This document shows positions 1 to 64,000 of a stretch of 64,000 bases of DNA, piece by piece. How positions within the stretch are numbered: position 1 is the stretch's first letter; each line of letters opens with the position of its first letter. The position numbers and the translations under genes are program-made. Under the pieces are notes generated by a model. It did no database searches, was not told the DNA's origin, and was given only the letters and a program-made list of their open reading frames with translations. Origin of the DNA: a virus; the IMG/VR virus record IMGVR_UViG_3300044729_002678, positions 97,619-161,618 of that record; one strand, 5' to 3'.

Positions 1-1812
1 ATTTTGATTCAATATGTTTAATTGAGATTCTAATTCAACTTTTTCAGATTCCAATTTAGAAATAGAACCTGTCATAGCTTGAACATTCAATTCAGCAGAT
101 GATAATTTTGTTGGAAAATCTTGTCCCTTATAATCTTTCAATAGGGTTGATAATTCTTTTATTTCTTCACTTGCCACAGAATATAACTGCTCAAACACAT
201 CCATATCCAAAAATTGAGCAAGTAGTTCTTTTCTTTCTTTCTGCGATTTATCAATAAAACCTGAATTATTAAATTGAGTAGAAAGAGCAGTCAATATAAA
301 ATCATCATATGTTCCCACATACTGCCTGATAACCGAGTTTGTATCCCTTCTTTCATCACCATTCAAACTTTCAATATCACCAGCATCATTGTAAGTATAA
401 AACTGAGTATCAACTTTTACAGTTCCTTTTTTTGTAGATTTATTTGCTTTTCTTTCAATAACATAATCCCTCCCATTCAACTCGAAAATAAACTTACAAT
501 AAAAGTTGTTTTTAGAATAATTCATTACATCAACTGCTTTTGATGTCCTCGAACACTTATCAAAAATACAAAAAGATAAAGCATCCCACAAAGATGATTT
601 ACCACTTGCGTTTGGCGCAAAGACACCATACGCACCTTTCATATTTTGAAAGTTTATATAGTTATCTTCACCATACGAAAACATATTTGAGAACTCAAAT
701 ACCTTTGGTATCCAAACCGAACTTCTTATTGAATATGGATTTACAATTTTTGAGTTTATATCAGCGTTAATACTCTTTACAACTTCCAATGTTTCAGTAT
801 CAATTCCAAATTTTGATATTAAATAATCTTCCAACAATTTGTTTTGAAAACCAACATCTCTGACATTGTATAAAGTTATTTGCTCTCTTTTACCAACATC
901 ATTCGTAGATAATACTTTTTGAATACTTAATTCTTCTACTTCGTATTTCTTTTTTAATTGTGTTATAATCTTATTTAATTGGGTTGTTGTAGTATCTTTT
1001 ACCCGCAACCTTAATCTGGGTTTTGGTGGAATGTATCCATTTGTAGTTATTTTACCACCATCAATATCTATCGTTCCATACCCATACGCATTCTCAATAT
1101 GAACGAATGTAGAGGACTTTGTTTGTATATCCCATACCAATATACCATGTTCAGGATAAATTGATTCTGAGTGGTTCTGTGAAATCAGGGAGCCTGGATA
1201 TTTTATTGTATGCACTCCCCCAACCGAATTGTTGGGAACGTGGATATCCCCCAAAAGAACTAAGTCATATCCATTAAAAGATTCTACCGTAACTTTTTTA
1301 TTATCAATTTTAAAACCATGTTCGGTTTGTATTCCATCAACCGGCCCATGAAATAAACCTATCTTAAATTCACCATCAACATCTGAGCTGGGTATAAATC
1401 CATCCGAACCATCAAAAACGGATTTGTGTACAAAAGTAACACCACCAAATTCAAATATTGTTGTGTTTTTATAGTAATGTAAATTTGGGTGATTTAAAGC
1501 TTGGACAATTGGTGAAAGAGCATCTAATCGTGAAGGATTATTTAAGTTTGCATCATGATTACCAGGAATCAAAATTGTAGGCATGATATCAGATAAACTT
1601 CTTAAAAAGTTTTGCGTCATATCAACTACTTCAGGTGTCATATCAGTTTTAGCATGAACAATATCGCCTGCAAGAAGGATAATTGAATCATCATCCCTTA
1701 CCGATTTTAGATAATCATATAAACGATTAAACACCAAACTATATTCTTTATGCCTTTTTAAATTTCGGATATGAATATCTGCTATGTGATAAATCTTATT
1801 TAACTTCTTCAT
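1..1812 (-). CDS. Mre11/SbcD nuclease fused to Rad50/SbcC ATPase (T4 gp47+gp46-like); runs off the window start
   Basis: Not in the ORF track because there is no stop in the window. Manual translation from ATG 1812 gives MKKLNKIYHIADIH...LAGDIVH...PGNHD...LFHG...LGDIH (metallophosphoesterase motifs), continuing in frame to FEFSNMFSYGE...GVFAPNASGKSSLWDAL (SMC-type Walker A). Confidence 0.9.
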   Translation of the reverse strand, partial: MKKLNKIYHIADIHIRNLKRHKEYSLVFNRLYDYLKSVRDDDSIILLAGDIVHAKTDMTPEVVDMTQNFLRSLSDIMPTILIPGNHDANLNNPSRLDALSPIVQALNHPNLHYYKNTTIFEFGGVTFVHKSVFDGSDGFIPSSDVDGEFKIGLFHGPVDGIQTEHGFKIDNKKVTVESFNGYDLVLLGDIHVPNNSVGGVHTIKYPGSLISQNHSESIYPEHGILVWDIQTKSSTFVHIENAYGYGTIDIDGGKITTNGYIPPKPRLRLRVKDTTTTQLNKIITQLKKKYEVEELSIQKVLSTNDVGKREQITLYNVRDVGFQNKLLEDYLISKFGIDTETLEVVKSINADINSKIVNPYSIRSSVWIPKVFEFSNMFSYGEDNYINFQNMKGAYGVFAPNASGKSSLWDALSFCIFDKCSRTSKAVDVMNYSKNNFYCKFIFELNGRDYVIERKANKSTKKGTVKVDTQFYTYNDAGDIESLNGDERRDTNSVIRQYVGTYDDFILTALSTQFNNSGFIDKSQKERKELLAQFLDMDVFEQLYSVASEEIKELSTLLKDYKGQDFPTKLSSAELNVQAMTGSISKLESEKVELESQLNILNQN

Positions 1813-2744
1813 TTTCTCCCAAACATTTTGTGTTCAACCAACTTTAATAAATCAAGCGGAGGTGTATTATATATTTTAGTGTTTATTTTGTCATACCCCA
1901 ATTCAGATGCATCTTCTTTATCCAAATCAACCAAATGTGATTGAATACCAAATCCCATAAGTTTTTCACACAACTGAATAGAATTTTGGATAGCATCTTT
2001 ATCAAGACACACATACACTTTGGATACTTTTTTATCTAATATCTTTTTTTCTAACTTTTGCGGAATGGTTTTACCAAAAATTGGTATTGCGTTCCTACGA
2101 ATAGAGATAGCATCAAAGACACCCTCACAAATTACAATTGCTTCATTCCAATTTATAAATAAATCAAAACCAATAATATCTTTTGATACTTTTGGGTTCT
2201 TATGCTTTTGTGGTGTATCGTAAAAAGCCCTACTGACAAAGTAATTTAATATACCCTCCGAATCATAGGATGGAATTATTATCCTATTAGAATATACACC
2301 CTCTTCACAATAACCTATATTGTATTTAACAATATCACCAGGTCTTATACCCCGTCCCAAAACATAATTAAGAGCATGATTATAAATTGGTGATTTTCTA
2401 TTTTCCCATAATGGATGAAACTCTTTTGGCAATTCCACCCTTTCTATAACATCATTATATTCCCTCTGAGTTACAAATCTATCAACTTTACTTAAAATAG
2501 AGTTGTGTTCATCCCAAACCTCTTTTGATACACCCAGCTTCTTAAAAAGAGAACGGATTGTTTTTCCTTTCTCGTCTGAAATCCAACAGTGCCAACGATT
2601 TTCACCATTTTGGGTTTTAATATTTATTTCAAGCTTTGGTTTATAGTGGTCTGTAAATGGTGAGTAAAAAGCATAATTATCCCCAGTAGTTTTTTTACTC
2701 TTTCCCAATACCCGTTCTAAAAGCTCAAGCAGTCTTTCTTCCAT
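1809..2744 (-). CDS. DNA primase (DnaG-like, TOPRIM)
   Basis: Degenerate N-terminal Zn-binding region (YSPFTDH...WHCW), RIIIP motif, TOPRIM ICEGVFDA and VCLDKDA. Confidence 0.88.
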   Translation of the reverse strand: MEERLLELLERVLGKSKKTTGDNYAFYSPFTDHYKPKLEINIKTQNGENRWHCWISDEKGKTIRSLFKKLGVSKEVWDEHNSILSKVDRFVTQREYNDVIERVELPKEFHPLWENRKSPIYNHALNYVLGRGIRPGDIVKYNIGYCEEGVYSNRIIIPSYDSEGILNYFVSRAFYDTPQKHKNPKVSKDIIGFDLFINWNEAIVICEGVFDAISIRRNAIPIFGKTIPQKLEKKILDKKVSKVYVCLDKDAIQNSIQLCEKLMGFGIQSHLVDLDKEDASELGYDKINTKIYNTPPLDLLKLVEHKMFGRK

Positions 2745-3345
2745 AACCCCTTAAATCATATGTATAAATATGTTTCGGTAAATTAGTAATTATTTTTACA
2801 CCGGAATCACCAGCTTTATATCTCTTGTTTATTTCAACACCATACGGCCTATCCAACATAGAAAGTGTTCTAATGTGAAATGATTTTCCATCAACCTCCA
2901 AAGATTTTGATGGGGATGTTTCACCTAAATAATTAAAATTAGAAGCCCGATATATAACACCACTATGCCCTTGATTTTGGTCTGCGTAACTTATAATATA
3001 TTCCCAATCCGTATTTTTCTTTAACCACTTAATTGTTTTGGATATAAAATAGGACTCTGCGTTTTTGGGTGTATCATCAACCAAACACAATCTTCGTAAC
3101 TCCAATACCTTATCAGGACGAGTGGGGTGATAAGTCTGCCCAGCAGTTGGGCCGGCAGGACGGGTGTAAATGCAGACACCAATTATTTCAGGCATTCCAA
3201 AATTTCCTTCACGCAATAAAATAAAAGCGTGTTTTGTTTGTATATTGACATAATCCGAGTAGTGCCATCTTTTCAAGAAAGCACGAATGTTAGAATTAAA
3301 TGTAGTATGCTCTACTGCGTATGTTTTTATTATACCCATTCCCAC
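2725..3345 (-). CDS. Mom-family (GNAT-fold) DNA base modification protein
   Basis: LELRRLCL...KNAESYFIS...IISYADQNQGHSGVIYRASNF.YLG resembles phage Mu Mom-like proteins. Confidence 0.75.
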   Translation of the reverse strand: MGMGIIKTYAVEHTTFNSNIRAFLKRWHYSDYVNIQTKHAFILLREGNFGMPEIIGVCIYTRPAGPTAGQTYHPTRPDKVLELRRLCLVDDTPKNAESYFISKTIKWLKKNTDWEYIISYADQNQGHSGVIYRASNFNYLGETSPSKSLEVDGKSFHIRTLSMLDRPYGVEINKRYKAGDSGVKIITNLPKHIYTYDLRGYGRKTA

Positions 3346-3368
3346 ACAATATACAACAGAAAATCTAA

Positions 3369-3788
3369 TTATCCAAATAAAAATGATTTTGGTTCTTCAT
3401 TTATCCACTCTTGTGGTATATCTTTATTAGACCACTTAAATCCATTTTTATCTGCCCACATTCCATATGTAGTTTTTGATTTTTTAGTTAATTTTGCGTT
3501 TGGGTTCTGAAATACAAATCTAATATCTAAATCAGGTTTTTGCTGTTTTATCAAAAGATGTTTTTTTCTATCTTCTAATGTGAATCTTCCTTTTGTTTCC
3601 ACGAATATTCCGTTTGGTAATCTAAAATCAGGCTTATATGTGTGATTTGTAGCAGGTTTAGTATATTGTATTTGATGCTTTTCATATTCACCATCAATAC
3701 CCTTACTTTTTAATTCATCCGAAACTTTATCCTCAAGACCGGAGCGATGCCCCTTAGTCCTTTGGATATGACCCCAATTTTTTCCCAT
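3369..3788 (-). CDS. Holliday junction resolvase, T7 endonuclease I-like
   Basis: RSGLEDKV...YKPDFRLPNGIFVETKGRF...DIRFVF. Confidence 0.9.
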   Translation of the reverse strand: MGKNWGHIQRTKGHRSGLEDKVSDELKSKGIDGEYEKHQIQYTKPATNHTYKPDFRLPNGIFVETKGRFTLEDRKKHLLIKQQKPDLDIRFVFQNPNAKLTKKSKTTYGMWADKNGFKWSNKDIPQEWINEEPKSFLFG

Positions 3789-3790
3789 AA

Positions 3791-4675
3791 CTAATCTATA
3801 TCAAACTTCACATTTATAAATAAATCCGTAATTACACTTTTCTTTAAAGGTGCACCTAATTTAGCAACAGCCATCATTTCATCGTTATCATTATATAATC
3901 CAATCGTTGTAATATATGGAGAAAATACGGATGATGTTGTAAACCCTGCTCTACTTCCAAAAGAACCACTAACTAATGATGTTGGGTGAGTAGATACATT
4001 AAACTCATCTTTACCAATATGACAGGTTATATTTGTTTCATCAATTGTTTTTGTTGCTTTATAATTTAAAACAAACCCACGATTTGATGTGTAATCCCAT
4101 TCACCATTACCCAAAAAAGTGTTTTGATTAATTGATGAGGTGTTAGTCATTACAATCAAACCCTCCCTATAAAAAATATAACCATATGTTGCTGATGATG
4201 ATACAATAGTTCCAAAATTAGAATCTATTTTAGAATCGGTATAATATCTAAAATCGGTGGATGAACCATAATAATTTGTTATATTAACTGATTTAGGTTT
4301 TATTTCATACCCAAACTTATAAACAGGAACTGATAAAATTGATGCTGTTGGGTGTAGTGTTAATCTTGAATCATCTGCAAAATGCGTTTGATACAAGCTT
4401 CTCCATAAAGTTTTTTGATAAATACCACTCAAACCATCATAGGTAGAACTTTGTGTTAAATCGGTAGAGGTAAATTCAAACGCACCACTAACATGCGGTT
4501 TAATAGCTCTTAGGGTTGAAATACCAAACGATGTATAATGATTTGAATCGGTTACTTCATACCTTTTATGTGCAATAAATTCTCTTTCTTGAGAAAATAA
4601 TTGATTTATTCTTTTAAACCCAACATTAATGGTTTCGGAATTACTTCCTCTTAATACAATTTTTTGTTCTGCCAT
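3791..4675 (-). CDS. Virion/baseplate-associated structural protein
   Basis: C-terminal YITTIGLYNDNDEMMAVAKL motif shared with the adjacent ORF; lies in the structural module. Confidence 0.6.
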   Translation of the reverse strand: MAEQKIVLRGSNSETINVGFKRINQLFSQEREFIAHKRYEVTDSNHYTSFGISTLRAIKPHVSGAFEFTSTDLTQSSTYDGLSGIYQKTLWRSLYQTHFADDSRLTLHPTASILSVPVYKFGYEIKPKSVNITNYYGSSTDFRYYTDSKIDSNFGTIVSSSATYGYIFYREGLIVMTNTSSINQNTFLGNGEWDYTSNRGFVLNYKATKTIDETNITCHIGKDEFNVSTHPTSLVSGSFGSRAGFTTSSVFSPYITTIGLYNDNDEMMAVAKLGAPLKKSVITDLFINVKFDID

Positions 4676-4688
4676 TAATTATCATTGT

Positions 4689-5765
4689 TTAGAAATCTAA
4701 TTTTACTTTTAAAAGAATTTCATTAGCATATGATTTCAAAATAGGTTGTGATAATTTTGCAACCGCTAACATTTCATTTGTATTATTATACAAGCCAATT
4801 GTTGTAATGTATGATTTTGGGTCATTTACAAAAGTTGGTTGTGATAGTGTATATCCCCCATTTGCGGAAGATGTTACATACGATGGGTTATTACTAAAAT
4901 TAAATTTACTGTTTCTTACTCTTAAAAAGTAATATGTGGATTTAACTTCTTCTTCATTTCTGGCTTTAAAAGCGTTGTTTGTAGAATCAACAGCAGCCGA
5001 CCTACTGATAGCAGAGAATAACTTAAATGAATTGTTTCCATTGTTATTTGATGATGTGTCTGTTCCCAATGAGGCAGATGCATCAAGCGCAGTGCCTGAT
5101 AAAACAATTACCCCTCTTTGTGGATAAACCCGTCCATATGTTAGTGTAGAAGCTACCGTATTAACCCCTGTTGCCAATGAACCTGATACAACATTGTAAT
5201 ATTCTTGTTCAGCCGATGATAACTGTGTTACATCCGCTGAATCATCTATCAATTTTATTTGCTTACCAGAACCACTTATTGTTAATTCCCAATTACCTCT
5301 ATCCAATTTATCTTTTAATCTACTTCTTTTGAAATTAACGATGTATATAGAATTTTCATCACCAACGCCTGTAAAATTAAATTTAACAGTTGATGATGGT
5401 AATAAGGTTTGTTGATATTGTGCGTAAATAGCACGAGATGGTGAATCTGCAAAACCTATACCCGCAGCAGTAGAACCCAAAGAACCACTACCGAGAGCAT
5501 GGCCGTATGCTATTGAAAATTGAACCTCTCTCGTCGAATCAGTCCCAACTTTATCATAAACATCATAGTAATAATTACCCGAAGAAGCGCTTTGTGCAGA
5601 AGAGGTAAAAAATGTTGCTAATGATGCTGCATTACCACTAAACAACCCACGCGTTACTCGTTGTGAATCATCCTGATAAATATCATCTGCTATTATTTGT
5701 TCAAATGTAAATAATGAACCAGCACTAGCACTTGAGCTTCCTAATTGTATTGTTTTAGTTGCCAT
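4689..5765 (-). CDS. Virion/baseplate-associated structural protein
   Basis: Ser/Thr-rich; C-terminal YITTIGLYNNTNEMLAVAKLSQP, paralogous to 3791..4675. Confidence 0.6.
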   Translation of the reverse strand: MATKTIQLGSSSASAGSLFTFEQIIADDIYQDDSQRVTRGLFSGNAASLATFFTSSAQSASSGNYYYDVYDKVGTDSTREVQFSIAYGHALGSGSLGSTAAGIGFADSPSRAIYAQYQQTLLPSSTVKFNFTGVGDENSIYIVNFKRSRLKDKLDRGNWELTISGSGKQIKLIDDSADVTQLSSAEQEYYNVVSGSLATGVNTVASTLTYGRVYPQRGVIVLSGTALDASASLGTDTSSNNNGNNSFKLFSAISRSAAVDSTNNAFKARNEEEVKSTYYFLRVRNSKFNFSNNPSYVTSSANGGYTLSQPTFVNDPKSYITTIGLYNNTNEMLAVAKLSQPILKSYANEILLKVKLDF

Positions 5766-5788
5766 TTATATATTCCTATTTTTTTATA

Positions 5789-6391
5789 TTAAATACCTCT
5801 AACAGTTGTGGCTTGTGTTGTTGTTGATGTAACAGTTGGTGTAACCGTTACATTTATATCAACTCTACCACCAGTTACATTACCAACAACAATTATTTTT
5901 GTTGATTGTGTTGTTTCAGGTATCAATTTATTAACAGCCGTAAATCGGAAACTTTCATTATTAATAACTTCAATAGTCCCCAATGTATCATCCAACAATG
6001 TTACAGTGTAAGGTTGTAAATCACCACTAATAGTAAAGATAACCGAACCACCCGCTGCTGGTAACACACTTTGTTGTGGAACACTTATACTAGCCGGCGT
6101 AACAGAAAAAATTGGAACGGATGTTGCGTTCTTTGGTAAAGTTAATAATTTATATCTTAACGCAAAATTTTCATCGGTAATTGCTTCTAAAACAGGCATA
6201 TTCTCAATTATCTCACCATAGTAATCCGAACCCAATGAGTGTGCGGTATTCCATAGTGTATAATCAACTTCATCATCACCCAAAGCGAATTTGGTAATTT
6301 CAAAGTTTCCACGGCCGGATGCTAAATACTCTCTACCTTTTTTTGTTAATATAGCATCAACAGTTACCGATGTATTATCTAAATATCCCAT
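5789..6391 (-). CDS. Virion structural protein (tail-collar-like N-terminus)
   Basis: DAILTKKGREYLA...FEITKFALGDDEVDY motif; structural context. Confidence 0.55.
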   Translation of the reverse strand: MGYLDNTSVTVDAILTKKGREYLASGRGNFEITKFALGDDEVDYTLWNTAHSLGSDYYGEIIENMPVLEAITDENFALRYKLLTLPKNATSVPIFSVTPASISVPQQSVLPAAGGSVIFTISGDLQPYTVTLLDDTLGTIEVINNESFRFTAVNKLIPETTQSTKIIVVGNVTGGRVDINVTVTPTVTSTTTQATTVRGI

Positions 6392-6449
6392 ATAATTTCC
6401 TACTTTTATTTCTTATAAATATAGATTTTTTAAATTTAATTCCAATTAG

Positions 6450-9400
6450 TTACACAATTAATCTACCAGCGGAGGCTGCGCCAGTTGTAATTGGTATTGT
6501 TGTTGTTGTGGGTGTAGATACTGTCGCATCTTGTACCGATACATTTTGTGGTGCTACTCCCAATACAAATGGGTCTGCTGTAAATATTTCTACACTTGAT
6601 TTTCCATCAATTGATGTTACCCCACTATTACAACCATTAAATCTTAGATTTTGCAAGCTTGCAGGCAATTCATCGGTTTGAGTTGGTGCGGGTACTAATG
6701 ATGATGAATAATAATTACCAATTGATGCTGATAATGAAGATGAATAAAAATATTGTGTTGTATTTGCGGTCATAGATAATCTTTGACCCATAATAGAACT
6801 AGTGGCTGAATAATTCCAGTAACCATTTGTGGTTGTTAAAGAATATACCCCACTACTTGCTGAAAGAATTGGCGTTGTGTATTGATATGTTGATTGTAAA
6901 TGAGCATCTTTCCAGTCTATATCCGCTAAATAATCATTCTTACTTCCAACTATACTTTGTGGCAGTAAACTAATATTAGCTAAGTAATCATTTTGGGTGT
7001 GTGATATTTTATCACCCCTTTTATATTTGTTTCTTTCCAATATGTGTGGTTCTAACAATACACCACCAATGTATTCGTTTCTAGCAGGTATTAATTGTTT
7101 AACTTGCTCAAATATACTATGGTCATATATAGAAAGCATTTTCAACAACAACCCAATAGCAGTTCCCCTTTTTTGAGCAGAACCTGATGCCGCCGTTAAA
7201 TTAACATATTTATCAAAATATTTTGTAGCCCTATATCTTAATTGCGGATAATCTTCATTGAATCTATCATCTGGGTCTCCAACCCAATCATCTACCTCAA
7301 AATATCCCTCTGAATTATATATATCATTATTCACAACATCAGTTGAACTAAAATACAACGCTACTAAATTTGAATCAAATGGAGCGTAATCATATTGAGA
7401 TACTTCCGCTGTTTTATCAACATCCAATGATGAACTTAAAACTGAAGATTCAATTCTTACTTTGTTGTTATTTAAATTCAACGCACCAACAGATGGTATT
7501 TTTGTAAATTGAGTATCAACCTCACCAACTAAATCAGATGATATGTGATTTGGTAATGATGCGGTTAATGGTGAACCTCCAGAGGTTGTTTTAAAAAATT
7601 GATTAGGATGTGATGATGATATCGTAGTTGGTAATGATGTAAACCCACTATCAGGAAATATTCTATAAACCAAATTTTTATATGAAAATGTGCTGTTTAA
7701 ATCAGTTGTATTATCATCCGAAAAATATGCTTCAGTATTCTTTGCATGCTCTTCAAATATTTCTTGTGAAAGCGATGATGAATAATATCTTATTTCTTGA
7801 ATTGATGCGGTTGCTGGCATCCCAAACGTAGAGGACCCAATAATAAATTGAGTTGAATTATTAAATATAGCTGTAGAATCACCAGTAGTAGATGTGGCTG
7901 ATAAAGATGCAAGTACATTTCCAAAATCATCTTTAAATGCTGCGTAAATTGTTGTTGAATTATTTGAATTATTTAAAACTATGCCAAAAGAACCATCTCT
8001 TCTACTTTTATAATTCATATAAGATGAACTCATTATTAGTGAGGCGCCGTGTTTTCCAAGTATTCTAGCTTGGCCACCGGAATAGTTCCATTCAAAAACT
8101 ATATCAGTTGCACCCCCAGTTAATCTACCTATTGTAAAATCACCCAACGGCATTTTACCAATTACTTCAATTGAATTAGGTCTACTACCATTAATAGTTC
8201 CAAATGGATTTCTTATTGTTTTAGAATCAGTTGTTTCTACTTTATATATAAATCTTTCCGATTCATATATATTGGGTTCATCAACAACTTTCGGTCCGCC
8301 GAACTCCCGTATTTTCAAAAGCGTTTCAGGTATACCATAACACGATAAAAGGGCTTTAATAGAACGGGCTGTTCCCTTTGATTTGTAAATATATGGTAAG
8401 TTATTTAATATTCTACGCCAAACCTCTGCTCTTATTTTTTGTTTTGGTTTTGTTTCCAATCCGCCAATCGTTGTTGAACGATTTCCAGATGTATCAGTTC
8501 CTAAAACATATTCCCATAAATTAGCTTGCCCCCAACCATTGGATAAATTCCACCCCATTGATTTTGCAACATCGTATAATAATTCATCCGACATACCATC
8601 ATTTGGATGTTCCTCTCGCTTATTAATGTTTGTTAATGATTCAACATATGTCCATAAAATGTCAAAATGCTGTCCAATCATATTAACAAATAATAAATAA
8701 TCTTGGTTTAACGGGTCCTCTTTTAATGAAATCGGAATTAAATTTATAAGAGCAGATTCATTCTGCGAATCATATAATGATGCTGAACTATAAACTCCTT
8801 CATACCAACTTTCGGCTTGTGAGCTAGTTGTTGGGTAAAATACAATTGGATATGTGGATTGTTTTGGATAAGGTACAATCGTATTTGTTGATGTTGAATA
8901 ATGGGTGTATAATGAAGCGCTTACACTTTCATACATCCATTTTTCAAATCCATCAAAACCACCAATTAAAGTATCTCTACGAGAGATTGATTGAGATATG
9001 TTTGTTAATGCATGAGAACCTGAAACTTGTTGTAGTGTTTGTATTCTAGCATTATATGTTTCAATTGTTTGTAATTTGTAAAAAAAATTATCAACTCTTT
9101 CGGTTGCGGATGAATAATGAACAAACTTAGAAAAATCAGAATAATCTATGTTTAATTTTATGTTTCCAAAAGAACCGCTGAAATATGAATCTATTATTTG
9201 CTGCGATGTTGGTAAATTTGCGCCCAATAAATCATTCCATGTTTGAAAATCAGTTCCATCAGATTTACCGAATTTATCTAATTCAATATTAAAGTTTGGT
9301 TCTAGAACTTGTTCGGGTTCTACTTCACTAAATTGATTATAAACTATAATTTTTTCAACATAAGATTTCTGCAATCTTCCATCAATAGAAAACCTATCAC

Positions 9401-10079
9401 CAATGTTTATAGTATCGCTGATTGGTGTTACTAATTTTATATAAACCTCGCTTATAAAATCATCATCGCTTCCGTTAAGGTCGCCAATAAACTTTATACT
9501 AGCGACATCAGATATATTATTATTACCAAAATTTAAAATGAATTCAGGCCTATTTTTTGTAAAAATATAATTACTATCGCTTTGAACCCCACTTTGAATT
9601 TCTTTTATTAAATACATTGGTGGATTTTGCAATATACCATTGGCTTTTATTTCGGTTCTATCAGAAGAAATTTCCCCTATTGTTATATTGTTTGTATCCA
9701 ACCCACCAAAAAAATTGTATAATGGATTATAAACAAGTGTATATACCCCAAAATCAAACCCAGCCTCTCTAATATCTTTTTCAGGAGAAAATGCAAACGA
9801 AGTATTTTGTGTTTGTATAAATTTTTTATCGTAAACCGATTTTAATAAATTATTTTCAGTATCGTATATATGTAATTCCAAAGAAGCCGGTATTTCAAAG
9901 GAAATAGGAAATGTTGAAAAGTTATCAGTTTTTTGTTTAAGTCTTAATTTAAGGAGGCTATCATCAGGTGATAGTTTTAAATTATAGGAATTAATTTTAG
10001 TAGCTTGCGCAAAAGTTTCACCATACACCGGTTTGGTATCTAAAACTTCATTTACATTTACAAATCTATCTAAAGACAT
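6450..10079 (-). CDS. Large baseplate wedge-like protein (gp7/P2 gpI-like region)
   Basis: 1209 aa with LPYIYKSKGTARSIKALLSCYG motif typical of gpI/gp7-like wedge proteins; near the gp6/gp25-like genes. Confidence 0.6.
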   Translation of the reverse strand: MSLDRFVNVNEVLDTKPVYGETFAQATKINSYNLKLSPDDSLLKLRLKQKTDNFSTFPISFEIPASLELHIYDTENNLLKSVYDKKFIQTQNTSFAFSPEKDIREAGFDFGVYTLVYNPLYNFFGGLDTNNITIGEISSDRTEIKANGILQNPPMYLIKEIQSGVQSDSNYIFTKNRPEFILNFGNNNISDVASIKFIGDLNGSDDDFISEVYIKLVTPISDTINIGDRFSIDGRLQKSYVEKIIVYNQFSEVEPEQVLEPNFNIELDKFGKSDGTDFQTWNDLLGANLPTSQQIIDSYFSGSFGNIKLNIDYSDFSKFVHYSSATERVDNFFYKLQTIETYNARIQTLQQVSGSHALTNISQSISRRDTLIGGFDGFEKWMYESVSASLYTHYSTSTNTIVPYPKQSTYPIVFYPTTSSQAESWYEGVYSSASLYDSQNESALINLIPISLKEDPLNQDYLLFVNMIGQHFDILWTYVESLTNINKREEHPNDGMSDELLYDVAKSMGWNLSNGWGQANLWEYVLGTDTSGNRSTTIGGLETKPKQKIRAEVWRRILNNLPYIYKSKGTARSIKALLSCYGIPETLLKIREFGGPKVVDEPNIYESERFIYKVETTDSKTIRNPFGTINGSRPNSIEVIGKMPLGDFTIGRLTGGATDIVFEWNYSGGQARILGKHGASLIMSSSYMNYKSRRDGSFGIVLNNSNNSTTIYAAFKDDFGNVLASLSATSTTGDSTAIFNNSTQFIIGSSTFGMPATASIQEIRYYSSSLSQEIFEEHAKNTEAYFSDDNTTDLNSTFSYKNLVYRIFPDSGFTSLPTTISSSHPNQFFKTTSGGSPLTASLPNHISSDLVGEVDTQFTKIPSVGALNLNNNKVRIESSVLSSSLDVDKTAEVSQYDYAPFDSNLVALYFSSTDVVNNDIYNSEGYFEVDDWVGDPDDRFNEDYPQLRYRATKYFDKYVNLTAASGSAQKRGTAIGLLLKMLSIYDHSIFEQVKQLIPARNEYIGGVLLEPHILERNKYKRGDKISHTQNDYLANISLLPQSIVGSKNDYLADIDWKDAHLQSTYQYTTPILSASSGVYSLTTTNGYWNYSATSSIMGQRLSMTANTTQYFYSSSLSASIGNYYSSSLVPAPTQTDELPASLQNLRFNGCNSGVTSIDGKSSVEIFTADPFVLGVAPQNVSVQDATVSTPTTTTIPITTGAASAGRLIV

Positions 10080-10103
10080 ATTCTATTTCTTTCTGATTAG
10101 AAA

Positions 10104-10430
10104 TTATTGCATTTCAATAGGGTTATTACCTAACGATGGGTCATTTGTTATTATACCACCACCACCAATACTATTATTGGTAGTAGAAGTTGTAGGAGTG
10201 GTAGTCTGATTATTTTGGTTATTACCTAATATCTGAAAAAACTCAGTACTTCCCGAAATAATTTCCGGCGAAACATCTTCAACATTTGTTGGGATAATTT
10301 GTAAAAAAGAAAGATTTTCAAATTTTCTAACAAAATTATTCAACTCAATTACACCATAAGTATCATTTGAATCTGATAATGAATATGATAGAATTCTTCC
10401 TTGATTGTTTCTTTTTATTTCTCTTTCCAT
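10104..10430 (-). CDS. Hypothetical structural-module protein
   Basis: ORF abutting 10430..11524. Confidence 0.5.
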   Translation of the reverse strand: MEREIKRNNQGRILSYSLSDSNDTYGVIELNNFVRKFENLSFLQIIPTNVEDVSPEIISGSTEFFQILGNNQNNQTTTPTTSTTNNSIGGGGIITNDPSLGNNPIEMQ

Positions 10431-11524
10431 TATCTAACTACCTTAAAATAAAAATCATTATCGTAATACTTTTCCAGACCATCAGAATCTATTCTAAAAA
10501 CAAATTTATAATATCTTTCAGGTTGTAATGAATTAAACCAAAAATCAAAATAATTGCTCGTAGAATCACATTCAATCTTTGTATAAGTAGTATCAAATGG
10601 GATAATTTCTAATTCAGTTTCAACATCTATTAATGACCAATAAGAGGATGTTGGTAAATATTTTACGGTAGATAATGCACCACTATTACCAAATGTCCTT
10701 TGTGGATATCTTTCTCTACCATAAACCCGAATCCTATCTTTTGAATCTTGTTTATATTCGGATTTTAATCCCTTTGTATATAAAACAATATTTTCCGAAG
10801 TCAATGCAGAAAGTGAGCCTGTTTGAAATTGAGAATCATTCCATTTAACTTCTAATGTAGGCACCCATATGGTATGTGTTTCGGTTGAAAAGTATTTTGA
10901 TACACCATACTTAATTGATGATGTTTCATCGGTATTAGACCTTTTAATTATAAACCCATTATTTTGTCTACTACCATTTAGAATATCATTTACATATTGA
11001 GTTATTTCTATATTTAAATCCGAAACATTTCTACTGAAAGATTGCGAATAAATAGTCCCATTAACAGAGGATGTAAACCATGTTCCACCACCTGCATTAA
11101 TTGACCAATATGAGCCTGAATTTATTGGTGATTGAACACTCCAACTAACATTTGTGTTTCTATAAACCCAGTTTGAATCATTTTCATTGTGAGGTGTATC
11201 GGGCAAAGAACCGACACCTTCCGACCAACTTTGTGATATTGGGTAAATATACAAATCATATTCAGAAGGTATTTCTCTTTCATCGGATGAAATAAGGTTT
11301 AAATAATATTTTATACTACCAGATATTGTCCCATTATTGATTGATTGTGATATTTGAGATAAGTTAAATTGTATCAATATCCTACTACTACCCAATAGAG
11401 TTGTATCATCGGTATCAAAAAATTTACCTACTTCCAATATTTCATCTTTTCCCACATTTTGTAATTTTCGTGTAGAATCTTCATATATTGTAGTATCTTT
11501 TTGAGGATATATTCTATAAATCAT
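10430..11524 (-). CDS. Virion structural protein
   Basis: Beta-rich 364 aa ORF between baseplate genes. Confidence 0.55.
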   Translation of the reverse strand: MIYRIYPQKDTTIYEDSTRKLQNVGKDEILEVGKFFDTDDTTLLGSSRILIQFNLSQISQSINNGTISGSIKYYLNLISSDEREIPSEYDLYIYPISQSWSEGVGSLPDTPHNENDSNWVYRNTNVSWSVQSPINSGSYWSINAGGGTWFTSSVNGTIYSQSFSRNVSDLNIEITQYVNDILNGSRQNNGFIIKRSNTDETSSIKYGVSKYFSTETHTIWVPTLEVKWNDSQFQTGSLSALTSENIVLYTKGLKSEYKQDSKDRIRVYGRERYPQRTFGNSGALSTVKYLPTSSYWSLIDVETELEIIPFDTTYTKIECDSTSNYFDFWFNSLQPERYYKFVFRIDSDGLEKYYDNDFYFKVVR

Positions 11525-11534
11525 TTATTTCTCC

Positions 11535-13466
11535 CTAAAATAACGGAACTACTTTACCTCTAATATCCAAATCAGGATACTTTACTTCAAAAATTGATGG
11601 GTCTTTTGCTGGATAAATAATACCATTTCGTGTCGCTTTTTTAATATCATAGATATGTGATGAATATACCCCATTGTATTTATTTACTATTTGTAAACCA
11701 CCCACACCATTTAAATCAGGTCTTACCACAGTCTGAACACCATCTACCCTATCTAACAAAACATAGATATCTGATAATAATATCGGTCTATTAATTTGGG
11801 CATCAGGTATACTGAAATACTTTTTTAATTCATTAATACACCTTAATAATACTTCATTAGAATTATAATTTGGTAAAACTACTACTTCAAAATTAATACC
11901 AATATTGATAATGTACACATCTTTAATATTTACAGCATCTGTCAACATTCTATAATAAGAAATATAATTTTTAAGGTTTTGTTTTGTTGCACTATTCAAA
12001 GGTGCTAAGTTTCCGTTTGAATTATATCCACAAGTATATAAATTAATAGCAAGTGGATTTGGTATTTGAAGAGAACCTGCGGATGCAACACCACTTACCA
12101 TTCTATTGTAAGATTTAATTTGATAATCGGGTGCTACATATGCTTTTGCAACAGCTCCGAATTGAGCCGGCATTGCATACGCTCTAACAACATAATCTTC
12201 TGCGGTTACTAATCTGTTTTGGGATGCAAAAAATGCCATAGTGTTATTTCTAACATCTTCAACACTATCTTCTACCTTACCACCACTAGCAGCCTCTTCG
12301 TTTATTACCGCAACCGAATTTTTTATAGTGTTCCATTGTGCCGTATTTGTTGGAGTTGTTTCATTTTCAAACTCTATGTTTATTATTTGAGTTAAATCTT
12401 TTGATATTACATTATCAGCAACCCCCTGACCAACTCTATATGTTACAGTCAATGTTGTATTTGCTGGTGCAACTCCATATGTTTTTGTGTAAAGAAAATT
12501 AGATGGGTCTATTGTTTGTGATAAATCAGTCTTTGCTTTATACAAATTAGAACCAACATTATCTGGATTTGGTAATATTTCTTCATCGGCATTTGATGAT
12601 ACCCCTGCTCCAAATTGCATTGTTATAGAACCATTTTCATCAACCCGTGTAATAAATCTTTTCGGTATTTTTTTTAACCTTAAAAGATATGGGGTTTCGG
12701 AACTGTATTGGTTTAAGTTTAATGTGTAATCTGAATTATTTGGTATTTGCTCAAAAACAGTATCTTGTGCTAAATAATCTACTTTAGTCCAAGTATCACC
12801 ATCACCATCAACGATTTTTATAACATCAATGATTCCAGTATCATCTATTTTAATTTTATCATATGGTTTTGGTGAACCAAATGTAAAATCAGCCGTTTTT
12901 TCTTCCCCACTAATTACACTTACACTTTTTTTGAAAAGATATAAAACAGGCTCATCTGTTGTTTCATTTATTTGATAAACCGATATTTCCGTTGGGTCAA
13001 ATGATGATGAAAAAGCAAAATCTACTTTTCTAGTGGTATTAAAAACAACATTTGCATTTTGTGTAGATGAAACCTGCATACCCTCTTTTATTTTTAGGGC
13101 GTAATCTAAATCAGGTCTAACATTGTTTCCCGTACCAATGGCTGGGATTAATTGATATACTATTAAATTAGTTGTGGCGGGTGAATATAATTTTGGTTTA
13201 TATCCAAGCGATTGAGCTAATTCAAATAAATTCGTAGTTTCTTTGGCCTGTGTAACAATTGATTCTCTCAATTGAACATCGGTGTAGTATGATAAAACAT
13301 CCCCAACATACGATGCCATCTCCATAAACATCATACCAGGAGATGATTCATTAAAATCATTATAGGTATTTGGGTAGTATTGCTTAGCAAAGTCTACGAG
13401 GTTTTTCCTAAACTCGGAAAAATCCCTACCTATTAAGCTAACTTCTTTTTTTGAATCATTTAACAT
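11535..13466 (-). CDS. Baseplate wedge subunit (T4 gp6-like)
   Basis: RDFSEFRKNL...YNDFNESSPGMMFMEMASYVGDVLSYY...QNRLVTAEDY are gp6/baseplate J signatures. Confidence 0.85.
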   Translation of the reverse strand: MLNDSKKEVSLIGRDFSEFRKNLVDFAKQYYPNTYNDFNESSPGMMFMEMASYVGDVLSYYTDVQLRESIVTQAKETTNLFELAQSLGYKPKLYSPATTNLIVYQLIPAIGTGNNVRPDLDYALKIKEGMQVSSTQNANVVFNTTRKVDFAFSSSFDPTEISVYQINETTDEPVLYLFKKSVSVISGEEKTADFTFGSPKPYDKIKIDDTGIIDVIKIVDGDGDTWTKVDYLAQDTVFEQIPNNSDYTLNLNQYSSETPYLLRLKKIPKRFITRVDENGSITMQFGAGVSSNADEEILPNPDNVGSNLYKAKTDLSQTIDPSNFLYTKTYGVAPANTTLTVTYRVGQGVADNVISKDLTQIINIEFENETTPTNTAQWNTIKNSVAVINEEAASGGKVEDSVEDVRNNTMAFFASQNRLVTAEDYVVRAYAMPAQFGAVAKAYVAPDYQIKSYNRMVSGVASAGSLQIPNPLAINLYTCGYNSNGNLAPLNSATKQNLKNYISYYRMLTDAVNIKDVYIINIGINFEVVVLPNYNSNEVLLRCINELKKYFSIPDAQINRPILLSDIYVLLDRVDGVQTVVRPDLNGVGGLQIVNKYNGVYSSHIYDIKKATRNGIIYPAKDPSIFEVKYPDLDIRGKVVPLF

Positions 13467-13475
13467 TTAATACTC

Positions 13476-13910
13476 CTACGCTATTGATAATTCACCTTGA
13501 CTATCAACTTCTAAAATTATTGTTTGGTTAGAACCTTGTTCAGTTACTTTGAATGAAACTTTTATACTTACTTTATTAAAATCCGGTTCAGAATTAACTT
13601 CTACCTTTTGTAATAAAATGTAAGGTAGCCAAAAATTAATATCCTCCGATAAAGATTCTTCTAAATTGGAATCTAATTCACTATCCATATTTTCAAAAAG
13701 AAGTGAATATATATCCGAACCAAAAAGTGGTTGGAATACTCTCTCACCTTTTCTGGTTAGTAAAAGATTTTTCAAATTGGAAACTGCTTGCTCTTCAGTC
13801 GTATAACTAAGTTTAAATATAGGACTGCCACCCAATGGTAGCATTACACCAACTGCTTTATTTGGTTTTAAATCAATCGGATTATACCTATATTCTATTC
13901 TGTTAGCCAC
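13476..13910 (-). CDS. Baseplate wedge protein gp25-like
   Basis: NLKNLLLTRKGERVFQPLFGSDI signature. Confidence 0.88.
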   Translation of the reverse strand: MANRIEYRYNPIDLKPNKAVGVMLPLGGSPIFKLSYTTEEQAVSNLKNLLLTRKGERVFQPLFGSDIYSLLFENMDSELDSNLEESLSEDINFWLPYILLQKVEVNSEPDFNKVSIKVSFKVTEQGSNQTIILEVDSQGELSIA

Positions 13911-13913
13911 TTA

Positions 13914-14411
13914 TCATCCTCTTTTTTTATTGTTTATAGCCTGCATCAGTTGAGAATAATCTTTGGTTAAAGCATTTACAACCGCCTCACCATGTGGTGT
14001 TTGTGATAATCTATCCATTGATATCGCATTACCATCAACATCTTGTACTACACTATTTGCAGTATTCATAGTATTGTTCATAGAACCAAATCCCTGTGCC
14101 ATATCCGATGTAAACGAATGACCACCATTAATATCTCTCCACTCACCACTTTGATAAGTTTCATTCAATACAGATGATAATACAGAATTACCCCCAAATA
14201 ATTTATTTTGTTTTGGTTTTTGTTTTGTTTCAAAGAGGTGTTCAACATCCAAAGGGTCTTTTTCTACAAAAGATGTTTTTGTAATATGAGTTCCCCTTTT
14301 CAATTCTTTTAAGATAGATTCTTTCAACTGCTTTCTTTCTAAAGCAAGTTGTTTTTTAACTTCACTTTCAATAATGAGTTTTATTGCCTGAATTAATTTT
14401 GCTGTGTTCAT
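13914..14411 (-). CDS. Hypothetical protein
   Basis: 165 aa ORF in the operon; no recognised motif. Confidence 0.55.
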   Translation of the reverse strand: MNTAKLIQAIKLIIESEVKKQLALERKQLKESILKELKRGTHITKTSFVEKDPLDVEHLFETKQKPKQNKLFGGNSVLSSVLNETYQSGEWRDINGGHSFTSDMAQGFGSMNNTMNTANSVVQDVDGNAISMDRLSQTPHGEAVVNALTKDYSQLMQAINNKKRG

Positions 14412-14442
14412 AATAATAAATATAATTTTTTATAATAATTAG

Positions 14443-15387
14443 TTATCCTATACCTTGTTTAAGTTTTAGTAATATACTAGCAATTTGTGGATGAGCGGTT
14501 GTTGCATTTCCTACTACTGGGAAAGTTCCCCTAGCTAATGTTTCTATCGCTGATATAATTAAATTAATTGTAGTGGTGTATTCCGATGTAGATATTGCTA
14601 TATCTTTTTTTGACGATATAATTATATTATCTTTTTTACTATTAAAAATTAATCTATCGGAATTTATTATAACTTGCGGATTTGAAAATTGAGATATATT
14701 AGAAACTGATGTTCTATTTGATGGTGTAATCCCAACTTTTTGATTAGAAGTCATCCAAATAGATGAATCATCTTTATTTATATCCTCCAAAACAAATTTA
14801 TCGTAACCCTTTTTATTACTTTCGTTTTGAGTATTCCTTAAAATTGTTATTGGTTTATTTGGATTTGAAGATTGCCATGTTGGTAATCTTTGTGCATCAC
14901 TTTCATTTGGTGTGTATCCAAAACGAATGGATTGACCAAATCTACCTTCAAATATAGTATCACCTATGTAGGGTTGTAATTGTGATAAATTACTAATTTC
15001 AGAAAACCCTTTACCAAAATTTTGATTATTATCTTCTACCGAAGAATTGTTTGGTATTGTTTGGGATGTATATGTAGTAGCATTAAAAGATTGTGCAGTA
15101 TTTACAATAGATTTTGGTAATGGGTTATTATTTATAGCTCTTTGTAAAAAAGTTGGCGACATATAATAATAGTCATATCCACCAGAAAGAGGGCCCGATG
15201 TTGCCCCCATACCATTTATTAAATAAACTTGTTCTCCAATAATTGGAACTGATTTGATATAAGGATTTAATGGATATGCAAATTCAGTTGAGGCGTTACC
15301 AAAAGACCTTTTAATAGAAACCCTTATTTTGTAAATATCATTTGGATTTCCATCTTTCAAAAAAACTTCAGTTACTTCACCAAGCAT
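14443..15387 (-). CDS. Baseplate hub/spike protein (gp5-like)
   Basis: OB-fold-like N-terminus (PIIGEQV), GDTIFEGRFGQSIRF and beta-repeat QVIINSDRLIFNSK; baseplate context. Confidence 0.55.
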   Translation of the reverse strand: MLGEVTEVFLKDGNPNDIYKIRVSIKRSFGNASTEFAYPLNPYIKSVPIIGEQVYLINGMGATSGPLSGGYDYYYMSPTFLQRAINNNPLPKSIVNTAQSFNATTYTSQTIPNNSSVEDNNQNFGKGFSEISNLSQLQPYIGDTIFEGRFGQSIRFGYTPNESDAQRLPTWQSSNPNKPITILRNTQNESNKKGYDKFVLEDINKDDSSIWMTSNQKVGITPSNRTSVSNISQFSNPQVIINSDRLIFNSKKDNIIISSKKDIAISTSEYTTTINLIISAIETLARGTFPVVGNATTAHPQIASILLKLKQGIG

Positions 15388-15746
15388 TATTCATCCTCAT
15401 CCTTTTTCAGAGATTCTATTTTAGAATCAATATCATCTTTTGCTTCCAATAACTGGCGCTTTTCTTCTTCAGATAATAAGAGTCCACCATCACCATCTGC
15501 TTTATCTAAAAGTTTTTGAGCTATTGCAGCCATTCTAACCAATTGGTCATCGTTCTTTACCGAAACTTCTAAATATTCTTTAATAAGTGGAACAACAACT
15601 GAAGCATCATTTAGGTTTTTAACCAATGGTTCTAACTGAGCAATCAGTAATTTAATCTGTCTATCTTTTTTACGGGAATTATCGTAAATATCTTTTAATA
15701 AAGATGAAAACGATGTTCCTTTAAATATATCATCATCCTTTGTCAT
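15387..15746 (-). CDS. Hypothetical coiled-coil protein
   Basis: ORF overlapping its neighbours. Confidence 0.5.
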   Translation of the reverse strand: MTKDDDIFKGTSFSSLLKDIYDNSRKKDRQIKLLIAQLEPLVKNLNDASVVVPLIKEYLEVSVKNDDQLVRMAAIAQKLLDKADGDGGLLLSEEEKRQLLEAKDDIDSKIESLKKDEDE

Positions 15747-16464
15747 AATACCTTTCTACATTGTGATTTAATTTAAGAATACCCTTTTTTGAATAATCCG
15801 TATTTAATTCCACAAAAATTATTTTCATTTTACCTATAACCCTTGTAATATATTGCGTACTTACTCCTGTCCTATCTCTTATAAGTATGTAAAGAGCCTT
15901 TTTGTTGTATGAGTATAAATCTCTTCTATTTCTAAATAACTCATTTACCGAATCAGCTATCTTTCTATCTCTATCCTTTATAAAGATTTTATCTAAATTA
16001 CAATCAATATATTCGGTATAAAAATCCATAAAATCTGATTTTTCTTCCAATAACTCATACCCAGCCACCTCATTGGGAACATTTCTTCCAATATCAACAG
16101 AATCCAATTTTTCATGTATTTTCATCTTTGAATAATTGGCGTTGTTTTCATTAAATAAAAAATTACGCGCTATGACTGTAAAGTAAGAAAATGCTTTTCC
16201 TTTTTCACCTTTAAACTTATGCATTTTTTCATTTAAAAACGCAACTACAGATGCTTTGGTATCTTCATACCCATCATCAAAATAATAAGTTTTATAGGTG
16301 TGTATTACATTCTCTGCCAATTTATCAAATGGGTATTCTATAAATCTGTTATAGATTTTATTTTTTAAACTTTGATTATCACAATTATTAAAAGCGTTTA
16401 TTGCAATTTCAGTTATATTTGTAAAATATCTTTTACTTTGCGGATTCTTCCGTTTTCTCGCCAT
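15733..16464 (-). CDS. Phage late sigma factor (T4 gp55-like)
   Basis: Region-2-like KFKGEKGKAFSYFTVIARNFL; directly upstream of the structural genes. Confidence 0.65.
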   Translation of the reverse strand: MARKRKNPQSKRYFTNITEIAINAFNNCDNQSLKNKIYNRFIEYPFDKLAENVIHTYKTYYFDDGYEDTKASVVAFLNEKMHKFKGEKGKAFSYFTVIARNFLFNENNANYSKMKIHEKLDSVDIGRNVPNEVAGYELLEEKSDFMDFYTEYIDCNLDKIFIKDRDRKIADSVNELFRNRRDLYSYNKKALYILIRDRTGVSTQYITRVIGKMKIIFVELNTDYSKKGILKLNHNVERYYDKG

Positions 16465-16744
16465 AATACATATCCAATTCTTCTATTATACTATACATTT
16501 CTCTAAATACATAACCCGTCTCATCATTTGCTTCAAACGAACCAATTTTATCTATTGATTTCATTCGTTCCATAGCATTCTGAATCTTCTCATCCATAAA
16601 TTGGATTACCTTTTGTGATTCATCGTATTGCTTTTCCATCTCATCAAAATTATCATCTGCCGTTTCTAATTTCCTTAAAAGATTCCAAACAAAAAACCCT
16701 AACCCAATATCGGTTAAAAGTAATAAAATTAAAATTGTAACCAT
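16433..16744 (-). CDS. Membrane-anchored coiled-coil protein
   Basis: Hydrophobic N-terminus. Confidence 0.5.
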   Translation of the reverse strand: MVTILILLLLTDIGLGFFVWNLLRKLETADDNFDEMEKQYDESQKVIQFMDEKIQNAMERMKSIDKIGSFEANDETGYVFREMYSIIEELDMYYGEKTEESAK

Positions 16745-16748
16745 ACTA

Positions 16749-17549
16749 TCAATCCTCCATTATATCTTTAAATGCGTCAAACACCAAATCTACTTTTGGT
16801 TTATCCTCTTCAGATTTACCATTCATTATTTTTTCAAATTTGGATAAATTTTTACCTGGTGTTTGAATAGTACCTCTAGTTCCTTTTAGTTTTTTACCAT
16901 CATTAACCCACCTATTATATTCATATTTTGAAGCCATAAAATCGGCCTGATGTAGAATATGGGGTAAAAATGTTTTTAATTGATTTTCAGGATTAAAACT
17001 TTTATAATAACTTTCAGTTGAAGAGTCATACAAACCATCAGTCAATCTAATAGCAAGATATTCTTCCTCACTACAACTTACTCCAAAGTGATTTAACAAA
17101 AAGAATGTTCTATCGTGAATTTCCATCCAATGTAAATTTGGGTTTGATTTATAAATCTTTCCCTGATTTTTTACATGCCACTCAGAATCATTTTTTTTAT
17201 ACCAATCATCATTAACCGAACCAACCTTACCCAAATCGTGATGAAGGGCTGAAAATATAATTGATTCTCTTGTAATATCCTCAGTAACCATATCCAACTC
17301 TTTCCATAAATCAAACACTTTTAATGCGTTTCTCGTTACTCTTAAAATATGGTCAATATAACCACCAGGAAAAGCATTGTGAAAATGCTCAAATGATGAA
17401 GCAGGTGTATAGATAATCCTTTCTTCTAAATGGTCATACATTTTGTTTAGGGCATCCAATCGGTCACCACTAAACTCCTGATTAATAAGTTTTCTAAACT
17501 TTTTGTAATTTTCCAGCAATTCGTCTGGAGTAAAAAAATCAAAATACAT
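16749..17549 (-). CDS. HD-domain phosphohydrolase
   Basis: HNAFPGGYIDH...ALHHDLGK...LHQAD. Confidence 0.85.
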   Translation of the reverse strand: MYFDFFTPDELLENYKKFRKLINQEFSGDRLDALNKMYDHLEERIIYTPASSFEHFHNAFPGGYIDHILRVTRNALKVFDLWKELDMVTEDITRESIIFSALHHDLGKVGSVNDDWYKKNDSEWHVKNQGKIYKSNPNLHWMEIHDRTFFLLNHFGVSCSEEEYLAIRLTDGLYDSSTESYYKSFNPENQLKTFLPHILHQADFMASKYEYNRWVNDGKKLKGTRGTIQTPGKNLSKFEKIMNGKSEEDKPKVDLVFDAFKDIMED

Positions 17550-17551
17550 AA

Positions 17552-18178
17552 TTAAATAATTTTATCAATGATACCCAATTCTAATGCTTCTTTGGATGAT
17601 AGGAACAGGTCCGATTGTTGGTTTGATGTCCACCACTCTTTTGGTTTTTTTGTAAATTCTGCCATTAAAGAATTACATTCATCCTCTAATTGGTCTGCAA
17701 ACTTTGCGTTAGATTTTACATCACTCAATTTACCTGCTGCGAAAGTAGATAATTGGTGAACCATAATTTTTGAGTGCTTTGATGCAACTCTAACCCCTGT
17801 ACCAGATGCCAATAAGAGAGCAGCGGCTGACATTGCAATACCTCTACACACAATATTAAATTTAATTTCAGTATGGGTTCTAATATAATCAATAATACCC
17901 AAACATTCCATTACATCACCTCCACCGGAGTTAAGTAGTATTGTAATCACATCCGTATTAGGGTTTATTTTTTTAAGTAAACGTGTTTTAGCAATAAATT
18001 CTGCTAACAACCCAATTTGAATTTCATCGTTGATTACAATAATATTATCACTAATATCAATACCATAATCAAACTCCCTAAAATATTGTTTATAAGGGTC
18101 ATCTTCACTATTCTCTTTCGTGTTGATATAATTTACATTTTTTACTGTTTGGTCGCTGACCGAATATAGTTCATCCAT
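17552..18178 (-). CDS. clpP: ClpP-like protease subunit
   Basis: LNSGGGDV, GIAMSAAA (catalytic Ser), IMVHQ (His), EALELGIID. Confidence 0.85.
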   Translation of the reverse strand: MDELYSVSDQTVKNVNYINTKENSEDDPYKQYFREFDYGIDISDNIIVINDEIQIGLLAEFIAKTRLLKKINPNTDVITILLNSGGGDVMECLGIIDYIRTHTEIKFNIVCRGIAMSAAALLLASGTGVRVASKHSKIMVHQLSTFAAGKLSDVKSNAKFADQLEDECNSLMAEFTKKPKEWWTSNQQSDLFLSSKEALELGIIDKII

Positions 18179-18239
18179 TTTTATTTAATTTAGTTTAAAT
18201 TTATTACAATATACGAAAAAAATGATAATATTCCAAATT

Positions 18240-19259
18240 TTATCGCTTATATCTATCTGCTCCAGTTACTTTATATGAGTGTAATGGTGGTGTTGGGTTG
18301 GGGTTGGCATTTTCATTGTATAGATTAACACCTTCCTCAGTTGTTGGTTCAAATACCACATCCGGCTTTTCTTCAATCGGAGTTTTAATTTTAGATTCAA
18401 TCTCTCCTACAACATCTTCTTTTTTTTCAATAAATTTTAAATCTTCATCGTTTTCTGAAATAGTTTTTTGGATATTTTCTTTTAATTCTTTTACAAGTTT
18501 ATTTAAAGCAATAACCATTGCGATTGCAAGTGGGTCGAATACCAATACAATTAATAAGGTAAACCAATTTACAATTTTATCCATACCCCACCCAGTTAAT
18601 TTATCCAAATATCGTAAAGGACCAATTTCAGCCGCAACATCATTATTAGATTCCTTATCCAAAATAACTAAATCCAACGATGTCAACGAATCATTCATCG
18701 CTTCTATTTTTATGGTTAATTCATCCCTCTGCTTAATAGCAGTTTTTAATTCAGAACTCAACACCTTTCGTTGTGAAACCGCACCTCGTTCGGTTAATGA
18801 GTTATTACTTGCCAACCCACCCCTAAGTGATGATATGGATGTTTCCAATATTCTTTTTTCTTGATTGTAATCCGTAAGCTGCTCTTTAAACCTCGTTCTT
18901 TTAATATCTACCACACCAACTTCTTTGTTTAAGATATTAAACTTATCGCTTGTAGTTTGATACGCTGATGTTAAAAAACCATATATACCCAATGATGTAA
19001 TCATCATAAGAACCACAACCGCTGATGTTAAATACCATTTTAACCAACCAATAGTTTTCCAATAATTGTGGAGATAGGATGCTAATATCAATTTAGCAAA
19101 TTCCAAAGAACCCGCCATAATAATTACTTCGGTTCTAGCTCCAGCAAACAAAGAACTTAATCCAAAAACAGAATAGTATGCAGCAGAACCTGCGAGACTG
19201 AATGTTGATAAAATCATTAAAGTTATGAAACCATTTTTTCTCGTAAAAAATTTTTTCAT
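18240..19259 (-). CDS. Multi-TM membrane protein with coiled coil
   Basis: Three N-terminal hydrophobic helices, a coiled coil, and a C-terminal TM segment (LIVLVFDPLAI). Confidence 0.6.
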   Translation of the reverse strand: MKKFFTRKNGFITLMILSTFSLAGSAAYYSVFGLSSLFAGARTEVIIMAGSLEFAKLILASYLHNYWKTIGWLKWYLTSAVVVLMMITSLGIYGFLTSAYQTTSDKFNILNKEVGVVDIKRTRFKEQLTDYNQEKRILETSISSLRGGLASNNSLTERGAVSQRKVLSSELKTAIKQRDELTIKIEAMNDSLTSLDLVILDKESNNDVAAEIGPLRYLDKLTGWGMDKIVNWFTLLIVLVFDPLAIAMVIALNKLVKELKENIQKTISENDEDLKFIEKKEDVVGEIESKIKTPIEEKPDVVFEPTTEEGVNLYNENANPNPTPPLHSYKVTGADRYKR

Positions 19260-19402
19260 ATTTTTTCCATTTTTTTAACTTTACTAACTTTCCCAGTTGT
19301 ATTTATTATCAAAACCTTTTTTGTTAAAATAGTTACTTGTAAAAATAAGTAACTTGTTAATATAAAATAAATATAAAAAAAATGATAATAAGTTCAAACG
19401 GG

Positions 19403-20296
19403 TTAATTATGCCCATACTTATTCAAATAAGTAAGAACTGCTAATTCTTTCATTTTTGCTTCAACTTCAATATCCAAATCATATCCATAAGTATTAATCT
19501 TATCAAAAATATAATCGGAATGGGCTTGTGGCATTTTACCAATAGCAGATTCTGAATAATGAACTACGGGTTTAATACCTTTCGGCCAAGTTGACATAGC
19601 CATTTCCAAAGCTTCTCTTTCTGATAAATCACCTGTACAAAATTTGTGGTGGTGATAATCAAATACAATAGGAATACCAATTTGTTTGTGTATATACATC
19701 AGGTCTTTTACTGAATACATACTTGCTTTATCATCATTTTCTACCGTCAGCCTGGTTTTAACCGAGTCAGGTAACCTATCAAAGTTTCGGCAGAACCTAT
19801 CCATCGCTGAAACCTTATCCCCATAGACACCATTACAATGGATATTGATTACATTATAGGGGGTTCTACTCAACCCCATAAGGTCAAACACCTCCCCATG
19901 CAGCGAAAGGTCTGTTATGCTGTTTAGAACCACCTTTTCGTTGGGTGAAACAAGCACATTAAAGGGGCCAGGATGAGATGTAATTCGTTGCCCATAGTTG
20001 GATACCAATACCCCAATACCCTTCAAGAGATTGGATATAGGAGCAAAATGCGGCATGGATGATAGTTGGTATTCAGATGACCAGGGGAATAGGTTAGAAG
20101 TGATTCTAAAGAGTTTTATACCCTGTTGTTCATTCCAATTAATGATTTCTACCAAGTCTCTGGTGTTTTGTAACCCCAATTCAGAAGCCCTATCAATACC
20201 CTCTTTTAAGAAGGTCTTTTTAATCATACTCCTATTTGTGGTAATCTTTTTCTTGCCCAATGTCATATTGATGCAAGCATATCCTAAATTTGACAT
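19403..20296 (-). CDS. uvsE: UV damage endonuclease UvsE/UVDE
   Basis: LGYACIN, LFRITS, HPGPF, LTVENDDK, FDYHHH, HYSES, AHSDY, EVEAKMKE. Confidence 0.93.
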   Translation of the reverse strand: MSNLGYACINMTLGKKKITTNRSMIKKTFLKEGIDRASELGLQNTRDLVEIINWNEQQGIKLFRITSNLFPWSSEYQLSSMPHFAPISNLLKGIGVLVSNYGQRITSHPGPFNVLVSPNEKVVLNSITDLSLHGEVFDLMGLSRTPYNVINIHCNGVYGDKVSAMDRFCRNFDRLPDSVKTRLTVENDDKASMYSVKDLMYIHKQIGIPIVFDYHHHKFCTGDLSEREALEMAMSTWPKGIKPVVHYSESAIGKMPQAHSDYIFDKINTYGYDLDIEVEAKMKELAVLTYLNKYGHN

Positions 20297-20624
20297 AATA
20301 AGTTTTTATTTTTTGCGTGGTAGTTTTACATATATCCACAGCAATATAGGTGAAAATATAATAAGTAAAAGGAGTGATTGGAGTCGTTGTTTAACCCCTA
20401 ACTTCATCAGTAACTCCGTTATTAAATTCTAATAGAATTAGTTCTGCCGTTTCAGCATCAACCCACCCGGCCATCTCCGTCAAATCACCTACCCAATATT
20501 TACCATACTTTTGTGGTAAATCACATATACCTAAAAATGTTTTCATAATTTTTAATTTTTATTTTGTAATCAAAGATAATCATAAAATCCCAAAGTTCCA
20601 AATTATTTTGGGATAAATATATTT

Positions 20625-21626
20625 TTATATATCAAATGGGGTATAACTAAAAGTTATATTTAGTACCGATGGACATTTCGTATTTATGATAGATTTTATA
20701 TTTACCTCAAATGTATCCAAAGATTGGAATTTTATTATTTCACCACCATAAACAAAATTTAATTTACCGCATTTTTCTAATATATCAACCTTATTAAAAA
20801 TTAAGTTGGTTACACCATTTATATTAATTGCTTTAATAAGTAAATCGATATCCAACCAATTTACTTGTCTACCCCTACCAGTGGTAGCACCATATTCATC
20901 CCCTAATTCTCTTATTTTGATAAATATTTCATCATCACCCTCAAAGTTTTTAGCACCTACATAAGTTCTATATGCTTTTGCTATACCATAAACCTTTCTA
21001 ATCTTTTGTGGTGGAACTCCATTCAATAAAGCAGAACCAACCGTACAATGCGATGATGTTACATATGGGTAATCTCCCCAATCAATATCTAACTCGAATC
21101 CCTGCGCACCCTCAAATAAAATTTTAGATGGGTCTGAATTATGTAGTTCTTCGTAGATATCAATTATATATTTAGAATGTAATTTATCCCCAGCTCTAAT
21201 TCCCCTCCTTGCATATTTATCCCTATACGCAGGCCCATTACCTGTTTTGGTTGTTCCGATGTGAGTATCTTTACTATCCTCCATCAGGTGTTCCGGCTGA
21301 ATTAAATGAACTCTTTTATCAATATGAAGATAATCCGAAACATTAATACCATTATCTTCTAACTCTTTCCACTCTTTACATAAATCTATAAAATTAACTA
21401 CACAACCAGGACCTATAATTGATTTTATTCCATAAAATACACCGACGGGTATGTAGTGGGTTACAAATTTTTTCCCTTTATGATAAACAGTATGACCGGC
21501 GTTTCCACCACCATTGTATCTAATTACATGAGTATATTCACCGCTCTTACAAAGTGAATGTGCAACCTTACCTTTACCAGTATCACCTGCTTGTAAATCT
21601 ACAATTACATCAGCGTATTTTATCAT
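20625..21626 (-). CDS. purA: Adenylosuccinate synthetase (short form)
   Basis: DLQAGDTGKGK, GGGNAGHT, GTTKTGNGPAYRDK, FEGAQG, YPYVTSS, EYGATTGRGR, NKVD; likely start is ATG 21626. Confidence 0.88.
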   Translation of the reverse strand: MIKYADVIVDLQAGDTGKGKVAHSLCKSGEYTHVIRYNGGGNAGHTVYHKGKKFVTHYIPVGVFYGIKSIIGPGCVVNFIDLCKEWKELEDNGINVSDYLHIDKRVHLIQPEHLMEDSKDTHIGTTKTGNGPAYRDKYARRGIRAGDKLHSKYIIDIYEELHNSDPSKILFEGAQGFELDIDWGDYPYVTSSHCTVGSALLNGVPPQKIRKVYGIAKAYRTYVGAKNFEGDDEIFIKIRELGDEYGATTGRGRQVNWLDIDLLIKAININGVTNLIFNKVDILEKCGKLNFVYGGEIIKFQSLDTFEVNIKSIINTKCPSVLNITFSYTPFDI

Positions 21627-21640
21627 ACATAACTTATTTA

Positions 21641-21665
21641 AAAAATAACCCAAGGGCGCGGGTTA
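21641..21665 (-). terminator. Putative intrinsic terminator after hsp20
   Basis: RNA UAACCC-gcgcccuu-GGGUUA followed by a U-run. Confidence 0.5.
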
Positions 21666-21671
21666 CATAAC

Positions 21672-22088
21672 TTATTTAATTTTTAAACTTTTTGGTTTTG
21701 ATTCTTCAGCGAATGGTATTACAATTTTAAGTAACCCATTGTGCATTGTTGCATCGGCTGAATTCAAATCATACTTTCGGGCAACTTTATATCCCAAATT
21801 AAAGGAACGTTTTGATATACCTTTATGAATATAATTTACCTCACTATTGGTTTCTTCTTTTTTAGAATGAGAAATCCTTAATAGGTCTCCCTCAATATTG
21901 ATATTAATATCTTCTTTGGTTAGACCTGTTCCTGCTACCTCAAAACATAAACCATCTTTGGTTTCATAGATATCTACGGGATGTCCGATTTTTACATCCA
22001 TAGCGGGAGCGAAATACGAATCGGTTGTGAAAAAGTTTTTCACCAAAATATCAAATGGTGAAAATGGAAATTCTTTGATGTGTGTCAT
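21672..22088 (-). CDS. Small heat-shock protein Hsp20/IbpA
   Basis: HPVDIYE...YIHKGISKRSF...ATMHNGLLKIVIP alpha-crystallin domain. Confidence 0.92.
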   Translation of the reverse strand: MTHIKEFPFSPFDILVKNFFTTDSYFAPAMDVKIGHPVDIYETKDGLCFEVAGTGLTKEDININIEGDLLRISHSKKEETNSEVNYIHKGISKRSFNLGYKVARKYDLNSADATMHNGLLKIVIPFAEESKPKSLKIK

Positions 22089-22221
22089 AATAGTCCTTAA
22101 ATCTATTTTAATTGTTAAACATAATTTTAATTTTGACCCCTTTCGGTAGTCGGTTGCGCCCTTAGGTTATATTTTATATTTATTACAAATATTATACCAA
22201 CTATGGTTGGTTGACAAATTG

Positions 22222-24488
22222 TCAGTTTAAAGACATTGGTGGTATTTGTCCAATGATAATATATGTATTGTAAGTAGTTTTTTTAACTTTACTGCTGGTT
22301 AAATATTTCAATATAAAACCATCAAGCCATAATTTATTAAGAGCCTGTTGTAATGAAAATTCTTCTGAATTAGATTCAATATGAATTAATTTCAATACCG
22401 TATCAGAAACAGGGTTGGTTTCCATATGATGATTAATAGCACCAAAGGATGATTTATTCGCACCCTCTAATTCAGATTCAATATCTTCATCATCACCTAA
22501 CTTATCAAAAAACCCCGAATACATATCGGAAAAATAAATAAGTTTATCTCTTGCCGATAATCCTTTGTAAAAATCATATTCATTCTTATCCCAAAAAGAT
22601 TCCAAATTTACATTATCCATACCTATAAATAGTTAATTTTTTTTGAATTCTTGGTTTAACCAAAATAAAACCTCTTTTGAAACGGCGGTATTTTCTTCTG
22701 TTATATATTCATCCAAAATCCAAGTAACTTCTTCTAATACCGAATTATTATTGTAATAAGTTTTATTTAGAATTAATTGTAATTTATCTCGCATTTGTTT
22801 TTTATACAAATCATCAATAATTACATCAGTTTTAAAAAACTTTTTTTTAAGATTCTTTTTTATTAAAGTAAAATATGGTTCTTTTTTATTTTTTAAAATC
22901 TCACAACAATTTTCAATATATTCTGAAAAAGATACATCTTTATTAATTAATAAAGGTTCTTCGTTGGTTAGGTTTAATGCACCCGTAATGTTTTTTTCAG
23001 ATATTTCAAACCCATCCTCATCAAATTGACCGTATCCACCAAACAATGCCTTTTTTATTTTATCAAATTCGGTTGTTGCTTGGATTGAGCCGGTAATATA
23101 CATTTTACTAATTAAAAATATTTAACCTAAATTTTTTATCAACTGTATGTAATGCGTCTTGAAGAGTTTCAATAATTTTTTCTGCTTCCGCTTTTGTAAC
23201 CACCATTTCAGCATTACCTATCTTTAAACTACCGATTTCGGTAAATGGTTTTACAGGATAATCCGATGGTTTTAATTCAGGATTTAATTGTAAATCAATA
23301 CCCGAAAAATTCTTTCCAGCATATTTTTGAAATTTGGCTTCTTGCTTTTGAGTTACACCAAAAGAATTATTTACAAAATTTTTAATTGGTGCGTTTTTAT
23401 ATTTACTACTCATAACTTAATTGGTTTAATTGTTATACAGTAATAAATACAAAAAAATAATTAATTATTATGTTTTTTTAATCCTTTTATTTCGATTTGA
23501 AACTCTACCAAATTTGACTTCATCAAAATCCATAATCATTTTATCGGGGTGGGTTCTATTGATATTTTGAGTTGTCTTAATAGACTCGTTTGCCCAAAAC
23601 CACGCCCTTTCTAATGTTTTTTGTGGGGGTATAAAATTTTCTTCACCAATATACCCATCCACGCCATTATAAATTCTATAAAGACCCTCAGTTGTAATTA
23701 CCGATTTTGCTTTTGGATATTTTTTTAGAATCCGTTTTTTAATTCTATCGGTAGCTGAATTAGCCGATACTATCTTCTTTACTTTCTGATTGCTTTTCAT
23801 TGAAAATTTGGGTTAATCGTTTATTAATTAAAAAACCATTTGCTATTTCTTTGTTTAATGAACAATTTTCTATTAATCTACCATCTTCAAGTTTTACATC
23901 GTAGGCGTTACTGTTCTTAATTTTATTTTTTGAAACTATTTTACCTACCCGAAAATCTTTGTAAACGGCTACTACTACAATATCACCTATACCATACACC
24001 ATAATTAGTTTCCGATTACATTTAAGATTTTTGTTTGTGTAACGGAACTAACTTCAAATTCCAATGGAGAGCTTTGTAGAAAAGCTGTGATATGGGCTTC
24101 TGCATCAGTAACCGATACTGCTTTTACCAAATACTGTTCAGTATTCTTTTTAATTTTACCATTACCATTGTCGGTTTCGACTTTTACTTTTACTAAATAA
24201 TACATCATAATTTTATTTTTTTAAATTGTTTACAACTTTTTCACATGCTTTTACGAAGTTTTCTTTTCCCCATTTACCTAATTGAGTGTGGTGAGAATGT
24301 GATATTGAATCTCCACTAACAGCAGAAGATATATAAGCAAATCTTTTTAACTTATAGCCTGATAGTGGGGATGAAAACTGCTTTAAGTATTCGGCTTTAC
24401 TATCCAAGTATTCAAAAAAATCATCCTTTGATAAAGAATCAATTTCTTGATTTGTTAGCGGTTTATTTGGGTTATATATCATATACAA
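22222..24488 (-). other. Run of small hypothetical phage ORFs (22222-22620, 22633-23103, 23108-23413, 23468-23800, 23760-24002, 24213-24488)
   Basis: Tightly packed co-oriented ORFs with no recognised motifs. Confidence 0.55.
24005..24208 (-). CDS. DUF4494-like protein (Bacteroidota-type)
   Basis: YYLVKVK...NGKIKKNTEQYLVKAVSVTDAEA pattern. Confidence 0.65.
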   Translation of the reverse strand: MMYYLVKVKVETDNGNGKIKKNTEQYLVKAVSVTDAEAHITAFLQSSPLEFEVSSVTQTKILNVIGN

Positions 24489-24558
24489 ATATACAAAATT
24501 ATTTTGTAAATTCCAAGTTTTATGTATTTAAATTTGATAATAATGTTTACCACAATGT

Positions 24559-24882
24559 TTAGTGTTTAGTTTCTTCAATTAGTTCTCCGTCTTTCCAATG
24601 ACGGGTTTTGGTAATGTTTCCCTGTTCATCAAATTCCTCCTCAATTCCATCCGCCTTACCTTCTTTGTATGGGGTTCTCCAATGGATTTTTCCGTTTTCA
24701 TAGAACATTTCCTCAATTCCATCCTTCTTATCCTCTTTGTATGAGGTTCTCCATCGAATGTTTCCGTCCGCATAGAACCACTCCCAAATACCTTCTTGTT
24801 GCTCTTTTGAGTTTAGTTGTCCTTTGACCCATATATTTCCGTTGTCATAGTATTCAATGTAGGGTGTGAGTTTGTTTTTCAT
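24559..24882 (-). CDS. MORN-variant (YwqK-like) repeat protein, paralog A
   Basis: Repeats of EG.WE.FY.NGNI..RTPYK.GK.DG; likely start is the second Met. Confidence 0.8.
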   Translation of the reverse strand: MKNKLTPYIEYYDNGNIWVKGQLNSKEQQEGIWEWFYADGNIRWRTSYKEDKKDGIEEMFYENGKIHWRTPYKEGKADGIEEEFDEQGNITKTRHWKDGELIEETKH

Positions 24883-24886
24883 AGGT

Positions 24887-25681
24887 TTAGTGTTCAGTTG
24901 TTTCAATTAGTTCTCCATTTTTCCATAGAGTGGTTTCTACGATGTTTCCTTGTTCATCAAATTCCTCCACAATTCCATCTATCTTACCCTCTTTGTAAGG
25001 GGTTCTCCATTTGATATTTCCGTTTTCACCAAAAACCTCCTCAATGCCATCCTCCTTATCCTCTTTGAATGGGATTCTCAATCTGATGTTTCCGTTAAAA
25101 TCGAACAACTCCCAAAGACCTTCTTCTTGTCCTTTGGAGTTCTTTTGTCCTTTGATATACACATTCCCGTTGCGGTGATATTCAATGTGGGGTGTGAGTT
25201 CGGGTTCAGTTGTTTCAATTATTTCTCCATCTTTCCATAGATAGGTTTCGATGATGTACCCTTGTTCATCAAACCACTCCTCAATACCATCTATCTTACC
25301 CCGTTTGTATGGGGTTCTCCGTTGGATGTTTCCGTATTTATAGAAGAACTCCTGAATTCCATCCTCCTTACCTCCTTTGTAAGGGGTTCTCCAATGGATG
25401 TTTCCGTTTGTATAGAAATACTCCCAAAGACCTTCTTCTTGTCCACTGGAGTTCTTTTGACCTTTAACCTGTACATTTCCGTTGGGGTGGTATTTAATGT
25501 GGGGTGTGAGTTCTGCATTTTCCGACTTGGATTGAATGTTTGTGTAAATATCGAAAATCTCGTCTATGGTGTATAGTTTGTTTTTGTAAAAACGACAAAC
25601 ACCTGCTGTGTGCTTTGCTTCGTCTGTGTGGATTAATACCCACCTTGCGAATTTAACTTGCTCGTTCATTTTGTTTTTCAT
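24887..25681 (-). CDS. MORN-variant repeat protein, paralog B (two modules)
   Basis: Two ELTPHI.YH.NGNV modules after a unique N-terminus. Confidence 0.8.
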   Translation of the reverse strand: MKNKMNEQVKFARWVLIHTDEAKHTAGVCRFYKNKLYTIDEIFDIYTNIQSKSENAELTPHIKYHPNGNVQVKGQKNSSGQEEGLWEYFYTNGNIHWRTPYKGGKEDGIQEFFYKYGNIQRRTPYKRGKIDGIEEWFDEQGYIIETYLWKDGEIIETTEPELTPHIEYHRNGNVYIKGQKNSKGQEEGLWELFDFNGNIRLRIPFKEDKEDGIEEVFGENGNIKWRTPYKEGKIDGIVEEFDEQGNIVETTLWKNGELIETTEH

Positions 25682-25691
25682 AGTGTAAAGT

Positions 25692-26342
25692 TTAGTAAAT
25701 GTATTGACCGACCCATTGTGTTAGGCCATCTGAGGTGGTGGTCTTTCTTTTAAAAATTCTAACCGCGTTGTCTCCAAATTGCTCATAACTATCTATTGCA
25801 GTGCACTCAAAAGCAACAGGTGTCTTTGGTTGTTGGAGGGATTGGATTAACTCTCCATAAAACTTATAAAACTTTACTGCATACTCACCTGAAGTTATTT
25901 TTCTATTTTCTTCTGAAAAAATGATAGCTTTGTGTATGGCAGTTTTAAGTTGTTCCTCTGTGTACTTGTACTTCTCTTTGGCTTTGTTGTAGCCTACAAT
26001 AAATGATGAAACCTCATAATCAGTAACTCCAACTTTTTTATATGAACTTTTAAATTCCTCAGCCAACTTCACAACATCATCTTCAAGTGGTGGTAGTAAG
26101 TCAACACCTTCAAGAACAGGTGAGTTGTTGAGTGGTAAATGGGATATGATTTTCTTACAATAGTCCATGTGTATTTGGCCGTTGCCTTCAAATAGGAATT
26201 GTTCGTTGTAGTAATCATTGACTTTCCTTATGTCTAACACTTCCAATTCAGAGCAGTCAACAAGCACTGTGTCTCCAATAGCAATCTCTGAATCATCTAC
26301 CACCAATAGGTAGTTGTCTGTTTTAATGATGCTGTGTGTCAT
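25692..26342 (-). CDS. Hypothetical protein
   Basis: 216 aa ORF; no recognised motif. Confidence 0.55.
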   Translation of the reverse strand: MTHSIIKTDNYLLVVDDSEIAIGDTVLVDCSELEVLDIRKVNDYYNEQFLFEGNGQIHMDYCKKIISHLPLNNSPVLEGVDLLPPLEDDVVKLAEEFKSSYKKVGVTDYEVSSFIVGYNKAKEKYKYTEEQLKTAIHKAIIFSEENRKITSGEYAVKFYKFYGELIQSLQQPKTPVAFECTAIDSYEQFGDNAVRIFKRKTTTSDGLTQWVGQYIY

Positions 26343-26780
26343 AACTTTTATTTTTTAAGTTCCAAACTTTTTTGATAATAATAATTATAAAGTTCTTCTA
26401 AATTCATTGGCTCTTCATTCATCATTTCATTCCACATATCAATCCCAAACTTTTTTTGTAGTTCATTCCTAAGAGAATTCAATATACGCATTTCATCTAA
26501 CTCACCCTCAAACTCAAGCTTTAAAGCACGAACCCTATCCATTCTACTCGCATCCCGTGCTATTTCTAATCTATCTGAATTAGAATCACCCCCATATTTT
26601 TTATAGGCGAGCTCGTAAGCACGATTTGCTTTTTTTCTGGCTTCAAATGCTTGAAGAAAAAATTCCGATAAATCGAAATCACCATTTTGTATTTTATCAA
26701 AAAGATGGGAGTTAAAAGAAAGGGGCCGTTTTTTCGGCCCCCGTCTCCACCACTTAAACTTATTATAACCCATACTAATT

Positions 26781-28064
26781 TTAGAAAGGGTTTTGTACCG
26801 GAGTAGCTTCTTCAGTATTAAAGAGGTTTTCTTCACCTACCTTAATAAACTTTTGAACATACTGCTTCATAAACACACGCTCCGATTGAGCACCACCCGT
26901 ATTATCAAAGAAGGGATAGATAGCAATTTCAGCAGCCTCCTGCAAATTAAACCCATCATACAACAGCGAACCAATCTCCACCGCAGTTCGGGTAGATAAT
27001 GAGTTGGTCAACTTCGGCGATTCGGATTTAACCTCATCACGAGTCATTGAAGTAATTTCGGCTACACTATCAATCAAAGATTTTGATACAGATGGATACA
27101 TCATAGAGAGCAATTCAGCCTCTTCATCTTTTGTGAGAGATTCCATCTCAATCACCGTAAATCGGTCAAGTATCGCACGGTCAAGCAATCGTGTCGCTGT
27201 ATATTCATTACCAATATTAGCGGAAGCGATAAACGAAACACCATCAGCCACATTGATAGTGGGTGAATCAGCGGCTTCATCAAGTCGGAGATAGCGTTGA
27301 CCCGGATCGAGAACAGTCATTAGAATGTTCCATGCTTCGGGGTGAGCCCTCGTAATCTCGTCAAGTACCACCACAGTGTTTGGTGTTTGGATTGCTTTTA
27401 CAAATGGTGATTGATTAAACACCGTACCTTTAGTGGTATCAAATTGAGTATTACCAATCAAAGTGCTGCGAGGGTCTTGGGTAGCTCCCAAGTTGATGAT
27501 AAAGGTATTGTAACCATCAATAGAACTAGCCGCTGCTTTAGCCGCCATAGTCTTACCACAACCAGCCGCACCTGTCATCATAATGTTCTTACCACGAAGA
27601 ATATTTCGAACCAAATATTTCCACTTTAATTCCGGCATAAACAACATCTTTGGTTTTAAGGATGCCGCCTCATTGTGGATGAAGTTCAAAACATTTTCAG
27701 GCATAACAACCGGCGCAACTGCTGCCGGAGTATTAACCACCGGAGGAGCGGTAGATACAACATCCATAGAATATTGGGCCAACCCACCATTTGGTTTATT
27801 GAAATTTAAGACCGGAGAATTATCGGTAACTTTTGAAGCGGGAACACGCCCAAAACAAAGTTGACCGGATGTAAACGAACCCTTTACCCTAACTTTGAAA
27901 CGAAATTTATCAGGGTTTTTAGCGGCCTGTTTTGCCCTACGATTGAGCGAACTGCCTGGCTCATTAAGAGCAGGGATGTTGAACATGACCCCAGCGGAGT
28001 CTTTGAACAATAGTACACCATTGCTTTCAACGATAGTACCGAAAACGAATCTTTGATTTTTCAT
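26781..28064 (-). CDS. MoxR/CbbQ/CobS-like AAA+ ATPase
   Basis: Walker A GAAGCGKT, Walker B VVVLDEITR, ASANIG, LDRAILDRF. Confidence 0.88.
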   Translation of the reverse strand: MKNQRFVFGTIVESNGVLLFKDSAGVMFNIPALNEPGSSLNRRAKQAAKNPDKFRFKVRVKGSFTSGQLCFGRVPASKVTDNSPVLNFNKPNGGLAQYSMDVVSTAPPVVNTPAAVAPVVMPENVLNFIHNEAASLKPKMLFMPELKWKYLVRNILRGKNIMMTGAAGCGKTMAAKAAASSIDGYNTFIINLGATQDPRSTLIGNTQFDTTKGTVFNQSPFVKAIQTPNTVVVLDEITRAHPEAWNILMTVLDPGQRYLRLDEAADSPTINVADGVSFIASANIGNEYTATRLLDRAILDRFTVIEMESLTKDEEAELLSMMYPSVSKSLIDSVAEITSMTRDEVKSESPKLTNSLSTRTAVEIGSLLYDGFNLQEAAEIAIYPFFDNTGGAQSERVFMKQYVQKFIKVGEENLFNTEEATPVQNPF

Positions 28065-28192
28065 AATAATTTGATTTGGGGGTTAAGGGGTTTAAGTTAC
28101 AAAGTAAAGATAAGGAAGAAATAGCAAATATCCAAGCTTTTTATGTTAAATTATCGTTAAATTTATCCACATTTTGGGGTAAAGTGTCCATT

Positions 28193-30334
28193 TTATTGGA
28201 CACCTACCTCAAATTTAGCATTCAGGGTTTTGGCCAGGTCAATTACTTCGGTCACATTCACGAACCTGGCATCCTTACCATACATTTCAGAAAACACATC
28301 CATATTATAATCACCACCGCCCGAAGATACATAGTAGGATAAAACACTAACACCACCCATCTTCATTTTATTTATTTGGGCGGCGGTATGTTTAATAGCA
28401 TCATTACCACCGTAATTTATATCTTTATTATGGAACTGAGGCATCCCGTCGGAAAAGTTAATCAGATATTTTTCTGAGCCATCTTTGGTGTTCATAATCT
28501 CATTCATAATAGCCTCATAACACAACCCTTCGGGAGTAGTACCATTTGGAACAATGTGGCCGAATAAATTCTTAATCTTTGAAAAATTATCTACACGACT
28601 ATCATACGCAATTACGATAAGTGGTATATCATGATTTGATTCATAAGTGCTTCGGTAACTAATAACCACATTAATGTTTGAGGTCATTGAAGCCGCCTTA
28701 GCGATAGCAACCACAGCAGTTTGTGTTTTATTCCATTTAGAACCACCCATAGAACCACTAGCATCAATTGAAATATGAAGGGTAACGGGTTTTACCGAAT
28801 TGGATTGAATTTTATCAAAAATATTAAAATTACCAAACCCAATCTCATGCAACATTCGGGAGGATATTTTACCCGATTTAAGGCGGGGAGTAACCAAACT
28901 ACGATTCTCATCACGCGTCTTTAGCTTTTTACCAAGCAACATACCCAAAGAAATACCATCATTAATATTTTTCTGAAGGTAACTAATGTTACCCTCATAA
29001 TTTGTGGTAATACCAAACACAGAGGATTCAATTAATTGTTTTGTAAGTTTTTTAACAACATAACAATTTGTTTTCATAACCCTACCATAACCATCTAAAG
29101 CGGAAACACTCTTTAAGTCAATGTTTGATTCCTCCAAAGCGTTTACATTATTGGAATCACCTTTACTCATTTTCTTTTTAGAGATATCACCTCGTATAAA
29201 ATCTTTTTGCTTTTTGATAGCCTTATCAAGCTTATTTTTATTGGTAGGAGTAAGTTTATCATCACCACCCGAAGTAGGTTTACCACCATCCGGTGAATGG
29301 TCTAAATTACCATCACCACTATCAATATCTGAATCACTATTTTCAGTAGAATCGGTATCACCATCACTATTAGAATCACCACTATCAGAATCACCACCAC
29401 CAGCGGAAGAATTCATACTATCATCACCCGTTTGAGGAGAGTCAAAATCACCACTCATTGGCGATTGGCCCGATGATGAACCATCACCACTATCAGTATT
29501 TTCTGAAGCATCATTAGAAGAACCACCATTACCACCACTTTGTTTTTCAGCGGTAACAGCATCATAGATAGTTAAGAAAATATCCACCGCCAAATCCATA
29601 CTATCTTCGGTCGTTTTCAACCTACCAATATTATTCAAGTCTAACAAATTCCAAATGATAGGAAAGGCTTTTAAAGCATCCATCCTACGATTTTTATTGG
29701 TAATATTAATCAGGCGGAACATATAAGATTCCCAATCTTCTGAAGTGTATTCATCCGATTTTAGACCCTTATCAATAATACTATCATTAAAGTATTTGTC
29801 ATACATAGTGTGATAATAACCACGATAACCGGGCGCCGAGTTATAAACATAACTATCAATCCGCCTATCCTCAACAATATTGAGAATATCTTTTAGGTAA
29901 CTATCTTTAGCACGAACAATATCCTGTTCAATATCAGGATTACTATTAATCCTATTTTGGATTTTGGTTGGATTCGAAGAATTACTACTGAAATATTTTT
30001 GTAGTAATGTAAAGTCGGTCAACTTAATATGCGAACCTTCATGAAGAGCCAAACCAACCGCTGGGTCAAATTCGGCATCATCAAGTTTGGATGAAATTAC
30101 CACCGTAGTACCATCGGTATAGGATTGGTCGCCGTTTGAAAATTTGACAGGAATATGTTTACCCGTTACAATATTAACAAAATTACCAATAGCCCGTTTG
30201 TAGGAAGCCAACTTAATAAGGTCATTTTTATTATCAATAGCCTCACCACGAGCATTCACACGAACAGGTGCGAACAAAGATTTATCCAACCAGAAGTCGG
30301 AATAATAAGATTTATGATTTTTGTAGTGTTTCAT
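28193..30334 (-). CDS. VWA-domain partner (CobT-like) with N-terminal HExxH domain and acidic linker
   Basis: ALHEGSH, NIVEDRRID, D/S/G-rich linker, MIDAS DASGS...T...FSDG. Confidence 0.85.
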   Translation of the reverse strand: MKHYKNHKSYYSDFWLDKSLFAPVRVNARGEAIDNKNDLIKLASYKRAIGNFVNIVTGKHIPVKFSNGDQSYTDGTTVVISSKLDDAEFDPAVGLALHEGSHIKLTDFTLLQKYFSSNSSNPTKIQNRINSNPDIEQDIVRAKDSYLKDILNIVEDRRIDSYVYNSAPGYRGYYHTMYDKYFNDSIIDKGLKSDEYTSEDWESYMFRLINITNKNRRMDALKAFPIIWNLLDLNNIGRLKTTEDSMDLAVDIFLTIYDAVTAEKQSGGNGGSSNDASENTDSGDGSSSGQSPMSGDFDSPQTGDDSMNSSAGGGDSDSGDSNSDGDTDSTENSDSDIDSGDGNLDHSPDGGKPTSGGDDKLTPTNKNKLDKAIKKQKDFIRGDISKKKMSKGDSNNVNALEESNIDLKSVSALDGYGRVMKTNCYVVKKLTKQLIESSVFGITTNYEGNISYLQKNINDGISLGMLLGKKLKTRDENRSLVTPRLKSGKISSRMLHEIGFGNFNIFDKIQSNSVKPVTLHISIDASGSMGGSKWNKTQTAVVAIAKAASMTSNINVVISYRSTYESNHDIPLIVIAYDSRVDNFSKIKNLFGHIVPNGTTPEGLCYEAIMNEIMNTKDGSEKYLINFSDGMPQFHNKDINYGGNDAIKHTAAQINKMKMGGVSVLSYYVSSGGGDYNMDVFSEMYGKDARFVNVTEVIDLAKTLNAKFEVGVQ

Positions 30335-30685
30335 ATATTAGGGATTAACTTACAATGTAAAGATAAGAAAGAAATAGTAAATATCCAAGCTTTCTATGTT
30401 AAATTTGCGTTAAATCTTTTTTCCAAGATTTATCCTTTCTTGAATACGCCTTTAATGATGGGACAACCTGTTCTGTCATTTTTTTACCAATATGGTGTGC
30501 AGCATCCCCAGAAGTCCAATTTCCGTTGAAATCAAGTACTTTTTTATCTCTTTTGGTTTTACTCATATCAATAATTATTTAATACTTAAAGATAGTAATA
30601 AAAAAGCAAAATTCCAAGCTTTTTCCCTAAAAGTTATCCACATTTTAGGGTTAAAAAGTGTCCAATATATTGGACAGTTTGTAAA

Positions 30686-31129
30686 TTATCCGTTATAGAT
30701 ATCAAATCCACCCGAAGAATCGGGCGTTTGTTTTGGTGGGATTTTAAACCCATATTTAATTTTAACCCGCTCTGATATGGGTATAGGATTCCCCTCTTCA
30801 TCAATTCTTACAAAGGTAATGTAGGTAGATACTACGGTGGTTTGCTTTCCAGTGTAAACATTATGGGCTCGGGCCTCAATATATAATTTAACTGATGTAT
30901 TGCCTATATTATGGACTTTACCATAAACCTTTAATAACTGCCCTTCTTTTGCAGGTTTTTTAAATAGACATTCTTCTATTTTAATAGTAACCACACGGGG
31001 TGTATCGCATACCTGCATTGCATAGGCTGCGGCAGAAGCATCAATCCATGCCAATGCTTTTCCACCAAATAGATTTCCGTGAAATCCTAAATCTGATTTT
31101 TTGACGGGATATGTATTAATTAACTCCAT
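30686..31129 (-). CDS. Acyl-CoA thioesterase (HotDog, YciA-like)
   Basis: DLGFHGNLFGGKALAWID...VVT...IGNTSV...TFVRID. Confidence 0.88.
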   Translation of the reverse strand: MELINTYPVKKSDLGFHGNLFGGKALAWIDASAAAYAMQVCDTPRVVTIKIEECLFKKPAKEGQLLKVYGKVHNIGNTSVKLYIEARAHNVYTGKQTTVVSTYITFVRIDEEGNPIPISERVKIKYGFKIPPKQTPDSSGGFDIYNG

Positions 31130-31329
31130 CTGTTATTTCTTCAAATGGTATAGATACTATTTCTCTACAAAAATACAACATTCCATCTTTTTTAAATGCG
31201 TGAGAGCAGTTCCAATATTGCTTCACCCCATCCACATTCAACACACCATCCTCTCGTACGGCTCTATAAACTTGAAACATTGAATCATTAACATATATAA
31301 CCTGTCCAATATTCATTTTAAAAATTTTT

Positions 31330-31401
31330 GAGCGGGTAGATGGAATCGAACCACCTTCATAGGCTTGGAAAGCGAATGTAATACCAATATACGATACCCG
31401 C
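31330..31401 (-). tRNA. tRNA-Gly(TCC)
   Basis: GCGGGTA...TTCCAA loop...GGTTCGATTCC...TACCCGCT. Confidence 0.85.
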
Positions 31402-31429
31402 AAGTTCCCCCAATTAAGGGGGGATTTGA

Positions 31430-31600
31430 TTACTGAGCAGCTTGAGTAGTGCTATCTACTGCAGGATACAACTCTTGAGTTGAATCAATTACAGAAGAAT
31501 CTACTGGTTCAGCGGTTTGTTCGACCTGTTCAGCGTTATTGCTACATGATGTAAGTGATACAATCATAGCAATCATTGTTGAAAAAAAGATGTTTTTCAT
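31430..31600 (-). CDS. Small lipoprotein (56 aa, not in ORF track)
   Basis: MKNIFFSTMIAMIVSLTSC lipobox-type signal. Confidence 0.55.
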   Translation of the reverse strand: MKNIFFSTMIAMIVSLTSCSNNAEQVEQTAEPVDSSVIDSTQELYPAVDSTTQAAQ

Positions 31601-31675
31601 AATTAAATTGGTTTAAATTTTACACAATATACGAAACTATTTTGATATTTCCAAATTTTTTACAAATAAATACAA

Positions 31676-32059
31676 TTATTTTTTTAATAAAATCTCTTTA
31701 AGCATGTTTACCTCATTTCGAAACAACTCGTTTTCCATTTTCCACCTTACCTTTTCAATTGCTTTTTGAACCAATAAAATTAATTCATTTGATAAATGTG
31801 AACCAATTGTGAACTCAAATGTATAGTAATGGTTTGATACTTTTACCATATTATTTTGAAGTATTAGTGTAAACTCTTTATCCCAAGTTTGAACATAATA
31901 CCTACCTGAAGGTGTCATTAAATAATGAGTGTTTGGGTTGGCTAATAATTTAATTAAAACCCTTTTAGTAAGAATTTCTCTTTCAGTATATGGTTCATGT
32001 TTATTTGCTTTTAACTTAAACCAAACATAAACCTTTTTTAATTTATATGTTAAATTCAT
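31676..32059 (-). CDS. Hypothetical protein
   Basis: 127 aa ORF; no recognised motif. Confidence 0.55.
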   Translation of the reverse strand: MNLTYKLKKVYVWFKLKANKHEPYTEREILTKRVLIKLLANPNTHYLMTPSGRYYVQTWDKEFTLILQNNMVKVSNHYYTFEFTIGSHLSNELILLVQKAIEKVRWKMENELFRNEVNMLKEILLKK

Positions 32060-32072
32060 ACTTTTTGTTTTT

Positions 32073-32146
32073 GTGATCCCGACTGGGGTCGAACCAGTAA
32101 CCTACTGCTTAGAAGGCAGTTGCTCTATCCATTGAGCTACGGGACC
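32073..32146 (-). tRNA. tRNA-Arg(TCT)
   Basis: Cloverleaf with anticodon arm CTGC CTTCTAA GCAG. Confidence 0.92.
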
Positions 32147-32153
32147 AATGTAA

Positions 32154-32230
32154 TGGTGGGCCCTGCTGGGTTCGAACCAGCGACCACCTGATTATGAGTC
32201 AGACGCTCTGACCTGCTGAGCTAAGGGCCC
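32154..32230 (-). tRNA. tRNA-Ile2(CAT), lysidine type; encoded CCA
   Basis: GGGCCCTTAGCTCAG...GACTCATAATC; acceptor resembles ileX rather than Met. Confidence 0.8.
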
Positions 32231-32239
32231 TTATTGTTG

Positions 32240-32311
32240 AGCGGAGGGGTGTTACCGCCCCACCATCTCCGAGCTGGTAGCCCGGCGAGTTTCTTCCAAC
32301 TCTTCCTCCAC
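32240..32311 (-). tRNA. Non-canonical tRNA-Gly(ACC)-like RNA
   Basis: GTGGAGG/CCTCCGC acceptor, GAGTT/AACTC D-stem, CCGGG-CTACCAG-CTCGG anticodon arm; T-loop GGCGGTA instead of TTCGA. Confidence 0.6.
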
Positions 32312-32352
32312 GTTTTATGTAAATATACGAAACTATTTTGATATTTCCAAAT

Positions 32353-32802
32353 TTAACAACAGTGATAATCTGCTGCTTTTGTTGCTATTTGTGAATGTGG
32401 TTTTATATTTACTTTATATCCCAATGAACTTGCCCACCCACGTGTGGCTGAAACTAAACGATTAGATGGCCAATATTCATCTTCATTGTAATCCATATCC
32501 AATTCAACCTTTATGTTTATTTGCTGAGTAAACCATTCTGCTAATTCAATAGTACGAGAGCATTCCTCAAATAATCGTTTGAACAAATCCTTTATTATAG
32601 GTATTCTTTCTTTACTATAAATATAATGAACACCCCTCACACCAAATCGGTATGCTATTACAGTTACATACACCGTTTCAATACCCACATTCTGCGAATC
32701 AGTTCCAATGTATATTTTTGTAGATGGGTATTTTTTTAATACTTCCAATGTATGTTGAATCGGGTCTACATACCCATTATCAACTGAACGAAATTTTTTC
32801 AT
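32353..32802 (-). CDS. RNase H-like YkuK family protein
   Basis: KIYIGTDSQ...RLFEE...ELDMDYN...IKPHSQIATKAAD. Confidence 0.8.
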   Translation of the reverse strand: MKKFRSVDNGYVDPIQHTLEVLKKYPSTKIYIGTDSQNVGIETVYVTVIAYRFGVRGVHYIYSKERIPIIKDLFKRLFEECSRTIELAEWFTQQINIKVELDMDYNEDEYWPSNRLVSATRGWASSLGYKVNIKPHSQIATKAADYHCC

Positions 32803-32814
32803 TTTTTAATAATT

Positions 32815-32900
32815 GTACCAGAGATGGGACTCGAACCCACACGAGCGCTTAGCTCAATTAATTTTAAGTCAATCTTGTCTACCTGTTTCAACACTCTGGC
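32815..32900 (-). tRNA. tRNA-Leu(TAA)
   Basis: Long variable arm; loop CTTAAAA. Confidence 0.88.
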
Positions 32901-33109
32901 GTTTAGGCTATTTTTTTATTTTTTCAACCACAAATAACTTATTAAATTCATCTAAACTTATTTGTTTTGTTTTTGCAAAAAATTCCAATGCTTCCTCAAT
33001 AGAACCTGCTTTGGTTTTAGAAATTGCTTCCTTTTTAATGTCGGTGGTGCTGTAAAAAAAATATTCATTCATAGTAATCCTTATTTTTTATAAATATACG
33101 AAAGAAAGT

Positions 33110-33556
33110 TTAACTTTCCAAATAATAATTTATTTTAATTCCCGCTTCATTAAACATCTGAATACTTCTTTGAGCACTCTCTACCCACTTTTGTTCTTTA
33201 GAGCCACCACCATCCTTAATCCATATTTCGGTAATACCTGCATTTATAATTGCTCTTGCACAATCTGTGCATGGTATTCCACATGTCATATACATTTTAG
33301 AACCATTTGTAGATACACCAATTCTTGCTGCATTATAGATAGAATTTCTTTCGGCGTGTTCAAACCAAAAATACTTTTCAGGTCTTTCCTGTCTTTCATC
33401 CACATTATCATCAATACCCCGCGGAAATGAATTATAACCTGTGGAAATTATTTCATTACCCCTTCCTACAAGAACTACACCTATTTGAGTATATTTATCT
33501 TTTGATTTTAACTTAACTTGTTCCGCTATGTTAAAAAAATATTCATCCCAATTCAT
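33110..33556 (-). CDS. dCMP deaminase
   Basis: TGYN, HAERN, PCTDC Zn motifs. Confidence 0.92.
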   Translation of the reverse strand: MNWDEYFFNIAEQVKLKSKDKYTQIGVVLVGRGNEIISTGYNSFPRGIDDNVDERQERPEKYFWFEHAERNSIYNAARIGVSTNGSKMYMTCGIPCTDCARAIINAGITEIWIKDGGGSKEQKWVESAQRSIQMFNEAGIKINYYLES

Positions 33557-33868
33557 ATTTTATTAATTTTGAATTGTTAGTTTATATTCTTTTTTATCAT
33601 CCGTTTTAAAATTAAAAGATTTTTCTGATTGGTTATAATTTATTTCCGATATTCTATCAGACTGAAATGCGGAAAATGTGCCCCAAGAATCACTCCACTC
33701 AAAATCCAAAAGTAAAATGTTCCCAGCATGCGGACCACCATCTTCCCAATTTTTAACCCTACCAAACCTATCAGTATTACCCCATCTAATGGAATCCGAT
33801 TCTATAGTAAGGTTTCCGCCGATTTCTTCTAATTTATATTTTTTCATAACCAATAATTTACACTTCCA

Positions 33869-35425
33869 TTAATTTTTAAAAATACGTTTTGTATTAGTAT
33901 CAACTGATAGTATATACATTCCCATTGGAATTTGATGTGTGGTAATCATTGCCTTTTTACCATCAACAAAAATCTCAACAACCATCTTTCTACCACTCAT
34001 ATCATAAAGTGAGATATTCTTTATTAATTTATCACTTTCTACATTGATTAAATCACAAAAAGGATTAGGATAAATACCTACATTTGGATTAGAAATGGAT
34101 TGTAGTGAACTGTTTAATGTATCGGGTCTGAAATTAGACCAACCTGCTGTCCAGTCAATTGTTCCAAACGCACCCCTATGATTTACAACTGAGAAAAAGG
34201 TATCAGTTAGTCGTGGATTCAAAAATGAAGCGCCATTTAGAAGGGGACTTGTGGAATCAGGCAATAAATTTGGATTAGTCAAATTATTATATCCTACACC
34301 AAATCCTAAAAGATGAATACTATCAGTTTGATTATTACGAGAACTATCTCTAAAATATGTTTCCATCCCCGGCCAACTATTAGCACCAGATGTCTGCTCA
34401 AAGTTATTTGTCATATTAGCAAATACAACATTTTCAAACTGAAGTAAGTTATTAGTAGCATTTAATTGAGCCGCTGAACCATCAATATGTAACCCAGTTG
34501 GGTATCCAACAAAAACCGAATTATATATTGAGGTTCGGGTATTTCTACGAAGATGTAATGCCCTACGATAAAGTGAAGCAGTCGTTCCATTTTCTTTTGG
34601 ACCGATAATAGTTACATTTGAAAAAATGGGAGATGTAATAGGTGTATTAGCAGTTCCCGTTCCATCATTATCGGATTCAAACCCATTTGATTGAGATTGG
34701 TCTGCAATATTCGGGTCACGCATTGAAAGAGTAAATTGAACTTTACCTGAATACCCAAAATCAGTATCAAAATCATCATCCCACCCACGATGGGCAATTA
34801 AGTATTTACAATTTACATTTCCACCAAACCACTCATAACTATCATCACCGGAATAACTGACTTGGATATTTTCAATAATGGTTTTTCTTCCAACCCCACC
34901 CATCGTTAAACCATTAATCTCATTGTTGGGTTGATAAGCAATTCCACCATATTCAATTCGAACATACCGAAATACCCCCGATGAATCATCTTCGTTTGTT
35001 CCACCATATGTAGCATCATTACCCAAAAGACCGCCTTCTACAATAGCAGTTCCGCCTGGTACATTGATTGGGGCATTTCCAAGAATAAGAACACCACCCC
35101 AGTCACCATATGTGCGTTGACCCGCAGGTTCGTTGGAAGTGAATACTATTGGATTTGTTGAAGTACCTGATGCATGGATTTTACCTGTTTTAGTAACAAT
35201 AAGGGTTGCTTTACTTGCCCTATCACCACGAATAATTGTGCCAGGTTCAATAGTTAGGGTAGCACCATCCTTTACAAATCTATATCCATTTAGAAGATAG
35301 ATTCGATTAGAACTCCATGTTGTGTTTGTTGTAATATCAGTATTAACTGTATCAACGATTGTTTGACCAAAAGATGCAATGGTCATAAGTAAGCTCGTTA
35401 GAGCAAATAGAAAAAGTTTTTTCAT
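33869..35425 (-). CDS. Secreted beta-helix-like protein with type IX secretion (T9SS) type A C-terminal sorting domain
   Basis: Signal peptide MKKLFLFALTSLLMTIASFG; C-terminus IYPNP...ISLYDMSGR...GMYILSV...KRIFKN. Confidence 0.82.
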   Translation of the reverse strand: MKKLFLFALTSLLMTIASFGQTIVDTVNTDITTNTTWSSNRIYLLNGYRFVKDGATLTIEPGTIIRGDRASKATLIVTKTGKIHASGTSTNPIVFTSNEPAGQRTYGDWGGVLILGNAPINVPGGTAIVEGGLLGNDATYGGTNEDDSSGVFRYVRIEYGGIAYQPNNEINGLTMGGVGRKTIIENIQVSYSGDDSYEWFGGNVNCKYLIAHRGWDDDFDTDFGYSGKVQFTLSMRDPNIADQSQSNGFESDNDGTGTANTPITSPIFSNVTIIGPKENGTTASLYRRALHLRRNTRTSIYNSVFVGYPTGLHIDGSAAQLNATNNLLQFENVVFANMTNNFEQTSGANSWPGMETYFRDSSRNNQTDSIHLLGFGVGYNNLTNPNLLPDSTSPLLNGASFLNPRLTDTFFSVVNHRGAFGTIDWTAGWSNFRPDTLNSSLQSISNPNVGIYPNPFCDLINVESDKLIKNISLYDMSGRKMVVEIFVDGKKAMITTHQIPMGMYILSVDTNTKRIFKN

Positions 35426-35456
35426 AGGTTAAATTGTTTTGTTTAAAGTTTAAAAT

Positions 35457-35795
35457 TTATTTCCAAAATAGTTGAATTAGTATAAGTATGGTAGCCACCC
35501 CTAATGATACTGTGGTTTTCGTATTAAGTGTTTCTCCAAACATGGAATTTGCCATTACTGCGAAAACAATAACCCCAATACCAAAACCAATAATTCGGCC
35601 AGGCCAAAGTAATCCACCATAATAAATAATTATTTGGCGTATTGATTCCATATACATCATTGATATTGGAATACCCATTAAAACTACTAACCAATAGTTT
35701 TCTTTGAACGATTGATATTTTAAGTGCCCTTGTACTTGTAAAAATGTAAGTATTTGGGCTACAAACATCAAAACCATTCCTATAACTAATCTCAT
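35457..35795 (-). CDS. Small 4-TM membrane protein (DMT/SMR-like)
   Basis: Four hydrophobic helices with a FGETL motif. Confidence 0.55.
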   Translation of the reverse strand: MRLVIGMVLMFVAQILTFLQVQGHLKYQSFKENYWLVVLMGIPISMMYMESIRQIIIYYGGLLWPGRIIGFGIGVIVFAVMANSMFGETLNTKTTVSLGVATILILIQLFWK

Positions 35796-35849
35796 ATATA
35801 ATAAGTATTACATTAATATTATTGAAGTGTTAATAAATTGTTAATGTTT

Positions 35850-35924
35850 GTAGGGGAAGCGGGACTCGAACCCACAACCTCGTGCTCCCAAAGCACGTAA
35901 TCTAACCAATTGATATATTCCCCT
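35850..35924 (-). tRNA. tRNA-Pro(TGG)
   Basis: Anticodon arm CGTGC TTTGGGA GCACG. Confidence 0.9.
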
Positions 35925-35932
35925 GTGTTTAA

Positions 35933-36056
35933 GTAGTCAGGACAGGATTCGAACCTGTATGTGGTATATTTCTCTGTTTATTTTCTCTCATCCATTAGGA
36001 TATTGAGCCACATCGTTAAACAATAAATCGTGCGTCTACCATTCCGCCACCTGACT
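35933..36056 (-). repeat. tRNA-Leu-like scaffold repeat, copy 1
   Basis: AGTCAGGTGGCGGAATGGTAGACGC-[~73 nt variable]-ACAGGTTCGAATCCTGTCCTGACTA. Confidence 0.85.
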
Positions 36057-36210
36057 AATTTAGTAATTCATCTGTTGAGTATCCAGTCAACATTAAACAC
36101 TTAATTTCCGTTTTTAGCATTCTAAAAAATATCAAAAATGCTCTTCTACTAGGTCTTTTCCAAAACAATTTCCAAATATAATTTAATGTTCTAAACATAT
36201 CTTTAATTTT

Positions 36211-36325
36211 GTAGTCAGGACAGGACTCGAACCTGCATGTGGACCTTGTGTGTATTTCAACTATATTGCGGTTTGTTCCACTCCGTTTCACTATTCGGGG
36301 CGTCTACCAATTTCGCCACCTGACT
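36211..36325 (-). repeat. tRNA-like scaffold repeat, copy 2
   Basis: Same constant ends, different insert. Confidence 0.85.
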
Positions 36326-36326
36326 A

Positions 36327-36884
36327 TTATTTTTCTATCTCTTTGTTATATTTTATTTTAAGTCCTAATTCTTCTAAACCTTTATCATGACAATCTTTTA
36401 CTGCTTTCATTCCATGCTTGGTAGCAATTGTTTCAAGTACCCTAGCATGATAAGCTTCTTCTGGTTCAATAACCTTAAACAACTCAACCAAATCCTTTGG
36501 TGTATTAGGATCGTTTATGATAACTCTCATGCGTTTAAGTGATAGAGTTTCAGCATAAGCACCAATAGCAGCAGCGGTGCTACAATCAATTACACACGGA
36601 AGTGTGTTTCGCCAATACCTTCCATCTTTGGTAGATTTGATAAATAAAGTAATGTTTCTATCCTTTAGGATTTTTTCAACCAATACCGAATGTTGTGCTT
36701 CTTGTTCAGCTATTCTCCTAAAGATAACATACGCTTGCATATCATTTTTACAATAGGTGTCAGCAAAATTGATGAAACGTTCTTCAGCATCTTTCTCATT
36801 GTTATATAAACCAACAAGCCAGTGTTCAAGTTTTTCTTTATTATTTAAACAATCATTCCACCACTTTTTTGTTATTTTTAACAT
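36327..36884 (-). CDS. Ferritin-like diiron protein
   Basis: Two ExxH motifs (EQEAQH, EEAYH); likely start 36884. Confidence 0.7.
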   Translation of the reverse strand: MLKITKKWWNDCLNNKEKLEHWLVGLYNNEKDAEERFINFADTYCKNDMQAYVIFRRIAEQEAQHSVLVEKILKDRNITLFIKSTKDGRYWRNTLPCVIDCSTAAAIGAYAETLSLKRMRVIINDPNTPKDLVELFKVIEPEEAYHARVLETIATKHGMKAVKDCHDKGLEELGLKIKYNKEIEK

Positions 36885-36900
36885 AACATTATTTTTTTTA

Positions 36901-37023
36901 GTAGTCAGGACAGGATTCGAACCTGTACGATGCATTTCTCTTGCACCTCGGAATTAATGGCCTCACGAAATTAATTATTTCGTTAGCTTACTTGCTGCGT
37001 CTATCCAATTTCGCCACCTGACT
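36901..37023 (-). repeat. tRNA-like scaffold repeat, copy 3
   Basis: Same constant ends, multi-hairpin insert. Confidence 0.85.
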
Positions 37024-37155
37024 GTTTGTTTACATCTCTAAATCAAACACATACGCTATAATAATATAGGAGATAAGGAAAATACCTATAATTGTTAATA
37101 TAATTGGTCTCAATATTTTTACACTTACTAATTTTTCCATATTTTTTAATTTTTA

Positions 37156-37253
37156 GTAGTCAGGACAGGATTCGAACCTGCGTATGAGAGACTCATCTAT
37201 ACCTTTTTACCGATGCAGACTAACCCTTTGCGTTACCAATTCGCCACCTGACT
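37156..37253 (-). repeat. tRNA-like scaffold repeat, copy 4
   Basis: Same constant ends. Confidence 0.85.
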
Positions 37254-37254
37254 A

Positions 37255-37534
37255 TGTTTCCCTATCCTGAGATTCCAGACGGGTAGATTTTAACGGGTTT
37301 CTCTCACTGTTCGAGAACCATATCTCCCTCTATTATTTGGCAACCTAAAAGATTAACCATTCAAAAAGTGGGCCTTTTTCATTAGTGTCTTACCACATAA
37401 AAACCTGTCAACACTACTGGGAGGAGGTGTGTCGCTCTCCTTTATTCCCATGCCGTCCCACTCACGCTGACTGACGGTCTGCGGGTCTATTGTTTAAGTC
37501 TTAGACCAAAGACTCTGAGCACCTCTTACTCATT
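37255..37534 (-). ncRNA. Unidentified ~280 nt structured RNA in the tRNA cluster
   Basis: GC-richer, ORF-free, several hairpins; 3' hairpin with GGAAUCUCA loop. Confidence 0.45.
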
Positions 37535-37640
37535 GTCCATTCTGTTGGATTCGAACCAACTTACTCGTCTTACATTCGGATTAGCGCTAACCAGGCGATG
37601 TAAGAGTCAAAGTGTTTTAACCACATAACACTAAGAATGG
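37535..37640 (-). ncRNA. tRNA-like RNA with extended anticodon arm
   Basis: CCATTCT/AGAATGG acceptor, GTGTT/AACAC D-stem, canonical T-arm, long central stem CTTACAT/ATGTAAG. Confidence 0.6.
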
Positions 37641-37731
37641 AGGATTAGAAGCTTGGGATTTTCACCCTCGAACATCTTCATTGATACGTCTATCAATTAG
37701 ATTGAAACGCGTATTGCGACACTTCTAATTT

Positions 37732-37806
37732 GCGGTTCGTATGGGAATCGAACCCATGACCTTCGCAGTGACAGTGCGATATTGTAACCAACTCTACTAA
37801 CGAACC
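37732..37806 (-). tRNA. tRNA-Asp(GTC)
   Basis: Loop CTGTCAC. Confidence 0.9.
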
Positions 37807-37810
37807 ATTT

Positions 37811-37884
37811 GAGCGATAAACAGGACTCGAACCTGCAACCTCCGACTTGGAAGGACGATGCTCTACCAATTGAGCTATTATCGC
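37811..37884 (-). tRNA. tRNA-Gly(TCC)
   Basis: Loop CTTCCAA. Confidence 0.9.
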
Positions 37885-37889
37885 GAATT

Positions 37890-37963
37890 GAGCGGCAAAC
37901 TGGATTCGAACCAGCGACCCTAACCTTGGCAAGGTTATGCTCTACCAACTGAGCTACTGCCGC
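37890..37963 (-). tRNA. tRNA-Gly(GCC)
   Basis: Loop TTGCCAA. Confidence 0.92.
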
Positions 37964-37967
37964 GTTT

Positions 37968-38041
37968 GAGCTCCCTGTCGGATTCGAACCAACGACCATC
38001 CGCTTACAAGGCGGGAGCTCTACCAACTGAGCTAAGGAAGC
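37968..38041 (-). tRNA. tRNA-Thr(TGT)
   Basis: Loop CTTGTAA. Confidence 0.92.
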
Positions 38042-38048
38042 ATTTTTT

Positions 38049-38123
38049 GTGGACCGTACCGGAGTCGAACCGATGACCTTCTGAATGCAAATCAGACGTT
38101 CTAGCCAACTGAACTAACAGCCC
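38049..38123 (-). tRNA. tRNA-Ala(TGC)
   Basis: G3-U70 pair; loop TTTGCAT. Confidence 0.92.
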
Positions 38124-38125
38124 TT

Positions 38126-38203
38126 TGGTTGCGGGGGAGGGAATCGAACCCTCGTAGTTGGGCTTATGAGACCCAGCTGGTGCCATCTCCAGTCTACCCC
38201 GCG
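38126..38203 (-). tRNA. tRNA-fMet(CAT)
   Basis: C1:A72 mismatch, CGCGGGG acceptor, CAT anticodon, encoded CCA. Confidence 0.85.
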
Positions 38204-38213
38204 ATATACTTTT

Positions 38214-38289
38214 GTACTCCGTACGGGACTCGAACCCGTAAGCTTTCCCGTGAAAGGGGAATGTCCTAAACCAATTAGACGAACGGAGC
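38214..38289 (-). tRNA. tRNA-Glu(TTC)
   Basis: Loop CTTTCAC. Confidence 0.9.
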
Positions 38290-38297
38290 GTCTTTTT

Positions 38298-38370
38298 GCG
38301 TCCTGAGAAGGATTCGAACCTACGGCCTAGCGGTTAACAGCCGCTTGCTCTACCTCTGAGCTATCAAGAC
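38298..38370 (-). tRNA. tRNA-Asn(GTT)
   Basis: Loop CTGTTAA. Confidence 0.9.
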
Positions 38371-38377
38371 AAATAAT

Positions 38378-38461
38378 GTATCGAAGGTGGGACTCGAACC
38401 CACATTGCTATTTAGCGCTGGTTTCTAAAACCAGTATGTCTACCAATTCCATCACTTCGAT
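38378..38461 (-). tRNA. tRNA-Leu(TAG)
   Basis: CTGGT TTTAGAA ACCAG; long variable arm. Confidence 0.88.
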
Positions 38462-38498
38462 ATAAATATACGAAATATTTTTTATATTTCCAAATTTT

Positions 38499-38588
38499 GC
38501 GGAAGATATTGGATTCGAACCAATGAACCGGGATTACCGATTAACACCTTAGCAGGGTGCCGCTTTAGACCAGCTCAGCCAATCTTCC
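38499..38588 (-). tRNA. tRNA-Ser(GCT)
   Basis: Loop CTGCTAA; long variable arm. Confidence 0.9.
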
Positions 38589-38590
38589 TT

Positions 38591-38665
38591 TGGGGTGATT
38601 AATGGGTTTCGAACCCATACTAACAGAACCACAATCTGTCGTGCTACCATTACACTATAAACACC
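38591..38665 (-). tRNA. tRNA-His(GTG)
   Basis: G-1, loop TTGTGGT, encoded CCA. Confidence 0.88.
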
Positions 38666-38677
38666 ATAAATAATAGA

Positions 38678-38752
38678 GTAGCGAGAAGCAGAATCGAACT
38701 GCTGGCCTTAGGTTTATGAATCCTACGCTCTAACCATCTGAGCTATCTCGCC
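38678..38752 (-). tRNA. tRNA-Met(CAT), elongator
   Basis: GGCGAGA acceptor; loop TTCATAA. Confidence 0.85.
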
Positions 38753-38756
38753 ATTT

Positions 38757-38830
38757 TGGCGCGGGTGCAAGGATTCGAACCTCGAACTGCGGTGTTGGAG
38801 ACCGTAATGATACCATTTCAACACACCCAC
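38757..38830 (-). tRNA. tRNA-Trp(CCA)
   Basis: Loop CTCCAAC, G73, encoded CCA. Confidence 0.85.
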
Positions 38831-38837
38831 TTTTTTT

Positions 38838-38909
38838 GAGGTACTGGTTGGATTTGAACCAACATAAGAGCTTTTGCAGAGCTCCACCTTGCCAATCGGA
38901 CACAGTACC
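38838..38909 (-). tRNA. tRNA-Cys(GCA)
   Basis: Loop CTGCAAA, U73. Confidence 0.88.
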
Positions 38910-38914
38910 AAAAT

Positions 38915-38987
38915 GTGGTTCTTAAACGATTCGAACGTTTAATTCTTCGTCCGTAGCGAAGTGGTTTATCCGTTAGCCTAAAGAACC
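38915..38987 (-). tRNA. tRNA-Arg(ACG)
   Basis: CTTCG CTACGGA CGAAG. Confidence 0.88.
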
Positions 38988-38991
38988 AAAT

Positions 38992-39066
38992 GTTGGAATA
39001 GCCGGATTCGAACCAGCGACCTTTTGAATATCAGTCAAATGCTCTAACCTACTGAGCTATATTCCA
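38992..39066 (-). tRNA. tRNA-Ile(GAT)
   Basis: Loop CTGATAT. Confidence 0.9.
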
Positions 39067-39070
39067 ATGT

Positions 39071-39153
39071 GTGCCTGCAGAAGGACTCGAACCTCCGAAC
39101 TCAAACGAGAACTGATTTACAGTCAGTTGCAATTGCCGCTATGCGATACAGGC
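39071..39153 (-). tRNA. tRNA-Tyr(GTA)
   Basis: Loop CTGTAAA; variable arm. Confidence 0.9.
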
Positions 39154-39160
39154 GTATTGT

Positions 39161-39234
39161 GTGGTGATGGACGGAATCGAACCGCCGACACAAGGATTTT
39201 CAGTCCTTTGCTCTACCAACTGAGCTACATCACC
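39161..39234 (-). tRNA. tRNA-Phe(GAA)
   Basis: Loop CTGAAAA. Confidence 0.93.
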
Positions 39235-39239
39235 AAATA

Positions 39240-39371
39240 ACACGAAGTTAGGATACCCGTCTCGTCCTAATCTTAACTGCTTAATCGTAGTTTTACGAGG
39301 CCTCGGCAGAGGGTGCTAACTCCATATGGAGACCTGCGCTGGTCTTTTACCCATACTTCTGTTCTTCATGT
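39240..39371 (-). ncRNA. Unidentified ~130 nt structured RNA
   Basis: Closing stem ACATGAAG/CTTCGTGT with internal hairpins (TTAGGA/TCCTAA, TCGTA/TACGA, AGACC/GGTCT). Confidence 0.5.
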
Positions 39372-39372
39372 T

Positions 39373-39450
39373 TGGTACATCATGATGGATTCGAACCACC
39401 GACCCTTTGCTTGTAAGGCAAATGCTCTGAACCAACTGAGCTAATGATGT
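39373..39450 (-). tRNA. tRNA-Val(TAC)
   Basis: Loop CTTACAA; encoded CCA. Confidence 0.9.
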
Positions 39451-39454
39451 GTAT

Positions 39455-39528
39455 GTGACCCCGAGCAGGATCGAACTGCTACTCCCCTGATTAAAAGTCA
39501 GGTGCTTTACCAATTAAGCTACGAGGTC
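39455..39528 (-). tRNA. tRNA-Lys(TTT)
   Basis: Loop CTTTTAA; 5' end overlaps the last codons of the HNH ORF. Confidence 0.9.
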
Positions 39529-40131
39529 ATATTCTTTTTTCAATCTATGACATCTATTATAGTTTCCACCTTTGGGAGTTAATCCAACAAAAATCAAAGA
39601 TTGTCTGAAATTCCATTTATTAATCAACAATGATTCTAACAAAGTTTCATCGGTAACTTTCATTTTTCTTTCTTTTTTATTTCTACCTCTCCATGTAGAA
39701 GTAATTGAATGGCAGTTAGGACATAACATTTCTAAATTATCTCTATTGTTGTTAAAGTGATTACCATCTTTATGCTCTAATTCTAAAACTAAAGTGGTGT
39801 TTAACCACTCACTCAATCCACATTTATTACATTTTTCTTCCTGTTCATAAAGTATTCTAAACCTGAGAGATTGAAAACTAAGTTCAGAGTATTCTGATTG
39901 TAATATTTGGTTTTTATGATTTTCTTTTCTTATATTTCCAATCTTAATCCAAAAACTACTAGGTCTATTGGAGTTTGATTTTTTAACTTTTTCAGAGTTT
40001 TTTGCAGATTTAGATTTTTTTAACTTATCAGATTCTGTCCAATTTCTACTATTTCTGCAAGATAACGAGCAATAATTAACTAAACCTCTAGATGGTTCAA
40101 ATTCATTTCCACATTTTTTACATTTTTTCAT
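39514..40131 (-). mobile_element. Free-standing HNH homing endonuclease inserted in tRNA-Lys
   Basis: CKKC...CSLSC N-terminus; CNKC...LELEHKDGNHFNNNRDNLEMLCPNCH; the tRNA-Lys 5' 22 nt is duplicated at 40195-40216. Confidence 0.88.
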
Positions 40132-40220
40132 AATTTCCCATTTTATGTAAATATTAAGTTGAACTCAGAAACATTAAAAAATTAAAAAATAAATTAACCA
40201 ATTGAGCTACGAGGTCTTTT

Positions 40221-40294
40221 GTACTCCCGACAGGATTTGAACCTGTAACCTCGATGGTATAAGCATCTTGCGCTAACCGTTGCGCCACGAGAGC
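40221..40294 (-). tRNA. tRNA-Ile(TAT)
   Basis: GATG CTTATAC CATC anticodon arm. Confidence 0.8.
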
Positions 40295-40301
40295 ATAATG
40301 T

Positions 40302-40388
40302 GAGGAAGGAGTGAGATTCGAACTCACGGAGCTTTTACACCCTTCAGTTTTCAAGACTGATGCAATAGACCCACTCTGCCATCCTTCC
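40302..40388 (-). tRNA. tRNA-Ser(TGA)
   Basis: Loop CTTGAAA; long variable arm. Confidence 0.9.
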
Positions 40389-40495
40389 ATTACACCGTTC
40401 GTTGGTACTTCGCCGTTATCTGCAGATTCGGTGTTTTCCCCGTTCTTGTTTTATTTAAGTGTACTACCCTACTCGGTGCTTGTAGCCAACACTGT

Positions 40496-40592
40496 GTAGT
40501 CAGGACAGGATTCGAACCTGTAATTAGGATTATTTAATCGGGCTCCATACCGTACCTACCTTTCGATGCGTCTACCATTTCGCCACCTGACT
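40496..40592 (-). repeat. tRNA-like scaffold repeat, copy 5
   Basis: Same constant ends. Confidence 0.85.
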
Positions 40593-40798
40593 ATTTCGGG
40601 ACGGGAGTAAGCCGCTCCCATTTGTCCCTACTGAATTATAGTTGGTTTGTTGTTATAAAGAACTCAAACCCATCTATCAAAAAAAAACTTCTACCTTCGT
40701 CTAGTGAACCTGTATCCTGCCGTTCCCTAATCAATCGATTGTTACTTTTACGTCTCAACAATCCACGTCCACGGCGGACAAGAAAAAAAGACGGCTTG

Positions 40799-40899
40799 TT
40801 GACTAATATGGATTCGAACCATAATCCCCCGCCCCAGATTTCAGCCTCAGATATTTACCTACTTTCAAGGGGCAGTGTGCTCCATTACACCATAGCCAA
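40799..40899 (-). ncRNA. tRNA-like RNA with ~33 nt loop in the anticodon arm
   Basis: TTGGCTA/TAGTCAA acceptor, CTGCCCC/GGGGCGG stem, TATGG-TTCGAAT-CCATA T-arm. Confidence 0.55.
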
Positions 40900-40947
40900 T
40901 CGAGAGTTTCGAACCTCTCAGTCTTAGGTTAATTACTCCTAAGATTT

Positions 40948-41048
40948 GTAGTCAGGACAGGATTCGAACCTGTATGTGGTAATCCTTTCAGATATTTCTC
41001 ACTTACGTTTTTGCCGTATTAGCGTCTAACCAATTCCGCCACCTGACT
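40948..41048 (-). repeat. tRNA-like scaffold repeat, copy 6 (insert identical to copy 11)
   Basis: Same constant ends. Confidence 0.85.
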
Positions 41049-41144
41049 GATTAAAAAAAAAAAGAAACAGAGGTCATCCAGTATACAGTGTGCGCCTCAC
41101 CTGATGCATCAAGGGACTGTGCGTTTGCGTTTTACTTGTTTCTT

Positions 41145-41261
41145 TGGTAGTCAGGACAGGATTCGAACCTGTATGAAATCATCTTTGGGTACATAAATGT
41201 ATTTCTACATTCAAGCTGACTTCTCACTTTGTTAGCGTCTAACCAATTCCGCCACCTGACT
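41145..41261 (-). repeat. tRNA-like scaffold repeat, copy 7 (encoded ACCA end)
   Basis: Ends ...CCTGACTACCA. Confidence 0.85.
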
Positions 41262-41271
41262 ATTTTTTTAT

Positions 41272-41343
41272 GTTGTCCCCCAAGGATTCGAACCTCGATA
41301 AGCAGAATCAAAGTCTGCTGTCCTGCCGTTAGACGAGGGGACA
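41272..41343 (-). tRNA. tRNA-Gln(TTG)
   Basis: Loop CTTTGAT. Confidence 0.9.
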
Positions 41344-41676
41344 ATGGCTTTTCCAATATGTCAAAGAACGATGGTTTTTTAATGAGAACCAACTCAAGAA
41401 CAAAACAAATATACTAAACAATTTTCAATTTTCCAAATTTTTAATATTATCTTTTTGTTAAGAAAAAAAAAGCCCGAATTTTATTGTTCGGGCTTGCTCT
41501 TTTAGATTTGTATTTGTTATATACACATCCACGGCACAACCCTACCGCCAATATAGTTTACTGGTGTAAACCATATTTTATCTGATTGGAGTTGATTGTT
41601 TGAATGCATAGTATTTATGTTTTTATTCTTACAATAAGTATATAAAAAAATTTTAAAAATATGATAATGGTTTTTA

Positions 41677-41763
41677 GTAGTCAGTACAGGATTCGAACCT
41701 GCAATTTGCAACCTTAATGATGGTAAAGGATTCGGCTAGCCATGCCTCATTACACTACTGACT
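41677..41763 (-). repeat. tRNA-like scaffold repeat, copy 8 (divergent D-arm)
   Basis: AGTCAGT...GCAGGTTCGAATCCTGTACTGACTA. Confidence 0.7.
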
Positions 41764-42040
41764 ATATTATTAGATTTAATTTAATTACTATTTTCTTTTT
41801 TACGTTTTTGTTCTCGCTCCCAAAGTAAGTTTCCCACAATCACACCACATCCAATTGATGAAACGATTCGTAATACCATATTTGGTGCAAGTATTGAATA
41901 GGTTAATAATGCTGCTGATAGTAGCCACCATAAAGGGAATGGTTTAAAAAAGTTTTTCATATTATTGTTTTTTAATTTGTTTGTTTATCATCCACATCAT
42001 AAATAAATACATTGCGAATACTATAAGTACAACTAACGCG

Positions 42041-42787
42041 TTATAGGCCTAATCTTTTTAAATAAGCGGGACCATATACATCATAGGTACATCCTTCAAC
42101 AACATTACCACGCGGAATAGGAGCGGGAGCACGCCACGATGCAGCTTTCATCAAATCCGCCCTACGATATGGTTTACCATTTAGTTCACCATCCTTTCGG
42201 GCGATAAATCCCCATACACTACCATTCACATCAATTTTGTAAAACTTAGAACCCTTTGTTAATTTGATTACAGGCTCATTTAAGGATTGAAACCTTTCTT
42301 TATAATATCCCTTTAATTGTCCAGTCAAAATTTCCATAAAATCTTCAATAGTTTGACATGGGGGGGATGTTAATTGCGTAACTGATGTCATATTTTTTTA
42401 GGATTATTTGTTATACATTTTAACCATATTAACACTCACTTTATAAGTCTTACCACCACGAGTAACCAATACAGGTGATTTGGTAGATTTAGGTTTCCAA
42501 CCCGAAATCACATACTCATTACCCTGTAAGATGATTGTTTGACCAAGATTAAAGCCTGGTAATTGATATTTACCATAAGTATTAAAAGCGGATGCCTCTT
42601 TAGTCATAACCACCCCATTAGAAGCTTTAACAGCAGCTTGAACCTTATAAGTTACATTGTTTGAGGTAAAGGTAGCATTACCAACGGAAAGCTGAATACC
42701 ATATTTGGATGATACGGCGCTTAGGGCTGCGTTAATATCATCACGAAGATTCTTAACGGCGGCCCTGTCAAAAGATGTAATTTTCAT
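42041..42787 (-). other. Two early hypothetical ORFs (42041-42391, 42404-42787)
   Basis: Downstream of the repeated promoter at 42806. Confidence 0.55.
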
Positions 42788-42980
42788 AGTGTTTGTTTTT
42801 TTAACTTACATAGTAAAGATAAGGAAGAAATAGCAAATATCCAAGCTTTTTATGTTAAATTATCGTTAAATTTATCCACATTTTGGGTTAAAACTGTCCA
42901 ATAAATTGGACACTTATTCAATATTTCATTTCATTTTGGTTAGGGTTTAACATTTTGGTGGTGTCAACGAAATGGTATAA

Positions 42981-46091
<3,111 letters not shown>

Positions 46092-47451
46092 AAACACTAA
46101 AAGACAAATGGCTCACCATCTATTTTTGCCTCACCGACAGAAATAATGCAGTCGCTTAGTTCAATATTTAAAAGTGGATTAGCCATTCTTATGTCGCTTC
46201 TTGCTCCAAATCTGTATTCTAACCACTCCACAATATCTACATCATCAGGGTTGCCGTTAAATTCTTTTGGCATTTCAATTTTTACATCTTTTAAATTTAG
46301 TTTTGACATTTTAATTAGTTTTTATAGTTTCAAACAACCGATACCTCCCACACGAATCGGTCAGGGTCTTGACTTGAGGCCCGAATCCGTTGGAGCGGGA
46401 TAGCACATACTCGCAGGCGTTACCCTTGGCCCGCACCTCAATCACCTTCCAAGGGCGGTCGTTGGTGCAAGCGGTCAGCAGGAGCAGAAGTAGGAATGGT
46501 CTCATAACTTAATTTTTTAGTTTTTTAATTATTACATAGTAAAGATAGGGATAAAACCCCATATTTCCAAGCTTTCTGTATTAAATTTAGGTTAAATTTA
46601 TTCATTTTCCATATCAATCCAATCCACATCACCATCTTCCATCATATTATTATCTTCCAATAGTGTCCAATACCGCTCTTTCCACCTATCTAATTCAACA
46701 CCATCTATGAGTTGAACTTGTCCCGTTTTTTTGGCAAGATATGCAATACCCCAATTAAGTATTTCTTCGGCCTGGTTTAGTAAACCATCTTCCAACATTA
46801 CCAATACCCGTTTATAATTTTCGGTTATGGTATCTAATTTTTTTGGTTTTCTTCCTCGCTTTTTCATATGTATAAAATTTTATCGGTATAAAGTAACAAT
46901 TGACCCAAAATTAGAGTCAAATACCCTAATCAAATTTTCGTAATCACCACTCATCATTTCGTTTACGATTTCTTTGGAATTAAATCCCAATTGTTTGGAA
47001 AGATTTTGAGCAAGACCAATGAGATAAAATGCATTTCCCTGCGGCCCTGTTAAATCAACTTCAATAGCTGAATTTTTTACTTTTTGCTTAATAGCCATAA
47101 CTTTTATTTTTAGTTTTTTAATTATTACATAGTAAAGATAGGTATAAAACCCCACTTTTCCAAGCTTTCTGTATTAAATTTAGGTTAAATTTTATGCTTT
47201 CCAAAGGTGTAATAATCTTGAGCCTCATCATCGGCACTCATTTTCATTTCATCATCAATCCTATCACTATATTTTATCTCATTAAAGATAACGGCTATCT
47301 TGTTCTTATCTTCTTGTGTGGCATGCCCACTATCTTCAAAAATAATAAGTAACTCACAAGCACTATTTAATAATCGTTTTAAGGTTTCGCTGGTCGTTTC
47401 GCTGGTCATCGTCTGTTGGTTTATTGGTTGAACAAAAGTCTTTGATGGTAG

Positions 47452-47946
47452 TTATGGTATTAGTTTGTATTTACGTCCGTTGTGTTCAATGATTTCGGGG
47501 GGGCGGTTGTCAATAATTGCACCAACTGAATCCTCAAAGTAGATGACATCGCCATTTGAATCAAATTCAGATTTAAACCAATATCCACTTGAATCTTCAC
47601 CATAGAAACGATAGTCATTTTTGTCCATAATTTCAAGGTTGCCATTGGCCTCAAAGTCCCAGTTCAGCCATTGGCCGATTGTTTGTCCGTCTTTCATGGT
47701 TAGGGTATTAGTTGATATTTTTTGCCGTTGTGTTCGATGATTTGAGGGGATGCGGTTGTCAACAATATTACCGCCTGAATTTTTAAAGTAGATAACATCG
47801 CCATTTGAATCAAATTCGGATTTAAACCAATATCCTTTTGAAGTTTCATGGTATATATCGTCGCCATTCTTGTCTTTAATTTTAAGGCTGCCATTGGTCT
47901 TGAAATTCCAGTTCAGCCATTGGCCGAGTGTTTGTCCGTCTTTCAT
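47452..47946 (-). CDS. Tandem paralog pair (MKDGQT.GQWLNW.F) fused by a frameshift
   Basis: Two ~80 aa repeats; the native C-terminus of the first copy lies in another frame. Confidence 0.65.
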   Translation of the reverse strand: MKDGQTLGQWLNWNFKTNGSLKIKDKNGDDIYHETSKGYWFKSEFDSNGDVIYFKNSGGNIVDNRIPSNHRTQRQKISTNTLTMKDGQTIGQWLNWDFEANGNLEIMDKNDYRFYGEDSSGYWFKSEFDSNGDVIYFEDSVGAIIDNRPPEIIEHNGRKYKLIP

Positions 47947-47950
47947 AGGT

Positions 47951-48274
47951 TTAGTGTTTAGTTTCTTCAATTAGTTCTCCGTCTTTCCAATGACGGGTTT
48001 TGGTAATGTTTCCCTGTTCATCAAATTCCTCCTCAATTCCATCCGCCTTACCTTCTTTGTATGGGGTTCTCCAATGGATTTTTCCGTTTTCATAGAACAT
48101 CTCCTCAATTCCATCCTCCTTACCTCCTTTGTATGAGGTTCTCAAATGGATGTTTCCGTTTTCATAGAACCACTCCCAAATACCTTCTTCTTGCTCTTTT
48201 GAGTTTAGTTGTCCTTTGACCCATATATTTCCGTTGGGGTAATATTCAATGTAGGGTGTGAGTTCGTTGGTCAT
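47951..48274 (-). CDS. MORN-variant repeat protein, paralog C
   Basis: 3' ~150 nt identical to paralog A. Confidence 0.8.
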   Translation of the reverse strand: MTNELTPYIEYYPNGNIWVKGQLNSKEQEEGIWEWFYENGNIHLRTSYKGGKEDGIEEMFYENGKIHWRTPYKEGKADGIEEEFDEQGNITKTRHWKDGELIEETKH

Positions 48275-48654
48275 AGGTTTAGTGTTTAGATTGTTATGTG
48301 CCATTTTAGTGAACACAATTCCGAAGATTCCACTCTTGAAGGTCAATGTACTTATCATAGGTACACTCTTGACCACTTTCAATCTCATAAATTTGATTAT
48401 CAAAAGCGTCTATTTTATCTTGTTTTACAATCCATTCTTTATACTCGTCAAGAGTGTTGAAGCCAAACATTTGACCTTTCTGATTATTTACTACTATTAT
48501 CATAATTTTTGAATTAATTTGGTTTATTGGTTGAACAAAAGTGCGTAAATGAATCTGCCGAAGAAAATTACACTAAGCACTACTGCTAACGTTGTAAATC
48601 CATACTCAAGTATAGTTACAACTAAATGGTTATTGGTTTTTGGTTTCATAACTT

Positions 48655-49209
48655 TTATTTAGAAGCGGATTGAATTATACTAAATGCTTTACTAACCACT
48701 TTTTGGTCAGATACATATTTTACAGTATCATTGAATTCCCTACCCACATTTACCACCTCATTCACCACCCATTCAACTTTACCAAATGGAGCCCGATTAT
48801 CAACAAACACATACTTAACCGAAGCTTCCAACACCATACCCGTCAAACCACAAACCGAACCTGAAGTTTCATAACTCTCATAGATATCATGCATACCATT
48901 GAATGTACCATACTCCCAAAGGTGGGCAAATTTTTCTACCTCATAAGCAATTTGTGAATCAACGGGAGCACCCATTTTAGTGTAAAGATTAACCCGAAGA
49001 GAATTACCACCAGAGAAAGAGTCCGATTTTACCGAACACATAACCCCATTATAATTCATTTTAACAAACTGCTTTACCAATGAACCTGCGATTGGTGCAT
49101 TGATATGAACATATTTTACGCCGGAATTTGACCCGTAGGTTTTAGTACGGAGGGCTGTGGTGGGAACTTCAAAGTTCTGACCATTAATTTGGATTACCAT
49201 TTTTTTCAT
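48655..49209 (-). CDS. LPD29-like (polyvalent protein-associated) domain protein
   Basis: SVKSDSFSGGNSLRV...GTFNGMHDIYE. Confidence 0.55.
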   Translation of the reverse strand: MKKMVIQINGQNFEVPTTALRTKTYGSNSGVKYVHINAPIAGSLVKQFVKMNYNGVMCSVKSDSFSGGNSLRVNLYTKMGAPVDSQIAYEVEKFAHLWEYGTFNGMHDIYESYETSGSVCGLTGMVLEASVKYVFVDNRAPFGKVEWVVNEVVNVGREFNDTVKYVSDQKVVSKAFSIIQSASK

Positions 49210-49287
49210 AATGTTTGTTTTTTTAACTTACATAGTAAAGATAGGGATAAAACCCCATATTTCCAAGCTTTCAATATTAAATTTGCG

Positions 49288-49656
49288 TTAATTTTCAGTT
49301 TCTTCGATTAGTTTCCCTTCTTTCCAAAGTTGGGTTTTAATGATGTTTCCGTTTTCATAGAACAACTCCACAATTCCATCTATCTTACCTCCTACGTGTG
49401 GGATTCTCATACTGATGTTTCCGTTTTCATAGAATATTTTCCATATGCCGTCATATTGCCCTTTTGAGTTCTTTTGACCTTTGACCCATACATTTCCGTT
49501 GGAGTGATATTCAATGTGGGGTGTGAGTTCGTTGGTCGTTGTTGGTTCAACGTTTTTAGATACTGTCTCATACTGTTCCAAACGCTCTTTGAGCTTTGCG
49601 TTTTCTTCTTCAAGTTCTAATATGGTCTTAACCATACTGGTTATTAATTCGTTCAT
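49288..49656 (-). CDS. MORN-variant repeat protein, paralog D, with coiled-coil N-terminus
   Basis: NELTPHIEYHSNGNV module. Confidence 0.8.
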   Translation of the reverse strand: MNELITSMVKTILELEEENAKLKERLEQYETVSKNVEPTTTNELTPHIEYHSNGNVWVKGQKNSKGQYDGIWKIFYENGNISMRIPHVGGKIDGIVELFYENGNIIKTQLWKEGKLIEETEN

Positions 49657-51260
49657 CTTTTATTGCTCGTTCAAAGGGTTAGTTTCGATTAATAAGTTGT
49701 CAAGTACGGTCATGAAAGGAAATTCTGTGTAGTATTCAACTCCGGCAACAGTTCGAATCGATTTTATTCCTCCTAAATACAGTACAGTTTCTAATGTCAA
49801 ATGATACATAAAATATTTTTCTTCTAACTCTTTAACAACTTTGGCGATTGTGTTGGGGTAATGAACGGCTTTTTTATGCAAAGCATAAACCACTTCAGGT
49901 TTTAAACGGGAATAAAGATTTTTCATATATTATTTTTATTTTTAGTTTCTCAATTATTACATAGTAAAGATAGGGATAAAACCCCATATTTCCAAGCTTT
50001 CAATATTAAATTATCGTTAAATTTTGGAGGAGGGGGGTATTGGTCCAAACGAAAAAAAACACCAATACCCAATCCTCAACCATCTATTATACCAATGATG
50101 CCATACACTCTTTAGCGTATGTGGACAAATACGGGTAATGGAGAGCAATCTTCAGCGTATGTGGAAGATGAACTCATAATCATACCATCTGTCTCTACCT
50201 CTACCATATACTCACTCCATACCCGGCGTGCCTCTTCGTGCAAATGCGCAAGTTCCTGTGAAGAGGAATATTCGAGCTGATAAGTGGTTTCGGGCTCGGT
50301 GGTGTTGGGGAAATCTCCGGTGGGGAAATAAACTCTGAAAGTAGCAATCATAAAAGGGGGGTTTAGTTTCTCAATCATTACATAGTAAATATAGGCATAA
50401 AACCCCATATTTCCAAGCTTTTTCCCCAAAAGTTATCCACATTTTACAAAAAAAAAGTGTCCAATTTAGTGGACACTTTCATATAGAGTATTTGGTATTG
50501 TTTTACTTCCAATCAATTTTAGGGCAGTATTTGTGATACTTTGCTTTCACCATCTCAACGATGATATTGTCTGTCTTTTCAGTATTACTATTCTTTGATT
50601 GCAAGTGTTCTTTTGTTTTAATAATAGCCCAAGTAATGCCAACTATGATAAGGGAAGTCCAAACACAAAAACCAAAAACTATCATTACCATAAGTAATGA
50701 ATCCTCATCAGGGATGTAAAAGAAAAGACTCAATGTTGAAATCGTGCAAATAATAGCAGCGATAAAGAACCAATAAACAAACGATGTTCCGAGCATATCA
50801 CCGTATGTGTCCCGACGACTACGTTTGTAGTTGATGATTTCATAAGGTAGGGTATAAATTGCAAACAAAGGTGAAAGAATCACCGCAGTAACCAGTTTCC
50901 AAAAGTAAGGACACAGGTTGGTGGGCATTGTGTCGGTTTTATAGAACCAACGATAGAGTTTTGCCGAGAGTGAGTTTTGATTTAGTTTCATTTGTTTTTA
51001 TTATTTTATTTTCACGGTAGACCTAATGGTTCCATTTATCTCTACCCTAATATCTAGCACATTTGTAGAATCCACCACTATGTATCGACATCCGTCAACA
51101 CTATACACAATGCCTTTTGGGTATTTCTTTTGAAGCATCTCCTTATCTTGAGAAACAGTGGTGGCATTACAACTTACCAATAATACACCGATGCTGAAAA
51201 TTGCAATTAACTTTTTCATGTCTTTTGTTTAGTTTGTTTAGTTTTGTTTTAAATTGTTTA

Positions 51261-51369
51261 GTAGTCAGTACAGGATTCGAACCTGTAAGGAAGGAGGATT
51301 ACTATTAAATCTAACAAATGTTACCAAGTTTAGATTCCTCAATGCGTCTACCAATTCCGCCACCTGACT
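51261..51369 (-). repeat. tRNA-like scaffold repeat, copy 9
   Basis: Same constant ends; outside the tRNA cluster. Confidence 0.85.
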
Positions 51370-51375
51370 GTTTGA

Positions 51376-51558
51376 TTATTCAATGTACGACCATTTAATA
51401 ATATGTTTCTCTTCACATACATCATTATACGAAGGTATGTACCATTCATCATTTTCATAATAGCAAACCTCATATTTCGGTACGTTCTTCAAAGAACTTT
51501 GAATTAGTACCCAACTACCATCTTTTGGTTTTCCATTTTTAATTTCAACCCATTCCAT
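51376..51558 (-). CDS. DUF551-like small protein between scaffold copies 9 and 10
   Basis: MEWVEIKNGKP...IIKW pattern. Confidence 0.55.
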   Translation of the reverse strand: MEWVEIKNGKPKDGSWVLIQSSLKNVPKYEVCYYENDEWYIPSYNDVCEEKHIIKWSYIE

Positions 51559-51573
51559 ATTCTTTAATTTTTA

Positions 51574-51657
51574 GTTGTCAGTACAGGATTCGAACCTATA
51601 TGAACTTTCATTCTCGGGAAGGTTTCCCTAGCGTCTATCCAATTCCGCCACCTGACT
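51574..51657 (-). repeat. tRNA-like scaffold repeat, copy 10
   Basis: Short ~30 nt insert. Confidence 0.8.
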
Positions 51658-51748
51658 GTGTTTCATATCTCTTTATCTTACATAGTAAATATAAGGATAA
51701 AACCCCACATTTCCAATCTTTTTATGTTAAATTATCGTTAAATTAATT

Positions 51749-52936
51749 TCACGACTTCTTGGTTGGGATTAGCACCGTTGCGTTATCGTCTTTCACGAGT
51801 TCCCAGTTGTAAGTGGGTGAAAGGTAGAACGAGCGTTTATCTAGTTCCTGATTGTCTGAATTTCTGATTTGTATAAAATCATTCTTAAGTCCCAAAGATT
51901 TACAAACATCCGCTGAAACAACTCTTTGCCCGGGTTTATTGGCGTGCTCAGAGAAGTCAAAATACTTGCTATCCTCAGGGAAGCAGTTGGGGTGGTTCTT
52001 CTTGATTTTTGGTTTCCATCCTCCACAAGCCATATCGTGCAGTCCACGGATGGCTTCTACAGTAGTAGTTCCATCCAACTTGAAGTGTTCTGTAAGGTAT
52101 TCCTTTTGTGGGGTAGTGGCTGCGTTGTAGTACTCGTTGAGTAACTCACGGGAGATTCGAATTGATTTTGACATGGTTGTTTGGGTTGGGTTTGTGATTT
52201 GACGGAATTGTTCAAGGGAGATTTCTACAAATTGAGGATAATCGGCAATACAATTTTTGATGTCTCCAGCATAGTACTTGCTTTCGTCCTTCGGATGCTC
52301 GGACATTAGAGTGTATCCAACCTGAAAATGGAAATCTGTGTCTGCATTTTCCTCCCACCATGCTTTGAGTTCTTTAAAGTTTTCTTCCGTGGCTTCAATG
52401 CACCAGTGTTCAGGGTGTTTCATGGGTTGTGAGTTTGTGATTTCACGGAATTGTTCGAGGGTGATTTCTTGGTAGTGACATTTTAGAAAGTTTCCAAAGT
52501 CCGAAAAAAAGTAAGTACCGTCGTATGGGTGTTCAGACACAAGGAATGAGCCTGGTACAAACTTGTCGTCCCATTTTGACGCTTTACTCGTTCTTTTGCT
52601 CAACCTCCAACGATTGAGTTCTGCGTGGTTTTCTTTGGTTACGGGGATGTACCATTTTTCGGGGTGTTTCATAGGTTTTGGGTTTGTGATTTCACGGAAT
52701 TGTTCAAGGGTTATTTTTTGGTAGGATGGATACCTTGCGGTAAAACCTTTTTCGGAGCCACACCAATAATAACTTGAGTCTGTTGGGTGCTCTGAAAGTA
52801 GGAAGGCGCCTTCTCTTAGGCGGGTGTCTGGGTCCTTTGTCCATCTGCTTTTTAAGGCTTGCTTTCGCCACCACGTTTGGAGTTCTGCGCGGTTCTCTTG
52901 GGTAACAGGTATGTACCATTTTTTTAGGTGTGTCAT
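51749..52936 (-). CDS. Protein with three tandem ~85 aa repeats plus a C-terminal domain
   Basis: M.H...W.I..T.EN..EL...I.LEQFR.ITN three times. Confidence 0.75.
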   Translation of the reverse strand: MTHLKKWYIPVTQENRAELQTWWRKQALKSRWTKDPDTRLREGAFLLSEHPTDSSYYWCGSEKGFTARYPSYQKITLEQFREITNPKPMKHPEKWYIPVTKENHAELNRWRLSKRTSKASKWDDKFVPGSFLVSEHPYDGTYFFSDFGNFLKCHYQEITLEQFREITNSQPMKHPEHWCIEATEENFKELKAWWEENADTDFHFQVGYTLMSEHPKDESKYYAGDIKNCIADYPQFVEISLEQFRQITNPTQTTMSKSIRISRELLNEYYNAATTPQKEYLTEHFKLDGTTTVEAIRGLHDMACGGWKPKIKKNHPNCFPEDSKYFDFSEHANKPGQRVVSADVCKSLGLKNDFIQIRNSDNQELDKRSFYLSPTYNWELVKDDNATVLIPTKKS

Positions 52937-54879
52937 TCGTTTTTTAGTTTTATATTCAAAAAGGATTGGTGATTTGACGTGTTAGAATTTTTGAATCTTT
53001 TTCTGGACGAGATTCGATGTCCAATGAAATGGACTTGCCGTAGCATTTAGCAACGATGATGTCATCGCCGTAGCTGTCTTTTTCAACGGCAAACCTTACA
53101 AACCCAGCGCCTTCGCATTTTTCATTATAACCAACCATGTCTTTGTGTTGGATTGCCGCGGAAAAGATGATTCCACTCCCTTCAACGATTACGTATTTTG
53201 CTTCGTACATTTTTATATACTATTTAACTCCAACCATCAAAGTATATACATCACATTCCATCAACCTAAACATATCTTTAGGGAACACACTTTTCAAATC
53301 GGTAGTATCAAAGTACTCATTTTCGTAAATGGGTAATGATAGTTTGGTGTCTTTACGCATGGTGTGTCTTTCGACCCACTCATTAACATCGACTACCAAC
53401 ATGTAATTTCCGTTTCTTAACATAGCTTTTATTTTTAATATGATTAAATATACGAACGAATTTTATGGTGTTAAGATTGAAATGATCAAAACTAACAAGA
53501 TTGAATAAAGTATAAAAGTTATACCAAACCCTACTATAATTCCATCAAAATATGTTTTTTCTTTTTTCATGTTTTGTTATTTTATTAAACTTTAAATTTC
53601 CAATTCGCCAACCACCACTTATTATAGGCAAGGGTGGTGATATATACCAACCCAAATAATGCCAATACGGTAATGGTTTTCAATACTACAATATAGATTG
53701 CGAGTAAATTGAGGATATCTGATAGAATTTCCATATTATTTACAGTTTTGTTCTTTGGTGGAGTAAAGGTTGACAAGATAATTAAACTTTTCAACAGCCT
53801 CAAATACCGAGCAGGTAACTGCTTTAAGGAGCATGGATGATTTTAGTTCGCTGAACATAATGGTATCATTTGATAGTTCAATCGAGAGGTTCAATTTTGG
53901 GAAGGTTTTTTTCATACTGTTTGTTTTTTTAACTTACATAGTAAAGATAAGGATAAAACCCCATATTTCCAAGCTTTCAATATTAAATTTGCGTTAAGTT
54001 TTTCTCAATAATGAGACGAACCCGTTCCCTATCAACGGAATCAAATTCAATGTCGCTTAATGGTATGCTTTCCAAATACTCATTACAGGCGGCAATAATC
54101 CCCTTTTTTGTAGTAAGTGGGTAAATACCATTACGCAACTCATAAAAAGTTATACAATATTTGTAAAACTCTTTGATTAAAACTGAATATTTTTTCATAT
54201 CTCTTTTTGTTACATAATAAAGATACTACAAAAACCCCATATTTCCAAGCTTTTTCCCCAAAAGTTATCCACATTTTACAAAAAAAAAGTGTCCAATTTA
54301 GTGGACAGTTCTTATTGACCTTGGGTTTGCAAATCTATAATCCCCAAAGCCTCACTTATAACGGAAACAATTCGATATGGAATTATTTTATTTATTATCT
54401 ACTCAAAAATGATAGTTGAACTTCTTTTAAAAGTTTCCTACCCAATTTTTTATCATTACGAAAGGTATATTTGTTTTTTACACTCATAAGTGTATTAGCC
54501 CTCACCAACTTTTCGATTTCAGTTTCGTTATAGCCAATACTTTCCCATGTCGCAATTAATTTACTTTCAACCCTCTGAAGTTGTTCACTAATATCATTTT
54601 CGATATGAGATTGGTTTATCTTAAAAAAGATATTACCACGTCTTATTTTATCCCGAAAAGAATTACCCATCCCAAATATACAAAAGTTTTGGTAAATCTG
54701 CCTACGTTGGTTATAATCCATACCTACCATTTCTTTTTCCATAATTTCTAATGTTTCTTCGAAACTGTACCTTTTATTATTTGCACACATAATTTTATTG
54801 TTTAATATTTTTTATTTAGTTAGTTATTACAAATATACGAAGTAAATTTTGTTTTTCCAAATCCTTATAGAAAAATTTA

Positions 54880-57800
54880 CTACTCATATTTGAGGACGTT
54901 AGTCCCAATTCATAGGAAGACAGTCATGAGAAGGTACATCATAGAATTTTTCACCTGTTTCAATATTTTGTAGTGTATAGTATCGTGTACCTATCCTATA
55001 AGGTGCATAAGTTGACAAAATTTTATGAACCTTATGCCTATATCGTATTAAATCATCACTAACATCAGATATATGTAATTTTTCATTACTATTATCCAAG
55101 TTTTGTTCTAAATTTTTATCTTCTTCTGTATCACCATCTACCGTTCCTTGTAAAAAGGATAAGTATTTTATCTTTTCAATTTCTTTATCAGTATAAAACC
55201 TACCACTAACACCAAATAAACCCAATAAAAGGTTTTGTGCTTGGTTTTCAGTTATCAGTTCTAACCTAAGTTTTTCTGCTATTTCTAAAATTTGTTCTTT
55301 CATATCTTTTACTGTGTTTATTTGTGAACCGTTAGCGGTAATACTAATAACCCAACAAATACATCTTTCTACCCCAAGCTTTTTTTGCTTCTTGTTCATT
55401 ACCACCATAAACAATCTGATACCAATCCACCCACATTTGAGGCTGGGCAACTGGATTTGGTTCAGATGAAGCACTACCGCTAACAGCAGGTTGCTTCAAT
55501 GGCTTAGTTTCTTTCTTTTTTGACATTTTATCATTTATTTAAAGTTTGTAATCCTACACAAATACAACATACTGGTGGAATATAAGTGGATGTAAACTTC
55601 ACAAATAAACGAGTTAGTTGCAATTTTTCTTACACCACATAATCTTGCTGCCTTTTCGCAAATGAACTAATCGTAATTCATAACCTTTATCCATCATTTG
55701 TTGCATTTCTTCTAATTCTTTAAGTTCTACATCATTGAAAGAGCGTTCATTTACTCCATCCTTAATCTTAATGTAGTTCTTAGCAAAATCATAAAAACTG
55801 CAACTAACATCGTGTAGTGCTTGTTTAATTTCATCACTAATTTCTTCATCTGTTTTTTTAACATTTTTCTTTTTCATATTCTATATTTTTTAATTTGTAA
55901 AACAATAATTTAACTAAACCTAACAAATGATAAACAACATTAAAACGATTGTTTATCATCGGACGTTATGTGTAATTTAATCAACTTTGTATTTCCTACC
56001 ACCTAAGTGATGTTCGTGTATAAACTTTGATTTACATCTTGAACATTCATACTTACTATGATAATTACTTTTCCAAATCAAAGTTTTCTTATGTATTCCA
56101 ATTAAACACAATAAACTACACATAACATCAGATATATGTAATTTTTCATTACTCTTATCCAAGTTTTGTTCTAAATTTTTATATTTTTCCATCTTATTAA
56201 TTTTTTACCTTGTGTTCTATATATATTTCTCTGTACATCTTATATTGTTTCCCGTAAAAATCAACCAAGAAAAAATTCCAATTATCATTACCATTTCTAC
56301 CTATTAACATTGCGTGTATATTTTGTAGTTTATAATACATCATAGCCACCTTACCATAATTGTCGGGATTATTTTTTAATTCATCAATCTCGTCCAATCT
56401 TTTTTCTAATTCAGTTTTAGGTATAATCAACCTCATAAACTTTAAAAAATAATCCCTAATTTTTTCTTTTGTTTTCATAATTCAAAAATTAATACTAAAA
56501 TATAACAAGGTATATGTGAAATACCTCATAAAGTTTCTACTAATTATTTAAGTTCTGTGGTAAGGTACTTCACATATACCCAACCGTTAGTGGTAATTTT
56601 AATCTTTGTATCTTCTCCATACCGCAGAACCATCAATACCATCTTTCCACATTCCTTCGTCATTTTCCTTAACAGTTTTGAAGAATTCTTTAACTAAATC
56701 CAACACTTCTTTTTTATCCATTTTTACACCTTCGTAATATACATCATCTCTTTGATTTCTGAAGAATTCTTCAAAACGATTAAAACTACCACTAACATCA
56801 GATATATGTAATTTTTTATTACTTTTATCTAAGTTTTGTTCTAATTTTTTATCTTCTTCCATTTTGTTGAATTTTATGTTAAAACTACATATATCTGAGT
56901 ATCGTTATAAACAATAAAAAACCTTAAAGTGGTGGTTCTAAATTGTCTTTTATCTTATCATAAGATTCTTTAATCGCTTCGGATAATACTTGTTCGATAG
57001 GTTTTTTACTATTTATAACAACGGATATATGAAATAAAAAATTAATAGATTCTACAAACTTTCTAATTTCTTCTTCTGATTTACATTCTCGTTGAACAAC
57101 ACAAAATTCACCCCTAACTACTTTACAAGTTTGGGTTTCTATGTTGTAATAAAGTATTGGTAATCTACAAGGGTTTCCACATATCTCTGTATCTTCTTCA
57201 CCTAAAACCCAAACTTGTTTTCCAGTGAATACATCAAGTATCTCACTAAAACCTAATTCTGTTAAATTTTGTGTTGTTATCATCGTTCTGATTATTAATT
57301 TTTTACATTCATATATCCGCAGCCGTTATGTGTAATTTATTCAAAAATAATCACGTTTAAGTTGTTCCTCTTTAATTAGAATCTCCCTTTGTTCTTTCAT
57401 TTGACCAATTACTTCATCGAAATTTTTACTCATTTGTCTTTCAAACTGATTTTCATTTTGGTAATCTAATGACACTTCGTGTTTAACATCAAATCCGTTT
57501 TCTCGTAAAAATTTCTTCAATAAGAAAATTAAACGTGATTTTCCACTCATTGCTCTACCAGATACGGTAATAATTAATTTTTCCTTTTCCATTTTATATT
57601 TGTTTTGAGTTTAATATAATTAAATATAAGAAATAAATTTTGATTTTCCAAATTTTTTATCAGGTTAACTTAAACCTACACAAATACAACATACTGGTGG
57701 GATATAAGTGGGTGTAAACTTCACAAATAAACGAGTTATAAGTAATATTATTTTTTAATTGGTTTCTTCTTGTTCTTTTTAGGTTTTTTACATTCATCAA

Positions 57801-59930
57801 GTTTAGTCCCAGCCACATATTCAGCCATTTCGGGTTCATTATTAAGAAACCAATTTATTCGGTTTATTTTTTGTTCTTGTGTTAATTCTATATTCATTTT
57901 TATTAAATTTATTTTGTTAAAAAAATAATACATACACATAACAAAGTGTATAAGTAATGTGGCTAATAAAGTTTATCTGTAAGTTATGTGTAATGTTACT
58001 CACCATTATACTTAAATTCAAACAACTTTGGTTTTAATGTATTACCAATTGGTTGAACGATTGATAAATCACTTGATGTTTCTCCGTGAATAACTTTCAT
58101 TAAACCAGGTATTCCATAATTCTCAAATGTTATTTCATACAAATCGCCAAAAAATGATGTATCATTATTACTAATTGTATGTGTTACTTCTATAACATAC
58201 TTTTTTGTAGTTATCAATGATTGTTGTAAATTAATAAACCAAAGTTGTGTTCCACTTGGTATCACATACTTATCTCCAATTTTTACTTTTTTCATATTTC
58301 ATTTCTTTAATTTTAACTTTTTAAAATTTGTGAGTTCATTACTCCATCAATATCCAAGAAAATAACTTTTTGCACAGGTTTTGGATTTAACTAATGGTTC
58401 TTTCAAAAACAATGAGATAACCTCCTCTTAGATGACTGCCACCACCTGTTGATATATGTCGTGCTGTTACAGATACAATCAACCAACCATCTTCCAAGAT
58501 TTTATCTATTTTGTCTTGAACATCTTTGTAAGATTCATCATCAGGAGTCACCAATACTTTTTGTTCTTTAAGTGCTATCATATTATTTTTAATTTAATCG
58601 TTCAAAGATATGACCTACAAACTCACCCCTCTGATACTGGTAGAGTATAAGTGGGTGTAAACTTCACAAATAAGCGAGTTAGCAGCAATGCTATGACTGC
58701 AAGCCAACACCATATCGTTTAAACCCATATTTCGTAAGTGTATAGTATTCTCCGTGTTCATTCACCCATTGATTAGGTCTTACTTCAATTAATCCTATTA
58801 GCCTTGCAAGTGCATCATATAAAGCACTGCTGCTAACATCGTATTGCTGAACATTGCCAGCTTCATCGGTAATTTCAACTTTTACTTTCATATCAATATT
58901 TATTTTTATTAAACATTTGTCTTTCAATTTAACTTAATACTACACAAATACAACATACTGGTAGCGTATAAGTGGGTGCAAACTTCACAAATAAGCGAGT
59001 TAGCAGCCATAATCAGAACAGACCGTTTCAAAGTCGTTCATAACAGCATCTAACAATTCCCATTTATCAGGATTACAACTTGTTGAACCTACCAGCAAAA
59101 ATTGAATTGCTATATCGTGTTCAGTTGTATGTTGACCTTTTTCGGCAAATCTTAATCTTTCTGATTTAAGTGCCTCAATCAATTTTTGTTTTCTTTCTTC
59201 GTTCATATTTTTAGTATTAAATTTTACAAAATTACGGCTGCTAACACACGTTTGGCGAAAGTGGCGGTTCAGTGCTCCGCAGACACATTTGTGGTTAATC
59301 AAACATTGGTTCTCCGCATCGGCTTTTGTGGTGAAAATCGCCACCTTCGCCGAGCGTGGGAACATTATGTGCAAGGCTACAATTCGTACTTTGAATAAAA
59401 GGCAACCTCACCATCATTTACCCATTGGTCAATTAAGTCGCTAACATCATTAATGTATTGTTCATTTTTACCTGCTAATTTAGTTGCTTTTAGATTTTCC
59501 CAAAATTCACCACTAAATTCATCCATATTATTCATGTAGTGAACAACAATTTCAAGTTTCTCTTTTAAGTTTTCCATTTCGTATTTAAATTAAATTTTGT
59601 GGTTAATGAAAAGTCAGTGCATTTAAGCCTCCACTGACAGCAAGCGGCAAAACGTTAGTGATAATAAAAATTAAATCAATCCTTGTTTCTTTAACATATT
59701 TACGATTGCCTTTGCTGCTGCCTTAACTGAATCAGGGTCTGTTTCCATATCACCCTCTTTCATAGAATAAGGCACATATCGTAAATATACTTCACTATCA
59801 ATTATATCTTTAATCATATCAATAAGTTCTTGCTCATTTTTACTATCACTAACATCAGATATATTCAAGTTTTCTTGATGTTCATTGAGACTTTGTATGT
59901 GTTTTAAATCTTTCATCTTCGTAAATTAGT
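54880..59930. mobile_element. attC-like gene-cassette array II
   Basis: Full hairpins at 55205-55337, 55919-55971, 56501-56592, 56791-56910, 57014-57331, 59240-59370; additional cores at 54898, 55613, 57735, 57983, 58678, 58999, 59654. Confidence 0.75.
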
Positions 59931-60202
59931 TTTTAGCTAAACTAAGAATATAATCAGCATCATTTTGTGTTGATATTTTCCCCTTTATTAGTAATTTATC
60001 ATAACCTGTATAAAGTTCCCATTTATCATCATACAACAAAACATAATGTTCTCCGTTTGATTTATAACCCCCAACATATGCCCCCTTTTTTAATACGATT
60101 AATTTTTTCATATTCATTTTTTTAACTTACATAGTAAAGATACAACAGAAAACCCATATTTCCAAGCTTTCAATATTAAATTATCGTTAAATTTATCCAC
60201 AT

Positions 60203-60703
60203 TTATTTACACACCAAATGCCTCTTTACCTTTTTCTTTACTACACCCCCCACAATAATATCATAATCCTTATTATCCATCACCCAGTCCAAATCAATCG
60301 TTGTAGCATAGTACGAACCCGAAGATGAAGATTTCCAATCCCCCTTCAGTAAACTCGTCCACATAAAAAACCACTTTATCCCACCACCACTATCATCGTA
60401 TGATACTAAAAGATAATCCGAAGCACGCTTTGAATACTCACCACCCCTCCAAATATGGGTAGTTTTTGAGGTCTTAATCTCCAATGGAATACCACCAACC
60501 ACCAAATCCGGTTCGGAATCCAGACGGGGCGAAACGCATTGCGGAACAACTTTGGCAAACGAAGCCTCCAATATATTCGATATCAACTCCGATTTTAATT
60601 TCGTTGATAGTGAATCGTAATCCACTAACCCCCTAAATGTATAAAACCGATTGGTGGCCTCCCCCACCACATCATTAATCCATAATCGTATCGTTTCGTT
60701 CAT
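60203..60703 (-). CDS. PD-(D/E)XK nuclease, restriction-endonuclease-like
   Basis: SEPDLVVGGIPLEIKTS. Confidence 0.6.
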   Translation of the reverse strand: MNETIRLWINDVVGEATNRFYTFRGLVDYDSLSTKLKSELISNILEASFAKVVPQCVSPRLDSEPDLVVGGIPLEIKTSKTTHIWRGGEYSKRASDYLLVSYDDSGGGIKWFFMWTSLLKGDWKSSSSGSYYATTIDLDWVMDNKDYDIIVGGVVKKKVKRHLVCK

Positions 60704-61654
60704 TCTTTACTAAATATTATTTGTTTTGATTATTATGAGTGCGATTATCATAGGTGCGCTTATCAAGGGAAAATAGTGCTTATCGTATGTTCAAGGGGAG
60801 AAGCTATGGTCGAAAACCTGACCTCTCGATGGGGATGAGTCCCCTCCCATAACACAACATAAATTATTTTCGTGCTTACACTAAAATGCCTGCCCCCCCC
60901 TGTCTTATAACATAACCCTTCTCACTAACACCATTCGGATTTTTTTTACCAAACTAGCCTCCTTCAGGCCTACCACTTTTTGGGTTGTGTTATATTTGAG
61001 TTGAGCTATATTTGGTTACAGCCCTTTCCACTTTTTGGAATTCGCAACTGCTCCCATCCTCATATACTCCATTCTACACCATTCCGTTGGTGATATATCG
61101 GATTGTGTGATACGCATGATATTTGGGTTGTGTTCTAACCCTAATACTTTTGGGTTACTATCTACAGGTTTATAGATAAAGTCATGTGGGGAGAATGCTT
61201 TTTTACTATTTTGCGTTTTTTTGTTGAAAAGGTTTAACATAGGTGTTATTTTTTATTGCTGATATTTTTTTTGTTTATTTCATCCAAAATCCGGACTGCT
61301 TCATCCTCATACACCCAACCGTTAGGCACAATACTAAGACTGTACCCATTCACAATCAAATTCTTGACAAAGATTTATAAATGCTTGTTTTTCACTTCCA
61401 CATTCGTTGATGTATTTTTCAGAAACACAACCAAAATCACCACCATTTCTTGTCCACTCAATACCATACTTAGTTCTTTCAATCCAACAAATGTGTTTCC
61501 CTCTTTTATCAGCATCATCAATAAAACAGATAGGTTTCTGTTTGTCAAGAATTAAACTATAAAGTTGTTCGTAATCTTTAGATAATTTATACATACTATC
61601 GTATTGCTTCAAATCGCTTAATTTAATTTCGTTTTTCATATTATTTAATTTTTT

Positions 61655-61755
61655 GCAGTCAGGACAGGATTCGAACCTGTATGTGGTAATCCTTTCAGAT
61701 ATTTCTCACTTACGTTTTTGCCGTATTAGCGTCTAACCAATTCCGCCACCTGACT
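61655..61755 (-). repeat. tRNA-like scaffold repeat, copy 11
   Basis: Identical to copy 6 except discriminator G. Confidence 0.85.
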
Positions 61756-61987
61756 AAAATTTGTTAAGGCCATTTTAAATCGGGTGACTTATTGTCATCT
61801 TGAAACTCCCAATAAGTATCACCAAGTATTTGATCCACCTCGTCTGATGTATTTTCAAATGCGTCAAAAATAACTTGCATCACTTCCTTTTCGGTTACAT
61901 TTAGAATTTTAGCAATTCCAATAATGTGGTCTTCTAATGGTAAATCTCTCATTTCGTTTTAAAATTAATCCGGTTTATAATTGTTTT

Positions 61988-62091
61988 GCAGTCAGGACAG
62001 GATTCGAACCTGCAAAGTATGGTGAGTTCATCCGTTGTACCCATACCTTTAACATTACTACTCAAGCGTCTAACCATTCCGCCACCTGACT
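61988..62091 (-). repeat. tRNA-like scaffold repeat, copy 12
   Basis: Same constant ends, discriminator G. Confidence 0.85.
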
Positions 62092-62145
62092 ATAAATGAA
62101 GGTTCCATACTTAGTCTTTGCGGGAAGTCACCTCCAACCCACCTC

Positions 62146-62244
62146 GTAGTCAGGACAGGATTCGAACCTGTAAGTACCGACTGGGCTTATTTCTGTTTTA
62201 AATGCATCGCCTGTCCAGTGCGTCTACCATAACGCCACCTGACT
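62146..62244 (-). repeat. tRNA-like scaffold repeat, copy 13
   Basis: Same constant ends. Confidence 0.85.
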
Positions 62245-63133
62245 ATGTTTACTCTTTAATCAATTTTTTATACGCCTTATCAGTTCCAAGACCCATCATA
62301 TCAATATTTTTTCCTTGGTCGTACCATTCAGTTTTAATCCAGTTGTCATCATGATACCAAGTTTCCCAACCATTTTCACGAAGTAATTTAGATTTTTCTT
62401 CGTAGTTTTCAATTTCGTGTTTTTGTTTTAATAGTGCCATGTATTTTATATTTGTAGTCAGTATTCGATTAACTTTTTACGTAATTCATCATTTCAACCA
62501 TTTCACAACAAATAAATGAAATAATTTTTAATAATGAACAAAGTTGAACTCGTCATTCAAATCAACAAAATATCCATTATCCTGTGCATTTTTAACTATT
62601 TCCATAATATCCTTTGTTTGTGCATACCATCTTTCATAAGAATTAATATCACCATTCAATACTTTATCTGTTCCTGGAATCATAACTGCCTCATCATTAT
62701 CAATTGTGTTTGCAGTTTCTCCATCAATTAAAAATGCACAAATATCACCATCAGCATCAGTTAGTTTAACTAAATATGCATTCTTATTTTGTTGATTTTC
62801 ATTCACTTTTTCGTTAAAATTAAGTATGGGTTTCATAGTCGTTTTTTATTTGTTTTGCTTTTAGTTGATTTGATTTGCAGTCAGGACAGGAATCGATTAA
62901 CTTTTTACGTAATTCATCATTTCCACCATTTTCTGAATCAACAATTCCATTTCATCTTTGTTAAGATACAACTTACCATTCAATGTTTTATCGTCCAACT
63001 CTTTTGTTTCAACTATAATGCCATCAAACTCATCTGTCGGATAAATGCTTACGTTTTGTTCTTCAGTTGCAATAACTGTTTTGTTCCAAACTTTGTTTTT
63101 CATTTGTTTTGTTTTTAATTTGTTAATTTGTTT

Positions 63134-63214
63134 GTAGTCAGTACAGGATTCGAACCCGTAATATCAGCTTGCTTATTAGGCTTGCTTCTGCGCTACCAAT
63201 TCCGCCACCTGACT
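63134..63214 (-). repeat. tRNA-like scaffold repeat, copy 14
   Basis: Short insert. Confidence 0.8.
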
Positions 63215-63660
63215 GTTTTGTTATTTTAAAGTTTGGATTATGCTCAGTATTCCACTAACTATTAACATTGAAATCAAAATATAACCCAATGTAAGTGGAA
63301 TGGATATCCCCGGGTCAATCCAAAAATCATGCCAAATTGTTTTTAACTTATTTTTCATTTGTTTTTAATTTTAAAATCCCATTTCTCTTTGTAAATCGTA
63401 CCTCTCCTTTTCCACCTCAGAATAAACATTAAGATTTAAATAAGTGTTGTGCCAAGAATTATGAATTAGGTTTTTAGCCTCTTCGGCATCCCATGCTTTA
63501 CAAAACTCATACTCTTCTTGAGTAAGAACTTCTTTGTTAAACATCAACTGATTAAAAAGTGCCAAATTTTGTACTGCCTGGTGTATTTCTTTCTGATTCA
63601 TATCCATTTCTTTATCTTACATAGTAAAGATAGGTATAAATCCCCATATTTCCAAGCTTT

Positions 63661-63999
63661 CTATATTAAATTTGCGTTAATTTTTAGTTCTTCAATTAGT
63701 TTTCCGTTTTTCCATAGATAGGTTTCGATGATGTTTCCTTGTTTATCAAACAACTCCTCAATTCCATCCTCCTTACCCTCTTTGAACGGAATTCTCATAC
63801 GGATGTTTCCGTTTGGATAGAACCACTCAGCAATTCCATCTTCCTTACCACCTTTGAATGGGGTTCTATATTTGATGTTACCGTCCTCATAGAACACCTC
63901 CCAAATACCTTCTTCTTGTCCTTTGGAATTCCGTTGTCCTTTGACATACACATTCCCGTTGGGGTGATATTCAATGTGGGGTGTGAGTTCGTTGGTCAT
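63661..63999 (-). CDS. MORN-variant repeat protein, paralog E
   Basis: MTNELTPHIEYHPNGNV module. Confidence 0.8.
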   Translation of the reverse strand: MTNELTPHIEYHPNGNVYVKGQRNSKGQEEGIWEVFYEDGNIKYRTPFKGGKEDGIAEWFYPNGNIRMRIPFKEGKEDGIEELFDKQGNIIETYLWKNGKLIEELKINANLI

Positions 64000-64000
64000 A

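Follow-up and report, generated by a model that had tools for sequence, protein, structure and literature searches.

The 64,000-nt stretch of DNA analysed here (the window), from a large, Bacteroidota-type phage (161.6-kb record), carries on its minus strand 14 complete elements and one solo 3'-arm remnant (Table 1). The complete elements are probably genes for small RNAs that have the shape of a class II tRNA-Leu without its anticodon, are processed by the host and act as stable carriers of variable cargo. The constant part of each element, termed the chassis, comprises a 7-bp acceptor stem, a Leu-type D arm and a T arm, which enclose the cargo. The elements belong to a big phage-only family, for which no published description was found.

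Elements in the window

A minus-strand element is present at every one of the 14 positions listed in the earlier note, although the copy given as 41145 begins at 41148. A covariance model, R1, scores all 14 copies at 46-84 bits (E <= 1.6e-8) and, in a search of the window, finds no copy beyond these; exact-pattern copies in the entire record number 12, every one inside the window. A 13-nt T-arm motif, with up to two mismatches allowed, occurs 31 times against 0.79 expected, a tally that includes real tRNAs.

The acceptor stem, D arm and T arm are near-invariant across the 14 elements and intact in the predicted folds of all of them. Three copies have a G7/A66 mismatch, additional mismatches occur in the copy at 51575, and in element 8 the seventh acceptor pair is U7:A66 in place of G7:C66, both sides having changed. 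The cargos are 29-72 nt long and mutually unrelated, except for one identical pair (elements 6 and 11). Many consist of two or three hairpins without a closing stem, while that of element 13 is predicted to fold as a 5-bp closing helix with a ~30-nt loop at the place of an anticodon arm. A single copy with an encoded CCA and two copies with G73 had been reported previously, and both observations are borne out, the other 12 copies having A73. A GAAATA motif, said to recur in about half of the inserts, is indeed frequent in the window (7/14 versus 0.6 expected), but its enrichment is weak family-wide (16/206 versus 7.6 expected).

Table 1. Chassis elements and other tRNA-like features of the window, with R1 scores
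Feature	Position	Strand	R1 (bits)	Remarks
Element 1	35934..36056	-	76.9	123 nt to A73; 72-nt cargo; 9 nt upstream of tRNA-Pro
Element 2	36212..36325	-	74.3	1 nt past stop of rubrerythrin/MiaE-like ORF
Element 3	36902..37023	-	73.4	71-nt cargo
Element 4	37157..37253	-	65.7	Rfam tRNA model, 47.4 bits
Element 5	40497..40592	-	83.8	Cargo also in related locus L020 at another site
Element 6	40949..41048	-	83.9	Cargo as element 11; flanks unrelated
Element 7	41148..41261	-	78.8	Sole window copy with encoded CCA; 10 nt downstream of tRNA-Gln; orthologue L020 2407-2517
Element 8	41678..41763	-	46.5	Diverged D arm, yet complete
Element 9	51262..51369	-	77.7	6 nt past ORF stop; 42 nt ahead of next ATG
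Element 10	51575..51657	-	59.1	Slightly degenerate; A1/A72 mismatch
Element 11	61656..61755	-	81.7	G73; cargo identical to element 6
Element 12	61989..62091	-	71.0	G73
Element 13	62147..62244	-	74.4	
Element 14	63135..63214	-	63.2	Shortest cargo, 29 nt; orthologues L035, L046
Solo 3'-arm remnant	~62873..62893	-		Just past stop of ORF 62897-63103
Other anticodon-less tRNA-like element	37536..37640	-		Different acceptor stem (CCATTCT type); from acceptor-agnostic scan
Third kind of tRNA-like element	40799..40898	-		Own acceptor stem; 6-bp stem, 31-nt loop; Rfam tRNA model, 29.5 bits

Genomic setting

Across the family, 94% of elements are preceded by a pyrimidine (position -1), 98% have C at position 74, which lies outside the search pattern, and 3% encode CCA; the 28 real tRNAs of the phage have the same flank signature, i.e. 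a pyrimidine at -1, C74 and no encoded CCA. The elements mostly share the strand of the adjoining ORFs (76:6 upstream and 77:13 downstream, family-wide) and only 4/206 overlap an ORF. Within the window, elements begin 0-8 nt past an ORF stop, and 16-42 nt separate their 3' end from the following ATG. The tRNA cluster region (31.3-41.8 kb) holds 8 of the 14 copies, some of which directly abut a tRNA, and element 10 lies directly downstream of one copy (51650-51745) of a repeated promoter-like cassette, D1. Genes for HNH and GIY-YIG endonucleases are nearby in the window and in ~10 family loci, with no transposase or reverse transcriptase among the frequent neighbour genes and no convincing target-site duplications at the window flanks. 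No gene for a CCA-adding enzyme, RtcB or Ro60 is present in the phage record, which is 84% complete.

Selection on the chassis

In a set of 206 family members (200 distinct in the stem-pair counts), 66 of 87 changed acceptor- and T-stem pairs are still paired, against 17% expected (p ~ 8e-34, for elements that are not phylogenetically independent). Transitions among these changes are 61 pair-keeping versus 3 pair-breaking, five of the 87 altered pairs have changed on both sides, and the D stem varies with compensation. Stem substitutions in the constant arms thus keep pairing far above chance, which shows selection on the chassis at the RNA level. That the acceptor and T stems hardly differ between contigs is in part a matter of ascertainment, because the relatives were fished with the exact 3' arm.

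Positions of LeuRS identity are widely kept in the family (U8, 97%; A14, 87%; G18G19, 91%; T loop TTCGAAT, 86%; A73, 90%), with G73 in ~8%; the minimal form is 57-75 nt. A search for decoding tRNAs that have this acceptor stem, cellular or phage, found none, the 18 matches in bacterial MAGs all being non-canonical, and the acceptor stems of the phage's own tRNA-Leu genes differ from that of the chassis.

Conservation and exchange of cargos

Grouped by cargo, the 206 elements form 172 clusters, within which stems covary and the loop is kept, e.g. the cargos of L021 and L058 differ by three both-sided changes inside one 6-bp helix. The cargo of element 2 is identical in L152 and has a few substitutions in L033, L153 and L154, with differing flanks; that of element 5 recurs at L020 2582-2681 (97% identical), with other flanks and adjoining a tRNA-Gln; that of element 6 is also present in L149 and L150, with a different D loop. 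Comparison of these relatives shows that the cargos are mutually unrelated and that each is conserved in its own right, structured and transferable between phages. The pair-keeping stem changes, together with compensatory change, conservation and portability of the cargos, support the earlier view that these are not decayed tRNAs. No common cargo motif was found, the cargos match no known Rfam family, and a survey of neighbour genes found no partner protein for them.

Mosaic breakpoints relative to L020 coincide with the arm-cargo junctions, and two patterns occur between related phages: one cargo recurs in a new context, or one context holds a new cargo, as in L038, which has a different cargo at the site orthologous to element 14. 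Elements are also gained or lost at orthologous sites: L097 has a complete element (10642-10735) after the orthologue of the ORF at 62897-63103, where the window has only the solo remnant. Within the window, elements 6 and 11 place the same cargo at two unrelated sites. The coincidence of the constant arms with breakpoints and cargo exchange between related phages is thereby shown at the level of aligned genomes, and such exchange, with gain and loss at orthologous sites, fits homologous recombination, not retroposition. The ~26-nt constant arms may act as homologous crossover points, swapping cargos and intervening gene modules among related phages.

The overall reading of the earlier note, that of selected tRNA-Leu-shaped scaffolds with variable structured inserts, is supported, but three of the roles proposed there are not. 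Hairpins resembling an anticodon stem-loop, as expected of anticodon-nuclease decoys, are if anything depleted (4 of 189 cargos versus 7.8 in shuffles), and a 5-bp stem closing an NUNNNRN loop is absent from all 14 window middles, as previously noted for the canonical anticodon loop. Complementarity of the cargos to the phage's own transcripts, as expected of antisense guides, is no better than in shuffles. Instead of a SINE-like retro-mobile repeat, exchange of cargo and flanks at the constant arms is observed.

Possible functions and alternative explanations

Each element may be freed, as a stable RNA of tRNA shape, from polycistronic early or tRNA transcripts, with the 5' end cut by host RNase P, an enzyme that processes tRNA-like non-tRNA RNAs, phage RNAs and polycistronic mRNAs (PMC11143913), and the 3' end finished by host 3'-end enzymes and the CCA-adding enzyme; the cuts would also separate the adjoining mRNAs. 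The chassis would supply processing, folding, stability and possibly leucylation, the last because it retains every published LeuRS determinant. The earlier statement that LeuRS largely ignores the anticodon agrees both with the conserved chassis positions and with the reported dispensability of the anticodon arm for leucylation (PMC2377443). Leucylation cannot, however, be essential for all copies, because two window copies carry G73, a change that cuts charging by the Aquifex LeuRS ~140-fold. The cargo hairpins would be the working part, probably binding a protein or RNA partner. It is conceivable, and is put forward tentatively, that the family constitutes a natural tRNA-scaffold library, in which one chassis displays hundreds of structured RNA effectors (decoys, sponges or aptamers directed against host factors or defences) and the arms double as cassette-exchange sites; if so, phages would share an integron-like, RNA-based accessory gene pool.

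The tight packing of the elements between genes on the coding strand, their pre-tRNA-like flank signature and the cleavage of polycistronic mRNAs by RNase P (PMC11143913) are also what would be expected of cis-acting punctuation, in which the tRNA shape serves solely to bring in RNase P and 3'-end enzymes that cut early transcripts between genes, as with mitochondrial tRNA punctuation, and neither the released RNA nor its cargo has a function of its own. The lack of a shared cargo motif or partner among those sought is likewise in its favour, but this explanation is rather unlikely, given that cargos are unchanged across phages despite differing flanks and that their stems change compensatorily while their loops are conserved. 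Moreover, cargos of 30-130 nt are unnecessary for cutting, because the 57-75-nt minimal form exists, and the eight copies in the tRNA cluster region lie where real tRNAs already provide cut sites. A selfish DNA repeat or recombination module, with arms kept by concerted evolution or as homing-endonuclease targets and the RNA fold a relic, would account for the breakpoints at the arms, the cargo swaps, the gain and loss of elements, the solo arm and the identical cargo-bearing elements at two unrelated window sites; the nearby HNH and GIY-YIG genes fit too, homing endonucleases being common in phage tRNA regions. It is nonetheless very improbable, since a strong bias of stem substitutions to RNA pairing, via G-U, is inexplicable by a DNA-level function, the elements are non-random in strand and in placement relative to genes, and convincing target-site duplications and a transposase were not found. 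A MITE- or SINE-like mobile element was rejected, only one pair among the 14 having a common cargo, with no convincing duplications in the flanks and no transposase or reverse transcriptase among the frequent neighbour genes.

The complete LeuRS identity set of the chassis, the dispensable anticodon arm (PMC2377443) and the conserved C74 raise the possibility of chargeable tRNA mimics, which are leucylated or bind LeuRS, EF-Tu or the CCA-adding enzyme and would thereby donate Leu to a non-ribosomal transferase, or act as sponges or decoys of tRNA-binding host factors or defences. Such a role is improbable as the main explanation: it leaves the hypervariable yet conserved cargos unexplained, G73 occurs in ~8% of copies, including the two in the window, the cargos hold no anticodon-stem-loop mimics for anticodon nucleases, and no transferase was found adjoining the elements. 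Y-RNA-type partners of the Ro60/Rsr ring protein come to mind in that bacterial and phage Y RNAs have a tRNA-like module; this identity deserves little credence, however, as the 84%-complete record has no TROVE/Ro60 gene, by a search that matched control genomes correctly, and the two ends of the element RNA form the acceptor stem rather than a Ro-binding stem. That the elements are intron-bearing or unusual but decoding tRNA-Leu genes is almost certainly wrong. The Rfam tRNA model threshold is passed by 10/14 copies and the intron mode of ARAGORN makes calls for 9/14, but the Rfam alignments merely skip the middle, as in element 1 (38.3 bits), and the ARAGORN calls conflict (Ile-AAU, Phe-AAA, His-AUG, Ser-GGA and others), leave 5/14 uncalled and place 'introns' at non-canonical sites, even within the anticodon. 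The phage, moreover, lacks RtcB in its record, and the cargos lack anticodon-loop geometry, so that spliced introns restoring an ordinary tRNA-Leu, raised in the earlier note as an alternative, are rejected. The single default ARAGORN call, Ile-AAU at 63135, has only a 3-of-5-bp stem and a loop that is unconserved in the relative L035, and is not credible. A tmRNA was likewise discarded: ARAGORN reports none, pair 3:70 is U:A, not G3:U70, and Rfam gives only tRNA.

Comparison with known RNAs

The chassis elements resemble class II tRNA-Leu (RF00005) in their 7-bp acceptor stem, D and T arms, U8, A14, G18G19, TTCGAAT loop and A73, but lack its anticodon stem-loop. The closest known RNAs are phage T5 RNA1 and RNA2 (NC_005859; T5s03, 30501-30644, and T5s06, 32959-33083), annotated as 'tRNA-like stable RNA with unknown functions', with which architecture is shared, though without specific sequence homology. 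Both are on the coding strand within the phage tRNA gene region and have an acceptor stem, D arm and T arm around a ~80-nt structured middle without an anticodon loop; the D arm of RNA1 is Leu-type and the T arm of RNA2 is identical to that of the chassis. By contrast with the chassis elements, each has its own acceptor stem, R1 scores them (23.1 and 23.3 bits, respectively) below ordinary T5 tRNAs (33 bits), and no shared multi-copy chassis, ORF dispersal or cargo exchange has been described for T5. Phage T4 species 1 and species 2 RNAs (rnaC and rnaD) are also stable small RNAs, which end the T4 tRNA cluster, and rnaC combines a T arm of tRNA type with a closing stem that resembles an acceptor stem. 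However, rnaC lacks a D arm and its acceptor stem is imperfect, and rnaD lacks a T arm; R1 matches part of rnaC at 23 bits and rnaD not at all, and both are single copies without a variable-cargo family.

The design principle of the chassis elements is that of the engineered tRNA scaffold of Ponchon and Dardel, in which the anticodon arm is reportedly swapped for a foreign structured RNA and cellular tRNA processing is said to mature and stabilise the chimera. That scaffold is, reportedly, man-made on tRNA-Lys or tRNA-Met bodies, with the anticodon stem kept as a closing helix, which many of the phage cargos, being two or three hairpins, do not have. As to exchange, recombination shuffles gene modules in the hyperplastic regions of phages at short conserved repeats between genes, namely the T4-type PeSL 'mobile regulatory cassettes' and lambdoid boundary sequences. 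The chassis is similarly a short conserved intergenic repeat and a putative site of gene-module shuffling by recombination; the PeSL and boundary repeats, however, are promoter or stem-loop DNA signals, whereas the chassis is a split tRNA body, selected as RNA, that encloses its own variable cargo. The tRNA-like elements of the window are not confined to this chassis, and in the one with a CCATTCT-type acceptor stem, comparison with its orthologue (L020 841-945) reveals a compensatory T-stem change.

Architecture and distribution of the family

The elements are genuine and under selection, and form a family of tRNA-Leu-shaped RNAs that lack an anticodon and carry portable cargos; the family belongs with the phage 'tRNA-like stable RNAs', a kind that is little understood. 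The 14 minus-strand copies reported in the earlier note were all confirmed by pattern search and by reading the sequence directly, 13 of them as full elements and one (41678-41763) as diverged. The 14 copies score 46-84 bits against a covariance model that was trained on 60 elements and specifies only acceptor, D and T pairs; this model returns no further copies in the window, and there are none outside it in the whole 161,618-bp record. Each element has a 5' arm (acceptor strand, U8 and a Leu-type D arm), then a 29-72-nt middle (the cargo), then a 3' arm comprising T arm, acceptor strand and discriminator; the constant acceptor stem, D arm and T arm are termed the chassis. The discriminator is indeed A73 in 12 of the 14 copies and G73 in two, and CCA is encoded by one. 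With unconstrained folding, the acceptor stem and T arm form in 12 of the 13 full copies (the exception being 63135-63214) and the D arm in 11 of 13, with 1-3 idiosyncratic hairpins per full copy between the arms. When the acceptor and T stems are imposed, the same fold layout is obtained family-wide.

The exact 23-nt 3' arm is present in at least 120 viral contigs and in only 18 stretches of the genomes of 185,579 species, all of them MAG contigs; blastn gave no match among 50,697 records of cultured phages. Because contig hits were picked by arm sequence, part of the invariance seen from contig to contig reflects ascertainment; within this one genome, however, the chassis is common to 14 copies. 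A cellular tRNA ancestor with the chassis acceptor stem was considered and rejected, the 18 matching MAG contigs all being non-canonical.

The elements are not decoding, spliced or decayed tRNAs

The chassis elements are neither decoding tRNAs, nor spliced tRNAs, nor pseudogenes. Anticodon-loop geometry is absent from every window cargo, as originally described, and in Rfam tRNA alignments of the elements the middle is simply skipped. The phage also has ordinary tRNA-Leu genes, the acceptor stems of which differ from the chassis. That the middles might be introns, removal of which would restore tRNA-Leu, had been raised as a potential objection and does not hold; the calls made by ARAGORN in intron mode are forced and inconsistent, with contradictory identities and 'introns' at impossible positions, and five copies give no call at all. 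The suggestion that the elements act as decoys for anticodon nucleases likewise finds no support, in that anticodon-stem-loop hairpins occur in 4 of 189 cargos family-wide versus 7.8 in shuffles, i.e. there is no enrichment.

Decay was also rightly discounted in the earlier note. Covariation from alignment A1 was uninformative for the acceptor and T stems, because these hardly vary and the 3' arm had been used to pick the hits, and it was replaced by a substitution-bias test. Among 200 distinct family members, 66 of 87 changed acceptor/T-stem pairs are still paired, versus 17% expected (five of the 87 are changed on both sides), and transitions alone give 61 pair-keeping versus 3 pair-breaking changes; these counts are phylogenetically non-independent, the bias being large and spread over many positions. 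Outright compensatory variants are present in the D stem.

Properties of the cargos

Grouping by cargo divides the 206 full elements into 172 clusters, with at least 172 cargo types found in ~140 contigs. Within clusters, loops are fixed and stems covary; between the phage contigs L021 and L058, a 6-bp helix carries three both-sided changes, its 9-nt loop remaining unchanged. Two window cargos occur unchanged in other phages, where they are also enclosed by the chassis, with different D loops and flanks. The cargos are thus discrete, conserved, structured units.

There is no dominant k-mer across the cargos. The GAAATA motif, previously noted in about half of the inserts, is enriched in this phage, where it partly tracks cargos also sharing a CCACAT 3' strand, and is only weakly enriched across the family. 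In Rfam sensitive mode, tRNA is the sole known RNA family matched. A role as antisense to the phage's own transcripts is not borne out, the longest matches being 10-14 nt versus a shuffle mean of ~11 and maximum of 16. A nested T-arm-like hairpin is present in 5 of 189 cargos, versus 0.3 expected.

Exchange of cargos and modules

The constant arms behave as crossover points for exchange of cargos and modules, as judged from junction breakpoints in one related contig, site differences in two others, and a near-identical pair of elements with unrelated flanks. In the phage contig L020, window blocks are arranged as a mosaic, in changed order and at 91-99% identity, and the block ends lie no more than a couple of bases from arm-cargo junctions; the cargo of 40497-40592 adjoins tRNA-Gln in L020, a position at which the window has another cargo. 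In contig L038, the ORF downstream of 63135-63214 is kept at 75% identity and the cargo is different; contig L097 has a full element at the site of the window's solo arm remnant. The discriminator is the sole difference between elements 40949-41048 and 61656-61755. The arms resemble a recombination linker of a new kind, one that shapes the mosaicism of large Bacteroidota phages from freshwater.

Near the elements there are freestanding genes for HNH and GIY-YIG endonucleases, which could promote such exchange. One HNH-type endonuclease-like ORF is located within the tRNA cluster, and could target conserved tRNA or chassis DNA. The tRNA regions of T5 and T4 likewise contain HNH-type endonuclease genes.

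Gene context, proposed processing and probable host

The window is the final 64 kb of a linear IMG/VR record with a completeness estimate of 84%, and almost all of its genes are on the minus strand. The type-9 secretion sorting tail, of Bacteroidota type, on one window ORF and the taxa of the few element-bearing bacterial-MAG contigs (mostly Chitinophagia, Flavobacterium, Sediminibacterium and Saprospirales) make a freshwater Bacteroidota bacterium very probably the host.

Elements mostly run in the same direction as the adjacent ORFs (76:6 upstream, 77:13 downstream), and overlap with an ORF occurs in 4 of 206. In the window, the upstream ORF stops 0-8 nt before the element 5' end, and the next start codon lies 16-42 nt past the 3' end; eight copies are in the tRNA cluster region, some of them directly abutting a tRNA, with tRNA-like spacing. 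A pyrimidine occupies position -1 in 94% of elements, and C occupies position 74, which lay outside the search pattern, in 98%; encoded CCA is rare. The same flank signature is found in the phage's 28 genuine tRNAs (ARAGORN and Rfam, at 31.3-41.3 kb).

Documented substrates of RNase P include polycistronic mRNAs as well as tmRNA, 4.5S RNA and the M3 and C4 RNAs of phages (PMC11143913). Most simply, the elements would be handled as pre-tRNAs by the RNase P and 3'-end enzymes of the host, with the chassis serving as a carrier of the cargo. The chassis retains A73, U8-A14, G18G19 and the T loop, which make up the identity set published for bacterial LeuRS, a set that does not require the anticodon arm (PMC2377443), so leucine charging is possible; the G73 copies argue that it is not universal. 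No CCA-adding enzyme, RtcB or Ro60 is encoded in the phage record (84% complete). No adjacent partner protein emerges, the best neighbour cluster being present in 15 of ~139 loci; neighbours include DUF932, terminase, SegE-like GIY-YIG and T5orf172. An Rv2179c-like 3'-5' exoribonuclease gene in the small-ORF region could take part in RNA 3'-end trimming.

Relationship to known RNAs

The elements share their architecture with T5 RNA1 and RNA2, annotated as 'tRNA-like stable RNA with unknown functions', but have no specific homology to them; T4 rnaC is a looser analogue and T4 rnaD is not an analogue. Membership of the tmRNA, Y RNA, MITE and intron-tRNA classes was rejected, a defining test failing in each case. 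The family is described neither in a recent preprint on bacterial tRNA mimics nor in a survey covering 10,006 candidate structured RNAs of viruses, and a full-text literature search found no published description.

If the released RNAs are functional, they would make up a large class of small phage RNAs that is missing from annotation, and whose design principle biotechnologists arrived at anew with the 'tRNA scaffold'; the T4 and T5 stable tRNA-like RNAs would thereby gain a purpose, and the accessory genome of phages an RNA layer. There are also consequences for annotation, in that tRNA finders miss the elements or call odd tRNAs (Ile-AAU here), and ORF callers extend reading frames into them, e.g. 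a 202-aa ORF into element 3 (36902-37023).

Neighbouring features

The product of that ORF, which lies between two chassis elements, is a di-iron protein of rubrerythrin/ferritin-like type that matches the tRNA hydroxylase MiaE below threshold; the first ATG of the ORF is inside element 3, and the true start is probably the ATG ~17 nt past the element. Micro-ORFs of ~37 and 46 codons fill gaps between adjacent elements, the stop codon of one overlapping the first bases of element 1 (35934-36056).

Coordinates of features accompanying the elements (window positions unless a contig is named)
Feature	Contig	Position	Strand
Solo 3'-arm remnant	window	~62873-62893	
Anticodon-less tRNA-like element, other acceptor stem	window	37536-37640	
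Anticodon-less tRNA-like element, other acceptor stem	window	40799-40898	
202-aa di-iron protein ORF	window	36327-36935	minus
Micro-ORF, ~37 codons	window	37030-37141	minus
Micro-ORF, ~46 codons	window	36057-36198	minus
HNH-type endonuclease-like ORF	window	39514-40131	minus
Rv2179c-like exoribonuclease gene	window	44440-45003	minus
D1 repeat, 10 copies	window	42778-60194	
D1 copy, example	window	49200-49295	
D1 copy, example	window	53906-54001	
D1 copy, example	window	51650-51745	
D3/D5/D6 repeats	window	42984-46094 and 55587-59017	
~156-176-nt tRNA-like class	L022	587-742	
~156-176-nt tRNA-like class	L050	5302-5469	
~156-176-nt tRNA-like class	L063	12256-12431	
~156-176-nt tRNA-like class	L103	836-992	

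D1, a ~96-nt intergenic repeat upstream of small minus-strand ORFs, looks like a repeated early promoter cassette of Bacteroidota type; one copy is directly upstream of element 51575-51657, such that the usual leader and ATG run into the element. A second intergenic repeat family (D3/D5/D6, ~30-90 nt), between small ORFs, consists of a conserved core preceded by a GC-rich, hairpin-like stretch. Related phages (contigs L022, L050, L063 and L103) also have a separate, conserved tRNA-like class of ~156-176 nt, with a GUC anticodon-like loop, a giant extra arm and G73.

Follow-up and report, generated by a model that had tools for sequence, protein, structure and literature searches.

Leucine-tRNA-shaped RNA genes lacking an anticodon among the small early genes of a lake phage, and their putative role as joints of module exchange

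The genome of a lake phage carries anticodon-less RNA genes that are shaped like leucine tRNA and interspersed among its small early genes. Comparisons among related phages support the view that the conserved halves of these scaffolds are joints at which modules were exchanged, both the open reading frames (ORFs) between scaffolds and the inserts within them, whether by selection or as a by-product. The window, i.e., the whole 64,000-nt stretch of DNA that was analyzed, contains 14 full tRNA-Leu-like scaffolds and two half-copies, every one on the minus strand. R1, a covariance model of the scaffold used to call copies, recovers all 14 full copies and thereby establishes that the copies proposed in the first-pass annotation are real. 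They score 50-78 bits under R1, compared with 39.5 bits for the best canonical tRNA; the highest-scoring true tRNA is the phage's own tRNA-Leu(tag).

Copy 1 (35933-36056, 124 nt, R1 73.3 bits) lies immediately upstream of tRNA-Pro(tgg) and matches the Rfam tRNA model at 38.3 bits, with a 57-nt insert in place of the anticodon arm. It is accompanied by copy 2 (36211-36325, 115 nt, 65.0 bits), copy 3 (36901-37023, 123 nt, 65.8 bits), and copy 4 (37156-37253, 98 nt, 68.2 bits), the last of which reaches 47.4 bits with the Rfam tRNA model and has a 31-nt insert at the anticodon-loop position. Copy 5 (40496-40592, 97 nt, 78.1 bits) has surroundings free of ORFs, and its insert is also present in the relatives G001 and L062. 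Copy 6 (40948-41048, 101 nt, 78.5 bits) is identical in sequence to copy 11 (61655-61755, 101 nt, 75.9 bits), but the identity map runs from A1 to U72 only. Copy 7 (41147-41261, 115 nt, 75.7 bits) comes immediately after tRNA-Gln, while copy 8 (41677-41763, 87 nt, 50.3 bits) has a divergent D arm and an orthologue in L095. Copy 9 (51261-51369, 109 nt, 70.3 bits) is neighbored by copy 10 (51574-51657, 84 nt, 53.2 bits), which begins 9 nt past the ATG of a promoter-leader repeat (repeat D1), with a promoter-like TTGGAA-17-TATATT nearby at 51716-51688. The remaining copies are copy 12 (61988-62091, 104 nt, 67.5 bits), copy 13 (62146-62244, 99 nt, 72.1 bits), and copy 14 (63134-63214, 81 nt, 65.3 bits), whose insert recurs at different sites in G001 and G002. 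ARAGORN called copy 14 as tRNA-Ile(aat), with an anticodon stem that is not credible.

Judged by its sequence, the scaffold is a leucine-tRNA frame that retains acceptor stem, D arm, elbow, and T arm. It shares with class II tRNA-Leu (Rfam RF00005) a 7-bp acceptor stem, a Leu-type D arm GGCGGAAUUGGUAGACGC, A15, U48, the T-arm sequence UUCGAAU, and A73; unlike class II tRNA-Leu, it has no anticodon stem-loop, and the place of the anticodon and variable arms is taken by a hypervariable insert of 25-75 nt; across 241 elements, the center is 25-145 nt long and comprises 214 distinct sequences. The halves are near-invariant, comprising a 5' block AGTCAGGTGG and a 26-nt 3' block ACAGGTTCGAATCCTGTCCTGACTAC, and the acceptor and T arm are constant in the sequence itself, beyond pairing, across many contigs. 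Across 245 elements, the bases U8, A14, A15, G18, and U48 are conserved, and the maturation bases U-1, A73, and C74 are found in 78%, 91%, and 98%, respectively; N73-C-A is also present on all 28 canonical tRNAs of the window's phage. In 12 sequences, the D-stem pair 11-39 has UA in place of CG, and the observed level of covariation was not reached by any shuffle. Compensatory changes occur in some inserts as well (7 observed vs. 2.5 in column-shuffled controls). The shape of the scaffold RNA is evidently under selection. A canonical anticodon stem-loop was found in 2 of 240 elements, with 2.8 expected by chance, and the scaffolds are not decoding tRNAs. In Rfam, the generic tRNA model alone matches the family.

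The scaffold family is phage-specific. Its 3' block is known from more than 120 IMG/VR contigs, where it lies on the tRNA strand, often in 7-12 copies per phage. The scaffold is not a host tRNA, since among 185,579 species genomes the block occurs in only 18 contigs, all of them from MAGs; in the isolate bacterial genomes of this set, the acceptor sequence is absent, a further difference from class II tRNA-Leu.

The small ORFs that had been described as bracketed by consecutive scaffolds are present, all on the minus strand. ORF A (36055-36198, 47 aa) has a TAG stop that overlaps bases A1 and G2 of copy 1. The ferritin/rubrerythrin-like gene (36327-36884, 185 aa) ends with TAA 1 nt before copy 2 and matches Pfam Rubrerythrin (E 2.3e-6); its MiaE match is weak and below the cut-off. 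A hydrophobic ORF of 36 aa (37030-37140) is found between copies 4 and 3, an ORF of 60 aa (51376-51558) between copies 10 and 9, and an ORF of 62 aa (61764-61952) between copies 12 and 11. The label "DUF551-like" given to the 60-aa ORF falls away, as it has no Pfam match even at E up to 10. One ORF per pair of copies describes these cases, but not copies 5-7 (40.5-41.3 kb), which are set in non-coding RNA. Further ORFs are one of 63 aa (62249-62440), with TAA 4 nt before copy 13, one of 102 aa (62528-62836), which has a repeat of ORF68 tail plus half scaffold on each side, and ORF68 itself (62897-63103, 68 aa), which is conserved in four other contigs at 72-82% amino acid identity (tblastn). 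Cassettes are not invariably coupled to scaffolds, because the ORF68 homologues in L084 and L047 have no upstream scaffold. The proposed proximity of ORF stops to the scaffold 5' end is borne out: an ATG-initiated ORF stops at most 8 nt before 7 of the window's 14 copies, and downstream of five copies an ORF begins with ATG 13-17 nt past the 3' end. Family-wide, 123 of 227 elements have the end of an open frame of 30 or more codons within the 25 nt before them, compared with 41 in a control shifted by 37 nt.

Comparing relatives for gene gain or loss at scaffold boundaries, as the first-pass annotation had proposed, gave a positive result. G001 equals G002 plus one unit of leader, ORF A, and scaffold, gained or lost exactly at the scaffold 3' end; both edges of the unit are CCTGACTACA. 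ORF A has 96% amino acid identity in G001 and 76% in L009, and the flanking scaffolds there carry other inserts. The window and G001 have the cassette in common, with a shared stretch that starts in the T arm of the scaffold upstream and ends in the D loop of the one downstream, and both inserts differ; the scaffolds on either side of ORF A in L009 are again unrelated. In all, this ORF occurs in three phages, each time between other scaffolds. Among contig pairs with conserved flanks on both sides, 11 of 17 scaffold pairs have different inserts, compared with 1 of 27 canonical tRNA pairs. When the insert is shared, both flanks differ in 30 of 38 pairs; in a count over 24 insert-sharing pairs, upstream identity was at most 4 nt in 22 and downstream identity at most 6 nt in 23. 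At same-site insert swaps, the 5' identity frequently spans no more than 8-20 nt, a short length for homologous recombination, and crossover points cannot be placed within the halves because these are invariant. In the G001-G002 comparison, 6 of the 18 internal alignment ends lie inside or within 5 nt of scaffolds, and indel breakpoints are found at canonical tRNA boundaries too; the tRNA region is plastic as a whole, which may account for part of the scaffold signal.

The two half-copies (minus strand) were correctly described in the earlier annotation as 3' halves, one joined to the stop of ORF68 and the other to a duplicate of about 40 nt. The first (62877-62896; TCGATTCCTGTCCTGACTG) consists of the 3' part of the T loop and the 3' strand of the acceptor and adjoins the TAA of ORF68, whereas the second (62454-62468; TCGAATACTGACTA) comes after a 40-nt duplicate of the ORF68 tail at 62469-62508 (unit 62454-62508). 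Their interpretation as crossover breaks at the T loop is not upheld. They are evidently a single deletion remnant that was then duplicated, since the ORF68 tail was duplicated along with them, and a full scaffold comes after each of the ORF68 orthologues in G004 and L084. In L046 and L047, three truncated copies have their breakpoints at the GAATCC of the T loop or close to it; in one L047 truncation, a GGAAT microhomology between D loop and T loop accounts for the break, and there are further truncations with breaks at other points. Truncated copies amount to about 10 of 250.

Homologous recombination on the invariant halves fits these exchanges best. The 161.6-kb contig encodes a RecA/UvsX-type recombinase (E 2.6e-57) and has no match to tyrosine integrase, serine recombinase/resolvase, or GIY-YIG (CheckV completeness 84%). 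Such a system would recombine dispersed direct repeats by ordinary homologous recombination, making an integrase unnecessary, and the halves would provide the homology, like the promoter-early stem-loop (PeSL) repeats of T4-type coliphages. PeSLs are short conserved direct repeats that flank single ORFan genes in hyperplastic regions of T4-type phages (PMC2839356; PMC4122927). Indels and replacements between close relatives end in these repeats, and no dedicated recombinase is involved, exchange being attributed to the general recombination system of the phage (Arbiol et al., 2010, PMC2839356; Comeau et al., 2014, PMC4122927). The window's phage likewise has RecA/UvsX and gave no match to the three site-specific recombinase or endonuclease families searched. 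For PeSLs, mini-circles were demonstrated by inverse PCR (PMC2839356; PMC4122927). The two also differ in that a PeSL is a promoter-terminator pair, while the scaffold is an RNA gene with a tRNA fold, made of two homology blocks around a variable center; because two separate blocks enclose it, the center is exchangeable as a module of its own.

The first-pass annotation was therefore right to regard scaffolds as recombination sites in so far as exchange at their boundaries is concerned, but the mechanism implied by its analogy with integrases and T arms is not supported, as the contig has no integrase match and the half-copies go back to one deletion. That a site-specific recombinase crosses over at the T loop of the scaffolds, in the manner of integrases at tRNA attB sites or of integron integrases at attC, with the half-copies as footprints, is already disfavored and highly improbable. 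Integron cassettes are likewise single, mostly promoterless ORFs flanked by repeats whose ends are conserved and whose centers vary, and the window half-copies and three truncated relatives do break at or near the T-loop GAATCC; however, no IntI-type integrase was found in the contig, no protein family exceeds 17 of the 139 loci with scaffolds, truncations are few, and the window half-copies and one L047 truncation have the origins given above. Moreover, attC is a bottom-strand hairpin with extrahelical bases, unlike the sense-strand tRNA fold of the scaffold, and part of the phage's ORFs are not in cassette form. Scaffold units might also be selfish mobile elements, moving through an RNA intermediate or by homing endonucleases that cut scaffold DNA. 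The short shared flanks of insert-sharing pairs and the A1-to-U72 identity of copies 6 and 11 would suit such mobility, as would NUMOD3-type homing endonuclease genes, which 12 of 139 loci have close to scaffolds, and the T4 segB and T5 HNH endonuclease genes housed in tRNA regions. An identity limited to the RNA itself gives an RNA intermediate no support, though, since every copy already has the halves and crossovers within them are expected to leave this pattern; GIY-YIG has no match on the contig, a Pfam scan of the ten larger window ORFs found neither a nuclease of this type nor a reverse transcriptase, and no target-site duplications were seen. This explanation is improbable.

An origin by decay of a duplicated tRNA-Leu gene into functionless pseudogenes, already disfavored too, would account for the missing anticodon and a few truncated copies, but it is the most remote of the explanations, given halves, tertiary-contact bases, and C74 that are near-invariant across more than 240 elements on over 100 contigs around a hypervariable middle, a covarying D stem, and 8-14 copies per phage. 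A purely RNA-level role, in which scaffolds are tRNA-type processing or stabilizing signals or carriers of functional insert RNAs, and shuffling reflects the general plasticity of tRNA regions, is rather unlikely but deserves more weight. It agrees with the G001/G002 indels at canonical tRNAs, the preserved elbow and maturation features, and the compensatory changes in inserts. It also agrees with T4 species 1 RNA (rnaC) and T5 RNA1/RNA2, annotated stable RNAs that lie in the same sort of locus, surrounded by same-strand phage tRNA genes and small ORFs; T5 RNA1/RNA2 are annotated as "tRNA-like stable RNA with unknown functions," and rnaC ends with a T arm GGGUUCGAAUCCC and an acceptor-like stem. 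These RNAs differ from the scaffolds in their tRNA-level R1 scores (21.9 bits for rnaC and 22.0 bits for RNA2; RNA1 gave no match at E below 0.01) and in having 1-2 copies per genome rather than dispersed repeats, and to our knowledge they have not been implicated in gene shuffling. Against a role confined to RNA stand the same-site replacement of inserts far above that of tRNAs, the indel unit that ends exactly at the scaffold 3' end on both sides, and an invariance of acceptor and T-arm sequence that exceeds the requirements of RNase P and RNase Z.

Exchange and RNA processing may well be combined. Scaffolds share their strand with the tRNA genes of the phage and with its small early ORFs, and they are co-transcribed with these, because the spacing of 13-17 nt to the ATG leaves no room for separate promoters. 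In a minus-strand scan, promoter-like hits within 35.9-37.3 kb were at chance level, and terminator-like hits there were weak and within ORFs; the only strong intrinsic terminator in the scan (41470-41495, minus strand) is followed by a promoter-like site (41436-41408, minus strand) that heads the tRNA-Gln/copy 7 unit. In animal mitochondria and in bacterial mixed tRNA-mRNA operons such as tufB and secG-leuU, tRNA-shaped units with nearly no spacer punctuate polycistronic transcripts, and cutting by RNase P and RNase Z yields single mRNAs. The scaffolds similarly adjoin coding regions with little spacer, although they are not functional tRNAs and their cleavage is a prediction: RNase P would cut at the scaffold 5' end and the 3' tRNA-processing nuclease past A73/C74, which would free the scaffold RNA and split the transcript into single-gene mRNAs. 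Such a role as cutting signals is plausible and fits the tight spacing, U-1, A73, C74, the elbow, and the D-stem covariation. Against it stands an abundant RNA contig of a relative that passes without a break from a scaffold into its 103-nt trailer; it comes from metatranscriptome contigs, which cannot display transcript ends. Taken as a whole, the explanation that we favor, by a modest measure, is that anticodon-less RNA genes with a tRNA-Leu frame would serve these phages as joints for exchange through the UvsX/RecA system and, as predicted, as processing signals in their transcripts.

The scaffold, an anticodon-less tRNA-Leu-like RNA gene whose copies are numbered 1-14 by window position, is present in the window as 14 full copies on the same strand as the tRNA genes (-) and as two partial copies, and none was found in the rest of the 161.6-kb contig. 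The covariance model of the family (R1), built from 120 members, gives the scaffold copies 50-78 bits, compared with 39.5 bits for the best true tRNA, tRNA-Leu(tag). Their consensus reads AGTCAGG-UG-GCGGAAUUGGUAGACGC, then a variable centre of 25-75 nt called the insert, then U-ACAGG-UUCGAAU-CCUGU-CCUGACU-A-C. The scaffold is thus a class II leucine-type tRNA frame in which the anticodon and variable arms have been substituted. The acceptor, D, and T arms of the cloverleaf are kept, as seen from Rfam tRNA matches and from covariation in the D and T stems, together with A73 and the Leu-type D loop. Within Rfam, the generic tRNA model (RF00005) alone matches, giving 29.5-47.4 bits to six tRNA-like elements, of which five are scaffold copies. 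The acceptor stem and T arm hardly vary across approximately 245 non-redundant elements, and U8, A14, A15, G18, and U48 are conserved; a T precedes the scaffold at position -1 in 78%, the discriminator is an A in 91%, and a C comes directly after it in 98%. The D-stem pair 11-39 is CG in 70 elements and UA in 12, and none of 500 shuffles reached the observed covariation.

Canonical anticodon stem-loops (5-bp stem, 7-nt loop, U33, and purine 37) occur in two of 240 elements against 2.8 expected from shuffles, and scaffold RNAs therefore cannot decode. The same chance frequency of anticodon-type hairpins rules out genuine tRNAs carrying an intron or an unusual anticodon loop. Out of the 14 copies in the window, ARAGORN calls a single one and labels it tRNA-Ile(aat), which is implausible. 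One family member from another locus (L043:13030-13101, -) has a regular 5-bp stem and 7-nt loop, CUUUUAA, on the same acceptor/T-arm frame; it resembles tRNA-Lys(UUU) and may be a genuine decoding relative. The 23-nt 3' block of the scaffold was found in at least 120 IMG/VR contigs among the matches listed, many of which carry 7-12 copies on one strand, clustered with the phage tRNA array. In 185,579 species genomes of bacteria and archaea, the block is confined to 18 contigs, all MAG-derived, so the scaffold is a phage element, and its origin as a copy of a host tRNA is ruled out. Full-text literature searching brought up papers on promoter-early stem-loop (PeSL) repeats of T4-type phages, along with a preprint that deals with different tRNA mimics, none of which describes the scaffold family.

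The phage contig is 161.6 kb long with 33% G+C and a CheckV completeness of 84%, the window being its terminal 64 kb. Its host is probably a member of Bacteroidota because a T9SS sorting domain lies at the end of ORF 33869-35425, element-bearing MAG contigs fall into bins of Chitinophagia, Flavobacterium, Saprospiraceae, and groups like these, and the phage DNA is present in lake-water metagenomes.

The first-pass annotation described consecutive copies as bracketing small ORFs whose stops fall close to the scaffold 5' end, and both descriptions hold. Bracketed ORFs are present at five sites; the TAG of ORF A (36055-36198, -, 47 aa, between copies 2 and 1) overlaps scaffold bases 1-2, and six other stops lie 1-8 nt before a scaffold. 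An ATG follows at 13-17 nt, across an A-rich leader, at five window copies. Family-wide, the scaffold-to-ATG distance peaks at 14-19 nt, and an open frame ends no more than 25 nt before the element in 123 of 227 members, compared with 41 in a shifted control. Copies 5-7 are exceptional, lying in an ORF-free stretch that adjoins another tRNA-like element and other structured RNA. The label "DUF551-like" for the ORF between copies 10 and 9 found no Pfam support, and a rubrerythrin-like match was the only function that Pfam and PHROGs returned for cassette ORFs. The ferritin/rubrerythrin-like cassette gene (36327-36884, -) also has a weak, sub-cut-off match to MiaE, a tRNA-modifying di-iron hydroxylase. 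Clustering of 2,258 ORFs from 139 scaffold-bearing loci yielded no family present in more than 17 loci, the largest clusters being DUF932, a terminase domain, and NUMOD3.

Other dispersed repeats also occur in the window. Repeat D1 (51650-51745 and ten other sites), composed of TTGGAA-17-TATATT, a leader, and an ATG, heads many early genes, and this promoter-leader repeat is a family separate from the scaffolds. Copy 10 begins 9 nt after the ATG of one D1 unit, so its scaffold seems to have taken the place of the gene body there. Between 42981 and 59014, a second dispersed repeat family (D7, D9, D10, and D12; GGCTGACG...TTCACGAATGAGCGAGTTA) lies between small ORFs.

Gene gain and loss at scaffold boundaries was followed in relatives, mainly G001 and G002, two contigs approximately 97% identical to each other that are mosaic relatives of the window. 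These are collinear through a 102-nt scaffold to CCUGACUACA, after which G001 has an extra unit of a 13-nt leader, ORF A, and an 84-nt scaffold closing in the same CCUGACUACA; both are then identical towards tRNA-Ser. The difference reads as a one-unit indel delimited by the scaffold 3' end. The ORF A of the window, 96% identical in amino acids to that of G001, is at a different location, before tRNA-Pro, and the similarity around it extends from the T arm of the upstream scaffold to the D loop of the downstream one, both inserts being unrelated. In a third phage, L009, ORF A (76% amino acid identity) again has a scaffold on each side, both differing in insert and D arm. Inserts are also exchanged at a fixed site, as the interval between tRNA-Gly(tcc) and tRNA-Pro(tgg) contains scaffolds of 122 nt in the window, 79 nt in G001, and 108 nt in G002 with unrelated inserts. 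Six of the 18 internal alignment ends between G001 and G002 fall inside scaffolds or within 5 nt of them. The region is plastic, and breakpoints coincide with the boundaries of canonical tRNAs as well.

All element pairs from different contigs were further compared as to whether they have the upstream flank (U), the insert (P), and the downstream flank (D) in common. Both flanks were common around a different middle in 11 scaffold pairs but in only one pair of canonical tRNAs from the same loci, whereas flanks and middle were all common in six and 26 pairs, respectively. The insert, or tRNA body, was common in 38 scaffold pairs and 91 tRNA pairs, with both flanks different in 30 and 49 of these. 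Copies 6 and 11 of the window, which lie 20 kb from each other, match perfectly over A1 to U72 and are unrelated beyond. By the evidence of the indel, the contexts of ORF A, the same-site insert swaps, the breakpoints, the module test, and copies 6 and 11, flanks and inserts assort independently, with joints in the two conserved halves. The perfectly identical 5' block is short at several swaps (8-20 nt), the halves are so invariant that crossover points within them cannot be placed, and some homologues of ORF68 (62897-63103, -, 68 aa) are without a scaffold on one side. Metagenomic DNA joints at scaffold halves, such as one from 36327 to 36889 that would delete the ferritin-like gene, were set aside, as their sides are shorter than 30 nt and the joints may stem from other phages. 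The comparisons support the proposal that scaffolds serve as putative recombination joints, with units gained or lost and inserts swapped at scaffold ends in relatives; an integrase-type crossover in the T arm is not supported. This comparative shuffling test and the explanation of the half-copies are what the analysis adds on the scaffold family.

The two half-copies exist exactly as the first-pass annotation described them, the first (62877-62896) abutting the TAA of ORF68 and the second (62454-62468) following a 40-nt duplicate of the ORF68 tail; their interpretation as the footprint of a T-loop crossover is not supported. In G004 and L084, two other scaffold-bearing loci, the ORF68 orthologue is followed by a full scaffold 5-6 nt after its stop, and the window is without the segment from the last codons of ORF68 to the T loop, so the first half-copy derives from a deletion. 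The second duplicates that junction and arose when ORF 62528-62836 (102 aa), flanked by the two repeats, was inserted or exchanged. Truncated elements elsewhere number about 10 of 250. Three of these, in loci L046 and L047, break in or beside the T-loop GAATCC, one of them being a deletion between the D-loop GGAAT and the T-loop CGAAT, and others break elsewhere. The T loop may be a mild microhomology hot spot, and these truncations are no evidence for an integrase-type crossover. The analogy with integrase sites in tRNA genes is not supported by the contig of the window, where no match to a tyrosine integrase (PF00589), serine recombinase, or GIY-YIG domain was found in 161.6 kb. In contrast to a tRNA-gene att site, there is no integrase or resolvase, and the duplicated segment consists of half a scaffold and 40 nt of ORF tail around a single 102-aa ORF; in contrast to an integron with attC and IntI, the scaffold contig has no PF00589 match. 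A RecA/UvsX-type recombinase is encoded on the contig. Since it is present, integrase, resolvase, and GIY-YIG matches are missing, and no protein family accompanies the scaffolds in more than 17 of 139 loci, the simplest reading of the scaffold joints is general homologous recombination, by which, together with gene conversion, dispersed direct repeats would exchange modules.

At the DNA level, the closest system is PeSL. For the PeSL repeats of T4-type coliphages, work that detected mini-circles but no recombinase dedicated to the repeats proposed homologous recombination (PMC2839356). The scaffolds are likewise dispersed direct repeats around single ORFs in a variable region of tRNA and early genes, in 14 copies on one strand, and the end points of indels and replacements between relatives likewise fall in the repeats. 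Unlike PeSL, which is a composite of early promoter and terminator stem-loop, the scaffold is a tRNA-like RNA gene whose exchangeable centre sits between two blocks of homology. At the RNA level, the nearest counterparts are small stable RNAs from the tRNA regions of T4 and T5 (rnaC; RNA1/RNA2), which current annotation lists as stable RNAs of unknown function. They are ruled out as family members by R1 scores like those of ordinary tRNAs and are analogues.

The promoter-like TTGGAA-17-TATATT recurs at 41436, 38493, and 51716, and the sole strong terminator is at 41495-41470. The spacing leaves no room for a promoter between a scaffold and the next ORF; therefore, a single transcript must carry tRNAs together with scaffolds and small ORFs, for example in the predicted order tRNA array, copy 4, ORF36, copy 3, ferritin-like gene, copy 2, ORF A, copy 1, and tRNA-Pro. 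Column counts over the 245 elements show the substrate features of RNase P and RNase Z, namely a coaxial acceptor/T-arm helix, an intact elbow, U-1, and the discriminator with C74. As U-1, A73, and C74 are kept and the N73-C-A trailer is that of all 28 true phage tRNAs, the scaffolds carry the maturation signals of real tRNAs. These signals and the intact elbow make it a plausible and natural expectation that RNase P, together with a 3' tRNA nuclease, would cleave at the scaffolds and divide the transcript into single-gene mRNAs. The 28 canonical tRNA genes (31330-41343), all on the minus strand, have CA after the discriminator in every case and a full CCA in only five, which suggests a shared 3' maturation route requiring CCA completion for phage tRNAs. 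A 187-aa protein encoded at 44440-45003 (-), in the early region near the scaffolds, has an Rv2179c-like 3'-5' exoribonuclease domain (Pfam E 2.6e-10) and may act on RNA 3' ends.

Metatranscriptome contigs, which are assembled so that ends are not readable and whose repeats draw reads from many phages, cover parts of scaffolds and adjacent spacers at nearly zero depth of nearby ORFs. An abundant RNA contig of a relative, likewise without readable ends, extends from a scaffold into its 103-nt trailer. Three further observations concern the stretch around copies 5-7. The ORF-free segment 40639-40756 (-), between copy 5 and the tRNA-like element, has short RNA contigs of high depth (~66-104, run X16), the RNA depth of its neighbour ORF 39514-40131 being nearly zero, and it may be another abundant small RNA. 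The different tRNA-like element at 40798-40898 (-), with acceptor GGCUAUG, a 100-nt body, and an oversized centre, scores 29.5 bits with the Rfam tRNA model and only 18 with R1. A 97-nt ORF-free spacer between copies 7 and 6 (41050-41146, -), covered by an RNA contig, ends in AGAAACA...TGTTTCT and a T run and is a candidate for either a structured RNA or a terminator with a long loop.

The inserts are highly diverse, with 214 distinct sequences among 241 elements. Compensatory changes in a few related insert pairs, seven against 2.5 in column-shuffled controls, are no more than suggestive. A strong fold or a universal closing helix of the inserts was rejected, since their MFE z-scores average only -1.0 and they have no closing stem in common. 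Antisense action on the phage's own genes was rejected, as the longest complementarity of 11-14 nt equals that of shuffled inserts.

To our knowledge, how large lytic phages take up and exchange their many small accessory genes without integrases is only partly understood, with PeSL as the one worked example. In the scaffold, a tRNA-shaped RNA gene abundant in lake viromes does a PeSL-like job, its own centre being a second exchangeable module. The k-mer depth of the scaffold 3' half in lake metagenomes is 20-90x that of unique phage DNA; therefore, the repeat is a major assembly breakpoint and likely a hub of gene flow. Should the predicted cleavage by RNase P/Z take place, the scaffold would be a natural "tRNA scaffold" for excising and stabilising small RNAs, as well as an instance of tRNA-punctuated mRNA in a bacterial virus. 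A speculative and rather improbable extension is that its halves are a "universal adaptor" under second-order selection in many unrelated freshwater Bacteroidota phages, an integrase-free analogue of the integron in which one RNA gene both splits the transcript and lets co-infecting phages swap the flanked ORFs or insert RNAs. If so, the hyperdiverse inserts would be a fast-evolving arsenal, for example of decoys or aptamers against host factors.
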